The notes below the pieces were generated by a model, which was not told where the DNA came from, ran no database searches, and saw only the letters and a program-made list of their open reading frames with translations. A stretch of 64,000 bases of DNA from Desulfurococcaceae archaeon (GTDB lineage: Archaea > Thermoproteota > Thermoprotei_A > Sulfolobales > Desulfurococcaceae), in contig JAWAJB010000002.1 of NCBI GenBank assembly GCA_038888155.1, positions 160,001 to 224,000 on the forward strand, given 5' to 3'. Each line of letters begins with the position of its first letter. Within the stretch, counting starts at the first letter, position 1. Shown in pieces: positions 1 through 64,000 of this stretch. The translations under genes and the position numbers were made by a program.

Positions 1-16
1 GGGGAGATCCCACACG

Positions 17-349
17 GTGCCTTACGTGAGCCCATCTTCTACAGTGCTTATTTTGGGTAAAGTTAACGAAACTCTCTTAGGTAGATTAAAATCATTGCTT
101 AGCTTGCACAAGTCTCGAGGCATGAAAATAGTAATAGCTTCTACAGATACGCCGCGGGAATTAAAGGGTTTAGGGGAGCTCCTCTATGCTGTTCATGCAT
201 CTACAATAGAGGTTTACACTATTGACTCAAATGAAGTGGGCGACCTAGTAAGAAAAGAGGGCGCAAACATTGTAGCCATTTTATCAACAGATCTAGACTC
301 AGTTAAGGGATTACCGGAACAGCTAAGAAGCGTTATTGAGGTGATATAA
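17..349 (+). CDS. hypothetical protein (110 aa) directly upstream of the Grs-like radical SAM gene
   Basis: GTG start after GGGGAG; its stop abuts the next start at 350; no motif recognised. Confidence 0.6.
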   Translation: MPYVSPSSTVLILGKVNETLLGRLKSLLSLHKSRGMKIVIASTDTPRELKGLGELLYAVHASTIEVYTIDSNEVGDLVRKEGANIVAILSTDLDSVKGLPEQLRSVIEVI

Positions 350-1864
350 TTGGTTTTTGACGTTATTATAACAACCGACAGAACAATGATGACAAATCAC
401 CATGGCAAGGAATTCTTAGGCTTCATTTCTACCGGGCCTTCTTTAGGTATGCCCGAGTGGCTTTGGATGTCTATCTGTGCTCCCAAGATAAAAGTCGACG
501 ACTTGGGTAGACCTAAAGAAGCACCATATGGTCTTAGGAAAATCGAGAGCGCTCTTATTGATGCGGGTTTTAATGCATCAATTGTTGACCCAGATCACCT
601 AGATAAGCATTCAAATAGCGCGAAGGTTGTTTTGATTGGGCACCACGATTATTTTGGATATGGTCCTCCAAGCAGCGAATGGTGGAGTCTGACTCAACTT
701 GAGCCCATCAACCGCAGAAGTTTTATTAAATTCATGTCTAGCTATTCAATAAAGAAGATCAAAGAGAGAGGCGCAAAGATCATAGTAGGTGGACCTGCTG
801 CGTGGCAATGGCTGTATGAAATCGAATTAATGGAAATGTGGGGCATAGATACCGTTGTCGACGGCGAGGGAGAAAAAGTTGTGGTTGATCTTGTCAGTAA
901 GGCTTTAGCGGGCGAAAAACTCCCTCGCTACGTCTACGTGGGACCGGAAAATGCACCGAATGTTAAAGAGATACCGGTGATTAAAGGCGCAAGCATAAAT
1001 GGACTAGTTGAGATCATGAGAGGTTGCCCTAGGGGGTGTAAATTCTGCAGTGTTACATTAAGACCGCTCAGATTCATACCCATGGAGCAAATTCTCTTAG
1101 AAATAGAGGTAAACTTAAGAGCTAAGGTGAAGAGCACAATATTGCAAAGCGAAGACGTATTACTCTACTGCGCGGACGGCCTAAAGCCGAGACCTGAGCC
1201 AGTAGTTAAACTTCACAGAGAGATATTGAAGAAGATTGGTGATGAGGGTATAATAACTTGGGCACATTTAAGTTTAGCTGCTTTAAAGTACGCTGAGGAG
1301 AATTATAAGTTAATATCGAAGTTGATGCAGGAATACATACTCAATGAACATAGGAGATTTCTAGGGGTAGAAGTTGGGATCGAGACCGGTAGCCCAGAGC
1401 TAATGGAGAAAATCGCGTACGCAAAATCTCTCCCCTATAAACCTAAGGAGTGGCCAAATGTAGTTGAGGAGGCTTTTAGAATAATGCATGATAACATGAT
1501 TATACCAGCCGCTACAGTTATTCTTGGGCTACCTGGCGAAACAACAGAGGATGTAATAAAAACTATAGAACTTGTCGAGAGACTTAGACCTTACAGAAGT
1601 CTAATTATCCCAATGTTCTTTGTCCCTATGGGCGCTTTGAAGAGGGGTAAAGGATTTTTCAGGGATAACTTAAGACCTGAACACGTAGATGCTCTAATGA
1701 AAATGTATGATCACACAATCCACTGGGTTAATAACATATTAGACCTTTATTTTACTTCGCCCGCCCATATTCCTTTAAGGTTTATTCTCAGGTACTTAGT
1801 TTTATTCGTCAGGAAGAAAGTAAATAGATATCGAGGATTGTTGGAAGAAATGATTAAAAGATAG
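350..1864 (+). CDS. radical SAM protein, probable GDGT cyclopentane ring synthase (Grs family)
   Basis: CPRGCKFC motif; N-terminal TTDRTMMTNHHGKEFLGF and APYGLRKIE segments resemble GrsA-type proteins as I recall them; SD GAGGTGA then TTG. Radical SAM is secure, Grs is inferred. Confidence 0.75.
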   Translation: MVFDVIITTDRTMMTNHHGKEFLGFISTGPSLGMPEWLWMSICAPKIKVDDLGRPKEAPYGLRKIESALIDAGFNASIVDPDHLDKHSNSAKVVLIGHHDYFGYGPPSSEWWSLTQLEPINRRSFIKFMSSYSIKKIKERGAKIIVGGPAAWQWLYEIELMEMWGIDTVVDGEGEKVVVDLVSKALAGEKLPRYVYVGPENAPNVKEIPVIKGASINGLVEIMRGCPRGCKFCSVTLRPLRFIPMEQILLEIEVNLRAKVKSTILQSEDVLLYCADGLKPRPEPVVKLHREILKKIGDEGIITWAHLSLAALKYAEENYKLISKLMQEYILNEHRRFLGVEVGIETGSPELMEKIAYAKSLPYKPKEWPNVVEEAFRIMHDNMIIPAATVILGLPGETTEDVIKTIELVERLRPYRSLIIPMFFVPMGALKRGKGFFRDNLRPEHVDALMKMYDHTIHWVNNILDLYFTSPAHIPLRFILRYLVLFVRKKVNRYRGLLEEMIKR

Positions 1865-1918
1865 TTTAAAATAATAGCTTCATTATGAGATTTATGGGTC
1901 GCTAATTGGTGTATTACG

Positions 1919-3451
1919 GTGGAGACGTTTTACATTACAACGCCAATATATTACCCAAATGCAGAGCCACATATCGGGCACGCATACACAACTGTGTTCG
2001 CTGATGTCATTGCTAGGTTCAAGAGGCTGATGGGCTTAAACGTATTTTTCCTGACCGGGAACGATGAGCATGGATTGAAAATACAGAAAGTTGCAGAGAA
2101 GCTCGGTAAACATCCCAAGGAATTTGTTGATGAAATGGCAACAGTCTATAAGAAATTCTGGGCCAATTTAGATATAGGCTATGATTACTTCATTAGGACA
2201 ACGAATGCACAACACGAGAGTGTCGTAAAGGAGGCCTTTAATTACATATACAAAAAGGGCCTGATATACAAATCCCAATATGCCGGGCTGTACTGCGTTG
2301 AATGCGAAAAATACTATACTTCAGGTGAATATGTAGAGGTCAATGGTAAACCTCATTGCCCGCTCCACAACAAGCCCCTCGAGCACATGGAAGAGGAGAC
2401 ATATTACTTCAAGTTAAGCGAGTTCAAGGATTACGTTCTTGAGGTCTTAAGGGAAAGAAACAGAGTATATCCACGTAGCTATGCAGATGAAGTTATATCT
2501 AAAATAGAAAAAGAGGGCCTAAAGGATCTCTCGGTTGCAAGACCAATAGAGAGGGTTTGGTGGGGAGTCCCAGTTCCATTCGATGATAAATACATTGTAT
2601 ATGTATGGTTTGATGCGCTGTTAAATTACATTAGCGCCATAGGATACTTAGAGAACAAGGCAAGGTTTGAACAATTTTGGAACGAGGCACACCACGTTAT
2701 AGGCAAGGACATATTATGGTTTCATACAGCTGTGTGGTTCTCCATACTCAAAGCACTGGATGTTGAGCCACCCAAAAAAGTAATAGTCCACGCATTTCTA
2801 ACCTCAAAGGGGTCGAAAATGAGCAAGAGTATTGGAAACATCATTTCAATTGAAGATGTGCTGTCAAGGTATGGGGGCTCGGACGCAGTTAGATACGTGA
2901 TAATGAGAGTATTTAACATGGATAAAGACAGCGAAGTAGATTTCAACATTTTGGATAACATATATACAAGCGAACTAGTTGATACTTATGGAAACTTAGT
3001 GAGACGAGTAGGTGTACTTGCACAGAAAAAAGCTGGCGGAAAGGTATATAGAAGAAGCATTGACGCGAAGCTCTTAAACACTTTGAATGCCAAGCTTAAT
3101 TCATACCTGGATGCCATGGAGAATTTCGAAGTGTCGCGGGCAGCGGTAGAGGCTGTAGATGTAGCAAGGTTGGCCAATCAATACCTTAATGAGACAAAGC
3201 CATGGGAGAAAAGCGATCCAAGCAAAGAGCTATATACGGTACTGGAAGCAATCAGGCTCACCACACTGATGCTTTATCCATTCACCCCAAAATCCTCAAT
3301 AACAGTGGCTAAATCGCTCGGATTCATTATTGACAGCCCCATCAAGGCCGGCCTAGAATCCCATGAGAGATATAATATTGCCAGCGCGCCGATATTATAC
3401 GCAAAGCTTGATGCCAGGAGATCCTCGATTAAAGGAGAGGGAAATAGTTGA
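1919..3451 (+). CDS. metG: methionyl-tRNA synthetase, short bacterial-like type with a single Zn knuckle
   Basis: ITTPIYYPN..PHIGH, GNDEHG, CVEC..CPLH, YVWFDAL, KMSKS. Confidence 0.95.
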   Translation: METFYITTPIYYPNAEPHIGHAYTTVFADVIARFKRLMGLNVFFLTGNDEHGLKIQKVAEKLGKHPKEFVDEMATVYKKFWANLDIGYDYFIRTTNAQHESVVKEAFNYIYKKGLIYKSQYAGLYCVECEKYYTSGEYVEVNGKPHCPLHNKPLEHMEEETYYFKLSEFKDYVLEVLRERNRVYPRSYADEVISKIEKEGLKDLSVARPIERVWWGVPVPFDDKYIVYVWFDALLNYISAIGYLENKARFEQFWNEAHHVIGKDILWFHTAVWFSILKALDVEPPKKVIVHAFLTSKGSKMSKSIGNIISIEDVLSRYGGSDAVRYVIMRVFNMDKDSEVDFNILDNIYTSELVDTYGNLVRRVGVLAQKKAGGKVYRRSIDAKLLNTLNAKLNSYLDAMENFEVSRAAVEAVDVARLANQYLNETKPWEKSDPSKELYTVLEAIRLTTLMLYPFTPKSSITVAKSLGFIIDSPIKAGLESHERYNIASAPILYAKLDARRSSIKGEGNS

Positions 3452-4425
3452 GATACTATATAGCTCTTGATATCGGGGCAACAAAAATAGGATTGGCTCT
3501 TTGTAATCGCGAGCGAATACTGGATAAGATAACCCACAGGACTCCTAGAGACGAACAGCCTAATAGTATTAGTGAATTAATAGTAAGGCTAATTAAGGAG
3601 AAATGGAGTAGTTATTTAACTAATGTCGATGCCATCGGAGTTGCCACGATAGGACCTTTAGATATAGCAAAGGGCGCAGTTGTGAATACTCCCAACATTC
3701 CGTCCCGTTCTTTTGAAATTAGGAAGCCTTTAGTCGAGGAGTTCAAAAAACCCACGCATGTAGTAAACGACTGCGTCGCAGCTGTGTGGGGCGAGAGATT
3801 ATATGGAGATGCAAGAGAAGTAGATAACGTAGTGTACTTAACTCTAAGTACAGGGGTAGGAGCAGGAGTGATCATTGATGGGGACTTAATTTTAGGTAAA
3901 GCTGGTAATGCACACGAAGTTGGACATATAGTAGTAAATTTTAACTCAGATCTACCCTGTGGATGTGGAGGGAGGGGCCACTGGGAATCATATGCAGGTG
4001 GAGCAAACCTTCCACGCGTTGCTGCATACATCGCGGAAAAAGAAAGAGTTAAGTCAAAATTGGCGGAAAAAGTTCTATCTAAAGAACATATAGATGCAAA
4101 GACCATATTTGATTACTATAGGGTAGGAGACGCATTAGCGAAGAAAGTCGTTGAGCTATACATTAGCGCAACGGCGGCTGGATTGGCATCTGTTATTAAC
4201 GCATATGATCCAGAGCTTGTATTGCTTGGGGGCGGCGTTTTTCTAAACAACGTTGATGTGCTCTACAAACCCATGGTTTCGCTTATCAAATCAAATGTTG
4301 TAACCAAAATGCCTGCAATTAGGCCAACACGGTTCGGCGACGATGTAGCGCTCTACGGTTCTCTAGCAATAGCCACTAATCCACCATTGAAGCTAATAAA
4401 GATACAAGAGTCTTTTCAAGGTTAA
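3448..4425 (+). CDS. ROK family sugar kinase (glucokinase-like)
   Basis: DIGATK, VVND, GxAHEVGH, CGCGGRGHWE; 4-nt overlap with metG. Confidence 0.9.
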   Translation: MRYYIALDIGATKIGLALCNRERILDKITHRTPRDEQPNSISELIVRLIKEKWSSYLTNVDAIGVATIGPLDIAKGAVVNTPNIPSRSFEIRKPLVEEFKKPTHVVNDCVAAVWGERLYGDAREVDNVVYLTLSTGVGAGVIIDGDLILGKAGNAHEVGHIVVNFNSDLPCGCGGRGHWESYAGGANLPRVAAYIAEKERVKSKLAEKVLSKEHIDAKTIFDYYRVGDALAKKVVELYISATAAGLASVINAYDPELVLLGGGVFLNNVDVLYKPMVSLIKSNVVTKMPAIRPTRFGDDVALYGSLAIATNPPLKLIKIQESFQG

Positions 4426-4428
4426 ATT

Positions 4429-5805
4429 TTACAAAAGAGCAACTGTGAAGGCCTCTACTACAGCAGCCAAAAAAAGGATAACAACACCTGCTACGATGGT
4501 TTTGAGAAACCTGTCCCAATTTCCAAAATGAGAAGAAGCTGACAACAGGAGAGCATATGACAATACTTCGAGTACTGCGTGGGGGTATATCAAAACAGAC
4601 AATGAAGCTAGCGGATTCTTGGTTCCACTGGCTATTACAACGCCAATTATCAAGCCAGCATTATGTGTCCCATAAGTAAGTAACGAGCCCCCAACGTAAG
4701 GAATAATTGCAGGAAGCGAAATAACAAAATTGTTTATAAATAAGTATAGAGCCAATTGAGCTGTACTCATTTGATAAAGATTCTCAAAGTTTTTACTCAA
4801 AATATCTGGCACTGAAATATAGATTTCGTAGCCAACTACACCAGATAGGATCCCCCCAATAATTACTGAATATAGCAGAGTAAATATGAGGATTATCGTA
4901 ATTATGGCGCTTTTACCTTTTCTTAACTGCGCAAAAGTGCTCAAAGCAATTCCCAAAGCCAAAACAATATGTATGGAGGAGAGTAACCCAATGTAGGTAA
5001 GTAGCACGTGCGCGCCTAGCGCAATCAAAATCAAGCCCGAAATTAACCCTTCGCTTATTTCGCGCTGTTGAATGATTACTTCATGAATAGTGTGTTTCGG
5101 TGGACTAGGGTGAGAGCTGTGTATCGTATCTATGTGAAAATTAAATGTCCTCGAGCTTCTATATCCTAAGTAGGCCGTGTAAATCCCAAAAGTGAATAGG
5201 GTTAAAATGATGTCTAACACGATCGAGACTCCTCTATATTCTCTAGTAATTCTAGCCTTGAACAAAGCGCATTCCTCATAGGCCGCATGCTCTCTCAAGG
5301 CTCTCTCAATGATACAGAGAATAAGGGGGTACGCTAAACCGGCAGTTAAGAAGATAATAAAGAAACCAGTTATAGGGGAAGGTAAAGTACTTTGAACCAG
5401 CACGGATCTCAAGTATTGAGTTGCGCCCTCAACGCTTGACCCTCCTGTGAAATAGTGTATCGTTATACTACTGGAATACAAGTGTTCTCTTACCTCCCTC
5501 AGAACAAAAAATATGGAGATCATAGCTGCAATGGTGTATCCCAACAATGAGATAATCCCCCACGCCAACGGCTGAAGGGCAGGCATTAATTGATAGGGCG
5601 CTAATACGTCTTCGGCAATACTCCCTGCCCTCAATAATTGAGCATAGCCATAAGCTAGCAGGATTGAAGATAGAGTAGCAAAAATTGACGGTAGAACCAA
5701 ATACCAAGAACTAATTTTGTGAAAAGAGAAGCTTTCAACTATTTCTTGAAGTGTATTTTTCGTGGAATCTTTGCTCTGAGACTCCAAGGCTAACTCCACG
5801 AGCAT
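4429..5805 (-). CDS. polytopic membrane protein with a C-terminal SpoIIM-like domain
   Basis: many hydrophobic segments; LFINN, PHAVLE and AAVVEA motifs typical of SpoIIM/DUF95. Confidence 0.7.
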   Translation of the reverse strand: MLVELALESQSKDSTKNTLQEIVESFSFHKISSWYLVLPSIFATLSSILLAYGYAQLLRAGSIAEDVLAPYQLMPALQPLAWGIISLLGYTIAAMISIFFVLREVREHLYSSSITIHYFTGGSSVEGATQYLRSVLVQSTLPSPITGFFIIFLTAGLAYPLILCIIERALREHAAYEECALFKARITREYRGVSIVLDIILTLFTFGIYTAYLGYRSSRTFNFHIDTIHSSHPSPPKHTIHEVIIQQREISEGLISGLILIALGAHVLLTYIGLLSSIHIVLALGIALSTFAQLRKGKSAIITIILIFTLLYSVIIGGILSGVVGYEIYISVPDILSKNFENLYQMSTAQLALYLFINNFVISLPAIIPYVGGSLLTYGTHNAGLIIGVVIASGTKNPLASLSVLIYPHAVLEVLSYALLLSASSHFGNWDRFLKTIVAGVVILFLAAVVEAFTVALL

Positions 5806-5846
5806 TATTTTAACTCATATCACTAATATATTATTACGGGATTTTT

Positions 5847-6833
5847 ATGACTAAAGCCCTTGTACTTCATGGCGGAGCAGGCGCGTGGGGAGCTAGACCC
5901 GGCGTCAAAGAGGCTATAGATGATGTAAAGGAATGCACAGAGCGTGGATGGGCAATTTTAGTGAAGACAAATAGTGCAATGGAGGCTGTGATAGAGTCTG
6001 TTAAATGTATGGAGGACTCAGGTTTCTTAAATGCTGGCTATGGCTCGGTTCCAAATTTGCTAGGAGAAAGGGAATTAGATGCTGGGTTAATGACCTCTAC
6101 TGGAATAATGGGAGCTGTAGCAGCAGTTAAACAAACTAGGAACCCCATTCTATTGGCAAGAATAATAGCAGAGAATACACCTCACGTTTTGTTAGCCGGC
6201 GAAAATGCGGATAAACTTGCTATAATCTTCGGTTTGCCTCCATTGCCCCCACCGCCGCCTTTAGCCATAGAGAGATACAGGGACACACTTAAGAAGGTTA
6301 TGGTTGAGGAACCTCGTGACAATTATTATAAGGTTCTCAGGGACTTTGTAGAACGGAACTCAGTATACTCAGAACTAATTAAAAGAATAATAGATATTTA
6401 CGATACGGTCGGTGCAGTTGCCATAGACGATAGAGGAATACTGGCTGCTGCCACCAGTACAGGCGGCGTTTCACTCAAGTTGCCTGGAAGAGTGGGCGAC
6501 ACCCCTATACCTGGGGCCGGTTTCTATGCTACAACGAGAATCGCATGTAGCGCCACAGGCTACGGCGAATTTATTATAAGGTCAATGCCATGCTTGAGAC
6601 TAGACCTCGAATATGAGGCCACGGGCAATATTGAGACCTCGCTTCGTAAAGTAACAGAGTTCGTTGAGAAAAGCGTTGGTCCCAACACTTTGGGCTTTAT
6701 AGGCGTCGATACTCGTGGAAGAATTTTCTATGCGTATAACACAGAGGCCATGTTAATTGGCTACGTTAAAGAAGGTAAAGTAATTGTTGATCTAAAGCCA
6801 GAGCCAAAGGTAAACGTCATTGTAATAGAGTAG
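5847..6833 (+). CDS. isoaspartyl peptidase/L-asparaginase (Ntn hydrolase)
   Basis: HGGAG, NAGYGS, ELDAG, D-TVGAVA autoproteolysis site, TSTGG, GRVGDTP. Confidence 0.92.
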   Translation: MTKALVLHGGAGAWGARPGVKEAIDDVKECTERGWAILVKTNSAMEAVIESVKCMEDSGFLNAGYGSVPNLLGERELDAGLMTSTGIMGAVAAVKQTRNPILLARIIAENTPHVLLAGENADKLAIIFGLPPLPPPPPLAIERYRDTLKKVMVEEPRDNYYKVLRDFVERNSVYSELIKRIIDIYDTVGAVAIDDRGILAAATSTGGVSLKLPGRVGDTPIPGAGFYATTRIACSATGYGEFIIRSMPCLRLDLEYEATGNIETSLRKVTEFVEKSVGPNTLGFIGVDTRGRIFYAYNTEAMLIGYVKEGKVIVDLKPEPKVNVIVIE

Positions 6834-6840
6834 ATCAATT

Positions 6841-7425
6841 ATGGATTATAACAACTGTGTATTAGCAATAGACATAGATGGAACATTGGTTCCTATAGTG
6901 GTTAACTTTGACGATCTTCGTGCCAAGATTAGGAAGTTGTTGGGGATAGACCATACGCTAAGACCACTTGCCGAGAGTTTAAACAACTTACAATTGGATA
7001 GAGAATTAAAAGCAAAGGCGTGGAGTTTAGTGGATCAAGCCGAGCTAGAGTCCATTGATAATATTAAACTTGAGGATGTAAGAGAAAACTTAAGTGCTAT
7101 CAACCAGCTAATAACCAACAGCTCAGTTGAAGTTGTGTTTGTAACCATGCGAAGCAACAAGAGTGCGTATCCACTTCTATTAAAACTAGGACTTCTACAA
7201 CTTGCTGAAAAAGTCATAACGAGAGATGATTATAATACAAGGCGAGAACAACTAGAAGGCATAAAAAACCAATCTAGAAATAAGAAAATAGTCTTTATAG
7301 GAGATACTTCACATGATGAGAAAACAGCGAGCGAAATTTCGCTTCCATTTGTTAAGGTGAGTAGTTACAAAGAGCTCCCGTTAGCGTTGGCTAGAGCATT
7401 AAACTTGTGCTCTATCTGGCTTTAA
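6841..7425 (+). CDS. HAD superfamily hydrolase
   Basis: DIDGT motif I and FIGDTSHD motif IV. Confidence 0.8.
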   Translation: MDYNNCVLAIDIDGTLVPIVVNFDDLRAKIRKLLGIDHTLRPLAESLNNLQLDRELKAKAWSLVDQAELESIDNIKLEDVRENLSAINQLITNSSVEVVFVTMRSNKSAYPLLLKLGLLQLAEKVITRDDYNTRREQLEGIKNQSRNKKIVFIGDTSHDEKTASEISLPFVKVSSYKELPLALARALNLCSIWL

Positions 7426-7516
7426 TGGTATTTTATTATTTATTTTAATTTTTTAAAATAATTCATTAGAATTGAATTACACAAAAATAGGTGAACCGAG
7501 TTAAAGAATATAAAAA

Positions 7517-8932
7517 TTAATGATCGGTCTTTATGTTTCTGTTTCTCTTCTTGGTTGCAACAATGAACTTTGATTTGTTCCACAGTTCCTCAATGTTCCT
7601 GGACCCGGCATAGCCGAGTCCTGCCTTAATTGCTTCGACCATTTCTCCAACTAACCCATATACACTGCCCCTGTATGGCACAAGACCCTCAACTCCCTCT
7701 GGAACCTTCTTATTAACTCTTGAATACCTATCAACAGCGAAACGCCTTTCCATAGCGCCCCGGCTAGCCATCCCTCTATACGGTTTATACGCGTTTTCTC
7801 CAATATTTATGAACGGAACGGGGGCTTCATCTGTTCCAGCTAGCATATAGCCGAGCATAACGCTACTCGCTCCAACAGAGAGGGCCTTCACTATATCTCC
7901 CGTCCCTCTAATTCCTCCGTCTGCTATTACAGGGATTCTGGCGTTGTTTTTCTTCAACGCGTCCTTTACAGATGCCACAGCCCAAAGGGTAGGGGAGTAA
8001 GCTCCAGTTATCTCGGGAGTAGTACATATCGATCCTCCCCCTATTCCTACTCTAAAGCCATCCACCCTCTCTACAATAGATAGCGAGTCTTCAACGGCTT
8101 GTTCAGAACCAATATTTCCTGCGACAAAATCGATCGAGGTTTCAGATACTACTTTCTTAGCATTTTTTAAAACTTCAACGTTGTGGAAGTGGGCAACATC
8201 TGAAACTATAGCATCAACGTACTTATCTAGAACTTTAGCGCGCTCTACATCAAAAGGTGAAATAGCGGCTGCTACAATTAATCTTCCCATGTTATCTAGG
8301 ACAGGCATGTACTCTTCTATAACGTCACTGTATACTAGTGTGCCTAGGTATTCACCACTTCGCGACACTATAGCAAGACTGTCATACTTACCTTTAATTA
8401 TGTTTTGAGAGGCCTCTCCTATCTCGGAGACCCTAAACGACTTACCCGGTGCGACGTAGTTCTTTATCGGTGTAGTAAAGTTACGGCATTCACTTAAGTT
8501 CTCTATATGTATGTACCCAACGGGAAATCCTTTATCAATTACAGGCAAATTCCTCAGTGCCATCTTCCTTAAAATTTCCACGGCCCTAATACAAGGCTCA
8601 TCGATATCTGCGTACAGCCATCTGAGTTTAATTGGAGGGTATTCCTTTACTTTTTTTGCAATCTCGAGTTGTCTCTCGCGCTCCATGTTTCTGTGAATAA
8701 CTCCTATACCACCCAAAAGCGCCATCGCAACAGCCATATCAAGCTCTGTAATAGTATCCATTGGCGAGGAAACTAGGGGAATCTTTAGAGGTATGCTAGT
8801 TGTAAACATTGTTGTTAAATCTACTTGGCTCGGCTCAATTGGAGATAGTGATGGCAAGATGTATATATCGTCAAACGATGGAACTTTAATAGCTTCTTCA
8901 ATTTTCTCTTTAAACAAGGTCAATTCACCCAA
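7517..8932 (-). CDS. guaB: IMP dehydrogenase (likely start TTG 8917)
   Basis: SSPMDT, GGIGVIHRN, GGGSICTT catalytic Cys, IADGGI, YRGMAS, VPEGVEG. Confidence 0.95.
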   Translation of the reverse strand: MGELTLFKEKIEEAIKVPSFDDIYILPSLSPIEPSQVDLTTMFTTSIPLKIPLVSSPMDTITELDMAVAMALLGGIGVIHRNMERERQLEIAKKVKEYPPIKLRWLYADIDEPCIRAVEILRKMALRNLPVIDKGFPVGYIHIENLSECRNFTTPIKNYVAPGKSFRVSEIGEASQNIIKGKYDSLAIVSRSGEYLGTLVYSDVIEEYMPVLDNMGRLIVAAAISPFDVERAKVLDKYVDAIVSDVAHFHNVEVLKNAKKVVSETSIDFVAGNIGSEQAVEDSLSIVERVDGFRVGIGGGSICTTPEITGAYSPTLWAVASVKDALKKNNARIPVIADGGIRGTGDIVKALSVGASSVMLGYMLAGTDEAPVPFINIGENAYKPYRGMASRGAMERRFAVDRYSRVNKKVPEGVEGLVPYRGSVYGLVGEMVEAIKAGLGYAGSRNIEELWNKSKFIVATKKRNRNIKTDH

Positions 8933-9169
8933 TGATCTCCTAGGTGAAATGTATTGTAATATAAAAATTCAAAGTCCCTTTTATTGTTGTATTCTTTAAA
9001 GCCTACGACACACTCGACAAATTACCAGCTAGAAGACTGCATCGTTTTAGGGGATTTTTGCCCCATTTATACAAGAACATAGTTTGTTGAAGTTAACAAC
9101 CAGATCATGCTTTTAAACTTTTTATCAATCTTTCTAAATCAATAAACAAAAATTTTCCTGTACTCCCTT

Positions 9170-9964
9170 TCACAATGCGGGGTTGGGCTCCTCTGTGTAA
9201 TAATCCTCGCCACCAGCGATTACTCGCTGGATAGCAGCGTATAGATCATCAAAGCCTTCGCTGGTTTTATTAGACACGGGGATTGTAGTGAACACAGACA
9301 ATTTTTCTAGTATATTAAACACCTCGTCAATGTCCCACATTAGCCCTGAATCTTTTTCACTGGTAATGCTCGTTGCCAGCTGTGCTGGATCCTCTAGCAT
9401 TTCAAGGATCTCATCTAGTTTGCTTGGTTGCAGTAAATCAATTTTTGAGATCACGTTCAATAAGGGCATTTTTAACCTAATGTGCGTAGATGCTGCCAGC
9501 AGTAATGCAGAGAATAGGTTAGAATAACTGGTCATATACGTTGAATCAATAAGAAACAAGGAAACCGATTTGGCATCGCTAATTATGGCCTTCAGCACTA
9601 TAGGACCCGTTTGCCTAAAAGCAAAAAGCTCCATTTGACCGGGAGTATCTACTACTACATAGTTGGCTTTATAGCTCCAGACCTCTTCTTTAACCTCTTC
9701 GATATTTGTGAGGAGAAGGTCTATCGAGGCTATTAAAGCTCCATTCGGTCCCAAACCCGTCTTTCTGACAACTTCTCTAATGTCTACGTAATCCCTTACA
9801 TCGACATCTGGCTCATAGGGTAGCTCTTCAACTGCTGGATCAAGATTAACTAGTATAGCATCGAGTTGATGGCTCATTAAGTAAGTATGGAGCATGCTTG
9901 AAAGGGAAGTTTTCCCGCTTCCAGCGGTGCCTAAAACTACAATAAAGTAGGGCATTTTATTCAC
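9170..9964 (-). CDS. GPN-loop GTPase
   Basis: GTAGSGKT, NLDPA, LGPNG, DTPGQMELF. Confidence 0.93.
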   Translation of the reverse strand: MNKMPYFIVVLGTAGSGKTSLSSMLHTYLMSHQLDAILVNLDPAVEELPYEPDVDVRDYVDIREVVRKTGLGPNGALIASIDLLLTNIEEVKEEVWSYKANYVVVDTPGQMELFAFRQTGPIVLKAIISDAKSVSLFLIDSTYMTSYSNLFSALLLAASTHIRLKMPLLNVISKIDLLQPSKLDEILEMLEDPAQLATSITSEKDSGLMWDIDEVFNILEKLSVFTTIPVSNKTSEGFDDLYAAIQRVIAGGEDYYTEEPNPAL

Positions 9965-11049
9965 AGAAATAGACTTTTATATCTCCTACCTTGGAACGAA
10001 CCACGAAAGTTTAGCCTGTAACCGCAGCTGATGCACGTGAAATCTTCTTTTAGGTTCCACTTAAAAATAAAGAAGCCTCTCCTTTCAACTGCAAGGTTAC
10101 CGCACTTAGGACAATAAGTATTCTCGAGGGGATGTCCCCACAAATTTCCAATATAGACGTGCTTTAGGCCCTCTTCAAAAGCTACTTTTGCCAATCTCTC
10201 TAGAGTTTCGATAGGCGTTGCTGGAATCTCTTGGAGCATATAGTCTGGGTGAAATCTTAGCAGGTGTAGTGGCGTTTCTTCGCCAAGGTTTTCAACCATC
10301 CATCTCGCAAGATTCTTAACATCTTCCACTCTGTCACCAATTTCAGGTACTACTAGGTTCGTTATCTCAATCCACCAATCTTCTCTCTTCATTGCAATTA
10401 AGCTATCAAATATTGGGGCAGGGTCAGGCACCCCCATGTACTTTGCATAGAAATGCTTGTTTCCTCCTCCCTTAAAGTCCACAGTAGCTGCATCTACGAG
10501 GCCTCGTAGCTCTCTTATGCCCTCGGGGGTTATGTAGCCGTTGGTAACCATAGTGTTAAATAAACCATTTTTCTTAGCCAACGCGGCAACATCGTACATG
10601 AACTCGAAGAAAATAGTTGGTTCATTGTAACTGTAAGAAATCCCCTGGCACCCACTATGTTTTGCCTGATCTATTACGTCTTCAGGCTCGTATGGCTCTC
10701 CAAATACATTATTTTGTCTACTCTGGCTCAAAACCCAATTATCGCAAAACTTACAATAGAAGTTACAACCTGATGTCGAAATTGTGAAAACGGATGCCCC
10801 TGGATTAAAGTGCATTAATGGCTTTTTCTCGATTGGATCTGCATTGGCAGCCGTAAGTATACCATATACTAGAGTATACAAGTCACCATTATGATTGTAT
10901 CTTACTCCGCACGCCCCAAAAGAGCCAGGCTCTACAATACATCTGCGGTAGCAGAGATTACATCTTGCCCTTCCGTCTTGGCTCCTTACCCAAATTCTAC
11001 CTGGTAGAACGCCGGGCCTTTTAGGATCAAAAGCTACAGGGTTATACAT
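9961..11049 (-). CDS. amrS: AmmeMemoRadiSam system radical SAM enzyme
   Basis: CxxCxxxC N-terminus, DPIEKKPL, GCNFYCKFC, YNEPT, RFHPDY, NTYCPKC. Confidence 0.9.
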   Translation of the reverse strand: MYNPVAFDPKRPGVLPGRIWVRSQDGRARCNLCYRRCIVEPGSFGACGVRYNHNGDLYTLVYGILTAANADPIEKKPLMHFNPGASVFTISTSGCNFYCKFCDNWVLSQSRQNNVFGEPYEPEDVIDQAKHSGCQGISYSYNEPTIFFEFMYDVAALAKKNGLFNTMVTNGYITPEGIRELRGLVDAATVDFKGGGNKHFYAKYMGVPDPAPIFDSLIAMKREDWWIEITNLVVPEIGDRVEDVKNLARWMVENLGEETPLHLLRFHPDYMLQEIPATPIETLERLAKVAFEEGLKHVYIGNLWGHPLENTYCPKCGNLAVERRGFFIFKWNLKEDFTCISCGYRLNFRGSFQGRRYKSLFL

Positions 11050-11112
11050 TGATTTATCCCACGCCTTAATTACCCAACATTTTAATTTCTATAACTCACT
11101 AATATCTTTGGG

Positions 11113-12024
11113 GTGATTTATTTGGCCTTCGTTGTAGGCGTTCCTGGCTACTGGCTCGCCAAGGAGGTAGCTAATTTGTCAGGTTACTACTTTATTAATA
11201 GTCAAGAAAAGGAATTCCCGGACGGCGAGCTATATATTAGAGTCACCGAGCCGGATAAAATACATGATAATGATGGATTGATTGTCTCAACTTTTTACCC
11301 ATCTCAGGATAAAATGTTTTTAAAGACTCTTCTGCTAGTTAACGCCGTAAAGAACAGTGGTGCAAAAAAGGTATCAGCCCTTATACCCTATCTTGCCTAC
11401 TCCAGGCAGGATAAGGCATTTATGCCTGGAGAGCCTATATCATCTTGTGTAATTGTAGAATCCCTCAAGGCAGTTGGTGTGGACGTCCTGGTAACTGTTG
11501 ATGTTCACAGCCCTCGTGTGTTAGAGTGCTTCAAAGGCAACTCTATAAACGTAATTGTCTCAGACATTCTTATTAGGCGAGCTATGAGCAGCCTTGAAAA
11601 CCCTGTTGTTATTGCGCCAGATAGGGGAGCAATCGAGCGAGTTTCTTTTGCAGCTAATGCTTATGGGTTAGAATACGATTACTTAATTAAACAGAGGGAT
11701 AGAATAACGGGCGAGGTTACTTACACTCCTAAGGAGCTAAGCGTCAAGAAAAGGGATATCATAATGGTTGATGACATTATAAGTACAGGTGGCACAATAG
11801 CTGAATCGGCCAAGATTCTCCTGAGAAACGGAGCTAGAAGAATCATCGTTGTAGCAACTCACGGCTTGCTCGTCGGAAACGCGTTAGAAAGGCTTGAGTC
11901 TGCGGGAGTCCAGAAAGTAATTTTGGCCGATACACTAGGGATGAGGCACGTGCACTTCCTAGTGGATTATGTGAACATAACTCAGAGAATTGTAGATGAA
12001 TTAAAAAGAGCACTTAACTATTAA
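11113..12024 (+). CDS. prs: ribose-phosphate pyrophosphokinase (likely start TTG 11122)
   Basis: FPDGE, PYLAYSRQD, APDRGA, VDDIISTGGT. Confidence 0.95.
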   Translation: MIYLAFVVGVPGYWLAKEVANLSGYYFINSQEKEFPDGELYIRVTEPDKIHDNDGLIVSTFYPSQDKMFLKTLLLVNAVKNSGAKKVSALIPYLAYSRQDKAFMPGEPISSCVIVESLKAVGVDVLVTVDVHSPRVLECFKGNSINVIVSDILIRRAMSSLENPVVIAPDRGAIERVSFAANAYGLEYDYLIKQRDRITGEVTYTPKELSVKKRDIIMVDDIISTGGTIAESAKILLRNGARRIIVVATHGLLVGNALERLESAGVQKVILADTLGMRHVHFLVDYVNITQRIVDELKRALNY

Positions 12025-12137
12025 ATTATTAATAATTAATCATAATAAAATTTAAAAGTACGAGCTTCACACGAAATATAGATTCTATGTTGGGAATAAT
12101 CTTTACACACTTGTGCGATTTAAATAGGTGTCAATTA

Positions 12138-13115
12138 TTGAAAGTATACTATGTATTGAGTGGCAGTAATGAGCACCTTGCACAAGGCGAGTTGAGGGCT
12201 CTACTCGACGTATACGACCCAAATTCTAAGCTAGAGTGCTATACAATGGTATGTACGTCTACAACTGGTATTGACGTGGCCTCAAGAATTATTAAAAGGG
12301 CAGGATTCGTAAAGGAAGCAGGCATTTTGCTTGACATCAAAGAGGCTTACCTCCCATCAGAGGCTAGATTTGCAGGGGAAATCTTCGAGGATAGAGAAGT
12401 TCAAGTCACTGTAAATAAATCAACAGTTAGTGAAAAAGCCGTAAAAGCGTTCCTCGAGGAGGCCAGATTGAGAAAGAGAATTTACGGAGATTGCAATCGA
12501 AGGCTTATTTTCTCTGAAGGGCTCGTCTTCATTGGCGTGAAAAAGCTCGTGTATAACTCCAAAATTAAGTCTATGTTTTCTAGGATAAAGCCTTTTAATA
12601 GAAGTGCCGCAATTCCACCAGACATCGCACAGGCATTGGTTAATCTATCGAGGGTACATGAGAGGGATATAGTAGTCGATCCATTCGCAGGAACTGGCAG
12701 CATTCTACTCGTTGCGTGGCTAATGGGTATTAGGGGGATTGGTGTTGATATCGATTGGAACCTTGTTAATGGAATGAAGACCAATTTGGAATTCATTAAA
12801 GCTAATAGCTTGGCTATCTGCGGCGACTCCCAACAACTCTCCTACAGGGAGATAGAACATATAGCCACCGATTTACCATATGGAAGAAGTGCGGGCACTC
12901 ATGGATCCGAAATAAGAGCTCTTTACAAATCCTTTATGAATAAATTAGACGAGTACATGGGAGAGGGAGGATATGCCTGCTTTATGGCACCTCACTGGCT
13001 TGAGGACTACATTGACGAACTCGTTAGCTCTCATAGTTTAAAGTTAAAAAACAGATATTACGACTATGTTCATGGATCACTGACAAGGGTCATCAATGTG
13101 GTGTCGAGGCATTGA
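12138..13115 (+). CDS. tRNA (guanine(10)-N2)-methyltransferase, Trm11/TrmG10-like
   Basis: DPFAGTGS SAM motif and TDLPYG; start set at the TTG behind AGGTG (ORF track opens at 12087). Confidence 0.8.
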   Translation: MKVYYVLSGSNEHLAQGELRALLDVYDPNSKLECYTMVCTSTTGIDVASRIIKRAGFVKEAGILLDIKEAYLPSEARFAGEIFEDREVQVTVNKSTVSEKAVKAFLEEARLRKRIYGDCNRRLIFSEGLVFIGVKKLVYNSKIKSMFSRIKPFNRSAAIPPDIAQALVNLSRVHERDIVVDPFAGTGSILLVAWLMGIRGIGVDIDWNLVNGMKTNLEFIKANSLAICGDSQQLSYREIEHIATDLPYGRSAGTHGSEIRALYKSFMNKLDEYMGEGGYACFMAPHWLEDYIDELVSSHSLKLKNRYYDYVHGSLTRVINVVSRH

Positions 13116-13861
13116 ATGCTCGAATACACTTTCTCGGAACAGGCGCAGCTATGCCAATAAAAAGGTCTTTGCCGTGCATTGTAATAAAGGTAAATTCGGA
13201 CCTATACGTACTTGATCCAGGTGAAGGATGTCAATATAGGATGTTCAAGAGGGGACTTAGTCCACTAAAGATAAAAGCCATATTCATTTCCCACGGTCAC
13301 GGAGATCACTACCTCGGGATGCCAGGACTAATACAGACAATGACTCTATCGGAAAGAAAAGATCAATTGATGATAGCTTTCCCGACTTCGTTAAAGCAAT
13401 CATTACAGAATTTCGTCTTGTCGGGCTTAATAAAACCTTGCTTTAAGCTAGAGCTGGCCGAGGTGAATAGCTCCTTTACTTATGCCGATCAAAAAATACA
13501 AGCTAAGGCATTTCCTGTAGATCATGGAGTAGAGGCCTATGGATATTGGTTCTCAATAGGAAAGAAAACAATTTGTTATTCGGGAGATACTGCTCCGACC
13601 CAAAGCGTAGTAGAGAACTGTCGAGGGGTAGATATTTTAATACATGAAGCTACTTTTACAAATGTGTATGAAAAAGAGGCATATGAACAAAAGCACTCCA
13701 CTGCCGGTAGCGCTGCAAGAACAGCTGCACTATCTGGGGCTAAAATGCTGATACTAGTGCACATGAGCGCAAGACACGAGAATGGCGAGATTTTTTTTGA
13801 TGCATATAGATTTTACAGAAACACAGTTGTTGCAAACGATGAAATGATAGTCATATTGTAG
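13112..13861 (+). CDS. rnz: ribonuclease Z
   Basis: FLGTG, DPGEG, SHGHGDH, YSGDT, IHEATF, HST, VHMSAR. Confidence 0.88.
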   Translation: MNARIHFLGTGAAMPIKRSLPCIVIKVNSDLYVLDPGEGCQYRMFKRGLSPLKIKAIFISHGHGDHYLGMPGLIQTMTLSERKDQLMIAFPTSLKQSLQNFVLSGLIKPCFKLELAEVNSSFTYADQKIQAKAFPVDHGVEAYGYWFSIGKKTICYSGDTAPTQSVVENCRGVDILIHEATFTNVYEKEAYEQKHSTAGSAARTAALSGAKMLILVHMSARHENGEIFFDAYRFYRNTVVANDEMIVIL

Positions 13862-13872
13862 CGTTGAAACAG

Positions 13873-14277
13873 TTAATCCCTTTCACTGGTTAGGTAGTCG
13901 ATTAGCTTTTCAAGTTCTTCTGGCCTTCCTCTAGCCTCGATCTTTATTGGTCCTAGCGGAGACTCCTTCTCGCTGTCTATTAGCGAAATCTTATCGGCAA
14001 AAGCAGCTTGTTTGTGAAGTAAAAGGGTTAATTCGCCATTTGAAATGTGCTTATACGAGTAGTTTCGCACTGCAGGCCCTATCTGCTGAGCCTTTATTTT
14101 TCTTCTAAAGGGCTCCAAACAATCCATGACTTGACATTTAATTCTTACTAGCTTAAAGCCGCTGAAGATCTCTTCGATTTCAATATTTTCGAGAAAAACT
14201 AAATTCGCCAAGGCCCTCTTTACTTTATCCACAGACTCTGTTGGCTTTACATGGGTTTCAACAATGATCTCCACCAT
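13873..14277 (-). CDS. UPF0201/DUF54 putative RNA-binding protein
   Basis: PTES..KV..AL, HKQAAF, ESPLGPI. Confidence 0.85.
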   Translation of the reverse strand: MVEIIVETHVKPTESVDKVKRALANLVFLENIEIEEIFSGFKLVRIKCQVMDCLEPFRRKIKAQQIGPAVRNYSYKHISNGELTLLLHKQAAFADKISLIDSEKESPLGPIKIEARGRPEELEKLIDYLTSERD

Positions 14278-14842
14278 TATCTTTCACCAACTTGGATGAT
14301 ATATCACTTAAAATAGACCTCATTACGATTTTTGCTTCGTCTATAGTACCCTCGTTAACAATCATGTAATCGGCAAGGGCTATAACGTTTCCCAAACCGT
14401 AGCCTAGTTCGATTAAGTCTCTGCTAGAAAATTCTTCATATGTTGACGGATCCCCAGGCCTTTTTCTTTCTAATAGTCGCTTAAATCTTGTCCTAGGAGA
14501 CGCGTGTACAGCTATTACAACAGTCTCACCGCGCGCCCTAAAGGCCTCTACTTCTCCTAGGCTTCTCACACCATCTATAAGTACAACACTGTGTTGACCT
14601 TCAATTTTTGATAAAGTTCTCAGCGCTATTATATCATCCCCCCACTCTCTGCGCAGATCTACCGAAGTCCCAACCATTAAATCGGGTGTTATCTTGCCAA
14701 ACCTCTTCAAGGTCTCTTCTCTAACAACATCGCCCATCGTGTAAACAGGTATCCCCATCTCTCTCGCTACCTCGGTTAAAATACTTTTGCCTGCCCCCGG
14801 CATGCCCGCAACAAGTAAATAAAGATTAGCCATGGGTCCCAC
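14258..14842 (-). CDS. UPF0200 P-loop kinase (dephospho-CoA kinase-like)
   Basis: GMPGAGKS, MGDVVRE, IDGVRS, RD..ELG.G. Confidence 0.85.
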   Translation of the reverse strand: MGPMANLYLLVAGMPGAGKSILTEVAREMGIPVYTMGDVVREETLKRFGKITPDLMVGTSVDLRREWGDDIIALRTLSKIEGQHSVVLIDGVRSLGEVEAFRARGETVVIAVHASPRTRFKRLLERKRPGDPSTYEEFSSRDLIELGYGLGNVIALADYMIVNEGTIDEAKIVMRSILSDISSKLVKDNGGDHC

Positions 14843-14923
14843 AGAAGGTCTATCCTGCAGACAAAATTCATATTATCGCTTAAATAAGATAAGTTTTCAT
14901 TATTTTACTTGTAAGTGCGCAGT

Positions 14924-14970
14924 AGTCAGGGAATTACTGCGGGTGGGTTGAGCTCGAAGCATCATCATCG
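14924..14970 (-). ncRNA. candidate C/D box sRNA
   Basis: minus strand C box ATGATGA (14968-14962) and D box CTGA (14929-14926); TTATAA at 14990-14995 about 25 nt upstream; internal boxes degenerate. Confidence 0.45.
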
Positions 14971-15546
14971 GTGAAGCATATGAGTGAGCTTATAAGGACA
15001 TTTATAGCTATTGAAGTCGAAAATAGGGAAGTCTTAGAGAAGCTCGTCGAGGTTAGAAATCAACTACTGGAATCGGGAGCTGATATTAAACCTGTAGAAG
15101 ATAAGAACATTCACTTGACAATCAAGTTCATAGGTGAAGTACCTCAGAGCACTGTAGAGCTACTGTGTAGCGAAATATCTAAGATAAAGTACCCGCGATT
15201 CTATATACATATTAAAGGTATAGGCGCTTTCCCGACCGAATATCGCCCGAGGGTTATATGGGCTGGTGTAGAGGAGGGATCAGATAAGGTTGTCGATCTT
15301 TTCAAAGTTGTTGACTCGATCGCACGAAAAATTAAAATTACGGGTGAAAAGGAGGAGTTCACACCGCATATAACCATAGCTAGAGTGAAAACCTCGAAGA
15401 ACGTAAACAGGCTAGTTGCCAAACTAAGAGATCTTGCGAATGTGGATTTCGGTAATAGTAATGTAAGCGGCATACACGTTAAAAGAAGCGTACTAACTCC
15501 AAGTGGACCAATCTATAGCAACTTGTGTAGTGTCTATTTCTCGTAG
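14971..15546 (+). CDS. thpR: RNA 2',3'-cyclic phosphodiesterase (2H family; likely start ATG 14980)
   Basis: RTFIA, HLTIKF and PHITIAR 2H motifs, GPIY. Confidence 0.93.
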   Translation: MKHMSELIRTFIAIEVENREVLEKLVEVRNQLLESGADIKPVEDKNIHLTIKFIGEVPQSTVELLCSEISKIKYPRFYIHIKGIGAFPTEYRPRVIWAGVEEGSDKVVDLFKVVDSIARKIKITGEKEEFTPHITIARVKTSKNVNRLVAKLRDLANVDFGNSNVSGIHVKRSVLTPSGPIYSNLCSVYFS

Positions 15547-15549
15547 AAT

Positions 15550-16971
15550 ATGTGGTCAAGGATGCACAGTCTAAGCGATTTAGAGCGGCAAATTTTAATG
15601 AAAATCAAGCCCTCTCACGATGAGTATAGGCTCATACTAGGCAGTTTTGAAAAAATATCTGATGTTATTAAGGCAGTACTCGCCGAGAATAACATCAGCG
15701 CCGAAGTAACTTTACAAGGTAGCGTCGCACACGATACATGGCTCTCCGGGGACTGGGATCTGGACATCTTCGTTCTTTTCCCGGAGAAATGGACACGCGA
15801 AGACATCGAGAAAGAAGGATTTCGACTGCTTCTAGAATCAGCCAAGAGGATTGGAAATTATGAACTTAGGTATGCCGAGCATCCCTATATACGAGTAAAA
15901 CTTGGAAAAGTAGAAGCAGATTTAGTCCCCGCGCTAAATTTAAGCGATCTATCTGCAACAAAAACTTCTGTTGACAGAACGCCATTTCACACAAAGTACA
16001 TAAATGCAACACTAAGTGACGAACAGAAAGATCATGTTAGATTACTTAAGAAATTTATGAAGGCAATTGGTGTATATGGGGCCGAAGTTAAAACACATGG
16101 TTTTAGCGGATATGCAGTAGAGCTTTTAATTGGTGTATATGGAGACTTTAAATCAACTCTAAAAGAGGCATCTACGTGGCAACCTCCCATCTTTATAAAT
16201 ACCATGGGCGAAAGTTTCACTAAGGAAATTAAAGACTTACTTTTGTCAAGATATCCAGACTCATACATCTACATGCCAGATCCAGTTGATCCAAGGAGAA
16301 ATCTTGGAGCTAGTGTAAGTTTGAAAAGTTTGGCAACCTTTATCCTTGCTTCATGGTGCTATATGAGAAACCCAAGTGTAGAGTTTTTTGTGGAGACAAT
16401 AGAGCCCTCATTGGAAGATCTTGTCAATATTTTAGATAAGCGGTGCATTTTATTCGTCATATACGAACTACCTGAAGCTTTGCCTCCAGATGTAATATGG
16501 GGCGAAATCCAAAGAGTTTCGTCCAGGCTGTCCAACTACCTAGAAATATTTGGGCTAAACGTGGTCGATCATTCTGTTTGGAGTAATGGCAAAGATATAG
16601 CAATAATAGGAATTGAATTAGAGAGCTGTTGGTTGAGTAGCTACAAACTTTACAGGGGACCTTGCATATCTCACGAAAAGGAGAGGATAACGAACTTCAT
16701 CCAAGCACATCTCGGAAAGGGTTACGGACCTTGGATCGATAGGGATGGATGTTTAAGTTCGTTAGATAGACGTAGGTATACTGATGCAGTCGAGTTAATT
16801 ACTTCAAGGTGGAAGGATTACAGCGTTTCTCCTCACTTAAAGAACTTAAAGCCCACAGTAGAGGTGGCAAGTAAAGATGTAGTAATAGACTTATTAATGA
16901 AGGGTGCAGGTGCATGGCTTTCAGAGTTCGCTTCGAAGATGCCGAAGTGGATGGAGAAGTGCATTTCTTAG
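15550..16971 (+). CDS. cca: CCA-adding tRNA nucleotidyltransferase (class I)
   Basis: GSVAHDTWL..DLDIF, YAEHPY, VDRTPFH, GFSGY, DPVDPRRN. Confidence 0.95.
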   Translation: MWSRMHSLSDLERQILMKIKPSHDEYRLILGSFEKISDVIKAVLAENNISAEVTLQGSVAHDTWLSGDWDLDIFVLFPEKWTREDIEKEGFRLLLESAKRIGNYELRYAEHPYIRVKLGKVEADLVPALNLSDLSATKTSVDRTPFHTKYINATLSDEQKDHVRLLKKFMKAIGVYGAEVKTHGFSGYAVELLIGVYGDFKSTLKEASTWQPPIFINTMGESFTKEIKDLLLSRYPDSYIYMPDPVDPRRNLGASVSLKSLATFILASWCYMRNPSVEFFVETIEPSLEDLVNILDKRCILFVIYELPEALPPDVIWGEIQRVSSRLSNYLEIFGLNVVDHSVWSNGKDIAIIGIELESCWLSSYKLYRGPCISHEKERITNFIQAHLGKGYGPWIDRDGCLSSLDRRRYTDAVELITSRWKDYSVSPHLKNLKPTVEVASKDVVIDLLMKGAGAWLSEFASKMPKWMEKCIS

Positions 16972-17723
16972 GTGGTGAAGACTCTTTTATACAACAAGTG
17001 TTATGTTACCCTAGAGCACAATGCGTAGAAGCAGAGGATAGAATCGAAGCTCTAAAAAGCGACGGATTTGAATACTTAATCGAAAGTGGTAAAAATATAT
17101 GTGGTTTAAGGGTCCTTGGGAGAGGCTACAGGGCCATCGTTGTTCTAGCTTACCATAAAAGACATGGGTTGGGCTCGTTAAAAATATTGCGACTTGATAG
17201 CACAAAGAGTAACTTATTGGAAGAAGTCAATATGATGAATAGAGCTCAGCCATTTCAGTTGCCGCCAAAGCTTTACTCTTATGGTGATTTCTACATATTC
17301 TCAGAACTTATACCAGTTCAAAAGTGTAGAGAGTTCTCAAAGGCTCTTCAAAATTTAATCAAATCCTCCAATGAAAAGGAACTAATCAAGTTACTCAAAA
17401 GAACAACGGAATCACTCTACAAGTTAGATGTTGCTGGCATTAGTCACATGGAAATAAACAGACCCGATGGACACATATTCTGTTGTAGAGAAGATTTGAA
17501 AATAGTTGACTGGGGTAGCGCACGCTTAACAAAAAAGCCATCTAATCTAACTTCGCTTGTTTCATTTTTGTTATTTAGATTCGAGCTCTCCAACGATTTG
17601 GGGAGAATTCTGGGGTTTAACAAAGAGAAGGTAGTTGATGCTATGCGAGAATATAAGAGAAGTTATAATATCGAAGAATTTAGGAAGGTATTGGCGGCAC
17701 TACATCTCGATGAGACATCATAG
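16914..17723 (+). CDS. predicted Ser/Thr protein kinase (RIO-like, commonly next to cca)
   Basis: LGRGYRAIV Gly loop, LKI, GISHMEI, IVDWGSA. Confidence 0.75.
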   Translation: MAFRVRFEDAEVDGEVHFLGGEDSFIQQVLCYPRAQCVEAEDRIEALKSDGFEYLIESGKNICGLRVLGRGYRAIVVLAYHKRHGLGSLKILRLDSTKSNLLEEVNMMNRAQPFQLPPKLYSYGDFYIFSELIPVQKCREFSKALQNLIKSSNEKELIKLLKRTTESLYKLDVAGISHMEINRPDGHIFCCREDLKIVDWGSARLTKKPSNLTSLVSFLLFRFELSNDLGRILGFNKEKVVDAMREYKRSYNIEEFRKVLAALHLDETS

Positions 17724-17958
17724 GCGTTGGCAATGCTTTGCGAGCTTGTGGTTGTGGATGCCCGATTGATGTCTTTACAACTATAGTCTCCTTGAAGTTT
17801 CGCGATGGATTATCTAGTGTCTTTTTGCACGAAGGACAAATGTACCCTATAAGTTTCACGACCTCGATGGGCGTTGGTACACCAATGTAACTTTGACCAA
17901 CTCCCTTGAATTCGTAGAGTACTTGTCCACAGTGTTTACACTTATACCTTATAACCAA
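17680..17958 (-). CDS. small Zn-ribbon protein
   Basis: CKHCG and CPSC; TTG at 17958 behind AGGGGG (ORF track opens at 18039). Confidence 0.7.
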   Translation of the reverse strand: MVIRYKCKHCGQVLYEFKGVGQSYIGVPTPIEVVKLIGYICPSCKKTLDNPSRNFKETIVVKTSIGHPQPQARKALPTPMMSHRDVVPPIPS

Positions 17959-18185
17959 AGAAATCCCCCTGACTTTTGCAAATAAGCATATGAATGATTT
18001 TGGGCTAAATTGTAGTATTGGTAATACATGTATTGACACAATTAAATGGGACCAAGTATAGTCGATTGGTGTTATTTAGATATTTACACATTGACATAAA
18101 GCATTATAGGGGGGAAGCTTTAAGTATAGGTAGGAATAGCCGAAAGTATTTTTGAATTCAGCATAGTGGAATATAATAGTTAAAC

Positions 18186-18192
18186 TTTTAAA
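18186..18192 (+). promoter_or_regulatory. TATA box of the tRNA-Pro gene
   Basis: TTTTAAA about 30 nt upstream of the tRNA 5' end. Confidence 0.55.
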
Positions 18193-18219
18193 TTGCCCCG
18201 AGAATACCTAAAAGCGCTG

Positions 18220-18324
18220 GGGGCCGTAGTCTAGCCTGGCTAGGATGCCGGCCTGGGGGGAACGCCCCCGATGCCAGGTTTCCCGGAACGCCGGTGATCC
18301 CGGGTTCAAATCCCGGCGGCCCCA
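18220..18324 (+). tRNA. tRNA-Pro(GGG) with a 30-nt intron at position 37/38 (18259-18288)
   Basis: acceptor stem GGGGCCG/CGGCCCC plus discriminator A; anticodon stem CCGGC/GCCGG; T arm CCGGG-TTCAAAT-CCCGG; bulge-helix-bulge from CTGG pairing with CCGG and 3-nt bulges GGG and AAC; CCA not encoded. Confidence 0.95.
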
Positions 18325-18379
18325 TAACAAAACATATATTTAAGACCCTTTGGAGTGGTGTTTTTGGAGGAGGATGTTT

Positions 18380-18640
18380 ATGGACAGAGAAGCGAATGAA
18401 GTAAAATTTGCAGTCAAAGTAGGCGAAAAAGAGATTTACCTCAATGAAGATGTACTCAGGACTATCCACGAGTACATAAAAACACCCATGAGCCTTGAGG
18501 ACTTGGCAAGAAGGTTAAACCTAGAGAGTTGGGAGGAAGCATACGACTTCATAAAGGCGATCCCCCTATGGGTTATATGGACCCCCCCATCGCTGTGGGG
18601 CTATAGGGCTAAATGGGTCTCGAAAGAAAAGCAGCCTTAA
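18380..18640 (+). CDS. conserved hypothetical protein, possibly helix-turn-helix
   Basis: GGAGGAGG SD before ATG; MSLEDLARRLNLESWEEAYDF. Confidence 0.7.
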   Translation: MDREANEVKFAVKVGEKEIYLNEDVLRTIHEYIKTPMSLEDLARRLNLESWEEAYDFIKAIPLWVIWTPPSLWGYRAKWVSKEKQP

Positions 18641-18784
18641 TTCATTTTCAGGACCTAACTTTCAAACTTCTATGAGCTTAATAGGTTAACTTTCGAAACT
18701 TTTACCTTGTGAAGAAAATAAATTTAACTGTTATCTTGGGCGATCAACCCTGCATATTTCGATGTACAACTTATAAATCTCTTG

Positions 18785-21700
18785 CTATCTCACTCTTGCT
18801 ATTCTACCTATTTTAGGGAAGTATATTTCGCCGCTCTTCTTGAGTTCGTCAATCACTTCCAGTACGAAATCTTTCTCGAAACCCTGTTCCTGTGCTCTTT
18901 TGTATAACTCGTTCAGCTCAATCTCGCCTCCAACTTCATCCAGTAGTTTGGATAGGAAAGAGGCAAACCTCTTCTTTTTCTCTCTGCGCGATGCTGAGAC
19001 ACCAGTTTCAAGGATGTCTATATCTATTTTTCCACTTTCAATGTCAAATCCAACCCTAGATAGAGTTGCCATTACCAACCTAATTGCTTCTTCGGCATCC
19101 TCAATTGTGGCCTTAGATTTAAGGGCTATTTTAGCGTGGGCTTCTGCGAGTCTAATCAATGCTTCTAGTTGTCTAGGTGTTATTGCTATTGCTGAGGGAC
19201 CTCCTTCGCTAGTCACCAAAGAAGCCTGTCTCAAGTTAACATAAAATTCTTCAATAAGCTTGATTGCTTCAGGTGTTAGTTGTGGCCTAATGTATCTCCT
19301 AGCATAGCTAATGTATTTTTTTAGGAGCTGGGAGTCGACAAATCCCCTTGCCTTTTCAGCCTCGGTATGTATCCCTAATATGTGCTTGGCAAGCCTTCTA
19401 TCATGATCCGCATTTGGTATATCCTGTACTATGAAAATTAAGTCAAACCTAGAAAGTATTGTTGGAGGGAGATCAATATTCCTGCTTACAGGTTGCGTTG
19501 AATCATACCTTCCATACTTTGGGTTTCCAGCGGCGAGTACAGATGTCCTAGCATTTAGCCTTGCTACTATACCTGCTTTGGCAATGCTAACAGTCTGCTG
19601 TTCGAGCGCCTCATGAATAGCACTTCTGTCTTCATCTCTCATTTTATCGATTTCATCAATACAATTGTGGACTATAATCCCTTCTGCCAAATAGTTGTGT
19701 AAACCCGGAACGTATAGATCATATACGAAGCCCTCGAACTCAATGTAACTCACATCAGTTACCCTGTCAACGTAGTAATCCCTACTAGTTACCAAAGTTA
19801 GGAGATTTAGGACCTCCTCGGGGAGAGCATGCAAGAGCTTAACTCTAAGTCTGTTCAGCCATCTTTTTGTAAGGGCTAGCTCGCCTCGAGAAGCCCTGTA
19901 TATCACTTCCCTCAGTCCGCTCTCAGTCAGCGCTTTGGGCTGAACTTTATTTATTATCTCTTTAGCCAAACCTATAGAAAGCACTTTTGGAATAGTTTCT
20001 TCTCCCAAAGGCTTGGGCTTTTTCGTTGATATTATCCGAACGTTCTTGCTAGGCGTGCTATAGGGTTTGATAATATCAACTATCTCGCTTAGGTCATGGT
20101 CTTCGCTTACTCTTAGGATTACTTTATCTTTTTTACGCATAATTTTTGAGCATATATCAAATCTCCTCAAAATTATGGATATCAACCTGGCCTGATCAAC
20201 ACTTCGTAGCTCAATATCGAGGTATGAAATTTGGTCGCCCTTGTTTGCACTATTCTTGCTAGTGACGTAGAAAAGTCCTGCAGAGTCAACTAGGCCTGCA
20301 ATGAACCCCCTTAAAGCATCGTCGGGCAATTTAAGCAGTCTTGTCCATTCTCTTTCGGCGAGGTATTCAAACAAATGAGACAATATAGAGGACTCTATAC
20401 GCAAGCCAATAAAATTGGACCTATCTCCAGGGTCTGCTTCATTATTCTCAACAACGATCGTTGGCCTCCGGCTCGTTATCTCGGTCAAGAATTTAATCGC
20501 AGCTTCACAAACTACCTTATAATCACTGGGAAGTTTGATTGAGACTTCTCCTCTCTTGCTGTCTGTTGTTGACTTAGAATTCCCCAGGAAGAGACCTAAC
20601 AGATACGCTAGCTCTGGGGTGACTTTACTGACAGAAAGTTTTTCTACCCTGTTTTCTATTAAGTAGGTTAACGTTCTCCTTCTCCAATCTTCATATTTAC
20701 CAGCATCTTTGAGAAGCCCTCGCAATAACTCAACTTCTATATAGAGTCTGCTTTCATTTTCATAGATCTTCTTATTCGAGTCTCGAGCGAGTTTATGAAC
20801 GCTACCGTAAAACTTGCTTATGACTTCATAAAGTTCTTCCTTCTCGTGGGCATCTATGATGACTAACCAGTTGTGGGGTATAACGTCAAGTATGTAGATC
20901 TCATTGTTGTGACCTAATACTTTACGCAAGGATAGTACTCTGTTTCCGGGCTTAAGTTCCTCGGCCTTTTTCCATTCGAGTGTTTCACCGTCAATTAATA
21001 GGTGCTCAGGTGTCAACAAAATTTCATTACCGCTTTCAAAGGTCAATTTAATGAGCTTTCCTTTCCATGGCTTTCTTCTGATGCAAGTTGCTGTTGTCCT
21101 CTTCGAAGATAAATCGCTGAGGTCTATGCTAACAGTTTCATTTTTTGTGTAATTAAGCTCTACCAGCTCGCCATTAGACAAAGCCTTAATTGCACTTTCA
21201 GGCCTGAATAAGTCGCCTATTTTAACCCATTCTTTATCGATAATCACGTGCGTATCTGGGTGCAGACAAGCTATTCCCCCATCGGCTAGGACGAGAGCTC
21301 CTGCTTCTAGGTAGTATTCCCCTGTTATCTTATCTCTTAGAACTGTTGCAGTTAATCCTGCTGCCGTTGAACCTTTACCACTTGTATAAAGACCCCGCGG
21401 CGCCAATCTAGAAGTGAACTGAAGCAGTTGAGATTTCGCTGTTCCTGGGTCTCCGGTTATAAGCACGTGAATGTCTCCCCTAATTCTTGTCCCATCTGGA
21501 AGGATCTTGGGTGTTCCACCGAATAGCAAAAGGGCTATCGCTTCCTTGATATCCCAATATCCATATATCCCTGGGGCAATGCTTGAAATTATTTTCTCTC
21601 TAATCCATGGATCCCTGGCAAGTTCTCTAATTTTCTCTTCGTCCTCACGAGTAATAGTTATTTCTTCAAGCACTTTTTCTTGCACATCTATGTGGTTTAC

Positions 21701-22492
21701 ATCAATATAGAAGGAGAAGATCGTTCCTGACCCCCTCCTCTCTGGAAGACCCGTTAACGCCAGAACCCGCAAAATTCCCGACACAATCACTCGATCTCCA
21801 GGCCTTACCGAGTCTACAATATCGCCTGTTAAAATCGTTTCAATGGACCTTGGAATTTGTCCGCCAGGAACCTCTTCGGGTCTTTCCTGCACGACTATTT
21901 TTTGCCAGTCAATAAAGTCGCTCTTTTCTACAACAAGTTCAAATTTACCGGGTTTATGGCATATCGGGCAATAGGGAGGTCTTTCAACTCTCTCTCCAAT
22001 ATAGCCCTCAGGAGGATAGTCGAACTCGTGCTCTCCGCTTTCTGTGAAGTGTCTGTACTTAGCTCTTAAAAGTTTGGCATCAACCCTAGTTACCCTAGTA
22101 ACTATGCCCTCAACTGAGACCAATTTTCCTATGTGATCACTGTTTAACTCTCTGATCTTCATCAATAAGGGCGGGTTTCTAATTCTTACATAAAACTTTT
22201 TAACTAATTTCGCGAACTCGGGATTTTCCCTTAATATAATCTCCAGTAAAGCTTGGTTAAAACTTTCAAGAACCACTGATGGGTTTTCAACGACTCTATC
22301 TGCAAGTGAGGGGTCATATAGAATTAGGTCAACGAAGTCTACAACTAAGCTTTTCTGGCCCATTTTAATTAATTGCCACAATCTCTCGTAATACTTAGGA
22401 ATTCCCTCCTTTGACTTAAATGTTTCTATGAAGTTCTTAAATGAAGTTATGTAATCAAACGGAGGAGCTTCAACGGGCGGGACTTCAGCTAT
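18785..22492 (-). CDS. mcm: replicative helicase MCM containing one intein
   Basis: GDPGTAKSQ, IDEIDKM, SRFD, ITPRQLE; the frame stays open 37 codons above the TTG at 22381 and carries the conserved DY..F..F..TF..KY.ER helix, so the start is placed at ATA 22492. Confidence 0.96.
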   Translation of the reverse strand: MAEVPPVEAPPFDYITSFKNFIETFKSKEGIPKYYERLWQLIKMGQKSLVVDFVDLILYDPSLADRVVENPSVVLESFNQALLEIILRENPEFAKLVKKFYVRIRNPPLLMKIRELNSDHIGKLVSVEGIVTRVTRVDAKLLRAKYRHFTESGEHEFDYPPEGYIGERVERPPYCPICHKPGKFELVVEKSDFIDWQKIVVQERPEEVPGGQIPRSIETILTGDIVDSVRPGDRVIVSGILRVLALTGLPERRGSGTIFSFYIDVNHIDVQEKVLEEITITREDEEKIRELARDPWIREKIISSIAPGIYGYWDIKEAIALLLFGGTPKILPDGTRIRGDIHVLITGDPGTAKSQLLQFTSRLAPRGLYTSGKGSTAAGLTATVLRDKITGEYYLEAGALVLADGGIACLHPDTHVIIDKEWVKIGDLFRPESAIKALSNGELVELNYTKNETVSIDLSDLSSKRTTATCIRRKPWKGKLIKLTFESGNEILLTPEHLLIDGETLEWKKAEELKPGNRVLSLRKVLGHNNEIYILDVIPHNWLVIIDAHEKEELYEVISKFYGSVHKLARDSNKKIYENESRLYIEVELLRGLLKDAGKYEDWRRRTLTYLIENRVEKLSVSKVTPELAYLLGLFLGNSKSTTDSKRGEVSIKLPSDYKVVCEAAIKFLTEITSRRPTIVVENNEADPGDRSNFIGLRIESSILSHLFEYLAEREWTRLLKLPDDALRGFIAGLVDSAGLFYVTSKNSANKGDQISYLDIELRSVDQARLISIILRRFDICSKIMRKKDKVILRVSEDHDLSEIVDIIKPYSTPSKNVRIISTKKPKPLGEETIPKVLSIGLAKEIINKVQPKALTESGLREVIYRASRGELALTKRWLNRLRVKLLHALPEEVLNLLTLVTSRDYYVDRVTDVSYIEFEGFVYDLYVPGLHNYLAEGIIVHNCIDEIDKMRDEDRSAIHEALEQQTVSIAKAGIVARLNARTSVLAAGNPKYGRYDSTQPVSRNIDLPPTILSRFDLIFIVQDIPNADHDRRLAKHILGIHTEAEKARGFVDSQLLKKYISYARRYIRPQLTPEAIKLIEEFYVNLRQASLVTSEGGPSAIAITPRQLEALIRLAEAHAKIALKSKATIEDAEEAIRLVMATLSRVGFDIESGKIDIDILETGVSASRREKKKRFASFLSKLLDEVGGEIELNELYKRAQEQGFEKDFVLEVIDELKKSGEIYFPKIGRIARVR
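19664..21268 (-). mobile_element. 535-aa intein in MCM (just before Walker B) with a degenerate LAGLIDADG endonuclease
   Basis: DGGIA|CLHPDT ... LTPEH ... VYDL.V...HNYLAEGIIVHN|CIDEIDK; LAGLIDADG-like LLGLFLGNS and FIAGLVDSAG. Confidence 0.95.
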
Positions 22493-23111
22493 GTCTGCTC
22501 ACCTCGAAGATCTTACTATTAAAGATCTCTAGGATAGACCTTACAATAGCATATAAGTACTTCTCTTCTTCGCTTAAATTAGATAGTACCTCAGGGCTAA
22601 TATCCTGGACGCTAACCAAACTGAGGATCTTGCTGAGTCGCACCCTGTAGAGATTTCTAGTGGCTGTAACAAGACTAGTGATCGATTGGGCTATTTCGTG
22701 AGCCTTTTCAAGGTCATCAACGCTCTTATATTTTTTCATGATATAGGCTACCTGTGATCTGATTTTGCTAAAGAAATAGCCACCAAGCTTCTCGAACTTG
22801 ATTTGCCCCCTGCTTCTGCTCTCGTTAAAAGAAATCCTTGTCACTGAAATGTAGTCTATTTCTTCGCTGGAAAGTCTTGCCATCTCTTTTTCTTGGAGTA
22901 TTTGAGCGATCCAGCGAGGTAAAGTGTATTCCGAGCCTCGAAAGAGCTCGACATAGTCGTCTTCTATGAATACTTTAGCCGGCTTGCCTACATAAGCCAC
23001 TTTTACTTCCTCTTCTTCGAAATCTCTATTCACATAATTTACAACGAGTTGGCCCAGGAGCTCTATCAGCCCATTCAAGACAACATCCTCCACGCTTCTT
23101 AATCGGTTCAC
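22485..23111 (-). CDS. GINS complex subunit, Gins23 type
   Basis: N-terminal B domain LPRWIA.IL, NLSEEEK; directly upstream of mcm as is usual in Crenarchaeota. Confidence 0.85.
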   Translation of the reverse strand: MNRLRSVEDVVLNGLIELLGQLVVNYVNRDFEEEEVKVAYVGKPAKVFIEDDYVELFRGSEYTLPRWIAQILQEKEMARLSSEEIDYISVTRISFNESRSRGQIKFEKLGGYFFSKIRSQVAYIMKKYKSVDDLEKAHEIAQSITSLVTATRNLYRVRLSKILSLVSVQDISPEVLSNLSEEEKYLYAIVRSILEIFNSKIFEVSRHS

Positions 23112-23148
23112 CCCTTTATTACCTACATTGAAAGTATAGTTTTAAGGA

Positions 23149-24138
23149 ATGTGTTTAGAGGTGTTTGCACTGAGTGAACTCCTTTGGATAGAGAAATACA
23201 GGCCCCGCTCATTAAGCGACGTTGTGAACCAAAAGGAAATTGTGGAGAGGCTTAAAAAGTTCATTATAGAAAGAAATATACCTCACTTATTGTTTACAGG
23301 CCCCCCTGGCACAGGTAAAACCACTGTGGCCCACGCATTAAGCCACGACTTCTTTGGCGATAACTACAGGCAGTACATGCTGGAACTAAATGCCTCTGAC
23401 GAGAGAAAAATTGAGGTTATTAGAACCAAGGTAAAGGAATTTGCAAGATCGAAAGTTGTTGGAGAAATACCATTCAAGGTAATTTTACTTGATGAGGCAG
23501 ACAATATGACTGCTGATGCTCAGCAGGCATTAAGGAGGTTAATGGAGTTATACTCTGCGAGCACGAGGTTTATACTAACTGCAAACTACCCTAGCAAAAT
23601 TATTGAGCCTATACAGAGTAGGTGCGCTGTTTTTAGATTCGCGGCGCTGAAGAAAGAAGACTTGGTTCAGAGACTTATAGATATTTGCATTAAGGAGAAA
23701 GTCAAGTTCAACGAGAAAGCCCTCGAAACAATATACGAGATTTCAGAGGGAGATATGAGGAAAGCTATAAATACCCTTCAGGCCGCTGCAGCTATTGGCG
23801 AGGTAACTGAGGAGTCAGTTTACAAAGTAGTAGGCCTGGCTCATCCTAAAGAAGTACGAGAAATGTTACAGTTATCCCTAGGGGGCAACTTTATAGAGGC
23901 AAGGAAAAAGCTAAGGGACTTAATGGTTACTTATGGATTGAGCGGCGTAGACATAATTAAACAAATTCATAGAGAAATCTTTAGCGGCGAGATTAAAATA
24001 CCTGATGACCTTAAAGTAATGATCTCAGATTACGCAGGCGAAATACAGTTTAGATTAGTGGAAGGTGCTGATGACGAAATTCAATTAAATGCGTTTCTTG
24101 CCCGCCTAGCCCTAATCGGCAAAAAAATCAAGGTGTAG
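23149..24138 (+). CDS. rfcS: replication factor C small subunit (true start possibly CTG 23170)
   Basis: WIEKYRP, GPPGTGKT, ELNASDER, LDEAD, SRC, GDMRKAIN. Confidence 0.96.
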   Translation: MCLEVFALSELLWIEKYRPRSLSDVVNQKEIVERLKKFIIERNIPHLLFTGPPGTGKTTVAHALSHDFFGDNYRQYMLELNASDERKIEVIRTKVKEFARSKVVGEIPFKVILLDEADNMTADAQQALRRLMELYSASTRFILTANYPSKIIEPIQSRCAVFRFAALKKEDLVQRLIDICIKEKVKFNEKALETIYEISEGDMRKAINTLQAAAAIGEVTEESVYKVVGLAHPKEVREMLQLSLGGNFIEARKKLRDLMVTYGLSGVDIIKQIHREIFSGEIKIPDDLKVMISDYAGEIQFRLVEGADDEIQLNAFLARLALIGKKIKV

Positions 24139-24141
24139 CGT

Positions 24142-25416
24142 TTGAGTTCAACCAATGTGCCGTGGATCATAAAGTACAGACCTAAGCACATAGACGAGGT
24201 GGTGGATCAAGATAATGCTAAGGAGAAAGTATTAGAGTGGCTAAACCTCTGGGGACAGGGCGTCCCCAAGAATAGGGCTCTCATTTTGTATGGACCTCCT
24301 GGGTGCGGAAAGACAAGCCTGGTTGAAGCCATTTCAAAGACATATGGATATGAATTGTTTGAAATGAATGCTAGCGATAACAGGAGGAGAGGCGACATAG
24401 AGAGATTGGCAAAAATGGCATCTCAAACAAGTGGGTTGAGTGGGAAAAAAAGATTGATCTTGCTGGATGAAGTTGATGGTTTAGACCCAAGGGCAGATGC
24501 GGGGGGCATCGAGGCCCTTTGGGATGTTATCAGGAACACTAGAAACCCCGTAATAATGACTGCTAATAATCCGTATAGAGAACACTTAAGGCCCTTACGG
24601 GAGGTTTCTGAAATAGTTGCCATGGATAGACTCAAAGAAAAGCACGTTTTATTGATCCTCAATAAAATATGCACAGCCGAGAATCTTAAATGCGATAAAG
24701 AGGCGCTGGATGAGATAGCTAGGAGAAGCGAGGGCGATATAAGAAGCGCTATAAATGACCTCGAAGCTGTGTCCGCTCTCAACAAGCTGGTGACCTTAGA
24801 TACTGTCAAGGCAATTACCACGTATAGGGATAGAATTTACGCTCCTTGGGATGCCCTTAGGAAGCTTTTTACCGCGAAGTACTTATTTCAAGCAAAAAAT
24901 GCAATCACCTCATCCGATCTATCACCCGATGAGATCATTACATGGGTAAATGAACACATTCCATCATACTACGAGTCGGATATCGAGGTTTGGAGGGCCT
25001 ACGAGGCATTAAGCAGGGCTGATGTATACCTGGGTAGGATAATTAAAACGCAAAACTGGGATCTGCTCTCCTTTGTTACGGATCTAATGGGACCTGGAGT
25101 AGCTTTTGCTAGGACAACTTACAAGTATAGGTGGGTAGCTTTCAAAATGCCAGAGAGAATAAGGCTCTTGATAGAGACTAAAAAATCAAGGGAACTCAGG
25201 GAGACAATAGCTACATATTTAGCTAGTAGATTGCAAATGAGCAGAGCAAGCTTTAAAAGCGAAGTATTGCCCTACTTAAGAGTAATATTCACTTCTAATC
25301 CAAGGTATGCCGCCCGAATTGCTAGATCTTACGGCTTACCAGAAGAGCTCGTTACATGGATATCTGGACCTAAAGCGCGTGAAGTGATAAGCTACATGAA
25401 AAAGCACGAAAGCTAG
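24142..25416 (+). CDS. rfcL: replication factor C large subunit
   Basis: PWIIKYRP, GPPGCGKT, EMNASD, LDEVDG, GDIRSAINDL. Confidence 0.95.
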   Translation: MSSTNVPWIIKYRPKHIDEVVDQDNAKEKVLEWLNLWGQGVPKNRALILYGPPGCGKTSLVEAISKTYGYELFEMNASDNRRRGDIERLAKMASQTSGLSGKKRLILLDEVDGLDPRADAGGIEALWDVIRNTRNPVIMTANNPYREHLRPLREVSEIVAMDRLKEKHVLLILNKICTAENLKCDKEALDEIARRSEGDIRSAINDLEAVSALNKLVTLDTVKAITTYRDRIYAPWDALRKLFTAKYLFQAKNAITSSDLSPDEIITWVNEHIPSYYESDIEVWRAYEALSRADVYLGRIIKTQNWDLLSFVTDLMGPGVAFARTTYKYRWVAFKMPERIRLLIETKKSRELRETIATYLASRLQMSRASFKSEVLPYLRVIFTSNPRYAARIARSYGLPEELVTWISGPKAREVISYMKKHES

Positions 25417-25462
25417 CAATCCACTTGAACACTGTTCATAGCTGAGAAATTTGAAATTTGTC

Positions 25463-26920
25463 CTATCGGCTTAGGGAATACCCCCTTAATCCTCCTTTAA
25501 GACTGTAGGCCATTACTCCATTTTCCCTAAACATTTTGGCTAACAAATAGCTAATGCTACCGGTCTCGCATACGACAATTACTATCTTGTCCCTAGGAAG
25601 CTCCGGAGGGCTCACCTTGCTTATTGGTATGGCATTTGCTGGCAGTTTTCCTATCTCCGGTCTTGATCTTGCATCTATTACAATCGCATCTTCTGGGATA
25701 AAATCTATTTCGATATCATTGGTTAATATTATATCCTCTGGTCTAGCTTTACTTACATAGAATATTTTAGCTGAAGACGCTGCACTTTCTATAACGGAAT
25801 GATCTATTTTACTTAATTGTTCAACTATCTCGTTCGGCGTCGTAGAGGTTACTACTCTTTGAGGTGCAATAGCACAGGACTCTGTTACCTTTGACGATAA
25901 GTCAAATAAGCCAAGAACCCTTGATACTTTAATTATCTCCTCTTTATCAAGGCTGATAAGTGGCCTGAATATAGGTAAGGAGGGCTTAATGGCCGCCTCT
26001 ATTGAAGAGATGTTTTTAAGAGTTTGACTCGATGCTTGCCCAATGGACTCGCCGGTAACAATACCATCGTAGTTCATTTTATTAGCTAGCTTAAAGGATA
26101 TAATGTACATTAACGCTCTTAAGATCACCTGTCTATAGGCCCACTCTACTTTTTTGGATATCTCCATGATGACGTTCGTAAAATCTACAACAATGAACTT
26201 TGATCCGTATCCATGAAGCCACTCTTGGGCAAGTTTTCGAGCTACCATAAAAGAGTAATACGATGCTTGAGAAGACCCCATCATATAATGAAGGAAATCT
26301 ACTTGAATCCCCCTCTTGGCCATAAGCCATGCAGCAACGGGGGAATCAAACCCACCAGAAAACAGAACAAGGGCCTTCCCCTCTACGCCTAATGGAAGAC
26401 CGCCTGGACCACTTAGAGACTCTTTGTACAGAAAAGCAGTATCTCCGTGAACCTCAACCTCTAACTCTATCTCTGGGTTATCCAAGTCAACCCCACTAGA
26501 TAGTGGTTTCAGAAGAGCTCCGGCCTCCCTTGCAACGTCAACTGATCTAAATGAATGTACTCCGCTTCTTTTAACTCTAATAGCGAACTTTTTATCCTTG
26601 ACTATGTCCTTTGTGTTCTCAAAGATCCACATTGAAAGATCTCGCAGGTCTTTGAATTGGTAATCTATTACTCTCGCAACCCTATGAACGCCAAACACTC
26701 TTGATATGTTAAGCAATGCCTCCTTATCCGTCACAATAAGTATTTTTGCGTTGATAATTTTATTCTCAAGTACGTTTGCACCCCCTCTCCTCACAGCATC
26801 GCCAATATTTTCAAGTAGAACCCTGTAGAATTTAGGCCTTGTTCTACTTGTTCTAAGAGGTATTTCCCCACTAACAGTAATCAAGTACACCGGCAAATCA
26901 GTCACGCCACAACTTAGCAT
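25463..26920 (-). CDS. thiI: tRNA 4-thiouridine synthase ThiI (THUMP, PP-loop and rhodanese domains)
   Basis: GEI, GGLPLG, SGGFDS, TGESIGQ.SSQT, RPL; C-terminal IDAR and VVCETG. Confidence 0.92.
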   Translation of the reverse strand: MLSCGVTDLPVYLITVSGEIPLRTSRTRPKFYRVLLENIGDAVRRGGANVLENKIINAKILIVTDKEALLNISRVFGVHRVARVIDYQFKDLRDLSMWIFENTKDIVKDKKFAIRVKRSGVHSFRSVDVAREAGALLKPLSSGVDLDNPEIELEVEVHGDTAFLYKESLSGPGGLPLGVEGKALVLFSGGFDSPVAAWLMAKRGIQVDFLHYMMGSSQASYYSFMVARKLAQEWLHGYGSKFIVVDFTNVIMEISKKVEWAYRQVILRALMYIISFKLANKMNYDGIVTGESIGQASSQTLKNISSIEAAIKPSLPIFRPLISLDKEEIIKVSRVLGLFDLSSKVTESCAIAPQRVVTSTTPNEIVEQLSKIDHSVIESAASSAKIFYVSKARPEDIILTNDIEIDFIPEDAIVIDARSRPEIGKLPANAIPISKVSPPELPRDKIVIVVCETGSISYLLAKMFRENGVMAYSLKGGLRGYSLSR

Positions 26921-27181
26921 TAATATAGATGAAATTCAGGTTAATTAGTGCAAATATCCGTCACATGCTTGTGTTAAGTGAAGCGATTGAGGCTGACCTC
27001 GATTAAGTTAAGTTTATATAGCAAATAGGTCAAGGCCCAGAAATACCCCGATTAGATCAATTGAAGTCAATATTTTCTTCATTCATTAAAAAGACAACTA
27101 ATATAAGCGTGGTAGACATCATTAACATGTATTGAGTACGTAAAATAAAAATTCACTAAAATGCATAAGTGGGTGTTGAGC

Positions 27182-28195
27182 GTGTTAACATTATTAGTGG
27201 GTGGCTTTTTCGGCGATGAAGGAAAAGGAAAGATAGCCGCATATATATCGCTCGCAAAGAACTATAGATATGCAGTTAGAACTGGTTCAATAAACGCCGG
27301 TCACACTGTCGTATATAAGAACAAAAATTACAAGCTTAGGTCAATACCCGCAGCCTTTATCAACCCTGAGGCCAAGTTGCTTATACCCCCAGGAGCACTA
27401 ATTAAACTGGATGTATTCTTTAAGGAGGTCGAATCGCTGGGCGTTGAAAAGAGAGTAATCGTCGATTACAAGACAGGCATCATCGAGGAAAATCACGTTG
27501 AAAGAGAAAAGTCAGATGCAGTATTATCGCACATAGGGTCAACTTTTCAGGGTGTTGGCTCAGCTACCTCAGATAGGGTTTTAAGGAGGTTAAAACTTGC
27601 CGCAGACTTCAAGGAGCTTCAGAGTTACTTATGCGATGTACCTACCACTTTAAATAATGCATTAGAAAATAACGAAAAAGTAATTATAGAGGGAACACAA
27701 GGAACATTTCTCTCTCTATACCATGGAACCTATCCATATGTCACAAGCAGGGACACCACTGCTGCAGGACTACTCTCTGAGGTAGGGTTAGGCCCCAAGA
27801 AAGTTGACGAGATCGTAATGGTTTTTAAGGCTTATGTTACGCGAGTAGGGGAAGGTCCATTACCCGGAGAACTAAGCCAAGAGGAGATAATAAAGCTTGG
27901 TTGGATAGAGCGAGGAACAGTAACAGGAAGGCTGAGGAGAGTAGCCCCATTTAACTACGATCTTGCCTTGAGGGCGATAAGATTGAACTCTGCAACTCAG
28001 ATAGCTATTACTAAACTTGATTCGATATTTCCTGAGGTTCGGGGCATTAGAACATGGGACAAGTTACCCAGTACTGCTAAGAGATGGATTGACAATATAG
28101 AATCACAGCTGAAACTACCTGTAACCCTTATCGGCACTGGCGAAGAGGTAGAAGATATTGTAGATAGAACGCTGGAGTTGGGTGTCGAGCTATGA
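27182..28195 (+). CDS. purA: adenylosuccinate synthetase (short archaeal type)
   Basis: GDEGKGK, NAGHT, EGTQG, GTYPYVTS, GTVTGR.RR; GTG behind GGGTG (ORF track opens at 27161). Confidence 0.96.
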   Translation: MLTLLVGGFFGDEGKGKIAAYISLAKNYRYAVRTGSINAGHTVVYKNKNYKLRSIPAAFINPEAKLLIPPGALIKLDVFFKEVESLGVEKRVIVDYKTGIIEENHVEREKSDAVLSHIGSTFQGVGSATSDRVLRRLKLAADFKELQSYLCDVPTTLNNALENNEKVIIEGTQGTFLSLYHGTYPYVTSRDTTAAGLLSEVGLGPKKVDEIVMVFKAYVTRVGEGPLPGELSQEEIIKLGWIERGTVTGRLRRVAPFNYDLALRAIRLNSATQIAITKLDSIFPEVRGIRTWDKLPSTAKRWIDNIESQLKLPVTLIGTGEEVEDIVDRTLELGVEL

Positions 28196-29616
28196 AAGAA
28201 TATGATGTAGCTATAATTGGTGGAGGGCCGGCTGGGATATACGCAGCAGTTGAATTAATTAAACTCACAGGTGGATCATTGAAGGTAGCCCTATTTGATC
28301 GAGGCGCTAGAGTTGAGGAAAGATCATGCCCGATAACCCGGGAAGCAATAGATACATCGGGTTCTTATACAGGTAAGCTTTTAAACTGTGGCTCATGCGT
28401 TATTTGTCATATACTATATGGAATAGGAGGGGCAGGAACTTTTAGCAGTGGAACTGTTAATTTAAGGCCTGATATTGGTGGAGACCTAGATAAGTTACTA
28501 GGTAGTTGGGAGAAAGCGGAGGAAGTCATTAAGTATGTAGACAAGATCCTCTTAGAGTTCGGTGCACCTCAGGAAACACTTCTAGAGCCTGATTTAAGGA
28601 AGATTCGTAGTATTGAGAGGCTAGTTGCCAAAGCGGGGGCAAAGTTCATCCCTGCAACTCAAAGAGTTCTCGGCTCTGAGAATGTTATCAAAGTTGTTTA
28701 CAACATAACTAAATTTCTCGAGGAAAACAACGTTAAGATATTTTCTTTTACATCCGTAATTGACATAGCTAGTGACCAGAACATTTATAAGCTGAACACC
28801 AGTAGTGGGGATTTTTATGCACACAAAGTGCTTTTAGCTCCCGGTCGCGGAGGTGCTCGCTGGTTTAAGGACATTGCTGAAAGATTGGGGATCGAGGTTG
28901 AACCTGGGCCTTTAGACATTGGCGTCCGCGTGGAAGTTCCGTATTATATAACTGAGCACATCGTTAAAGTAAATTACGATCCTAAAGTAGTGATGTACAC
29001 AAGGTCCTATGATGATATGGTCAGAACATTCTGCACTAATCCCCAGGGTTATGTGATAAAGGAGATGTACGATGATGGAACTGTAGGCGTAAACGGGGAA
29101 TCATATAATACTGTTAAATCGAAGAACACTAATTTTGCACTGTTAGTAACTCTGAAGCTCACCGTTCCATATACGGATGTCCTTGAACTAGGCAAATCTA
29201 TTGCTAGGATAGCTACTAAAGTAGGTATAGGTAAACCAATTATACAAAGGCTCGGAGATCTCGAAAAGGGCAGAAGAAGCACCTGGGATATGATATCGAG
29301 AAGCGTTATAACACCTACGCTTAGAGATTCAACGCCTGGCGATATTAGTTTGGTCCTACCGCAAAGGGTAATGGAGAACATTCTCGAGGCCATTGAAAGG
29401 CTAGATGTCCTTTATCCAGGTTTAGCCTCCCCGCAAACACTTCTTTATGCACCTGAAATAAAATATTACAGCGTTAAAGCCAAAATAAACGAAAATTTTG
29501 AGACAACAGCCCCCTCTGTTTATGTGGCAGGGGATGGCGTAGGGCTGTCAAGGGGTATAAATGTAGCTGCGGCGACCGGCGTCCTCGCAGCAAGAGGGAT
29601 CGTGAGAACACTATAA
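28192..29616 (+). CDS. uncharacterised FAD-dependent oxidoreductase (COG2509-like)
   Basis: GGGPAG, C-x-C-x2-C-x2-C cluster, GIGGAG.FS.G, VRTFCTNP.G, GDG.G.SRGI; ATGA overlap with purA. Confidence 0.85.
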   Translation: MKEYDVAIIGGGPAGIYAAVELIKLTGGSLKVALFDRGARVEERSCPITREAIDTSGSYTGKLLNCGSCVICHILYGIGGAGTFSSGTVNLRPDIGGDLDKLLGSWEKAEEVIKYVDKILLEFGAPQETLLEPDLRKIRSIERLVAKAGAKFIPATQRVLGSENVIKVVYNITKFLEENNVKIFSFTSVIDIASDQNIYKLNTSSGDFYAHKVLLAPGRGGARWFKDIAERLGIEVEPGPLDIGVRVEVPYYITEHIVKVNYDPKVVMYTRSYDDMVRTFCTNPQGYVIKEMYDDGTVGVNGESYNTVKSKNTNFALLVTLKLTVPYTDVLELGKSIARIATKVGIGKPIIQRLGDLEKGRRSTWDMISRSVITPTLRDSTPGDISLVLPQRVMENILEAIERLDVLYPGLASPQTLLYAPEIKYYSVKAKINENFETTAPSVYVAGDGVGLSRGINVAAATGVLAARGIVRTL

Positions 29617-29617
29617 G

Positions 29618-30988
29618 GTGATTACAGTGGCTGAACATGTGTGCGTTTTTAACTGGAGATACGGTTCCCAAGAGTTAAGGGGCCTGTTTACAGTGGCAAA
29701 TATAGTGAGAACATACGTAAATGTGGAAGTAGCTTTGCTCAAAGGGCTCGTGTTGGCAGGTTTAGCGCCTGCACGTTGCTATGAGGAGGTCAGAGTATGC
29801 GCGGAGAAGCTAAAGCCCATGGAAATGTATGAAATGGAGCTTATAACAGGACACGATATTGCCTCCTTAGCGTTCATTTTAGGTGAACGATGTGGTGAAT
29901 GCGGTAAATTCATTCACTTAGGGGCCACGAGTTACGATATAGTAGATACCGCGTGGGCCCTCATACTTAGAGAAGCACTTCGAATTATTAAGGATAAGAT
30001 AAAACGAGTTATAGACACTTTAATGGAGCTTGCAGAAAAGCATGTCGATGATTATGTAATTGGTAGAACTCACGGCCAACACGCTCTACCAATTACATTC
30101 GGATTCAAGTTTGCTAACTATGCGTATGAGCTATCCAGAAGCTACGAGAGGTTAATTGAGCTGGAGAACAGGCTTGTTAAGTTAAAGATGAGCGGCTCTG
30201 TGGGCACGATGGCGTCGTGGGGTGAGAAGGGGATATTAGTTGAGGGGATGGTTGGAAAAGAGCTTTGCTTGGAACCACACCCCATAACTACTCAGGTGGC
30301 GCCTAGAGATAGCTTTGCAGAATTAGCAGTTGATCTAGCGATACTCGGATCTCAGCTAGATAGATTAGCGCTGGAAGCTCGAGAGCTCTCTAGGACAGAA
30401 ATAGGCGAAATATATGAGGCAGTCCAAAGGATTGGAAGTAGTGCTATGCCGCATAAAAGGAACCCAGTTATTGCAGAGAGAGTATCGAGCTTGGCTAAAA
30501 TTTTAAGAGGGCTGTCTCTCAGTTCCCTTGAGAATATACCATTGATGCACGAGAGGGACCTAACCAATAGTGCCAGCGAGCGCGTAATAATTCCTCACAT
30601 AATCCTCACAATAGATCAAATGCTCGAGGATACAATAAAGCTATTGAAAACTATTAAACTTGATACTAATGCTTCACGAAGAAACCTAGAACTTACAAGA
30701 GGGGGTATTTATAGCGAGATAATAGTCTCAGAGCTCGTTAAGAAAGGGTGGCATAGAAATGTAGCCTATGAGAAAGTGAGAAGTTTAGTGCCACCCGTTA
30801 GTAGCGAGGAGACCCTCTTTGGGGCTATAATGAAAGATCCAGAGCTGTCTCATTACTTTAGTGAAGAAGAGTTAAAAGCGATAATGACGCCAGAATACGT
30901 TACAAAGAACGTTAGGAAGATTGTGGAGAGAGCTCTGGATTTCGCTAAAAAAGCTATCAGCAAAGAGCCTGGAAATAAGTGTACTTAG
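29618..30988 (+). CDS. purB: adenylosuccinate lyase (likely start GTG 29627)
   Basis: HLGATSYD, GRTHGQHA.P, GSSAMPHKRNP, HERDL. Confidence 0.95.
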   Translation: MITVAEHVCVFNWRYGSQELRGLFTVANIVRTYVNVEVALLKGLVLAGLAPARCYEEVRVCAEKLKPMEMYEMELITGHDIASLAFILGERCGECGKFIHLGATSYDIVDTAWALILREALRIIKDKIKRVIDTLMELAEKHVDDYVIGRTHGQHALPITFGFKFANYAYELSRSYERLIELENRLVKLKMSGSVGTMASWGEKGILVEGMVGKELCLEPHPITTQVAPRDSFAELAVDLAILGSQLDRLALEARELSRTEIGEIYEAVQRIGSSAMPHKRNPVIAERVSSLAKILRGLSLSSLENIPLMHERDLTNSASERVIIPHIILTIDQMLEDTIKLLKTIKLDTNASRRNLELTRGGIYSEIIVSELVKKGWHRNVAYEKVRSLVPPVSSEETLFGAIMKDPELSHYFSEEELKAIMTPEYVTKNVRKIVERALDFAKKAISKEPGNKCT

Positions 30989-30992
30989 GTGA

Positions 30993-31610
<618 letters not shown>

Positions 31611-31647
31611 TTTAAAAAGCCTATATTGCATATAAATTAGCGGGCAT

Positions 31648-32331
31648 TTGTTAGTATTAGCTCTTGATCCACCGTTTGGTTCAAAAGAGGAAAACAGCAG
31701 CTTTATAAGAATAGTTGAGGAGACTAAGGACTACGTTTTAGGGTATAAAATAGGACTTCCATTGATACTCCAAGAGGGTGCAGGTGTAATTTCTCAAGTC
31801 AAGAAAATATCTCACAGAAAGGTTATTGCAGACTTAAAACTAGCGGACATCGGCGATATAATGGTCTCTACGCTGAGAAAACTCTCTAGTTTCGAGGTAG
31901 ATGCAGTTATTGCTCATGGCTTTATCGGAGTCGATGATGGCATTGATAAACTCGTAGAAGAGTCTCGCACTCTAGGCATAGATGTTATAATCGTTGCCTC
32001 TATGAGCCACAAAGGCTCAACTAGATACTTGGATAAACACTATGAAGACATAGTTCAAGATGCGCTAAACCTAGGTATACACGGAATTGTGGTACCTGCC
32101 ACTAGGCTTGATATAATCAAGAAAACGAAGGAGAGAGTGGGAAATAAGTTAAAGCTATACTCTCCTGGTATAGGAGTTCAAGGTGCAATGCCAGGAGACG
32201 CCATTTGTGCAGGTGCAGACTTCGAAATTGTGGGTAGGTATATAACTAGGTCAGACAATCCGGGGAAAAGAGCTCAAGAGATATATCGGGCTCAGTTAGG
32301 GAAGGTGAGACTATGTCTTGGTTCGCAGTAG
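31648..32331 (+). CDS. pyrF: orotidine 5'-phosphate decarboxylase
   Basis: ALD, YKIG, DLKLADIG, SPGIG.QG, IVGR. Confidence 0.95.
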   Translation: MLVLALDPPFGSKEENSSFIRIVEETKDYVLGYKIGLPLILQEGAGVISQVKKISHRKVIADLKLADIGDIMVSTLRKLSSFEVDAVIAHGFIGVDDGIDKLVEESRTLGIDVIIVASMSHKGSTRYLDKHYEDIVQDALNLGIHGIVVPATRLDIIKKTKERVGNKLKLYSPGIGVQGAMPGDAICAGADFEIVGRYITRSDNPGKRAQEIYRAQLGKVRLCLGSQ

Positions 32332-32912
32332 AGCTGTATAAAAATGGGATGGTTAAGCTAGGCGAATTCAAGCTATCCTCAGGACTGTACAGCCCATTCT
32401 ATATTGATATGAGGAGGTTATACAGTTTCCCAGATTTAACTCGTCGAGTTGTTCAGGAACTGATTTCTAGAGTACCCTTCATGGATATTGATGTTATTGT
32501 AGGCGTCGAGTCTGCAGGCATACCATTGGCAGCATATATAGCATGTTTCATCAATAAGCCCATGGCCTATGTAAGAAAAGAGAAAAAGAACTATGCAACA
32601 GGTCTAGGAGTTGAAGGAGATGTTTCGGGTAAGAGAGCTCTTGTAATAGATGATGTAGTTACCACTGGAAACTCGCTTTTAAAAGCAATAGTAAATCTCA
32701 AAGAGGCTGGCTCAATCCCAGTGAGGACAGTGGTTCTTGTGGATAGAGAGCAGGGTGCACGGGAAAACCTCTATAGGCATGGGGTAGAACTGTATTCACT
32801 AGCAACTGCAAGTAGTATATTTAGGGATCTATATAATGCTGGTCTAATCAAAGAAGGAGACTACATCAACATAATAAAATATCTTGAGTCATTTAAGAGC
32901 AAGGTCGATTAA
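32313..32912 (+). CDS. pyrE: orotate phosphoribosyltransferase
   Basis: GEFKLSSG..SPFYID, VRKE.K, IDDVVTTG.S, VDREQG. Confidence 0.95.
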   Translation: MSWFAVELYKNGMVKLGEFKLSSGLYSPFYIDMRRLYSFPDLTRRVVQELISRVPFMDIDVIVGVESAGIPLAAYIACFINKPMAYVRKEKKNYATGLGVEGDVSGKRALVIDDVVTTGNSLLKAIVNLKEAGSIPVRTVVLVDREQGARENLYRHGVELYSLATASSIFRDLYNAGLIKEGDYINIIKYLESFKSKVD

Positions 32913-33678
32913 ATTGTTCAAGAGTGCAAGGAAACTTAGTACACGGAAGCTTAGCAGTGAGTACTATCAAGTCGAGTTCGAGCTTCTTGATGGGGTCATA
33001 GAAAAACCCAAACCACTCCAGTTTATAAATATTTGGATACCTGGGATCGATGAAATACCTATGTCAATATCTCAATATCGTGAGAATAAAGTCTCGGTTA
33101 TATTTAAGGTAGTAGGCAGGGGAACAAAGGCCCTCAGGGACACAGAAGGCTTCTTTGGAGTTAAAGGTCCTATGGGCAAATCAATAGCACTTGATGGTTA
33201 CAAGAAATTGCTGTTTATTGCAGGCGGTGTGGGCATAGCCCCACTTCCCTACCTCGTAGATTACGCGAGCAACTATGGAATAAATGTCGACGTTGTATGG
33301 GGAACTCGTAAAGGAGATATGATTTTTAATGTGAGGGAACTGGTTGCCGGTGTAGGGGATATATATTACGCTACAGAGGACTGCACTATTGGTTATTGTG
33401 GACGCGCTATCGATTTAGCGATGAAGCTCTTAGAGAAAAATAATGGAAGATGGGAAATAGCATTAGGCGTTGGACCTGTAGATATGCTAAGAGAATTGTG
33501 CTCTTCTCTTAACAAAGGCAATTTTGTGTATATATCCCTCGAGGCTTTGATTAAGTGCGGTTACGGTGCATGTGGAAGTTGTGTGTTGAAACCATTACCA
33601 ATGCTCCTTTGCAGAGACGGCCCTGTATTTAAGTGCAATGAGGTGATGCCTTATCTCGAGAATAGACCTCAAAACTAA
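32884..33678 (+). CDS. pyrK: dihydroorotate dehydrogenase electron transfer subunit (likely start TTG 32914)
   Basis: EIPMSI, GPMG, AGGVGIAP, CGYGACGSC..CRDGPVF. Confidence 0.92.
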   Translation: MSHLRARSIKLFKSARKLSTRKLSSEYYQVEFELLDGVIEKPKPLQFINIWIPGIDEIPMSISQYRENKVSVIFKVVGRGTKALRDTEGFFGVKGPMGKSIALDGYKKLLFIAGGVGIAPLPYLVDYASNYGINVDVVWGTRKGDMIFNVRELVAGVGDIYYATEDCTIGYCGRAIDLAMKLLEKNNGRWEIALGVGPVDMLRELCSSLNKGNFVYISLEALIKCGYGACGSCVLKPLPMLLCRDGPVFKCNEVMPYLENRPQN

Positions 33679-34564
33679 AATTGCAGGGTTGCAACTAGAA
33701 CATCCGGTGTTAAACGCAAGTGGCATACTAGGTTCAGAGCCAGAACATATCACAATTCTTGTTAATGCAGGTTTCTCTGCTATTGTGACTAAAACATTTA
33801 CAGTAAGACCAAGAGAGGGGTATCAGCCACCTATATTGGTTGAGTTAAACAATTATAGCTTCTTAAATGCAGTGGGTCTGCCTAATCCGGGCATAGATTT
33901 CATTCCGGGGTTTATAGCTAAGATCAAAGATTTCAAGAAGCCCATTATTCTCAGTATCGGGGGAAACTACATTGAAGAATACGCCAAATTAGCAATCGTT
34001 GCCGAAGAAGCAGGGGTAGACGCTATAGAGGTAAATTTAAGTTGTCCACACGTAAAAGGCTACGGCTTAGAGATAGGGTCGGATCCGTCCTCGGTGAGAG
34101 ATGTAATAAAAAATATTGCATCAGTGATAAAAATACCCATAATAGTCAAATTAGGCGTCTCGGACAGGGTCGTTGAATCGGCTGGCAAAGCACTTGAGGC
34201 TGGAGCTAAGGCAATTACATTGATAAACACCATCAAGGCCATGGCAATTGATATTTACACAAAGACTCCAATTTTATCAAATAAACAGGGAGGTCTCTCT
34301 GGTGCTTCAATAAGACCGATAGCTATTAGAGTTGTTTACGATGTCTTCAAGGAATACAGGCCAGAGATAATAGGATGCGGGGGAATTATAAGTTGGAGAG
34401 ATGCGGCAGAGTTTATACTTGCAGGAGCGAAGGCTGTTCAAATTGGAAGCGCATTCCTGAAAAATCCGAGAATCGTTTTCGAGACTATAGAGGGTCTTAG
34501 AGACTGGGTTACATTTTTAGGATTCCACAGTCTAGAAGAACTTGTAGGCGCTGCCCACAAGTAA
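33653..34564 (+). CDS. pyrD: dihydroorotate dehydrogenase family 1B catalytic subunit
   Basis: NASG, NAVGL.NPG, NLSCPH, INT, GGLSG; frame extends above TTG 33689 with IDLKTKIAGL, so the start is probably ATC 33653 or ATA 33662. Confidence 0.95.
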   Translation: MSRIDLKTKIAGLQLEHPVLNASGILGSEPEHITILVNAGFSAIVTKTFTVRPREGYQPPILVELNNYSFLNAVGLPNPGIDFIPGFIAKIKDFKKPIILSIGGNYIEEYAKLAIVAEEAGVDAIEVNLSCPHVKGYGLEIGSDPSSVRDVIKNIASVIKIPIIVKLGVSDRVVESAGKALEAGAKAITLINTIKAMAIDIYTKTPILSNKQGGLSGASIRPIAIRVVYDVFKEYRPEIIGCGGIISWRDAAEFILAGAKAVQIGSAFLKNPRIVFETIEGLRDWVTFLGFHSLEELVGAAHK

Positions 34565-34709
34565 TGACTCTTAGTGAAGCAGATGATGAGTCCCCTAGGG
34601 GTGGAGTGTCCGCATCTTTCGGTTTTGGAGTCCTCGGTCATCCCAAGGGATTAATATAGAAAAAGGTGTAATTTAAATTTACTTATGAGTAAACCTTATT
34701 AAGCGCGCT

Positions 34710-35033
34710 TTAATAATCCACTAGACCCGCTTTTTTCATTTCATCTAGGACAATTATAAGGGGCTCTACTACCTCGTGATACTCTACTTTCGCATTAGTG
34801 GAAATATCCGTTACCATGTCTTCGACTGTATGGTCTCCATCGCATAATACCCATACATAGTAAGCCAAGGGAGACAATTCGTATACAGCTTCTTCGCTTA
34901 AAGCAACGTAGAACTTATCGGCCTCCGAGCCAACAAATTGACCGCGCCTAGACGGCTTTGATTCCTTCATCTCTGTGTACTTACCTAAAACTTCGCTGTC
35001 AATCTTCTCGCTGAATTCTTTGTCATTGCTCAT
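34710..35033 (-). CDS. PqqD/RRE-like winged-helix protein
   Basis: YELSPLAYYVWVLCDG..TV...L.EM...GLV pattern typical of the PqqD family; ATG 35033 lies just after the ssb stop. Confidence 0.75.
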   Translation of the reverse strand: MSNDKEFSEKIDSEVLGKYTEMKESKPSRRGQFVGSEADKFYVALSEEAVYELSPLAYYVWVLCDGDHTVEDMVTDISTNAKVEYHEVVEPLIIVLDEMKKAGLVDY

Positions 35034-35034
35034 A

Positions 35035-35478
35035 TCACTCACTTCTCATGCTTCTCCTTCTTTGGAAACCTCTTCTACCAAACGAGCCACTTCTACCTGT
35101 AGCACGTGGCTGGGATTCAGGAACCGTTTCAGGAACCGAATCTCCCGAAATTTGTTTTATATTAGTACTTCTTCCTACGTTTAACTGGACTCTGCCTCTG
35201 AATTCAGTGACCCAGGCGCCGTTTATCTCGACAACATCGCCGGTCTTTAGTGCCCCTGCTTTTTCGCCCCATAACACAGCTTCTACTCTGCCTGTTGAGT
35301 CGCCCACAATGGCATTGCTTATAGTTCGGGCGCCCCTTTTCGTATCAATTGTTCTTGGTTCACTTGTCTCTAGTACCCTGACCCTTACTGTTACGTTCTC
35401 CATTCCCGGGTTCAGTTGCATTACATTTAAAGGAGCTGTAGAACCCCTTGCCTCTCTATTCTCTGGTTCTATTCCCAT
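35035..35478 (-). CDS. ssb: crenarchaeal single-stranded DNA-binding protein
   Basis: single OB fold (VGDSTGRV...LWG, AWV.EFRG..QLN) with Gly/Arg tail. Confidence 0.92.
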   Translation of the reverse strand: MGIEPENREARGSTAPLNVMQLNPGMENVTVRVRVLETSEPRTIDTKRGARTISNAIVGDSTGRVEAVLWGEKAGALKTGDVVEINGAWVTEFRGRVQLNVGRSTNIKQISGDSVPETVPESQPRATGRSGSFGRRGFQRRRSMRSE

Positions 35479-35581
35479 TTAACCCAACTCGCATACCGAT
35501 TGAACGTTTTCCAGTACTTTGATAAGGGTTAATAAATATTTTTGTGATCATCTCCTTGCAGGGGGCTCAATGGAGTTGTGG

Positions 35582-35821
35582 CTATTTACCACCAGCGAAT
35601 GGCGGCATTACTAACACTACGTCACCGTTGTTTAGTACCTGCCCTTCCTTTGGGAATCTGTAATTTACAAGAATTATAGGTTTGATCTTTATGTCATGGA
35701 GCTCGCTAGATAAGATTTCTATTAACTTTTCAACAGTAGTCAATTCGGGTAGCTCGTAAATTCTTTGTTTCCCCAATTTCTCAGCGTAAATAGAGATAAA
35801 GTTTACGACGACTTTAATCAT
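35582..35821 (-). CDS. moaD: MoaD/ThiS ubiquitin-like sulfur carrier
   Basis: 79 aa; ILVN and GDVV...PP.AGG followed by one extra Lys. Confidence 0.85.
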   Translation of the reverse strand: MIKVVVNFISIYAEKLGKQRIYELPELTTVEKLIEILSSELHDIKIKPIILVNYRFPKEGQVLNNGDVVLVMPPFAGGK

Positions 35822-35862
35822 GCCCCCATCTCCTTTTGAAGAGCAAGAGACAAAATATCCCT

Positions 35863-35879
35863 AGTAATACCGTATTACT
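35863..35879. promoter_or_regulatory. perfect 8-1-8 inverted repeat in the moaD/aor divergent promoter region
   Basis: AGTAATAC-C-GTATTACT. Confidence 0.45.
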
Positions 35880-35968
35880 TAGTATTGTTTTTGGTTTTTA
35901 TAAATAAAATAATCCAGTGTACAATATATTTATATAGGTTTGTTTTTATTAATAAAGGGTAATATCCA

Positions 35969-37861
35969 ATGCTCGGAGGATACATGGGTAAAATCCTTCG
36001 CGTTGACTTATGGAAGGAAAAAGTATACCATGAACCCTTACCTCCTGAACCCACCTTGAGAATGTGGCTTGGCGGAAGAGGTCTAGGCGTTTACTACATG
36101 TTAAAAGAAGTTAAACCAGGGATAGATCCACTGAGTCCTGAGAACAAAGCTATTGTAGCCACCGGACCATTAACTGGTGTGGCGGGGATACCAGCCTCTG
36201 GTAGATGGTGTTCTATAACAAAGTCTCCGCTGTCAAACACCATACACGATTCTCACAGTGGCGGGAAGTTTGGTCCTGAGTTAAAGTTTTCTGGCTTCGA
36301 TATGGTCATCATCGAAGGTAAGGCCGAGAGACCTGTTTACTTATGGATTCATGATGGCAAAGCAGAGTTAAGAGATGCAAAACACCTTTGGGGAATGGAC
36401 ACACACTCAACTACGGACACTATCATTGAGGAGATTTCCCCGTTAATAGGCAAGGATGAGTCAAAACAGATTAAGGTAGCGTGTATAGGTCCGGCAGGAG
36501 AGAGACTGGTGAGGTTTGCGTGTATAATTAATGACAAGGGAAGGGCAGCTGGTCGTGGAGGACATGGAGCCGTTTGGGGGAGTAAGAACTTTAAGGCTAT
36601 AGCTGTAAGAGGACACATGAAGCCACCTATAGGCAATGAGGCGCTCTTCAAAGAAGTAGTAGTTAAGTCAATTGACTTAATTAAAAAGTCTCCAGTAACC
36701 AGCGAGGGATTACCGAAATACGGAACCGCCATATTAGTAAACATAATTAACGCCCATGGAGTATTTCCGACTATGAACTTCAAGAAGAGCGTATTTGAAG
36801 GCGCCGAAAAGATTAGCGGAGAGACAATCGCCAGAGATATCATGGATTGGGACAAGCAAAAGGCATCCATATGTTGGGGATGTCCTATTGGATGCGCAAG
36901 ATATACACGTGTAAGAACAGAAAAGTTCTCTGGCGAAGGCGACGGCCCCGAATATGAGACGGTGTGGTCTTTAGGAGCCCAAACAGGCACCGATGATCTC
37001 TCTGCTGTGGCCAAGGCTCACTACCTTACTAACGAGCTCGGTCTAGACGGCATAACAATGGGGCACGTCATTGGCACATTCTTCGAGTTGGTGGAAAGGG
37101 GCAAAATACCTCAAGATCAGCTTAGGGGGCTAAACGCAACGTGGGGTAGAGGAGAGGCAATTGTAGAGTTAGTTTGGAGGACTGGATATAGATCCGGTAT
37201 TGGTAATGACATCGCAGAGGGATCGATGAGACTTGCAGCCAAGTATGGGGACCCAGAAGTAGCTATGACCGTGAGAGGCCAAGAGCTACCTGCATATGAC
37301 CCGAGGGGCATTCAGGGTCATGCTTTGGCATATGCTACAAGCAACCGTGGAGGTTGTCACCTACGGGCTTATCTGATCTCCCCTGAAATACTTGGTGTCC
37401 CATTAAAATCAGACAGATTTGTTACGGAAGGTAAAGGAAAGTTGGTAAAGGAAATGCAGGACTCGTTTGCCGTTGTAGATAGTATGGTTGTGTGTAAATT
37501 CGTTACATTCGCGTATTATGCAGATGTGCTATCGGAGCAAATATCTTCAGTCACTGGATGGAATTTAACCTTAGAGGAGTTTTACTCGATTGGGGAGAGA
37601 ATTTACAATGCAGAAAGAGTATTCAATGTATTGTCTTTTGGAGACGGCGAAGACTATGATACTCTACCTAAGAGATTATTGGAGCAACCAATTCTAGATG
37701 GTCCTTCAAAGGGGTATGTAGCTAAGATCAATGAAATGTTACCAGAATATTACGCTGCTAGAGGGTGGAAAAAGGGAAGACCAACACGGGCAAGATTGGA
37801 AGAGCTAGGCTTAAAATGGCTAGCCAATAGATTAGAGGAAGAAGGCCTACTTTTAGGCTGA
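35969..37861 (+). CDS. aor: tungsten-dependent aldehyde:ferredoxin oxidoreductase
   Basis: GGRGLG, KSPL, GPAGE, GRGG.GAV.GSKN, CWGCPIGC, EYET, YDPR, RGGCH, VVCKF. Confidence 0.95.
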   Translation: MLGGYMGKILRVDLWKEKVYHEPLPPEPTLRMWLGGRGLGVYYMLKEVKPGIDPLSPENKAIVATGPLTGVAGIPASGRWCSITKSPLSNTIHDSHSGGKFGPELKFSGFDMVIIEGKAERPVYLWIHDGKAELRDAKHLWGMDTHSTTDTIIEEISPLIGKDESKQIKVACIGPAGERLVRFACIINDKGRAAGRGGHGAVWGSKNFKAIAVRGHMKPPIGNEALFKEVVVKSIDLIKKSPVTSEGLPKYGTAILVNIINAHGVFPTMNFKKSVFEGAEKISGETIARDIMDWDKQKASICWGCPIGCARYTRVRTEKFSGEGDGPEYETVWSLGAQTGTDDLSAVAKAHYLTNELGLDGITMGHVIGTFFELVERGKIPQDQLRGLNATWGRGEAIVELVWRTGYRSGIGNDIAEGSMRLAAKYGDPEVAMTVRGQELPAYDPRGIQGHALAYATSNRGGCHLRAYLISPEILGVPLKSDRFVTEGKGKLVKEMQDSFAVVDSMVVCKFVTFAYYADVLSEQISSVTGWNLTLEEFYSIGERIYNAERVFNVLSFGDGEDYDTLPKRLLEQPILDGPSKGYVAKINEMLPEYYAARGWKKGRPTRARLEELGLKWLANRLEEEGLLLG

Positions 37862-37869
37862 TCTATTAA

Positions 37870-37880
37870 TTCTTTTTTTT
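37870..37880 (+). terminator. T-tract terminator after aor
   Basis: TTCTTTTTTTT about 9 nt after the aor stop. Confidence 0.5.
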
Positions 37881-37916
37881 GAATTTTCATAATCGCTTTC
37901 CATGAGGGTATGATCC

Positions 37917-39011
37917 TTGGTTATAGATGTAGGAGATTGGGAGATCAAGTTAAAGAAATATTCAAATCCCCGCGAATTAATTGTAGAGATCTCTACGCGG
38001 TGTAATCTTTCCTGTGTTCACTGCTTCCGTTACAGTGCCGAAGAACTAGCTTATCAGGACATGAAGACAGACGAGTTTAGACTTATCGTCAATAATGCGA
38101 TATCCTCAGGGATTAGGAAATTAGTGTTTTCGGGTTGGGGGGAACCAACGATAAACCCTTATTTTGGAGATATGTTGGAGTTCGCTAAGAGCAGAGGACT
38201 CTACGTGGTTGTTAATACTAATGGCTCATTGATAGGAAAGTACATAAATTTTCTCCTAGACTTGGCGGACGAGCTCTATATTAGCATTGATGCAGTAGAT
38301 GCTTCGATATATGAGCAGATAAGAAAAGCGAGCAATTTATCCGCGCTCTCAAGTGATTTAGTCCAGCTCGCTTATCTGAAGAAAAGTAGGAGGACACAAA
38401 AACCAATTATCAAGGCTATTTTCACTATAACTCGGTTTAATGTTGATCAGATGCTTAAACTCCCAGATTATGCTGTTGACGTTGGTATCCAGGAAATATA
38501 TCTAAGTCACTGTATACCTTACGTAGGAGGCATCGAAAAAATAGACTGTTTAAGCGATCAAGAATGTTTGAGTAGGCTAAGCAATCACATTGATAAAATA
38601 GCAGTTAGATTAATAAGTATGCCCATTAAGATGTGGCTGCCTAAGGCTGGTTACTACACTTCTAGAATTTGTCCCTTTATAAATAATAAAGCATTATTTG
38701 TAGGAGTTGACGGCAAGATCTCGCCTTGTATGTATATGGCGCATTCCTGGCATCCAATACTAGGCGGGGTTAAGCGAACAATTAAGAGAGTGGTGATCGG
38801 CGATGCCTTAAGAGAGAACATAGTATATGTTTGGCACAAAAACGCAAATATGATTTTCAAGCTATATTTCAACTACATGCCTTCATGCATAGACTGTGAG
38901 CTCGTGAACTGGTGTAGTTATACTCTGAGTAACGAGGTTGATTGCTGGGGAAATTCTCCTAACTGTTCTCACTGTCCATATCATTATAGATTATCGTATT
39001 GTCCCCTATGA
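37917..39011 (+). CDS. tungsten cofactor oxidoreductase radical SAM maturase (SPASM domain)
   Basis: CNLSCVHCFR, GWGEP, CPF, SPC, PSCIDC..C..DCWGN.P.C..CPY; adjacent to aor. Confidence 0.88.
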   Translation: MVIDVGDWEIKLKKYSNPRELIVEISTRCNLSCVHCFRYSAEELAYQDMKTDEFRLIVNNAISSGIRKLVFSGWGEPTINPYFGDMLEFAKSRGLYVVVNTNGSLIGKYINFLLDLADELYISIDAVDASIYEQIRKASNLSALSSDLVQLAYLKKSRRTQKPIIKAIFTITRFNVDQMLKLPDYAVDVGIQEIYLSHCIPYVGGIEKIDCLSDQECLSRLSNHIDKIAVRLISMPIKMWLPKAGYYTSRICPFINNKALFVGVDGKISPCMYMAHSWHPILGGVKRTIKRVVIGDALRENIVYVWHKNANMIFKLYFNYMPSCIDCELVNWCSYTLSNEVDCWGNSPNCSHCPYHYRLSYCPL

Positions 39012-39177
39012 GCACTAGATTTTTATTCATTGACCAATTAACAAAAATCAAGGTAATTAACTACTAAAGGCTAAATTTTAATGAATGTATAGGACAACTC
39101 TATTGACGTTGTAGAAATATTAAGGCATAACCGTCTACATATTTTGCAGAACGGGCCTACGATAGGGGTCGCAATAA

Positions 39178-39459
39178 ATGGCTTATGACCAATTTTTAAT
39201 TGAAAGTGATGCGCCGGTAAACAGCAGAGAGACCAATAACGCACTAAAAATCCTATTAATTGCATATAATAAAGCTGATTGTTATTTCAGCAAGGGTTAC
39301 TTAAATAGTGAGGGAATTAAATTAGTAAATATAGCTATGCGAAGCATAATTAAGAAGCACCCACAATATATTGTCTATTTTAAGAAGTTGAGGAAGAGCA
39401 AATCCTACGAGCACTTCTTAAAACTACTGGGCGCCGTTGAAGCTATCGCACATCAGTAA
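39178..39459 (+). CDS. hypothetical protein (93 aa)
   Basis: GGGGT SD then ATG; no motif recognised. Confidence 0.55.
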   Translation: MAYDQFLIESDAPVNSRETNNALKILLIAYNKADCYFSKGYLNSEGIKLVNIAMRSIIKKHPQYIVYFKKLRKSKSYEHFLKLLGAVEAIAHQ

Positions 39460-39905
39460 CTTTCGACGTAGACCATGTCTTCTGTGCAACTGTTTTCTTC
39501 GGCTAGGTTATACGCTCTGTATATACATTGTTCTGGTAAATCGCTACATTGAAATAAATGAGATACGCTAATTGATTTATCTGTACAGCCAAACTTGGGT
39601 ATGTAGTTAAAGTTTAGAGCCAGCTGTTTAGCAATTTCGACTTCGCAATCGCTACATTTGGACTTGATCAGAAGACAACCTAGGATTTCGACACAGTAAT
39701 TCGCCGTCAACGCATCTATATGCCACTTTAGACTTTTTTCTTTCGATAGATGACGCGATATCCTTGCAAGAGCTCCTCCAGGGCCCTTGCTTGAACCAAC
39801 ATATAAGTAGAGATTGGGGATCACTTTGACTATCTTATTCGCTAATAGTATCTCGATGTGAGACTTAACTTTGAGCACTAGAATGTAGCAATCCCAATGA
39901 TTCAT
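39453..39905 (-). CDS. DUF123 / GIY-YIG nuclease family protein
   Basis: YLYVGS, RI.RH, KWHID.L, FGCTD, SHLF. Confidence 0.85.
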   Translation of the reverse strand: MNHWDCYILVLKVKSHIEILLANKIVKVIPNLYLYVGSSKGPGGALARISRHLSKEKSLKWHIDALTANYCVEILGCLLIKSKCSDCEVEIAKQLALNFNYIPKFGCTDKSISVSHLFQCSDLPEQCIYRAYNLAEENSCTEDMVYVESY

Positions 39906-40028
39906 ATATAGGTATTGCCCTCGGTTTTCGATTTAGTAATTATTAAGTGCCTGTTAGATATAACTTTTTTGGCAATTAAACAATGCCTTTAGCATAGTTT
40001 AAAATCAATAAAAAATAGAGGTGTTCAT

Positions 40029-41177
40029 TTGATCAGTGAAGACCTTCAGGAACTTATTCAGTTAATTAAAAGGTTTAGGATCGAGTTGGTGAAGCCGTTT
40101 GTGGGAAGAGAGGATGAAGGACTGGCAATCACTCTTGCACTTATGACTTCAGAACACATTGTTCTAATTGGCGAGCCGGGCACCGCTAAATCTGCTTTAG
40201 CAAGAAGGGCGGCAGACCTCCTTAAAGCAAGGTTCTTTAAGTACCTTCTCACGCGATTTACGGAACCAGACGAGCTATTTGGACCACTAGATATTTCAGC
40301 TCTCAAAAATGGTCGGTATGTACGAATTACCAAGGGTAAATTGCCTGAGGCCGAAATAGCCTTTCTTGATGAGATTTTTAACGCAAGCTCAGCTATACTT
40401 AACACTCTCCTAACGTTGCTCAACGAGAGAGTTATCTACGATGGGTATAACGAAATAGCTGTCCCCCTATGGGCTTTAGTATCTGCAAGTAATAGTGTGC
40501 CTGAGGAACTTGAATACCAGGCCTTATACGATAGGTTTCTCCTAAGACACTTCGTTAAGCCTGTTAGTGAAGACAGGTGGATGGACTTAATTAATGCTTC
40601 ATGGCTTATTGAGAAGGATGGATATAGGGCATGTACCCCTCTTCTAACAATAGAAGATCTGAAAACAATTAATTCTCTATTATTGAGTGTAGATATATCC
40701 AACATAAAGCCTTTGCTAATAAAATTATATGCCGTACTGGAAGATCAGGGAATTCACCTAACTGACCGCAGAAAGGGAAAGATCCTCAAGGTAATAGCTG
40801 CTCACAGCTTCCTTAATGGCAGGTTAACAGCCAATGAAGAGGATCTATCAGTTTTAAAATACGTTGCTCCGCGCGATCGTGCAGAAGCTGAAAAAATTCA
40901 CATTATCTTAATAGAGGAACTAGAGACTAGGGATAAGTTATTAAACGAACTACAAGATATCGTAAGTAACATCAGGGAAGTAAAGACCTTGCTAGGCAAA
41001 TTACAGGACTTCGATCCTAAATTATTGGAGTACTTAAGGGGATTTGAGAGAGCACGCAATAAAATTAATAAAATTGTTGAGAGCACTACAGATGAGGACG
41101 TCAAAAAGAAAGCAATCGATACTTTAAGTGAGTTAAACAACATTGTGGACGAGATTAAGAGAAGGCTGTTAATATGA
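40029..41177 (+). CDS. MoxR-family AAA+ ATPase, RavA-like
   Basis: GEPGTAKS, TRFTEPDELFGP, FLDEIF, ASN, ALYDRF, LTDRR. Confidence 0.9.
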   Translation: MISEDLQELIQLIKRFRIELVKPFVGREDEGLAITLALMTSEHIVLIGEPGTAKSALARRAADLLKARFFKYLLTRFTEPDELFGPLDISALKNGRYVRITKGKLPEAEIAFLDEIFNASSAILNTLLTLLNERVIYDGYNEIAVPLWALVSASNSVPEELEYQALYDRFLLRHFVKPVSEDRWMDLINASWLIEKDGYRACTPLLTIEDLKTINSLLLSVDISNIKPLLIKLYAVLEDQGIHLTDRRKGKILKVIAAHSFLNGRLTANEEDLSVLKYVAPRDRAEAEKIHIILIEELETRDKLLNELQDIVSNIREVKTLLGKLQDFDPKLLEYLRGFERARNKINKIVESTTDEDVKKKAIDTLSELNNIVDEIKRRLLI

Positions 41178-42457
41178 GTGGTAAGGAAACAGGTGCTTTG
41201 CGCGGAATTAATTATGATGAACTTATCATAAAGTACAGAGGGGATCGAGTAGTTAAGTTGTCCGAAATCCTTTTGTCTAGGGGGAAAACAATTCCGCGAA
41301 CAGCAGGAATTGATACATTCTATTCGCTTTACCTCCCAGCACCTATATTAAATGAGACTTCCACTTGTGAATTGTGTAAGGCGATTGTTAAAACACTAAC
41401 GAATACAACTGAGGGAGTCAGGCTAAGAACTAGATCCATGCTAGATACGTTGTTAAGCACGCTTACTGCAGCTGTATATCTATCGAGGCTATTCGAAAAA
41501 TTTCGTGTTGAGGAGCATTTAAAGGGAGGACATAACTCATTGCGGTATGAAAAGATCATGAACGATGCCAAAGAAGCTGCGTATGAAGTGCTTTCTGAAG
41601 TGGAAAATATATCTAGAGTTCGGTCGGCTCTTGAGGGACTACATCCTGGATCGATTAGCATCTTCTCTACGGAGGATTACAGCTTGGAACTTTTAAGGCT
41701 TGCTAAGGTGACTGATATCAAAAAGATCATAGAAATGCTAGAGGGGATCAAGCAATGCGATATTGCAACATCAAGGAGGAGCAGGCCATTTAAAAAGGGA
41801 GAAAGGCAGGGTTTCGTGTTGGGGTCGGATGTTGAGAGAATTGTTCCCTCGAATTTCCTATATAGCGATGATGTCTTTTACACCAGACTAGCGCAAGGAA
41901 GATTGTTGCTGTACAGCAAGACCATAGAGGAGTCTATGGGGTCAATCTACGTTTTGTTGGATAAAAGCGGGAGCATGGAAGGAGAGAAAATCTTATGGGC
42001 CAAGGCTGTTGCCCTTGCTCTATACATGAAGGCATTGAGAGGAGGGCGCGACTTCTACATAAGATTCTTCGACAGCCAGCCATACAGCTTGATGAACGTG
42101 AGGAGGAAACCCACTTCAAAAGATGCCACTAAAGTTTTTGAATATATAGCTAGAATCAAGAGCGCTGGAGGGACGGATATTACAAGGGCTCTTGTTACAG
42201 CAACGTCAGATCTCAGCAGTAATTTAATAAAAGGTAGCACTATCGTTTTAGTTACAGATGGGATAGATAGAGTTTTTGAGAGTCCACTTAAGCGGAATTT
42301 AAAGAAAAGCGATACAAAACTAATAACTGTCATGATAAAGGGCGAAAATAAAAGTCTCTTAGCGTTGTCAAAGGAATATCTAAAAGTTGTCAAACTAAGT
42401 CGAGAGGACATTATACAAGTAATAAAAGCAGTAGACCGTGAGATAAAACTCAATTGA
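41174..42457 (+). CDS. VWA domain protein, ViaA-like
   Basis: MIDAS DKSGSM, GGTDI, VTDG; ATGA overlap with the ATPase gene. Confidence 0.88.
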   Translation: MSGKETGALRGINYDELIIKYRGDRVVKLSEILLSRGKTIPRTAGIDTFYSLYLPAPILNETSTCELCKAIVKTLTNTTEGVRLRTRSMLDTLLSTLTAAVYLSRLFEKFRVEEHLKGGHNSLRYEKIMNDAKEAAYEVLSEVENISRVRSALEGLHPGSISIFSTEDYSLELLRLAKVTDIKKIIEMLEGIKQCDIATSRRSRPFKKGERQGFVLGSDVERIVPSNFLYSDDVFYTRLAQGRLLLYSKTIEESMGSIYVLLDKSGSMEGEKILWAKAVALALYMKALRGGRDFYIRFFDSQPYSLMNVRRKPTSKDATKVFEYIARIKSAGGTDITRALVTATSDLSSNLIKGSTIVLVTDGIDRVFESPLKRNLKKSDTKLITVMIKGENKSLLALSKEYLKVVKLSREDIIQVIKAVDREIKLN

Positions 42458-42483
42458 AGCGTATATACTGAACTGGGCTCATT

Positions 42484-43317
42484 CTAGGTAGAAAAGAGCG
42501 TAAGCGAATTTATGGGTTTTAAACACCGCTTCAATTCACATATCAATTCAGCTAAAATACTTATGGCGATCTCCTCTGGGGAATCAGATCCTATGTCCAA
42601 ACCTGCTGGTGCATGCACTCTATTCTTAAATTGGCCAACGTCTATGCCTTCTTTGCGTAATTTCTCTAGAATCCACAATGCCTTTTTTCTGCTGCACAAA
42701 ATCCATATATGCCCGGGAAACCTCCTTTCTATTAATTTTTTAAGTATTTGATACTCTAGCTCTGGCTTACCGTGCGTAATCACAGCTGCATCGTAATTAT
42801 TGCTTAGATCAATTTTATCTAGGCTTTCAATTATATTCCCGAGGATTCTTTCAGCATATGGAAATCTTTCTGCTGTAACTAGTTCAGGGTTGTCATCTAG
42901 AATCACTACTTTGTACTTTAAAATATTTGCCATGTCTCCAACAGGCTTGCCCACGTGCCCCGCTCCTATAATTAGAACTCTAGGAACAGTGTTTACGATA
43001 TCTATAAACACTTCTACCACACCTCCACAAATCATATGCGTTTTTATTGAATCCTTTGGCTCGCTTTCTTGCGTTAATGCAATTTTAATACGCCTTGGGC
43101 GAGCAATCTGAAGAGCTATAAGACATTCCTTGACAACTATATCTTCAATTTCTCCCCCTCCAATTGTACCCTTTTTTTGCCCGTCACTAGATACTGCGAT
43201 TGTCGTGCCCACGTCTCTAGGAGCACTTCCATCTTTTCCTATAATAGTTGCAATAGCTACACGCTTGCCTTTTGAAACGTTGTCCAAAACCCACTCAATA
43301 ATATCAGTTGTAACCAT
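42484..43317 (-). CDS. xdhC: XdhC/CoxI family Mo/W cofactor chaperone
   Basis: GSAPR, GTIGGG, MICGG, GAGHVG, P.GLDIG..SPEEIA.SI.AE; start ATG 43317 (ORF track opens at 43383). Confidence 0.88.
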   Translation of the reverse strand: MVTTDIIEWVLDNVSKGKRVAIATIIGKDGSAPRDVGTTIAVSSDGQKKGTIGGGEIEDIVVKECLIALQIARPRRIKIALTQESEPKDSIKTHMICGGVVEVFIDIVNTVPRVLIIGAGHVGKPVGDMANILKYKVVILDDNPELVTAERFPYAERILGNIIESLDKIDLSNNYDAAVITHGKPELEYQILKKLIERRFPGHIWILCSRKKALWILEKLRKEGIDVGQFKNRVHAPAGLDIGSDSPEEIAISILAELICELKRCLKPINSLTLFST

Positions 43318-43395
43318 AGACCCCCCTGGGATAAAGACCATTTGGACGCTATATATTTCAAATTTTCCAATTTTTGTTAACATTTTATGATTTTA

Positions 43396-44238
43396 TTAAA
43401 GATTTAGCTCGCGTCTAACGTACTGATCTATCTCTATTCCAATTTCAGAGGACCTCTTGTATGCCGATTCTATGGTTTTCATAAGGGCTGATTTTACCCC
43501 CTCAGACTCCATCATCATTATCCCCCGTATGGTTGTTCCAGCTGGAGTTATTACCTCATCTCTAACGACGGCTGGATGGCTATCGATTTCACGCAAAAGT
43601 ATAGCCGTTCCTTCAAGCACGTCTAGAATTGATTTGTATGCGATATCCCTTGGCATACCGGATGCCACTGCACCTAGTACAAGCCCGTCTATTATTTCGG
43701 CTATAAATGCAGGCCCGCTACCAACCAGACCTGTCCACACATCTATGTATTCTTCTGGGACCCAATACACTGCTCCCATGCACTTAAATAGTTCCTCTAC
43801 TACTGTTTTGCTATGAGCATTATTGTCCTGCAATGCTATTGCAGTTGATGCCTTGCGTACTAGCACGTTGATATTTGTCATGGCCCTGTATATTTCTGCC
43901 CCAGGCATTACATCCATTAATGTTTTTAGCTTAATACCTGCCATAACCGATATAACAAGTTTATTTTTCCAGAGATCTCTGCCAGTATTCCTCATTACCT
44001 CGGGGAAATGATGCGGTTTAACACTTAATATAATAATATCTGATTGCTTTACTGCTTCTTTGTTACTCCGATGAACAGTGGCTCCAAGCATTTTAGCGTT
44101 CTCTAGCGTTTCATTTCTTCTACCAGTAGCAACAATTCTCGCTCCACCTCTACAACAGTCTTTGAGTGCGCCTATAATAGCCGATCCAATCCGTCCGGCG
44201 CCAATGATGGCTATAGTTTTCTCGTTGCAGTAGCCCAT
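43396..44238 (-). CDS. proC: pyrroline-5-carboxylate reductase
   Basis: IGAGRIG, SVKP, GSGPAF, TPAGTT. Confidence 0.93.
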   Translation of the reverse strand: MGYCNEKTIAIIGAGRIGSAIIGALKDCCRGGARIVATGRRNETLENAKMLGATVHRSNKEAVKQSDIIILSVKPHHFPEVMRNTGRDLWKNKLVISVMAGIKLKTLMDVMPGAEIYRAMTNINVLVRKASTAIALQDNNAHSKTVVEELFKCMGAVYWVPEEYIDVWTGLVGSGPAFIAEIIDGLVLGAVASGMPRDIAYKSILDVLEGTAILLREIDSHPAVVRDEVITPAGTTIRGIMMMESEGVKSALMKTIESAYKRSSEIGIEIDQYVRRELNL

Positions 44239-44371
44239 TTGTTGACCCCTCGACCCTAAATCAGATGAAATATGCTCATTTAAGTAACCTACGTAAATTA
44301 TGAAGAGTGCATATTTATAATGCTTATCTGTATGAGTGGATATGTGGGTAATATAGGAGAGTTGAAGAGAA

Positions 44372-44896
44372 TTGAGCTTTAATATAGTAATAACCCATGA
44401 GCAGGGTTTGGATAATTACAGATTTATTGCAAGTAGATTAAGAAGGATAGGTTTAGAGCATGTAATAGTGGATAAGGGGCCATCTCTTGTGCTTCTAAGG
44501 GTCGATGACCCCTACAAGGTGGTAGAAGCATTACGCGAGTACGTCAAGGATATACCCGTAATATATAGAGTTATCCCGGTTGATAGTGTGGTTGACCCAT
44601 ATGTCGAGGTGGTTGCAGCCAAGGTCAAAGAGTTAGTAGACCTTAAGTTACCCAGAGATAGCACTTTTAGGATCACGCTTCACGGCAGGCTATATTGGCA
44701 AGAGACAAGGTTGCCTGCCCATACTGTGGATGCCATTAGGGTTATTGCCCATGGAATAGACAGGTCAGTCTCTCTGACAAGACCAGATTACATTGTTTAC
44801 ATTAGAAGCGTCAAACTATACCATAGAAGGAGATATGCCACAATAACTGTTGCCGAACCACCCATGATACTTACTTTGAAGTCTAATAGGCCATAA
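44372..44896 (+). CDS. stand-alone THUMP domain protein
   Basis: RVIPVD, TFRITL..R, VSL..PD. Confidence 0.8.
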   Translation: MSFNIVITHEQGLDNYRFIASRLRRIGLEHVIVDKGPSLVLLRVDDPYKVVEALREYVKDIPVIYRVIPVDSVVDPYVEVVAAKVKELVDLKLPRDSTFRITLHGRLYWQETRLPAHTVDAIRVIAHGIDRSVSLTRPDYIVYIRSVKLYHRRRYATITVAEPPMILTLKSNRP

Positions 44897-44897
44897 A

Positions 44898-45494
44898 TTA
44901 CACAGGTCTACCCACAGGAAATACGTAGAGTGCTATGTAATCATTCCCCAATCCTATGAGATTCAATACTTCGTTATCGTGGAAAGCGCCTATAGCAACC
45001 GTTCCAAGGCTCATTTCGCTTGAAGCTAGATATATATTTTGTCCTATATGACCCGCTTCATTGTGTATGTATCTAAATCCCCTTTCGCCGTACCAGCTAG
45101 TTGTTTTTTCATATAGGGCTACCAGGATAATGTTCACGGGTGCTTCTTTAACCCACAATTGATCTAAACATGCTCTCGTGAGTTCCCATGAGTAGTCTCC
45201 CTCTTTAATTAACATTAGCGAATGCGTTTGATCAATGTATCTATAGACGCCTGGCCTGACTCCTTCAACATCTCTAACAACCAAATATAACTCAATGGGG
45301 TATGTAGCACCAGCTGATGGGACTACGCGCCTTCTTCTGTCTATGAGACCATACGAGGTCCAAAGTAATTGTGATAGCTCGTCTAGCTTTAGCGGCTCTT
45401 TCCTAAATTTCCTGATACTTCGCCTCTTAATCAGAAGTTGGCACAAACACGTCGTCTTATTGGGCTCAGGTAGTTTTAGTTCCATGCGAATCAC
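44898..45494 (-). CDS. SagB/ThcOx family nitroreductase-like dehydrogenase
   Basis: RRSIR.F, PSAGATYP.E.Y, EAGHIGQN, IGAF.D. Confidence 0.88.
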   Translation of the reverse strand: MIRMELKLPEPNKTTCLCQLLIKRRSIRKFRKEPLKLDELSQLLWTSYGLIDRRRRVVPSAGATYPIELYLVVRDVEGVRPGVYRYIDQTHSLMLIKEGDYSWELTRACLDQLWVKEAPVNIILVALYEKTTSWYGERGFRYIHNEAGHIGQNIYLASSEMSLGTVAIGAFHDNEVLNLIGLGNDYIALYVFPVGRPV

Positions 45495-45776
45495 TCGTCA
45501 TAGAACATGTATATTTTAGATTGGAATAAATAAAAGCATTTTGAGTTTTCTTACTTATTCGGGTTGGTTAGACGTATTAAATCTCTAACTTTATAGTAGC
45601 TTCATGCTGACGATCCCTATAATCAAACCCCTCCGAAGAACAAACTAAATATATCAAAACTTTTAAGAAAAATAAGATCAATTAAGAGCCGTAGAATTAT
45701 CTATATGATTTCAACTAAAAGCAACTTAAAAAGAGCGCCGACCTGAAATATATAAACTCAACCTTTATACTTAAAC

Positions 45777-46319
45777 GTGAGTGGGTTGACCAACATGCTA
45801 TACAGGCTGTTATATCCTTTAAGAACATATCTTATTGTGTCAGGAAATAAGGATGAAGAAGTCGATGTCATGGCTGCTGATTGGGTCACCGTCGTGTCAG
45901 TCGAACCGTTTCTTGTCGCCGTGTCCATCGCGCCAACAAGATATACATTTAAGCTGATAAAGAAATATAAGGAGTTTGTTATTAGCGTCCCAAGTATACA
46001 TATGTTGAGCGATGTCTGGATCACTGGAACAGAGCATGGACCCGAGAAGATTAAAAAGACAAAGCTAGAGTTTGTTCCAGGCAGTAAGGTAGGGACTCCA
46101 CTTATTAGTAACGCGCTTGCTAATTTAGAATGCAAAGTCATCGGGGAACATCCCTATGGCGATCATGTGCTATTTATTGGGGAGGTAATCGCTTATCGCA
46201 AGAAAGAGGATGCATATATAGACAATGAACCCAAGCTGGAGGCTGGGTTCTTTGCACATATAGCTTTAGATAGGTTTGTGACGTTCAGAGAAGAGTTTTA
46301 CACTGCAGAACGCCGCTAA
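45777..46319 (+). CDS. flavin reductase family protein
   Basis: LYP, ECKV, GDHVLFIGEV. Confidence 0.87.
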   Translation: MSGLTNMLYRLLYPLRTYLIVSGNKDEEVDVMAADWVTVVSVEPFLVAVSIAPTRYTFKLIKKYKEFVISVPSIHMLSDVWITGTEHGPEKIKKTKLEFVPGSKVGTPLISNALANLECKVIGEHPYGDHVLFIGEVIAYRKKEDAYIDNEPKLEAGFFAHIALDRFVTFREEFYTAERR

Positions 46320-46468
46320 TATTAAAAAATAGAGGTAATCGAAATCGTAGACCTTTTTGTATTTTTACTTAAAGGCCTGCTCTCCTCGCTTTTTGATCTG
46401 GCTCTAATTGACGCTACTATAGTCAAGGACGCAGTTTGTATGGGGATACAAAATTAAATGAAAAATGT

Positions 46469-47206
46469 TTAAGAACCCCTAACCTCGCTACACGCTGGAC
46501 ACTTGGGATTCTTTGTGATGTATATAACGTTAAAGTCCATGCTATATCCATCATACATAATTAATTTGTTTAATGCAGGCTTACCATATCCCGTTATTAA
46601 CTTGATAGCTTCGGTTACTTGTATCATCGCGATAAGACCAGAAGTTGAACCTATAATCGGGAACGTTTTTGTCTCGTCAAGTTCTTTAGGTAGAATACAC
46701 TGTAAACAAGGAGTAAGCCCAGGAACAACCACTAAAACTTGGCCGTAAAGTCCGTAAACTCCACCGTGGATGAGTGGCTTCAGGTATTTTAAACAAATCT
46801 TGTTTAACAGAAGTCTAGTTTTCCAGTTATCCAAGGCATCAATAACTAAATCTGATTCAGGAACAAGCTTTTCAAGCAGTGAAGCATCGGCCATTTCAGG
46901 AATAGCTCTAATTCTAACGTTGGGATTCAGTTTACAGAGCTTCTCGGCAGCAGATTCTACTTTTAGTCTACTAATATCATCGGTCCAGTGAAGAATCTGT
47001 CTGTTCAAATTGCTTAGCTCAACGCGCTCAAAGTCTACAAGCCTTATTTCCCCAACGCCAGCAGCTACTAGGTACAGTGCTATAGGGGAACCAAGGCCGC
47101 CGACCCCAACTACGGTTATCTTTGAGCTTTTAAGTTTCTCCTGTCCAGCAACTCCAAAAAGTCTTATTTGTCTCTCATATCGTTCAAGTTCATCTAGATT
47201 TAGCAT
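46469..47206 (-). CDS. moeB: MoeB/ThiF/UbaA E1-like adenylyltransferase
   Basis: RYERQI, GVGGLGS, SNLNRQ, DALDN, PCLQC, CPAC. Confidence 0.9.
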   Translation of the reverse strand: MLNLDELERYERQIRLFGVAGQEKLKSSKITVVGVGGLGSPIALYLVAAGVGEIRLVDFERVELSNLNRQILHWTDDISRLKVESAAEKLCKLNPNVRIRAIPEMADASLLEKLVPESDLVIDALDNWKTRLLLNKICLKYLKPLIHGGVYGLYGQVLVVVPGLTPCLQCILPKELDETKTFPIIGSTSGLIAMIQVTEAIKLITGYGKPALNKLIMYDGYSMDFNVIYITKNPKCPACSEVRGS

Positions 47207-47275
47207 GGGCCGTATACCTCAGCGTCCTTTTAACATGTGAAATTATTAAGCCTCATATATTTATGAAAGAAAAGG

Positions 47276-47332
47276 AGTATGATGAAGCCTTGCCGCGGGT
47301 GATAGGTGAGCACCGTGAACCCCTGGCTGATT
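47276..47332 (+). ncRNA. C/D box methylation guide sRNA
   Basis: C ATGATGA (47279-85), guide AGCCTTGCCGCGG, D' GTGA, C' GTGAGCA, guide CCGTGAACCCCTGG, D CTGA (47327-30); TTATTAAG about 30 nt upstream; GC-rich island in AT-rich DNA. Confidence 0.85.
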
Positions 47333-47875
47333 AACATTTCTCTTCAACAAATTCGTGAATAACACAATAATACTTCAATAACATGGATTGGGCTGAGCGA
47401 CAATTATCATCTTTAAAAACCACCCACTTTCTTTATTCTCGCGTGAATCTGTCAAGCTATGAAATTCGCAGAACTAGGCACAACTATAAGGATCGTGAAA
47501 CACTTAAGCATTGAGATAGAAGTATCTATAGAGTGGAGACATAGCTTTCGCTTCATTGCTTAAAGCGTCTCATATACCATACGAACAACAAGTAGAGCCA
47601 TCAATAAAATGAGCAAAATTACATAGCCCATTATTTAAATACTCTATAGCTTTACCGTATCTGAAGATATAGGGATTAAGCTCAATGCTACAGGTTATAG
47701 CAAGCATTTAAGGCGTTTTGAAAGCAGTCAACGCTAAACTCATAATTGGGTTTTTAATAGCTTTCCAACGTTGAACATAGGAGGGTTATTGAATATACAT
47801 ATAGCGCATAGTCATATAGGTCCTGGGTAAGACTTTAATATATTGTGGAGCCATAATTCATGGTGGTGATTTGCG

Positions 47876-48394
47876 TTGGAGGAATTTTTAGAGTTCTTAA
47901 GGTCTAGAAGAAGTATTAGAAAATTCAGTCAAGAGCGCCCACCTATGGATTTACTTATGAAGGCCATTGATGTTGCACGATATGCACCTAGCGCAAGAAA
48001 TAGCCAACCTTGGAGATTTATAATAATAGAAAGCGATGAAGTTAAGAAAAAGCTTGCATCGCTTCACCCCTATGCTAAACCGCTTGAAGAGGCCCCCCTT
48101 GCCATTGTCGTTACCTGTCAAATCGATGAATCTCCGGTCTCTTACATGCTAGACTGCGGGAACGCAACAACATACCTCTTATTGGCACTACATGCTGTTG
48201 GTCTCGGATCAGTATGGATACAAGCGTTGAGAAATATTGATGAGGTAAAGGCTGTGATTAGCGCGCCTACTAACGTCATACCAGTTGCAATACTAGCTGT
48301 TGGCTATCCAAATGAACAACCGCCAACAAGACCAAGGAAGCCCCTCAATGAATTGGTTTACTTGAACAAATACGGTAACAAGGCAATAAAATAA
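47876..48394 (+). CDS. nitroreductase family protein
   Basis: RRSIRKF, APSARNSQPWRF, GLGSVW, VGYP. Confidence 0.9.
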   Translation: MEEFLEFLRSRRSIRKFSQERPPMDLLMKAIDVARYAPSARNSQPWRFIIIESDEVKKKLASLHPYAKPLEEAPLAIVVTCQIDESPVSYMLDCGNATTYLLLALHAVGLGSVWIQALRNIDEVKAVISAPTNVIPVAILAVGYPNEQPPTRPRKPLNELVYLNKYGNKAIK

Positions 48395-48396
48395 TT

Positions 48397-49770
48397 CTAA
48401 ATGTATGGGAAATCTAAAGAGGGAGGTGCATAAGAGGAAACCGCCACTTTGTCGGCTTTCAAGATAGCTGGCAAAGCTAAAATACACAACGATGCAGCTA
48501 AAATACAAAATCCAGCAACCAACTTCTCGCTAATCGGTTCGGACATTATTTCAAAGTCCAGTGAAATGGGAGAACCAAGTTTTGCTCTGCCATATTCGTC
48601 TAGTATTACGATTACTGATTTCATAGTACCCCTTGAGCGAATTATTGCCCCACGCCCATCATATTTTGCATCTAAATCCACTTGTACTGGAACATTTAGA
48701 TCGGCTATTTTTACATTATAGCTAATGTAACCACTAAACTCTTTGCCTGTGTATGTCGGGTTATATATAATTGGCAGTATTCTGCTTGAAAAAATCCTTA
48801 TATAGTCGCTATAACTCATTGAAAATAATGTCCCCTCGGATGTTATTATGAGTGCTAGCTCTTCGCTTTGATCTAAATAAAGAGGAGAGCCTGACTCCTT
48901 GATGTTCCTCACAGTTATAGCTGTAGTATATATCGACGCGTTAAGGGACGTAAGAGCTCCACCTATGAAACCACCCAATATAGCCAAAAGCAGGATTGCT
49001 AAAATAATTTTTGAAAATTTTCCAAGACCCTTTGGCTTAGCTATATATATCCCATATAAATCTTGAAGATATTTGTAAATATAATCCATGTATGAGGGCT
49101 CTCTTACGCTTACTTTAACAAGGAGTGGTATTAAGGCCATGCCCATTACGAAGCCGCCAATGTGGGCAAAGTATGCCACTCCGCCGAGTCTCATGTATCC
49201 ATAAATTACCTGTTCTGCAAACCAAAACAACAGGAACGTAGAAGCAGATAACCTGAAGCAATAAGGAAATAAGAAGAAATAGGTACACATTACAAGCTTG
49301 GTGTGCGGTAACATTAGGATATATGCTCCAAGCACACCGCTAATAGCCCCCGACGCTCCAACTGCTGGTATCGTCAAAGAGTCATAACCTCCAACTGGGA
49401 TGAATGCTACATGAAATAACACAGCTGAAATACCGGAAAGTAAGTACAGCCCAATGGTTTTGATATGTCCGATAAGTCCTTCTATCCGCGAGCCAAATAG
49501 CCAGAGGAAGTACATGTTGAAAAATATATGGAACAAATCTGCGTGTATAAACATACTTGTAAACATTTTTACGACGCCGTTAACCGGGTCAGACAGTAAA
49601 TAAATTGGCTTGAAGCCATAATCTAATACGCTCTGATCAGAAGTCTGGAACAATGGCGAGTAAGAAGAATAACTAGTGTACAAATACACCGCAACGTTCA
49701 AAACTATAACGAGCATTATTACAATCGGGGAATATTTCCCCTTAACAACCTCTCCTGGGAATACTGTCAA
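48397..49770 (-). CDS. rhomboid intramembrane serine protease with a C-terminal extension
   Basis: FIHAD..HI..NM, GASGA, AHIGG. Confidence 0.9.
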   Translation of the reverse strand: MTVFPGEVVKGKYSPIVIMLVIVLNVAVYLYTSYSSYSPLFQTSDQSVLDYGFKPIYLLSDPVNGVVKMFTSMFIHADLFHIFFNMYFLWLFGSRIEGLIGHIKTIGLYLLSGISAVLFHVAFIPVGGYDSLTIPAVGASGAISGVLGAYILMLPHTKLVMCTYFFLFPYCFRLSASTFLLFWFAEQVIYGYMRLGGVAYFAHIGGFVMGMALIPLLVKVSVREPSYMDYIYKYLQDLYGIYIAKPKGLGKFSKIILAILLLAILGGFIGGALTSLNASIYTTAITVRNIKESGSPLYLDQSEELALIITSEGTLFSMSYSDYIRIFSSRILPIIYNPTYTGKEFSGYISYNVKIADLNVPVQVDLDAKYDGRGAIIRSRGTMKSVIVILDEYGRAKLGSPISLDFEIMSEPISEKLVAGFCILAASLCILALPAILKADKVAVSSYAPPSLDFPYI

Positions 49771-50083
49771 TGCAAAATCACGCTCGGGTGAGCTACTGAG
49801 GATATTGAATTAAAAAAATAACTTATAAATAACACAGTAACCTAAAACATATGCCTTAAATATTCAATTTAATATAATAGCGCATCTTTTGAGAAAAAAG
49901 AAAATCCCTTACTATATTTTATTTTTCATAAGATTGTGCCGAAACCCAAAGCCAAAGCCCACTCGCTATGCATTGAATGGAGAAATAAGCAGAAGTGAGC
50001 AGGGCGGTAATATATATTAAATAAAATTTTAAACTATAGTATCGCTCAAATATCTATGTTATCAATTTTAGGGCAAGAGAACA

Positions 50084-51127
50084 ATGGTGCTTGAGTGTTT
50101 TACAAAGCCAGGTATGAAGGTAATGCTCTTAGCAATAGGTGGGGGTGGAGATATAATTTCAACTGCAGTCCTATCCAGATCTCTCATGAGACAAAACATA
50201 AAGACAGTTATCGCCTCAATAGCTTGGGAAAGATATATTAATGATCCATCGCCGGGACCTTTAAGGCTGGATGAGATAGTTAACTTTGTGGAGAAAAAGG
50301 AGGGGTACATCTTAATAGACGGGAGATCCTACGCTGTTCGAGGTGGTTACAAGGTAATTTTCCAAGCTGCTAGGGTATCTGAAGCGTTGAATGAAAAAAT
50401 ATACATTATTGACTTATATGGAGGGGTGAATGGATACGTTAAATCGATACGAGAAATAGTAGCAAAGGAAGGGATTGATCTTATTATTGGCGTTGATGTA
50501 GGCGGTGATAGCATTGCTGTAGGATGCGAGGAGGGCCTATGGAGTCCTCTTGCAGACTGGATGGGCTTATCAGCTCTCCATGTAGTCAAAGGCAAATTAG
50601 CCCTACATTCACCTGGTAGTGATGGCGAACTGGAACAACAATACTTACTAAGTAGAATAGATCATATCGCGAGCAAGGGGGGGTTGCTCGGTATTAGGCT
50701 TTTATGCGAATCCGATGCGAAGCTGCTTGAAAACATACTGGAGAGAGCTAGCACCGAGGCCTCACTGATTTCACTGCTTGCGTATAGAGGTAGAAGGGGT
50801 GAGTTAACGCTCCGTGGGGGAACGAGAAAAGTAACGTTGTCTTTTTTAAGCACTTTAACATTCCTTTTGGATACAAACATAGTTATTGAGGATATAAGGC
50901 CTGCGAGAGAACTAACTGACACGAAGTCCATATATGAAGCGAATAAATTATTAAACGCCTATGGAATTTACACCGAGCTCGACTTCGAAGAAGATCTAGC
51001 GAGAGCTAATATTAAACCTTATGAGCTCTCTGCTGATTTAGTAATGAGGATAAGAAAATCCGGTAAAGAGCGAGTTGCTAAAAGCGCAATGATTAATTAT
51101 TGCAGGGAGGTTAACAAGTCACCTTAA
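50084..51127 (+). CDS. DUF1152 domain protein
   Basis: GGGGD, WER..DP.PGP, DVGGD, SPLAD, DGEL, TEAS. Confidence 0.8.
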   Translation: MVLECFTKPGMKVMLLAIGGGGDIISTAVLSRSLMRQNIKTVIASIAWERYINDPSPGPLRLDEIVNFVEKKEGYILIDGRSYAVRGGYKVIFQAARVSEALNEKIYIIDLYGGVNGYVKSIREIVAKEGIDLIIGVDVGGDSIAVGCEEGLWSPLADWMGLSALHVVKGKLALHSPGSDGELEQQYLLSRIDHIASKGGLLGIRLLCESDAKLLENILERASTEASLISLLAYRGRRGELTLRGGTRKVTLSFLSTLTFLLDTNIVIEDIRPARELTDTKSIYEANKLLNAYGIYTELDFEEDLARANIKPYELSADLVMRIRKSGKERVAKSAMINYCREVNKSP

Positions 51128-51312
51128 TTTCTAGGCCAATAAATAGACAGAGGCATAATAAATTTATTCCTTGCTGGTTAAGCGATGTAATTAAAGCTTT
51201 AATGCGTTTCTAGCAACGATAGTGGCTTCTTATTTCTATGCAGGACAACGCACGTTGAGATCAAAGGATTGATCAAAAAATATTTTAAGGTGCGCCCATA
51301 ATAGACTACTAG

Positions 51313-53253
51313 GTGTACAATGTGAGCTATTTTAAAAAGTATCTGCTACTAAGTGAACCTGGGAAAAAAATAGTTCTACCGGGCAATTATGCTATCGCGA
51401 GAGGAGCATTAGAGGCAAATGTCGACGTGGTGACCGGGTACCCTGGAACGCCCTCGTCGGAAGTGCTTGAAATATTAAATGAACTGTCGGAAGAAATCGG
51501 CATTTACGCTGAAGTTTCGACAAATGAAATCGTTGCTGCAGAGATAGCTGGCGGCGCTGCTATGGCGGGATTGAAGGCGCTTGCGACTATGAAGCACGTG
51601 GGGGCTAACGTTGCCTCAGACTTTCTTAATACTGTGAATTTAACCGGTATTGATGGATCCTTTGTAGTTTACATAGCTGACGATCCGGGCGCATGGGTTT
51701 CCCAGAATGAACAAGATACTAGAGTATATTGTGAACTATTCCATATCCCTTGTCTTGAACCTTACTCTCAGGAGACCGCAAAGCTTCTTACTGTAAAGGC
51801 CTTTGAATTATCTGACAAATACAAAGTCCCCGTAATTCTGCGGACTACTCATAGAATAGCACATGCAAGTGGCATTGTGACATTGGGCTCGCTGCCGAGA
51901 TATCCGAAGGATCTACCCAGCGGCAAATTCACTAAGAACATAGAGAGGTGGTACTTGGGCGATATATTTGTACAAAAGCTCCACAAAGAACTGCACGAAA
52001 AGCTAGATAAGATTAAGGAAGAGTTTACAAAATTCGAGTCCAACTTTATTGAAAAGGGGAGCAGTGAGTTCGGCGTAATAGGCGACGGAGTTAGTATTAT
52101 GTACGCTAAAGAAGCAATAAGCGCAATGGGCTTAGATGACAAAGTAAGCCTCTTGGCAATTTCTACAATTTATCCAGTCCCAGACAAGCTTATAGCAAAC
52201 TTTCTCCAAGGACTTAGAGAAGTTCTAGTCGTCGAGGAAGTAGAACCCTATATTGAGAATTACGTTAAAGTCATAGGTATGGACTATGGTTTTAGAGATT
52301 TGAAGGTCTACGGCAGGGGCTCGCACCATATACCTATGCAGAGCGAGCTGAGTCCTGGCATTGTAGCAAACGCTATTGCTAAGATTAAGGGAATTAGTGC
52401 ACCCGCTCATCTAGGCAAAGACCAGTGGATGGCCGCTATTAAAAAAGCAGAGGAGAAAACTCCGCCAAGGTATCTAACATTCTGTCCAGGTTGTCCACAC
52501 CAAGCGACATTTTATGCGCTCAAAGTAGCGTTAGCTAGTGAACGAATAAACTTAGCAAATACACCAGTAATACTAGATATTGGATGCTATGGTCTCGCAC
52601 CATTTACAGCCGTCCAAATAGGGGATGTTAGCTTCAATATGGGCTCAGGTTTTGGACTAGCTATGGGATTGAGAATAGGGCTTTCACGAAAAGAAACTCC
52701 GGTTGTTGTTGGAGTGGTAGGAGACTCTACATTCTACCATGCAGCGTTGCCAGTCATAGCAAACCTCAAGTGGAACGAAACCGAATACAAGGGGATATTA
52801 TTACTAGTAGCAGATAACAGAATAACAGCTATGACTGGGGGACAACCAGATCCTAGCTCGGGTTATAGAGGCAATAGAAACCCGTCCCCTGTAATTCCCA
52901 TTGAGAACATCACGAGGGCTCTTGGTCTCGAAACCATTGTTGTTGATCCATACGATGTTAAAAGGACGGTCGGAGAATTTAGAGAAGCAATAAAGTTAGT
53001 TAAAGAAGGCAAAAACATAGTTGTTGTGTCGAGAAGAGGCTGCGCATTATATTATGAACCAAGAAAGAAGCCCTATTTTGTTGATTTAGAGAAATGTCGT
53101 GGATGTAAACTTTGTATAAGCTCATTTGGATGTCAAGCTATAAGGTGGGACGAGTCAATAAGCAAAGCAAAAATAGCTTCCGAGCTATGTGTTGGCTGCG
53201 GCGTATGTGCAGCTATTTGTCCCTTTAACGCAATAAGTTCTGAGGGAAGGTGA
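51313..53253 (+). CDS. iorA: indolepyruvate:ferredoxin oxidoreductase alpha subunit
   Basis: GN.AIARGA, YPGTPSSE, MKHVG.NVA.D, SQNEQD, CPGCPH, DIGCY, GDSTF.H, AMTGGQ, C-terminal ferredoxin. Confidence 0.95.
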   Translation: MYNVSYFKKYLLLSEPGKKIVLPGNYAIARGALEANVDVVTGYPGTPSSEVLEILNELSEEIGIYAEVSTNEIVAAEIAGGAAMAGLKALATMKHVGANVASDFLNTVNLTGIDGSFVVYIADDPGAWVSQNEQDTRVYCELFHIPCLEPYSQETAKLLTVKAFELSDKYKVPVILRTTHRIAHASGIVTLGSLPRYPKDLPSGKFTKNIERWYLGDIFVQKLHKELHEKLDKIKEEFTKFESNFIEKGSSEFGVIGDGVSIMYAKEAISAMGLDDKVSLLAISTIYPVPDKLIANFLQGLREVLVVEEVEPYIENYVKVIGMDYGFRDLKVYGRGSHHIPMQSELSPGIVANAIAKIKGISAPAHLGKDQWMAAIKKAEEKTPPRYLTFCPGCPHQATFYALKVALASERINLANTPVILDIGCYGLAPFTAVQIGDVSFNMGSGFGLAMGLRIGLSRKETPVVVGVVGDSTFYHAALPVIANLKWNETEYKGILLLVADNRITAMTGGQPDPSSGYRGNRNPSPVIPIENITRALGLETIVVDPYDVKRTVGEFREAIKLVKEGKNIVVVSRRGCALYYEPRKKPYFVDLEKCRGCKLCISSFGCQAIRWDESISKAKIASELCVGCGVCAAICPFNAISSEGR

Positions 53254-53873
53254 AACCTATGAAAGAGTCTAAGCAAGTAATTATAACAGGAGTAGGCGGA
53301 CAGGGAAACATTCTCTTAGCTAGGGTTATTGCTACAGCTACACTTATGGCAGGGTACGATGTTAGAGTGGGTGAACTATATGGTTCGGCACAGAGAGGTG
53401 GGCCGGTAGTTAGCTATGTTAAATACGGGGACAAGATATATTCGCCGATCATAGAAAGTGGGGCCGCAGATGCTATAATCTCGCTGGAAATAGGCGAAAC
53501 ACTGAGGAGGCTTAGCTTGCTAAAACCACAAGGAACAGTAATAATAAATAACTATTCGCTCATACCTACAGAAGTATCTATTGGCAAAGCTAAATACCCA
53601 ACACTTGAGGAAGTAATATCTATTGTGGGCAAAGTCGCAGGAAATATTTGCGTTGTTCCTGCAACGCAAAGCGCTGTTGAGTTGGGCGAGGTGAGGGCTA
53701 CAAATATTGTAATGTTGGGCGTCTTTGCACATGTATTTAACTCAGGTATCCCAATGGATTACTTTATAACAGCCATTAAAGAAAATGTTCCCGCTAAATA
53801 CGTTGATATTAACATTAAGGCATTCGAAAAAGGCGGCATGCTGGCGAGAGATTTATGTCTTCGAATCCCTTAA
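53250..53873 (+). CDS. iorB: indolepyruvate:ferredoxin oxidoreductase beta subunit
   Basis: GVGGQG, G.AQRGG.V, NIVMLG, N..AFE.G. Confidence 0.93.
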   Translation: MKPMKESKQVIITGVGGQGNILLARVIATATLMAGYDVRVGELYGSAQRGGPVVSYVKYGDKIYSPIIESGAADAIISLEIGETLRRLSLLKPQGTVIINNYSLIPTEVSIGKAKYPTLEEVISIVGKVAGNICVVPATQSAVELGEVRATNIVMLGVFAHVFNSGIPMDYFITAIKENVPAKYVDINIKAFEKGGMLARDLCLRIP

Positions 53874-55300
53874 GAACTTTTTTCTACCCAGAGAGCATAG
53901 CAATCATAGGCGCTTCAAGAAATCCGCTAAAAATAGGTGGAATACTAACTAAGAATATTATTGAGGGCGGGTATAAAGGAAAAGTATACTTAGTGAATCC
54001 TTCAGGAGAGTCCATTTTTGGATTTAAGGCATATAAAAGCATTCTCGATGTCAAGGATAATGTTGATTTAGCAATTATCGTTATTCCGGCTAAATCTGTC
54101 CCCATTGCGTTGAGAGAACTTGGAGAGAAGGGAATAAAAGCTGTCGTAGTGATCTCCTCCGGTTTTGCTGAAGCTGGGAATGAGGGCAGAGCTCTACAGG
54201 AAGAAGTTGTAAAGATAGCAAGGCAGTATGGCATAAGAATGATAGGGCCAAACAGTTTCGGCATAGTATCTTCGCATATTAACTTAAATGCTACTTTTGG
54301 GGTGCCATTAAAGACAAAGGGTTCCATTGCGGTGTTATCTCAGAGCGGGGCCATAGCTGATGGAATACTTGACTGGTTTCAAGATGAGGGGTTAGCGTTC
54401 AGCATATTGGTTAACCTTGGAAACAGAGGAGATGTTAGTGAATCGGAGATCTTGGAGTTTCTACTGGAGGATGAAAACACTGAAGCTATTGGAATATATC
54501 TTGAGGGGTTGCCTCCTGGAGGCGGAAAAAAGTTTATGGATACGCTGAGTGCTGTATCAAGAGTTAAACCCGTTGTTATTTTAAAGGCGGGCAAAAGTAC
54601 TGCTGGCGCTAAAGCCGCCCTCTCTCATACTGGATCATTGGCTGGGAACTACCGTGTGTACGAGTCCGCTATTCGCCAGAGAGGGGGTATATTTGTAGAG
54701 GACATGGAAGGGTTTATGGATACGTTAAGAGCCTATAGCGGATACATTAAGAGGCTTAAATACTCAAAAATAAAATGTCAACATGTTAGTTGTTCGAGGA
54801 GTGCATCTACCAAGAAGATCGCTATTATAAGCAACTCGGGAGGACTTGGAATACTCGCATCTGATGAAGCAGAGAAAATTGGACTAGAGGTGCCCACGCT
54901 CCCAAGCAATGTAGTTAATGATATAAGAAAAATAATTCCCCCATTTGGAAATCCATACAACCCTATTGATATAACAGCTCAGGGCACACCTCAGGATCAA
55001 TACAGTATGTACACCAAAGTATTTGAAGTTATAGAAAAGGCACAGCTGGTCGATGGATACGTCCTAGTAATTGAGGGAAGCTACCCACCCGAGTTAATGG
55101 GCGTCTTAAAAGATGCAGTAGTGAATGATATACTTCAGAAGACGCCCAAGCCAGTTGTTGTTAATTGGTTTGCTGCTAAATCGGCTGTAGCTAGTTATAT
55201 CTTTGAGATCGAGAAAAGCGGCATACCCGTATACCCCACACCAGAAAGAGCAGTAAGAAGCATTCACAAACTATTAACTCATAGTGTAGTGTTGGAGTAG
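53855..55300 (+). CDS. ADP-forming acyl-CoA synthetase (ACD) alpha subunit
   Basis: IGAS, GFAE, GPN..G, SQSG, SHTGSLAG phospho-His, NSGG.G, NPID. Confidence 0.92.
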   Translation: MSSNPLRTFFYPESIAIIGASRNPLKIGGILTKNIIEGGYKGKVYLVNPSGESIFGFKAYKSILDVKDNVDLAIIVIPAKSVPIALRELGEKGIKAVVVISSGFAEAGNEGRALQEEVVKIARQYGIRMIGPNSFGIVSSHINLNATFGVPLKTKGSIAVLSQSGAIADGILDWFQDEGLAFSILVNLGNRGDVSESEILEFLLEDENTEAIGIYLEGLPPGGGKKFMDTLSAVSRVKPVVILKAGKSTAGAKAALSHTGSLAGNYRVYESAIRQRGGIFVEDMEGFMDTLRAYSGYIKRLKYSKIKCQHVSCSRSASTKKIAIISNSGGLGILASDEAEKIGLEVPTLPSNVVNDIRKIIPPFGNPYNPIDITAQGTPQDQYSMYTKVFEVIEKAQLVDGYVLVIEGSYPPELMGVLKDAVVNDILQKTPKPVVVNWFAAKSAVASYIFEIEKSGIPVYPTPERAVRSIHKLLTHSVVLE

Positions 55301-55342
55301 CCTCTACTCAAACTACAACATTGCTTTTATTTTTATATACAC

Positions 55343-56080
55343 TTAAAGTTCAATTTCGTATCCCGGATATGGTAGGTATACCTCAAGGTCGCCTGGAACC
55401 CCTGTCCTCAGTCCTGGGACATCTACGTAGTAGTGCGCAAGCGCGAGGCGCTTAACACCGGCTTTTGAGGCCACTAATATTGCGTCATTAATTGTACTGT
55501 GCCCATATAGATGCGCCCCTTCCACGTATCCCGCCGACTCGTGTATTAGTAGGTCGCAGTTTTTTGCTAATTCTATAAGATATGGGTTGTATGATGTGTC
55601 GCCAGAATATGTAACGCACTTGTCTTCAGCTTCAACTCTCACAGACAGAGTTGGTACAGGATGGATAGTCCTCTCAAATTTTAAATTAAAAACACCAATA
55701 GATAATTTGTTTGCACTCGATATTGGGTGCAGTTTAACTATATTTACATCCACACCGAGAGCTTTTAATACTCTAAAAAGATCCTCTAGGACTTCTTCAG
55801 CCACGTATACATTAACTTCATTGGACCTCTCAAAATATTTAGCAAGCATAATTAAAGTTGGAAGTCCAATTACATGATCCCCATGAAGATGCGATATTAT
55901 AATGCCCTCCAAGTCGCTTACCTTAAAGCCATGAGAGTAAAGAGCCCTACAAGTCGCTTCGCCTGCATCCAGCAAGATGCCTTTACCAGTTCTCGGTAAT
56001 ATTAGAATAGACAAGTGTCCTAGAATAGGCTTTGAAATCCAACCGCCTACGCCTAAAAATACTACTTTCAAATATCTCAC
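55343..56080 (-). CDS. metallo-beta-lactamase fold hydrolase, RNase Z-like
   Basis: DAGE, SHLHGDH, YSGDT, IHE, GHST. Confidence 0.85.
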   Translation of the reverse strand: MRYLKVVFLGVGGWISKPILGHLSILILPRTGKGILLDAGEATCRALYSHGFKVSDLEGIIISHLHGDHVIGLPTLIMLAKYFERSNEVNVYVAEEVLEDLFRVLKALGVDVNIVKLHPISSANKLSIGVFNLKFERTIHPVPTLSVRVEAEDKCVTYSGDTSYNPYLIELAKNCDLLIHESAGYVEGAHLYGHSTINDAILVASKAGVKRLALAHYYVDVPGLRTGVPGDLEVYLPYPGYEIEL

Positions 56081-56326
56081 CTTATATAGCCAAATCAGGT
56101 AATTAAATCAAAATAACCTTTTTTGCACGTGAAAGTTAAGAATCATGATTGCAATTAGGTATGGCTATTTTTGTTTGGATTGGAAGTTAATATAAGTAAA
56201 AAATTCATCGATTATTTTACAATTATTAACTTAAATTAAAAAGTATCTATAGAAAATCGATCTTACTGTAGCTTCGTAGCAACATTTTTATTGGAGATAC
56301 ATAATGAAATGGTCAACGTTGATATT

Positions 56327-57004
56327 TTAATCAGCTCGTTTGTTTTTCGACAATTTATTTAAAAATGGATTCGATAATAGCTCCTCTCTTAATGTGGTCT
56401 CTTCGCCATGCCCTGGTAGAACTCTAAAATCTCCTTCTAAAGTTGTTAATTTCGCAAGCGACCTCATAAGATTTTTCTCTGAACCGCCCCTTAAGTCCGT
56501 TCTCCCAACAGTGCCTTTAAATAAAGTATCACCGGTGAAGAGGAGAGATCCGATTTGAAGACAAACACTACCAGGGGTGTGTCCAGGTGTGTGTATAACA
56601 TTTAATTGAAATCCATTTACATCAATTTTCCCTTCTTGGCTTATTGGTTTTATGTTCGTAGGCTTATTGAATTTCTTTCTATATTGTACCAAGCCTAGTA
56701 TGCCAGATCTATTCATTATTCCCACGTCGGCCTCGTGAATAATAACTGGGGCATTATATTCACCAGATAAGTCTCCTGAGTGGTAAACATGGTCAAAGTG
56801 CCCATGTGTTGCTATAATGAATGCAATAATGCGCAGGCCTAAATTTTTAATGGCGTTTTCAATAATCTCAATCTCTGCTCCTGGGTCAATTATAAAGCCT
56901 AGATCTCCTCTATAAACAATGTAAGTGTTTGTGGCCAGAGGTCCACCGGTTACTCTCAAGTATGATATCTCCAATTCGCCATTCACCTGCCAATCTATAA
57001 TCAA
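56327..57004 (-). CDS. metallo-beta-lactamase fold hydrolase, glyoxalase II-like
   Basis: THGHFDH, HTPGHTPGS, FTGDTLF, GRTD, PGHG. Confidence 0.9.
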   Translation of the reverse strand: MIIDWQVNGELEISYLRVTGGPLATNTYIVYRGDLGFIIDPGAEIEIIENAIKNLGLRIIAFIIATHGHFDHVYHSGDLSGEYNAPVIIHEADVGIMNRSGILGLVQYRKKFNKPTNIKPISQEGKIDVNGFQLNVIHTPGHTPGSVCLQIGSLLFTGDTLFKGTVGRTDLRGGSEKNLMRSLAKLTTLEGDFRVLPGHGEETTLREELLSNPFLNKLSKNKRAD

Positions 57005-57067
57005 TAACTACGTCGCTCTATTATCCTTAAAACTGCCCAGTTTAAATGAAGCTAAACACAATCGACT

Positions 57068-58717
57068 TTACTCAACTTGAGAAGGAGATAGTTCACTTAT
57101 TTTAATTGGTTCAAATAGGTTTTGTTGTTTTTGAAAATGTTGGAGTAATTCAAGCTCCCCGATCTCGGTCACGCTCTTATAAGCTCTAACACAGTCTTCC
57201 AAAACTCTTCTTTCGACTTCTCCTTTCTTGAGTCTTATAGTGATTTTAATGCCCTCAATAGGTATCATAACAAATCCCAAGGCATGCTTGTGAATATTCC
57301 TGGCGAAGTATTTCACCGCGTTCTTTATAAGTTGTTCTTTGATTTTATTTTTCTCAAAAGTCGTATGGACCACCCTACTCCTCAAGCTCCACAAAGTCTT
57401 TCTAATGAAATACGAGTAACTTGCAAATCTCTGAGTTATAAATAACTTGAATGGAGAGACGCGACCTTTAATTATAGGCGTTAAACAGTCATACAAGTCA
57501 AAATCTGATGATATAAGGGTACCATCCCTTACCGCACTTTCAAAAGCGTCTGTCCCGGGAAGGGGTGTGTATATTGAAAAGTGGGCTACATCTAGCCCGT
57601 ATTTAATTAAACCGTAAGCGTACTTTATAGTTCTTTTGATCGATTTGATATCTTCGTAGGGAGCCCCCAAAACAAAACCAGCGTATACTATTATACCTGC
57701 TTTTGAGAGTAATTGTACTGCTCTAATTCCTATATCCGTGTTATTCCCCTTTCTCATTCTCTTCAAAGTCTCTGGATCTCCACTCTCGATTCCTAGAAAA
57801 GAGATACGAATGCCCGCCTCTTTTAATTCATTAATTAGCCATGGATTTTTAACTATCAGATCTGCCCTTAATTGAACGATTCCTTTCATCTCTCGACCAT
57901 ACAACTCTCGAAGTTTATTTAGCAAATTCAACTTGGTAATAATTCCTGTCTTGGTTGGCACTATGAAGTTATCATCAACAAAGAATAACCACTTAAAACC
58001 CAATTGAAAAATTCTCCTAATTTCTTCAATGACTCTATCTACACTCTTTAACCTCCACCTCGCTCCCCACATTTTAGTGACCGAGCAGAAATCGCACCTA
58101 TAAGGACACCCTCGTGAAGTCTCCACAGGCGCAACTGGTGCATTAGACTCTAATATGTCTATACCATAAAGCTCCTTTTGATAGATCTCATATTTTGGAA
58201 TGGGGAGCTCGTCTAGGTTTTCTATAAATTTTCTCATCCCGGTTGTCTTTATTATCCCATGTTCCCTAAATGCTATACCCTTGATATTAAAGGGGGCCTC
58301 TCCTTCTTTAGTTCTTCTCAGGATATCCCTGAAGGTCTCTTCTCCTTCGCCAAGGACTACGAGGTCAACAACGCCGCTATTGAGGATCAGAGGATACGTA
58401 AAGGTGGCGTGATGTCCACCAGATATAATAAGCGGATTAATAGCTCTCTTTAAGGTCCTTGCTACTTCTAAGCTGGCATTATGACTCGTTGAGCTATTCA
58501 TTACAAAGCCAACGATGTCAGGATCGTAAGTTATAGCTACATCGACCAATTCATCGGCTTTTAGATTAAGGGCCAAGCTGTCAACAAACTTTACATCATA
58601 CCCTTCTCTCTCGGCTATCGCCGCTAAATAGGCTACAGAAAGCGGAGGTATTCTAAAACCAAACACATCAGAGTAAATGCTCTTAGAACTACTTACTAGG
58701 GTAAGCAACACTCTCAT
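57068..58717 (-). CDS. cobalamin-binding radical SAM protein
   Basis: PPLSVAYLAA, GGHHAT, GEGE, TSRGCPYRCDFC, FVDDNF, GIESG, TPLPGT. Confidence 0.9.
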   Translation of the reverse strand: MRVLLTLVSSSKSIYSDVFGFRIPPLSVAYLAAIAEREGYDVKFVDSLALNLKADELVDVAITYDPDIVGFVMNSSTSHNASLEVARTLKRAINPLIISGGHHATFTYPLILNSGVVDLVVLGEGEETFRDILRRTKEGEAPFNIKGIAFREHGIIKTTGMRKFIENLDELPIPKYEIYQKELYGIDILESNAPVAPVETSRGCPYRCDFCSVTKMWGARWRLKSVDRVIEEIRRIFQLGFKWLFFVDDNFIVPTKTGIITKLNLLNKLRELYGREMKGIVQLRADLIVKNPWLINELKEAGIRISFLGIESGDPETLKRMRKGNNTDIGIRAVQLLSKAGIIVYAGFVLGAPYEDIKSIKRTIKYAYGLIKYGLDVAHFSIYTPLPGTDAFESAVRDGTLISSDFDLYDCLTPIIKGRVSPFKLFITQRFASYSYFIRKTLWSLRSRVVHTTFEKNKIKEQLIKNAVKYFARNIHKHALGFVMIPIEGIKITIRLKKGEVERRVLEDCVRAYKSVTEIGELELLQHFQKQQNLFEPIKISELSPSQVE

Positions 58718-58886
58718 GGATGAGAGCCTCTTCGTTAATATTGTTTATTATAATTCTTAATATTTCTTAGACTGTTGTTGGAAGAGGTTTGCATTTTTGC
58801 CTTGAAATATTGTTCCCGTAGATGTTAAGTAAATCTTAAGGATCTTCAATATAAAAAATATAAATTATAGCGCTATTTAAAAGGTA

Positions 58887-60272
58887 TTAAAGCAACAATT
58901 TATTGGCGCACTTGTTAACTTTATCAACTATATCATTCAATTTTTGGATATCATCGTCGAGAGATATATGGTATCGCCTCGTCAACTCTCCAATATGCTT
59001 AGTAATGTACTTGTCTTTTAGTAAGTGGCACAGGTCTACACCTAGTGATGCTAGTACAGCACGATAATCTGTTGCATTTTTTAGAGCTTTAGCGACTTCA
59101 AAATATATCTCTCTTGCTGGCTTGCCCTCCCTTGTTGAGAGCTCCTCTACTAACTCGCTGCTCCAGCATGGTTTTTCTGCCAGTACCTTTTCAATTAATT
59201 CGCCGTTTATTTTAATTCCCTTGATAAAATCTGAAACTACATCAATCACGTCGTTAGTCTTATTAAATGCCTCCATGAGAAGGGCATTTATTTCCTGTAG
59301 CTCTAAGTTGTATCCGTATGGAAGAGAACTGTAAAGCGATAATGATGATGTAAGCAGACCTATTGCCTTATATGCATTTGCCCTAGTTATCTCCATTGTG
59401 ACAAGGTTTTTCTTGTGTGGCATAATGCTGCTCGTGGCAATGTGCTCTAGCGGAGCCTTGACTCCCTCTGGTATAGTTGCATTTAAAATTAGCATATCTT
59501 CGGCAAACCTGCTTATCTCAGTTAAAAGTATAGTGACAAGCGACAGTGGGTATATTAGAAATAGCCTAGAGCCGGTGGCAAAATATGGAGGGAGAGGCTC
59601 GCTATAAAGGCATAGGGTCTCGGATAGCTTATTAAAATCAGGTTCTATCATGCTACCAGCTGCGGGACCGCTTCCCAACGGATTTTCGTCTATTAAAGAG
59701 AGAGATGCTGCAAGCAGTTGCCAAATGCGAGTGAATGTGTGTTCATATGAAAGGAAGTATATAGATGCTGTACCCCCTTGAGCTAATTGCCTATGAGTAA
59801 AGTACGGCATGTTGATCTCTTGGTACTCAATAGCCTTTTCAAGCATAATGCGCCTCAATTCGAGGAGCTTGTATAGAACTTCGATTACCCTCTCTCTTGT
59901 AAATAGCCTTAAAACGGCTGCGACGTGATCGTTTCTGCTGCGTCCCAATGCTAAATATCCTGCTAAAGGCCCAACCTCCTTATATAAATAAGCCTCTATA
60001 GCTTCGAAAAAGTCCTCAAATACGTGACCTTCCTTCTCAATCCACTCATAGACATTTTTTGCGTTCAGCTGTATTGTCTCTCTTAGGATGTTAACCAGCT
60101 TATTGAGTTCTTCGCCCTTAGGTACAAGTCCCTTGGCTTCGAGACTCCTTAAGTGAGCTAGTATGACCATGGCTATGTGTTTTGCTATGTATTTGTCTTG
60201 CTCTAAGCTAGAAGTATATTTTTCAACTGGTAGCTTAGACTCGCCCAAAAACGATCTATATCTAATTACCAT
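58887..60272 (-). CDS. argH: argininosuccinate lyase-like fumarase-superfamily enzyme
   Basis: GRSRND, P.FTH.Q.AQ, PLGSG, SSIMPHKKN, GYNLELQE. Confidence 0.8.
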   Translation of the reverse strand: MVIRYRSFLGESKLPVEKYTSSLEQDKYIAKHIAMVILAHLRSLEAKGLVPKGEELNKLVNILRETIQLNAKNVYEWIEKEGHVFEDFFEAIEAYLYKEVGPLAGYLALGRSRNDHVAAVLRLFTRERVIEVLYKLLELRRIMLEKAIEYQEINMPYFTHRQLAQGGTASIYFLSYEHTFTRIWQLLAASLSLIDENPLGSGPAAGSMIEPDFNKLSETLCLYSEPLPPYFATGSRLFLIYPLSLVTILLTEISRFAEDMLILNATIPEGVKAPLEHIATSSIMPHKKNLVTMEITRANAYKAIGLLTSSLSLYSSLPYGYNLELQEINALLMEAFNKTNDVIDVVSDFIKGIKINGELIEKVLAEKPCWSSELVEELSTREGKPAREIYFEVAKALKNATDYRAVLASLGVDLCHLLKDKYITKHIGELTRRYHISLDDDIQKLNDIVDKVNKCANKLLL

Positions 60273-60432
60273 ACTTACCCCTTTGACTTATATGAATTAT
60301 ATTTTTCAATTATAAGTTTAAATAAAATCATGCATCTCATCAGGTGTTCTTATGGAGGACCTGTAAATGCAGATCCTGGATTGTGTGTGTTTTTACCTCC
60401 TCTACTCTATATAATATGTTACGTGTATCCCC

Positions 60433-61128
60433 ATGGAGCATGAAAGCATATCAAAATTAGTAGAAGAGGTATTAAAGAGCGATCCAGCAATAACCAAGTG
60501 CCTAGAAATGGGCATAGTAAATTACTCGAAATTGGCTAGGAGGCTAAAATCAGTGTTATCCAAGACAATAAGTCGAGATATTTCGCTTGAGTCAATAAAA
60601 ATGGCTTTGATTAGGCTACAGGCGAAGGGAGGCATCTTTCAACCTGTTAGTAAAGAGGCTTTGAGCGTTATTGCTAGATCAAGAGTTGAGGTAAGAACAG
60701 GCGTTGTAATAATAATTGTAGGCGCTGGTCTACTGCAAAAAGCCCTCTCAGTAGCATCGGAGATATCGCCTAAAGCTAGGTATATTGCAATAATGCACAG
60801 TGGCATGACTGCTACGATAGTCCTCGACGAGTCCTCGGCAAACACCTTACTAAGACTAATAGATAATCAAAGCGTTATAGAAATTCAGCGCGATCATGCG
60901 GCACTAGTAGTTATCAGCCCTCCAGATATTACATGGGTTCCAGGAGTAGTAGCATATATAACAAACATACTAGCTAACCATGGAATTAATATCCTGCATA
61001 TAGAGTCTTGCTACACAGACACTGTCATGGTTGTAACTAAGAAGGATTTGATCCCAGCGTTTAACGTACTAGTGAAACACATTGAAATAGCAAAAGCCCT
61101 TCTCATGGGAACAGAAAAACATTCATAG
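60433..61128 (+). CDS. ACT domain protein with an N-terminal HTH-like domain
   Basis: G.VNYS.LAR, PGVVAYI...LA..GINI..I.SCYTDT. Confidence 0.8.
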   Translation: MEHESISKLVEEVLKSDPAITKCLEMGIVNYSKLARRLKSVLSKTISRDISLESIKMALIRLQAKGGIFQPVSKEALSVIARSRVEVRTGVVIIIVGAGLLQKALSVASEISPKARYIAIMHSGMTATIVLDESSANTLLRLIDNQSVIEIQRDHAALVVISPPDITWVPGVVAYITNILANHGINILHIESCYTDTVMVVTKKDLIPAFNVLVKHIEIAKALLMGTEKHS

Positions 61129-61322
61129 GAGAAGAGTGTAGCCGGAGAACACCTCGAAAGATTTTGATCAGATTATCTGAGGGACTGAAACCAACGCGAG
61201 TTTCAAAAAGTGAGTTAAACGAAGGCCATCAACATACCAAGATTTATATTAATCTAATACAGGTTCTTTAAACAAGTCCATGGACCCTAACTATATATTA
61301 TTACTGGCATATGATTGAATAG

Positions 61323-62291
61323 GTGTTATTTATGTTCTACCTAAAGGATGTGTATTCAGCTCGAAAGCGAATATCTAAGTACGTTAGAAGAACGCCCTTG
61401 GTATACTCTAAAAAGCTATCAAACCTCCTTGGCTTTAACACTTACCTTAAACTCGAGAATCACCAAGTCACAAGGGCTTTTAAAGTAAGAGGAGGTGTAA
61501 ACTACGTGTTGAGTAATGAGGATGAAGCCCTAAAGAGTGGATTAATTACGGCATCGACCGGCAACCATGCCCAGTCCATAGCATACGCTGGGTCCATTAT
61601 AGGGGCAAAAGTTGTGGTTGTGATGCCCCATGGCGTATCGAGAGTTAAGGTAGATGCTGTAAAAGACTTGGGCGCTGAGGTCATATTCTATGGAAAAGTT
61701 TTTGATGAGGCACTAGATTATGCGCTAGATTTATCCAAGAACAAAGGCATGAAATTCGTACACAGTGTGAATGAATCCCTCTTATACCCTGGAGTTGGAA
61801 CTATGCACTTAGAAGTGCTTGAGGATTTACCCGAGGTGAATGTAGTAATTAACCCTATTGGTGGAGGATCTGGGGCAAGTAGCGGAGTAATTATATACAA
61901 GACTGTTAATCCTAAGATCAAAGTCATCGGCGTTCAAGCAGAGGGGGCTCCTAGTGTTTATTTATCGATAAAGGAAGGAAAGGTCGTTTCAACGGGCGAG
62001 GCCAGGACTGCTGCTGAAGGTCTGGCTACATCAAGGGCCTATGACTTTTCTTTTAATATATTAAAGGGCAGAATAGATGACGTGGTGCTTGTAAGCGACA
62101 GGGAGATATTTCGGGCTGTAAAGCTGTTGGTTGAAACAGAGAGAGAGATCGCAGAACCAGCGGGAGCTGCTTCTTTGGCTGCTGCTCTCAAATTAAAAAA
62201 CACGGAAGACATTAATGTCGTCCTAATGGTAACAGGTGGCAACATAGATATCCCAATATTGAGTAAATTACTTCAAAGCCAGGAGGACTAA
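61323..62291 (+). CDS. ilvA: threonine/serine dehydratase (PLP-dependent, no regulatory domain)
   Basis: RTPL, KLEN...AFKVRG, STGNHAQ, PIGGG, AEPAGA, TGGN. Confidence 0.88.
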   Translation: MLFMFYLKDVYSARKRISKYVRRTPLVYSKKLSNLLGFNTYLKLENHQVTRAFKVRGGVNYVLSNEDEALKSGLITASTGNHAQSIAYAGSIIGAKVVVVMPHGVSRVKVDAVKDLGAEVIFYGKVFDEALDYALDLSKNKGMKFVHSVNESLLYPGVGTMHLEVLEDLPEVNVVINPIGGGSGASSGVIIYKTVNPKIKVIGVQAEGAPSVYLSIKEGKVVSTGEARTAAEGLATSRAYDFSFNILKGRIDDVVLVSDREIFRAVKLLVETEREIAEPAGAASLAAALKLKNTEDINVVLMVTGGNIDIPILSKLLQSQED

Positions 62292-62473
62292 TAATCGACT
62301 CAATAATTTTATATTCTATCAAACATCATTTTGTGAAATAAATAAGTCTTTAAGTAAACATCGGCTTCAATGAGCCCTTCGGTATAAGTTAATTAAGGTG
62401 AAAACTTATAAAGGCAAAGGTCGTATTACTCTTTTCCAAGTAAATAACTTGGCGCTAAACGCTGGGAAAGAAA

Positions 62474-63394
62474 ATGGGCTTTGGAAGATATATAATAAAA
62501 AGCCTATTGGCCTCCATACCTGTGCTTATAGGGGCTACTTTTATAGTATTTGCCCTTATTTACGTTACAGGTGACCCAGTCAGCGTAATTCTAGGAGAGT
62601 TCGCAACTCCAGAATTAGTTGAGAAGCTTAGGCAAGACCTTGGGCTAGATAAACCACTTATCGTTCAGTACTTCATTTGGTTAAGTAGGGTAATAAGAGG
62701 AGATTTTGGGGTGTCCTATATGAGCAGGCTTCCAGTAACACTAGTTGTACTAGAGAGAATCCCAACTACGCTAATGTTAACTGGAACTGCATTTCTAATT
62801 TCACTAGGCCTGGGCATTTCATCTGGCGTTCTGGCCGCCCTTCGACACGGCTCAAGGGTGGATACGATTATTAGTTCTGTTATCATATTCTTCTTCTCTG
62901 TGCCCTACTTCTGGTTCGCTACAGTTCTCTTGTGGATATTTACTGTTCAGATACGATTGTACTCTACAATCGGCGATCTCTTTCAAAGGTTGTGGTTGCC
63001 GTCTATTGCCCTAGGAGTTCCTACGGCGGCAGCGTACGCTAAGCTCACCAGATCTAATGTTATTGACACGCTTTATCAAGACTATGTTCGTACCGCTAAG
63101 TCTAAGGGTTTAAGGGAACGCATTATTATTATAAGGCACGTTCTAAAAAATGCACTATTACCTATAGTAGCTCTTGCTGTTCTGAGAATTCCATGGCTTT
63201 TTGGCGGCGCCGTAGTAACAGAATCTGTATTCGGTTGGCCCGGATTGGGTTCGCTGCTTATAACAGCAATATATAGGCGAGATTTTCCCATAGTTCAAGC
63301 CATAACATTCATTATAGTAGTTATGATTACAGTATCGGATATACTTGGTGACCTGTTAATGGCGCTTATAGACCCTAGGGTGCGAATGGGGTGA
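62474..63394 (+). CDS. dppB: peptide/nickel ABC transporter permease
   Basis: GLDKP..VQY, GDFG.S, DYVRTA.SKGL, ESVF.WPG.G, DPRVR. Confidence 0.92.
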   Translation: MGFGRYIIKSLLASIPVLIGATFIVFALIYVTGDPVSVILGEFATPELVEKLRQDLGLDKPLIVQYFIWLSRVIRGDFGVSYMSRLPVTLVVLERIPTTLMLTGTAFLISLGLGISSGVLAALRHGSRVDTIISSVIIFFFSVPYFWFATVLLWIFTVQIRLYSTIGDLFQRLWLPSIALGVPTAAAYAKLTRSNVIDTLYQDYVRTAKSKGLRERIIIIRHVLKNALLPIVALAVLRIPWLFGGAVVTESVFGWPGLGSLLITAIYRRDFPIVQAITFIIVVMITVSDILGDLLMALIDPRVRMG

Positions 63395-63400
63395 CCCACT

Positions 63401-64000
63401 CTGGGTGTGCTTAAATCATCATTAGACATTATAAAAAAGAACATCATAGGAAAAACAGCAATTTTTCTCAGGGATAAGAAGAGCTTATTGAGCATTACCA
63501 TACTCTTATGCATAGTAATGTTATCTGTAATGGCCGACTATATTGCACCTTATCACTTTAACGAACAGGATCTAGCTAGAAGGTTGCAACCTCCCAGCAT
63601 GATCCACGTCTTTGGTACTGATGCTCTGGGAAGAGACATATTTTCTAGGATATTGTACGCGGGTCGCGTGACGCTCTTGTTGGGTGTAACGATAACCATA
63701 CTCACATCAATTATAGGGATCTCCTTTGGCTTGCTATCGGGTTACGTTGGTGGGTTAGTTGACCTAATTATATGCAAAATAGCTGAGATCTTTTGGGCTT
63801 TCCCAACAATAGTACTGGCCCTCGCGTTAGCCGCTGTTCTCGGCCCGAGCGTTGAAAATGTAATCCTAGTTCTTGCTATACTTATGTGGGTGCCGTTTAC
63901 TAAGGTCACTAGGGCTAAAGCGCTTGTTCTGCGTGAAATGCCATTCATTAAGTATGTAAAGGCATTGGGCCTAAACCCCTTTATAATAATAGGTAAACAC
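63401..64000 (+). CDS. dppC: peptide ABC transporter permease, runs off the window end
   Basis: frame from CTG 63401 or GTG 63407 reads IAPY..LQPPS..HVFGTDALGRDIFSRILY; absent from the ORF track because no stop lies in the window. Confidence 0.88.
   Translation, partial: MGVLKSSLDIIKKNIIGKTAIFLRDKKSLLSITILLCIVMLSVMADYIAPYHFNEQDLARRLQPPSMIHVFGTDALGRDIFSRILYAGRVTLLLGVTITILTSIIGISFGLLSGYVGGLVDLIICKIAEIFWAFPTIVLALALAAVLGPSVENVILVLAILMWVPFTKVTRAKALVLREMPFIKYVKALGLNPFIIIGKH

Follow-up and report, generated by a model that had tools for sequence, protein, structure and literature searches.

In bacteria, conserved non-canonical start codons include AUU/AUA for infC and AUU for pcnB in E. coli, and ATC for dnaA and CTG for rpsL in Deinococcus; these amount to a handful of genes per genome, with only two confirmed in E. 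coli (PMC2830850; bioRxiv 10.1101/063800). In eukaryotes, near-cognate codons (CUG, ACG, AUA and others) are read by Met-tRNAi and policed by eIF1, according to a review (PMC4705826). For archaea, the available parts of reviews on initiation give AUG, GUG, and UUG alone (PMC7531240, PMC4705826), and a literature search of main texts found no paper reporting non-canonical archaeal starts. N-terminal proteomics of Aeropyrum pernix assigned 52% of starts to TTG, 28% to ATG, and 20% to GTG (Yamazaki 2006, via PMC5911459, PMC2830850); as far as these secondary accounts go, that work deals with no codons beyond the three canonical ones, and ACG, CTG, ATA, and ATT are not mentioned.

The candidate starts described here resemble the bacterial cases in being single-mismatch codons in housekeeping or replication genes that are found by aligning orthologous starts and missed by gene callers. 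They differ in number, with an estimated ~10–20 per genome, and in setting, which is the archaeal aIF1/aIF2 system without IF3, a GGTGA Shine-Dalgarno (SD) sequence at 6–7 nt, and ACG as the most enriched codon. The set of tolerated codons equals that given for eukaryotes, and with aIF1, a SUI1 homologue, the two systems draw on homologous factors; however, no scanning is involved here, the ribosome being placed by the SD, and the genes commonly sit inside operons as internal cistrons.

The window analyzed is a 64,000-nt stretch of contig JAWAJB010000002.1 (positions 160,001 to 224,000) from a Desulfurococcaceae archaeon. An earlier note had named four near-cognate starts in it, ATA for mcm, CTG for rfcS, ATC for pyrD, and CTG for dppC, and all four codons are in place, each exactly 6 nt past GGTGA or GAGGTG. 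As examples they are of unequal weight: the case is strong for mcm, moderate for rfcS and pyrD, and weak for dppC, and in the source genome rfcS and dppC could each also start at an in-frame canonical codon. Leaderless initiation was considered for the four sites and set aside, since each has its SD motif 6 nt upstream.

The mcm coding region (18785..22492, minus strand) very probably begins at ATA (22490..22492), as judged from the congener column and SD spacing. The SD, GAGGTGA (22499..22505, minus strand), lies 6 nt before the ATA (spacer GCAGAC) and within the 3′ end of an upstream GINS-like gene (22485..23111, minus strand), which matched the Pfam Sld5/GINS helical bundle with E 1.7e-4 and 22.2 bits (cut-off 22.3). 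In all 14 same-genus orthologues the ATA column holds a canonical start (ATG in 5, GTG in 9), and 12 of the 14 carry a homologous TTCGAGGT block 5′ of it. The frame is opened by TGA 22501–22499, and its first ATG, GTG, or TTG is the TTG at 22381, 37 codons in; homology to the congeners begins about 25 codons 5′ of this TTG, and no in-frame canonical codon lies between the opening TGA and the conserved N-terminus. Read from ATA, the gene has 1235 codons, vs. open frames of ~700 aa in most congeners. Callers limited to ATG, GTG, and TTG would miss such starts, as the earlier note had foreseen, and mcm called in that way would lose 37 codons. Contigs of runs X1 and X2 (two samples, one study) carry the same ATA, the X2 contig spanning 22279–22848 with no differences. 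Near-cognate initiation in E. coli amounts to 0.1–3% of AUG (bioRxiv 10.1101/063800), so an ATA start for an essential helicase would be compatible only with low demand or with a more tolerant system.

The start of rfcS is probably CTG (23170..23172, plus strand), 6 nt past GAGGTG (23158..23163, plus strand; spacer TTTGCA) and in the column of congener TTG/ATG starts. Among 11 same-genus loci, that column holds TTG in 8, ATG in 1, and CTG in 2. An alternative in-frame ATG lies upstream (23149..23151, plus strand), and the SD itself contains a second in-frame canonical codon, GTG 23161–23163. At 6 of 80 Desulfurococcales loci there is a CTG with no canonical in-frame codon: one belongs to a congener and five to a separate clade of named Desulfurococcales records, across which the CTG is conserved. 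Canonical starts in orthologues had been put forward as grounds for rejecting the near-cognate reading; they are present, yet they identify the ATA and CTG columns as start positions and therefore support it.

For pyrD, translation possibly begins at ATC (33653..33655, plus strand), 6 nt past the GGTGA within GAGGTGA (33640..33646, plus strand; spacer TGCCTT). The gene upstream, a putative pyrK in the naming of the earlier note, ends in TAA 33676–33678 and contains this SD within its 3′ end; the starts of both mcm and pyrD overlap their upstream genes. The ATC is not the orthologous start codon: this is a mutated TCG one codon 3′ of it (33656..33658, plus strand), in a column that holds the TTG start in 7 of 9 congeners. 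The first canonical codon in frame is TTG 33689..33691 (plus strand), and a start there would drop ~12 N-terminal residues that can be aligned to congeners. The pyrD start is unchanged in three samples from two studies, including contigs of X2 (32931–33712) and of X3, from the other study (33325–34427), with a sole difference at 33241. Because independent contigs of other samples or studies agree, the mcm and pyrD codons are not assembly errors, an objection already raised in the earlier note. Cover at rfcS 23170 comes from bin depth only (X2 6.3, X3 3.8), the listed X2 and X3 pieces stopping short of it, and no variant is listed in any run at 22490–92, 23170–72, or 33653–58.

In the oppC/dppC-like permease gene, a start at CTG (63401..63403, plus strand), 6 nt past GGTGA 63390–63394 (spacer CCCACT), is weakly suggested. 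The canonical alternative is GTG (63407..63409, plus strand), two codons past the CTG and 12 nt past GGTGA, a spacing that is rare among first-canonical starts in the source genome (3, 3, and 1, vs. 53, 42, and 49 at spacing 6). No close dppC orthologue was found in G002 or G028, the two other genomes considered below.

Three genomes were scanned for near-cognate starts: the source genome (G000, 2.4 Mb), a congener (G002, 1.5 Mb), and a genome of another family (G028), of which 0.8 Mb was covered. Stop-to-stop frames were used if they reached 100 codons, and only sites lying 5 or more codons before the first ATG, GTG, or TTG were considered; at these sites, CTG, ATA, ATT, ATC, and ACG at 6–7 nt past GGTGN were counted against those at seven other spacings. 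By design this leaves out rfcS and dppC, and the signal is independent of the window genes. Near-cognates made up 30 of 128 codons at 6–7 nt and 39 of 458 at other spacings in G000 (p = 1.7e-5), 21 of 94 and 42 of 348 in G002 (p = 0.019), and 14 of 44 and 14 of 151 in G028 (p = 5e-4); pooled, the counts were 65/266 and 95/957 (p = 7e-9, OR 2.9), a roughly 3-fold enrichment in the kind of genome-wide scan proposed in the earlier note. Canonical starts peak 6 nt past GGTGN, and near-cognates are enriched at 6–7 nt only. Nine non-SD 4-mers used as control motifs gave ORs of 0.88–1.30 (all p > 0.25), and in 300 kb of E. coli K-12 three SD cores gave 1.18, 0.51, and 0.74, with only ~40–45 canonical SD-led starts per core. 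Near-cognates at SD-optimal spacing do appear to be used in housekeeping genes, as had been suggested from the window, and the pattern is genome-wide, SD- and spacing-specific, and present in two congeners and in one genome of another family.

When all codons were ranked at these spacings, ACG came first (17 vs. 12, OR 5.4, one-sided p = 1.4e-5), CTG, ATA, and ATT third to fifth, and ATC was weakly enriched; the codons listed earlier from the window had omitted ACG and ATT, the strongest genome-wide. To our knowledge, NCBI table 11 does not list ACG as a start. Second in the ranking was CTC (8 vs. 7, p = 0.007), which is no near-cognate.

Operon context gives an estimate of how many candidates are real. 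A long upstream ORF ends within −25 to +12 nt for 206 of 541 canonical GGTG-led starts (38%) and 18 of 65 on-spacing near-cognates, vs. 13 of 201 other on-spacing codons and 6 of 93 off-spacing near-cognates. From these rates, about two thirds of the 65 candidates would be real starts, and about one third are expected by chance. Across the three genomes, 541 canonical GGTG-led starts compare with an estimated 39–45 near-cognate ones (>90% canonical), or ~19 genes in G000, ~10 in G002, and ~10 in G028. This corresponds to ~0.5–1% of genes, assuming one gene per kb, and to ~5–10% as many as canonical starts with GGTG at equal spacing. The proposal that SD position outweighs codon identity does not hold, given that enrichment is confined to codons with a single mismatch to AUG and canonical codons are the large majority.

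Several of the candidates elsewhere in the genomes, with gene identities taken from Pfam, align codon to codon with canonical starts. The ACG of a Clp1-like gene and the CTG of a cytidine deaminase gene in G000 each match a TTG in G002, and the ATT of the G000 PEP synthase gene matches an ATG in G028. Five G002 near-cognates align with canonical codons (ACG-ATG, ACG-TTG, ACG-GTG, ATA-TTG, and CTG-TTG), and a G028 CTG aligns with a G002 GTG. As for mcm, no ATG, GTG, or TTG precedes the conserved N-terminus in the PEP synthase, Clp1-like, tRNA endonuclease, CYTH, and cytidine deaminase genes. At the tRNA-intron-endonuclease gene, GGTGA-N6-ACG is found in 9 of 9 close relatives (G000, G002, and 7 of 7 metagenomic sequences, 60–66% identity), with a variable spacer and the next canonical codon 21–130 codons downstream. 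That codon is at +29 in G000 and +130 in G002, and the Pfam domain tRNA_int_endo_N covers residues 22–95.

Among 46 window ORFs with congener matches, an ungapped tally found a canonical codon at the consensus column in 30 (ATG 14, TTG 11, GTG 5). The TTG starts are those of the gene downstream of rfcS (24142..24144, plus strand) and, by first base, 350, 3448, 30999, 31648, 32914, and 44372 on the plus strand and 17958, 23078, 26896, and 49770 on the minus strand; reading of codon rows added three (~12135, 40029, 47876). The earlier count of at least 15 TTG starts was thus close: 14 have orthologue support, and the further TTG ORFs have no orthologue. First canonical starts with GGTG at 4–7 nt (ATG/GTG/TTG) numbered 156/96/119 in G000, 137/64/124 in G002, and 75/4/41 in G028. 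Among supported starts, TTG and ATG occur at comparable frequencies, in line with the TTG-rich usage of Aeropyrum pernix, which belongs to the same order-level lineage, and TTG-rich start usage is already known. Substitutions in the initiator tRNA and aIF1 had been suggested as a place to look, and no obvious change was seen in either: the tRNA has A1..U72, anticodon CAT, and the standard G-C stem CGGGG/CCCCG, and aIF1 is an ordinary SUI1 homologue that aligns lengthwise with aIF1 structures from archaea (5zcy, 4mo0) and retains the RKFGK and ELQGD blocks.

Taken together, we consider it likely, from sequence comparison, that near-cognate initiation behind a strong SD occurs in this uncultured, hot-spring Desulfurococcaceae-like archaeon and its relatives, including mcm at ATA, rfcS at CTG, and possibly pyrD at ATC. 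By pairing with the 16S 3′ end, a strong GGTGA-type SD would anchor the small subunit with its P site ~6 nt downstream. There, ordinary Met-tRNA (CAU) would mostly read ATG, GTG, or TTG, each at a roughly similar share, and in a minority of genes the same tRNA would read a one-mismatch codon, namely ACG, CTG, ATA, ATT, and probably ATC. What the data display directly is the anatomy of the sites, their alignment with orthologous canonical starts, the enrichment, and stability of the sequence across species and samples; that the codons are decoded as initiator methionine, and how efficiently, is inferred.

An improbable alternative is start-codon loss, in which the near-cognates are mutated former starts and the genes are translated from downstream canonical codons, as truncated products, or are decaying. 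A near-cognate results from any one-base substitution in ATG, the pyrD column records a plain loss (TTG to TCG), and the mcm ATA was found in this species only, vs. its 14 congeners. However, loss of ATG should also yield AAG and AGG, which are not enriched (per-genome ORs 0.74, 1.15, and 0); nor are these two codons known to be tolerated in eukaryotic near-cognate initiation. Likewise, GTG and TTG starts, which make up about two thirds, should yield GTA, GTC, GCG, TTA, TCG, and the like, and none is enriched: the 11 codons one base away only from GTG or TTG gave ORs of 1.06 and 1.05 in G000 and G002, and 1/44 vs. 19/151 in G028. The endonuclease ACG and the rfcS CTG are kept across species, the N-termini that would be skipped align to relatives and in some cases lie within domains such as tRNA_int_endo_N, and at mcm the TTG at 22381 lacks an SD within usable range, as read from the sequence.

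It is also distinctly improbable that the window uses canonical starts only (rfcS ATG 23149 or GTG 23161, dppC GTG 63407, pyrD TTG 33689), with the mcm ATA as sole exception through coupling to the GINS-like gene. In-frame canonical codons do exist for these three genes, the GINS-like stop TGA (22487–22485) overlaps the mcm start (ATAGCTGA), and 38% of canonical GGTG-led starts are likewise coupled to an upstream ORF. Against this stand the rfcS column alignment and the congener with CTG only, the rarity of the 12-nt spacing that the dppC GTG would require, and the genome-wide enrichment outside the window genes; moreover, near-cognates are not coupled more often than canonical starts (18/65 vs. 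206/541). Correction at the RNA level followed by canonical initiation is hardly credible. In plant organelles, a genomic ACG that stands where a conserved gene starts is edited to AUG, and ACG is the commonest codon here, although nothing direct points to editing; four other codons are involved, and the five together imply no fewer than four kinds of base change (C>U, C>A, A>G, and U>G or C>G). RNA-run X6 contigs on the stretch, whose cover leaves out the mcm and pyrD starts, show three scattered differences, none at a start, and no editing system is known in archaea. Finally, a sequencing, assembly, or binning artefact has a negligible probability: G000 is in 134 contigs, has 6.4% contamination, and far exceeds its congeners in size, with many candidates on small contigs, but identical sequence is found in contigs from other samples and another study, and the pattern is repeated in G002 (3 contigs) and the single-contig G028.

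Near-cognate initiation behind a strong SD would have consequences for these archaea. Callers allowing ATG, GTG, and TTG alone would truncate or shift about one gene per hundred, the replicative helicase among them. Once the SD fixes the P site, third-position and ACG mismatches would be acceptable in vivo to the aIF1/aIF2 system of archaea, a tolerance that bears on the evolution of eukaryotic stringency. In bacteria, AUU sets low expression of infC, and the conserved weak starts seen here could do likewise for genes of replication and RNA processing. In the broader reading, which we favor on balance, the SD-anchored 30S subunit of Desulfurococcales, and probably of other TACK archaea, would accept ACG, CUG, AUA, AUU, and AUC as selected starts in ~1% of genes, including the essential genes mcm, rfcS, and the tRNA-splicing endonuclease, perhaps as low-expression set-points; initiation fidelity would then lie between the bacterial and eukaryotic regimes, and the current annotations of such genes would be truncated.

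Codons with one mismatch from AUG (near-cognates) were enriched 6–7 nt after the Shine-Dalgarno (SD) core GGTGN. The scan covered the source assembly (G000), all of a 3-contig congener (G002), and 800 kb of the 1.32-Mb single-contig genome of another family of the same order (G028). Stop-to-stop frames of at least 100 codons were taken, and the codon at each spacing after GGTGN was tallied at positions that precede the first canonical codon (ATG, GTG, or TTG) by 5 codons or more. CTG, ATA, ATT, ATC, and ACG together made up 30/128 codons at spacings 6–7 in G000, as against 39/458 at the off-spacings 3, 4, 9, 10, 12, 13, and 15 (OR 3.3, p = 1.7e-5). Similar excesses were obtained for G002 (21/94 vs. 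42/348; OR 2.1, p = 0.019) and G028 (14/44 vs. 14/151; OR 4.6, p = 5e-4), for a pooled 65/266 vs. 95/957 (OR 2.9, p = 7e-9). Without frame restriction, a raw triplet count after every GGTGA was dominated by sites internal to coding regions and so showed no clear peak of near-cognates; it was replaced by the restricted scan.

The enrichment was selective. Neither AAG/AGG nor the 11 codons with a single mismatch to GTG or TTG but not to ATG were enriched at on-spacing after GGTGN, and the latter result argues against random decay of start codons. Nine non-SD 4-mers used as control cores gave ORs of 0.88–1.30; AGGT, which overlaps GGTG, gave 1.6, and GAGG, shifted by 2 nt, gave 0.96. In 300 kb of E. 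coli K-12, a sample of low power, the same five codons were not enriched after GGAG (8/93 vs. 15/203), AGGA (4/75 vs. 31/312), or GAGG (9/109 vs. 22/204); the known ATT start of pcnB (GAGG, 6 nt, ATT) lies within the scanned region and was not among the hits. When codons were ranked without prior choice, ACG came first (17 at on- and 12 at off-spacing; one-sided p = 1.4e-5) and occurred in all three genomes, while CTG, ATA, and ATT took places three to five. CTC ranked second (8 vs. 7; one-sided p = 0.007; G000, G002, and G028) although it has two mismatches from AUG, and its enrichment is possibly due to chance.

Operon context, defined as the end of a preceding ORF (80 codons or longer) lying within −25 to +12 nt of the start, was found for 206/541 canonical GGTG-led starts (38%) and 18/65 on-spacing near-cognates (28%), but for only 13/201 other on-spacing codons (6%) and 6/93 off-spacing near-cognates (6%). 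These frequencies imply that about two thirds of the 65 on-spacing near-cognates are real starts, in agreement with the excess of about 39. Codon-level alignments between genomes also placed near-cognates exactly opposite canonical starts (gene identities from Pfam). Examples from G000 are a Clp1-like gene (ACG opposite TTG), a cytidine deaminase (CTG opposite TTG), and PEP synthase (ATT opposite the ATG of G028), the Clp1-like and PEP-synthase starts having been compared with G002 and G028 only; G002 contributed five cases and G028 one (CTG opposite GTG). Conservation gave further support at a tRNA-intron-endonuclease gene, for which 15 loci of 46 matches were examined: GGTGA-N6-ACG is present in G000, G002, and all seven metagenomic relatives of 60–66% identity (L286–L292). 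Its 6-nt spacer is variable, and the next canonical codon, 21–130 codons further on, falls within the N-terminal domain or past it; the other eight loci (at most 47% identical) have N-termini that do not align, or canonical starts. A family-4 glycosyltransferase gene and this gene, although unrelated, have the identical start context GGTGAAGAAGTACGATA (minus-strand scan positions 233679 of contig C2 and 71295 of contig C4). As a source of leads only, the first canonical codon was compared with the BLAST alignment start (D, the former minus the latter) in 1087 reciprocal-best G000/G002 pairs; D was at least 5 in 32 cases in G000 only, 38 in G002 only, and 62 in both. Many of the flagged cases were false, being alignments that enter conserved SD or operon DNA, or split genes.

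The four non-canonical codons named in the earlier note, at mcm, rfcS, pyrD, and dppC, are all in place, and in each case exactly 6 nt separate the codon from GGTGA or GAGGTG. For mcm, the frame opens after TGA (22501–22499, minus strand) with GCA GAC ATA GCT GAA, and ATG, GTG, and TTG are absent down to TTG 22381, 37 codons on; the stretch that aligns with every relative, FDYITSFKNFIETFKSKEG...KYYERLW, lies upstream of that TTG. Fourteen same-genus loci cover the start region (L002–L015); in all of them the column of the ATA holds ATG (5) or GTG (9), and in 12 the same TTCGAGGT or TTTGAGGT block precedes it. We therefore consider it very probable that mcm starts at ATA 22492, with a predicted N-terminus beginning (M)AEVPPVEAPPFDYITSFK. 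The gene upstream has a weak GINS/Sld5 match (Pfam), and its stop, TGA 22487–22485 (minus strand), makes the two genes overlap by the sequence ATAGCTGA (22485–22492, minus strand); in congeners, the mcm SD codes for FEV, which is conserved at the C-terminus of the GINS-like protein. With 1237 aa in G000 (18785–22492, minus strand) and 1236 in G002, the mcm open frame is much longer than in most congeners (about 700 aa), which suggests an intein-sized insertion.

The remaining three starts are graded lower. For rfcS, the column of CTG 23170 holds TTG in 8, ATG in 1, and CTG in 2 of 11 same-genus loci, and the CTG locus of congener G006 (L049) has no canonical in-frame codon at all, its start region reading AGGAGGTG, 7 nt, CTG. 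In 80 Desulfurococcales loci surveyed for rfcS, six (L161 plus a five-member clade, L201–L204 and L239) show no canonical codon in the 22 codons before the conserved W, and each of these has AGGTGG or AGGTGA, 6 nt, CTG. The G000 gene has ATG 23149 and GTG 23161 in frame, and we moderately favor initiation at CTG 23170. For pyrD, seven of nine same-genus loci have TTG 9–10 nt after GAGGTG. At that column G000 has TCG, with ATC one codon upstream at 6-nt spacing, and the loci of congeners G007 and G009 (L025, L026) have TCA, with ATG two codons upstream, so the start has shifted more than once in the genus; the chances that pyrD starts at ATC 33653 are about even. For dppC, GTG 63407 lies two codons after CTG 63401, no close orthologue was found in G002 or G028, and a start at CTG 63401 is somewhat less likely than not.

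Canonical starts were rich in TTG. Of 46 window ORFs with congener hits, 30 carry ATG (14), TTG (11), or GTG (5) at the start column of the ungapped consensus. Reading of the codon rows placed most of the remaining 16 one or two codons away from it owing to indels and gave three more TTG, one fewer in all than the at least 15 first claimed. Genome-wide, first canonical codons with GGTG at 4–7 nt were ATG 156, GTG 96, and TTG 119 in G000; 137, 64, and 124 in G002; and 75, 4, and 41 in the 800 kb of G028, where GGTG-led GTG is nearly absent (4/120) and TTG common (41/120). These tallies agree with the TTG-rich usage reported for Aeropyrum pernix (TTG 52%, ATG 28%, GTG 20%; PMC5911459; PMC2830850).

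The underlying sequence was compared with contigs from hot-spring metagenomes. Those of run X1, possibly the source of this DNA, span 22000–34500 at depth 34 with zero differences; contigs from another sample of the same study (X2) cover 22279–22848 and 32931–33712, and X3, from another study, covers 33325–34427. The complete list of differences from the window is 26278, 29761, 33119, 33241, and 33739. The RNA run (X6) had no cover at the mcm start. G000 comprises 2.42 Mb in 134 contigs (97% complete, 6.4% contaminated), and its same-genus relatives 0.9–1.5 Mb; the window is C2:160001–224000 of this assembly, with a G+C content of about 41%. Its tRNAs number 69 (47 in G002), two elongator tRNA-Met genes (C1, C29) contain introns that differ from each other, and C31 carries another rfcS copy, 49% identical. 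The assembly may represent two organisms or include a large accessory fraction. Among named records, those nearest to the G000 rfcS come from Thermogladius and from assemblies of uncultured Desulfurococcaceae and Desulfurococcales.

Inspection of the initiator tRNA and aIF1 for substitutions, as the earlier note had advised, did not indicate a lineage-specific change, which fits a signal occurring in two families. With introns allowed, ARAGORN found an initiator-type tRNA-Met in G000 (C1:243055–243327, complement; A1..U72, anticodon CAT, G-C anticodon stem) with a predicted intron of about 198 nt; it was not found without introns, nor with introns in G002 or the G028 part. The G000 aIF1 is an ordinary SUI1 homologue. 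A search with two patterns gave no 16S rRNA 3′ end in any of the three sequence sets (G000, G002, and the G028 part), and the anti-SD sequence is therefore assumed rather than read. The similarity of the short ORF o53 (about 18192–18404, plus strand) to relatives is confined to a GGGGGCCGTCGTCTA-like stretch, and o53 resembles a conserved RNA gene more than a protein-coding one.

Single-gene non-canonical starts are described for bacteria (infC and pcnB in E. coli; dnaA ATC and rpsL CTG in Deinococcus) (PMC2830850; bioRxiv 10.1101/063800), and annotated switches to CUG or AUU are very rare (1.6e-5 to 4e-4; PMC5622118). The consulted sections of archaeal initiation reviews name AUG, GUG, and UUG only (PMC7531240; PMC4705826), and aIF1 reportedly destabilizes non-AUG complexes (PMC6237735). 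Our literature search on archaeal non-canonical starts turned up no description of systematic non-NTG initiation in this domain. The estimated number of genes with near-cognate starts is about 19 for G000 and 10 each for G002 and the 0.8 Mb of G028. These figures are lower bounds, since the scan by design leaves out SDs that lack GGTG and genes, such as rfcS and dppC, in which an in-frame canonical codon stands upstream or no more than four codons away. Of the relaxed, SD-dictated start choice proposed at the outset, a narrower form stands: in a minority of genes, an SD-anchored ribosome probably initiates at a codon one mismatch from AUG. Codon identity is not overridden and still counts, since only near-cognates of AUG are enriched.
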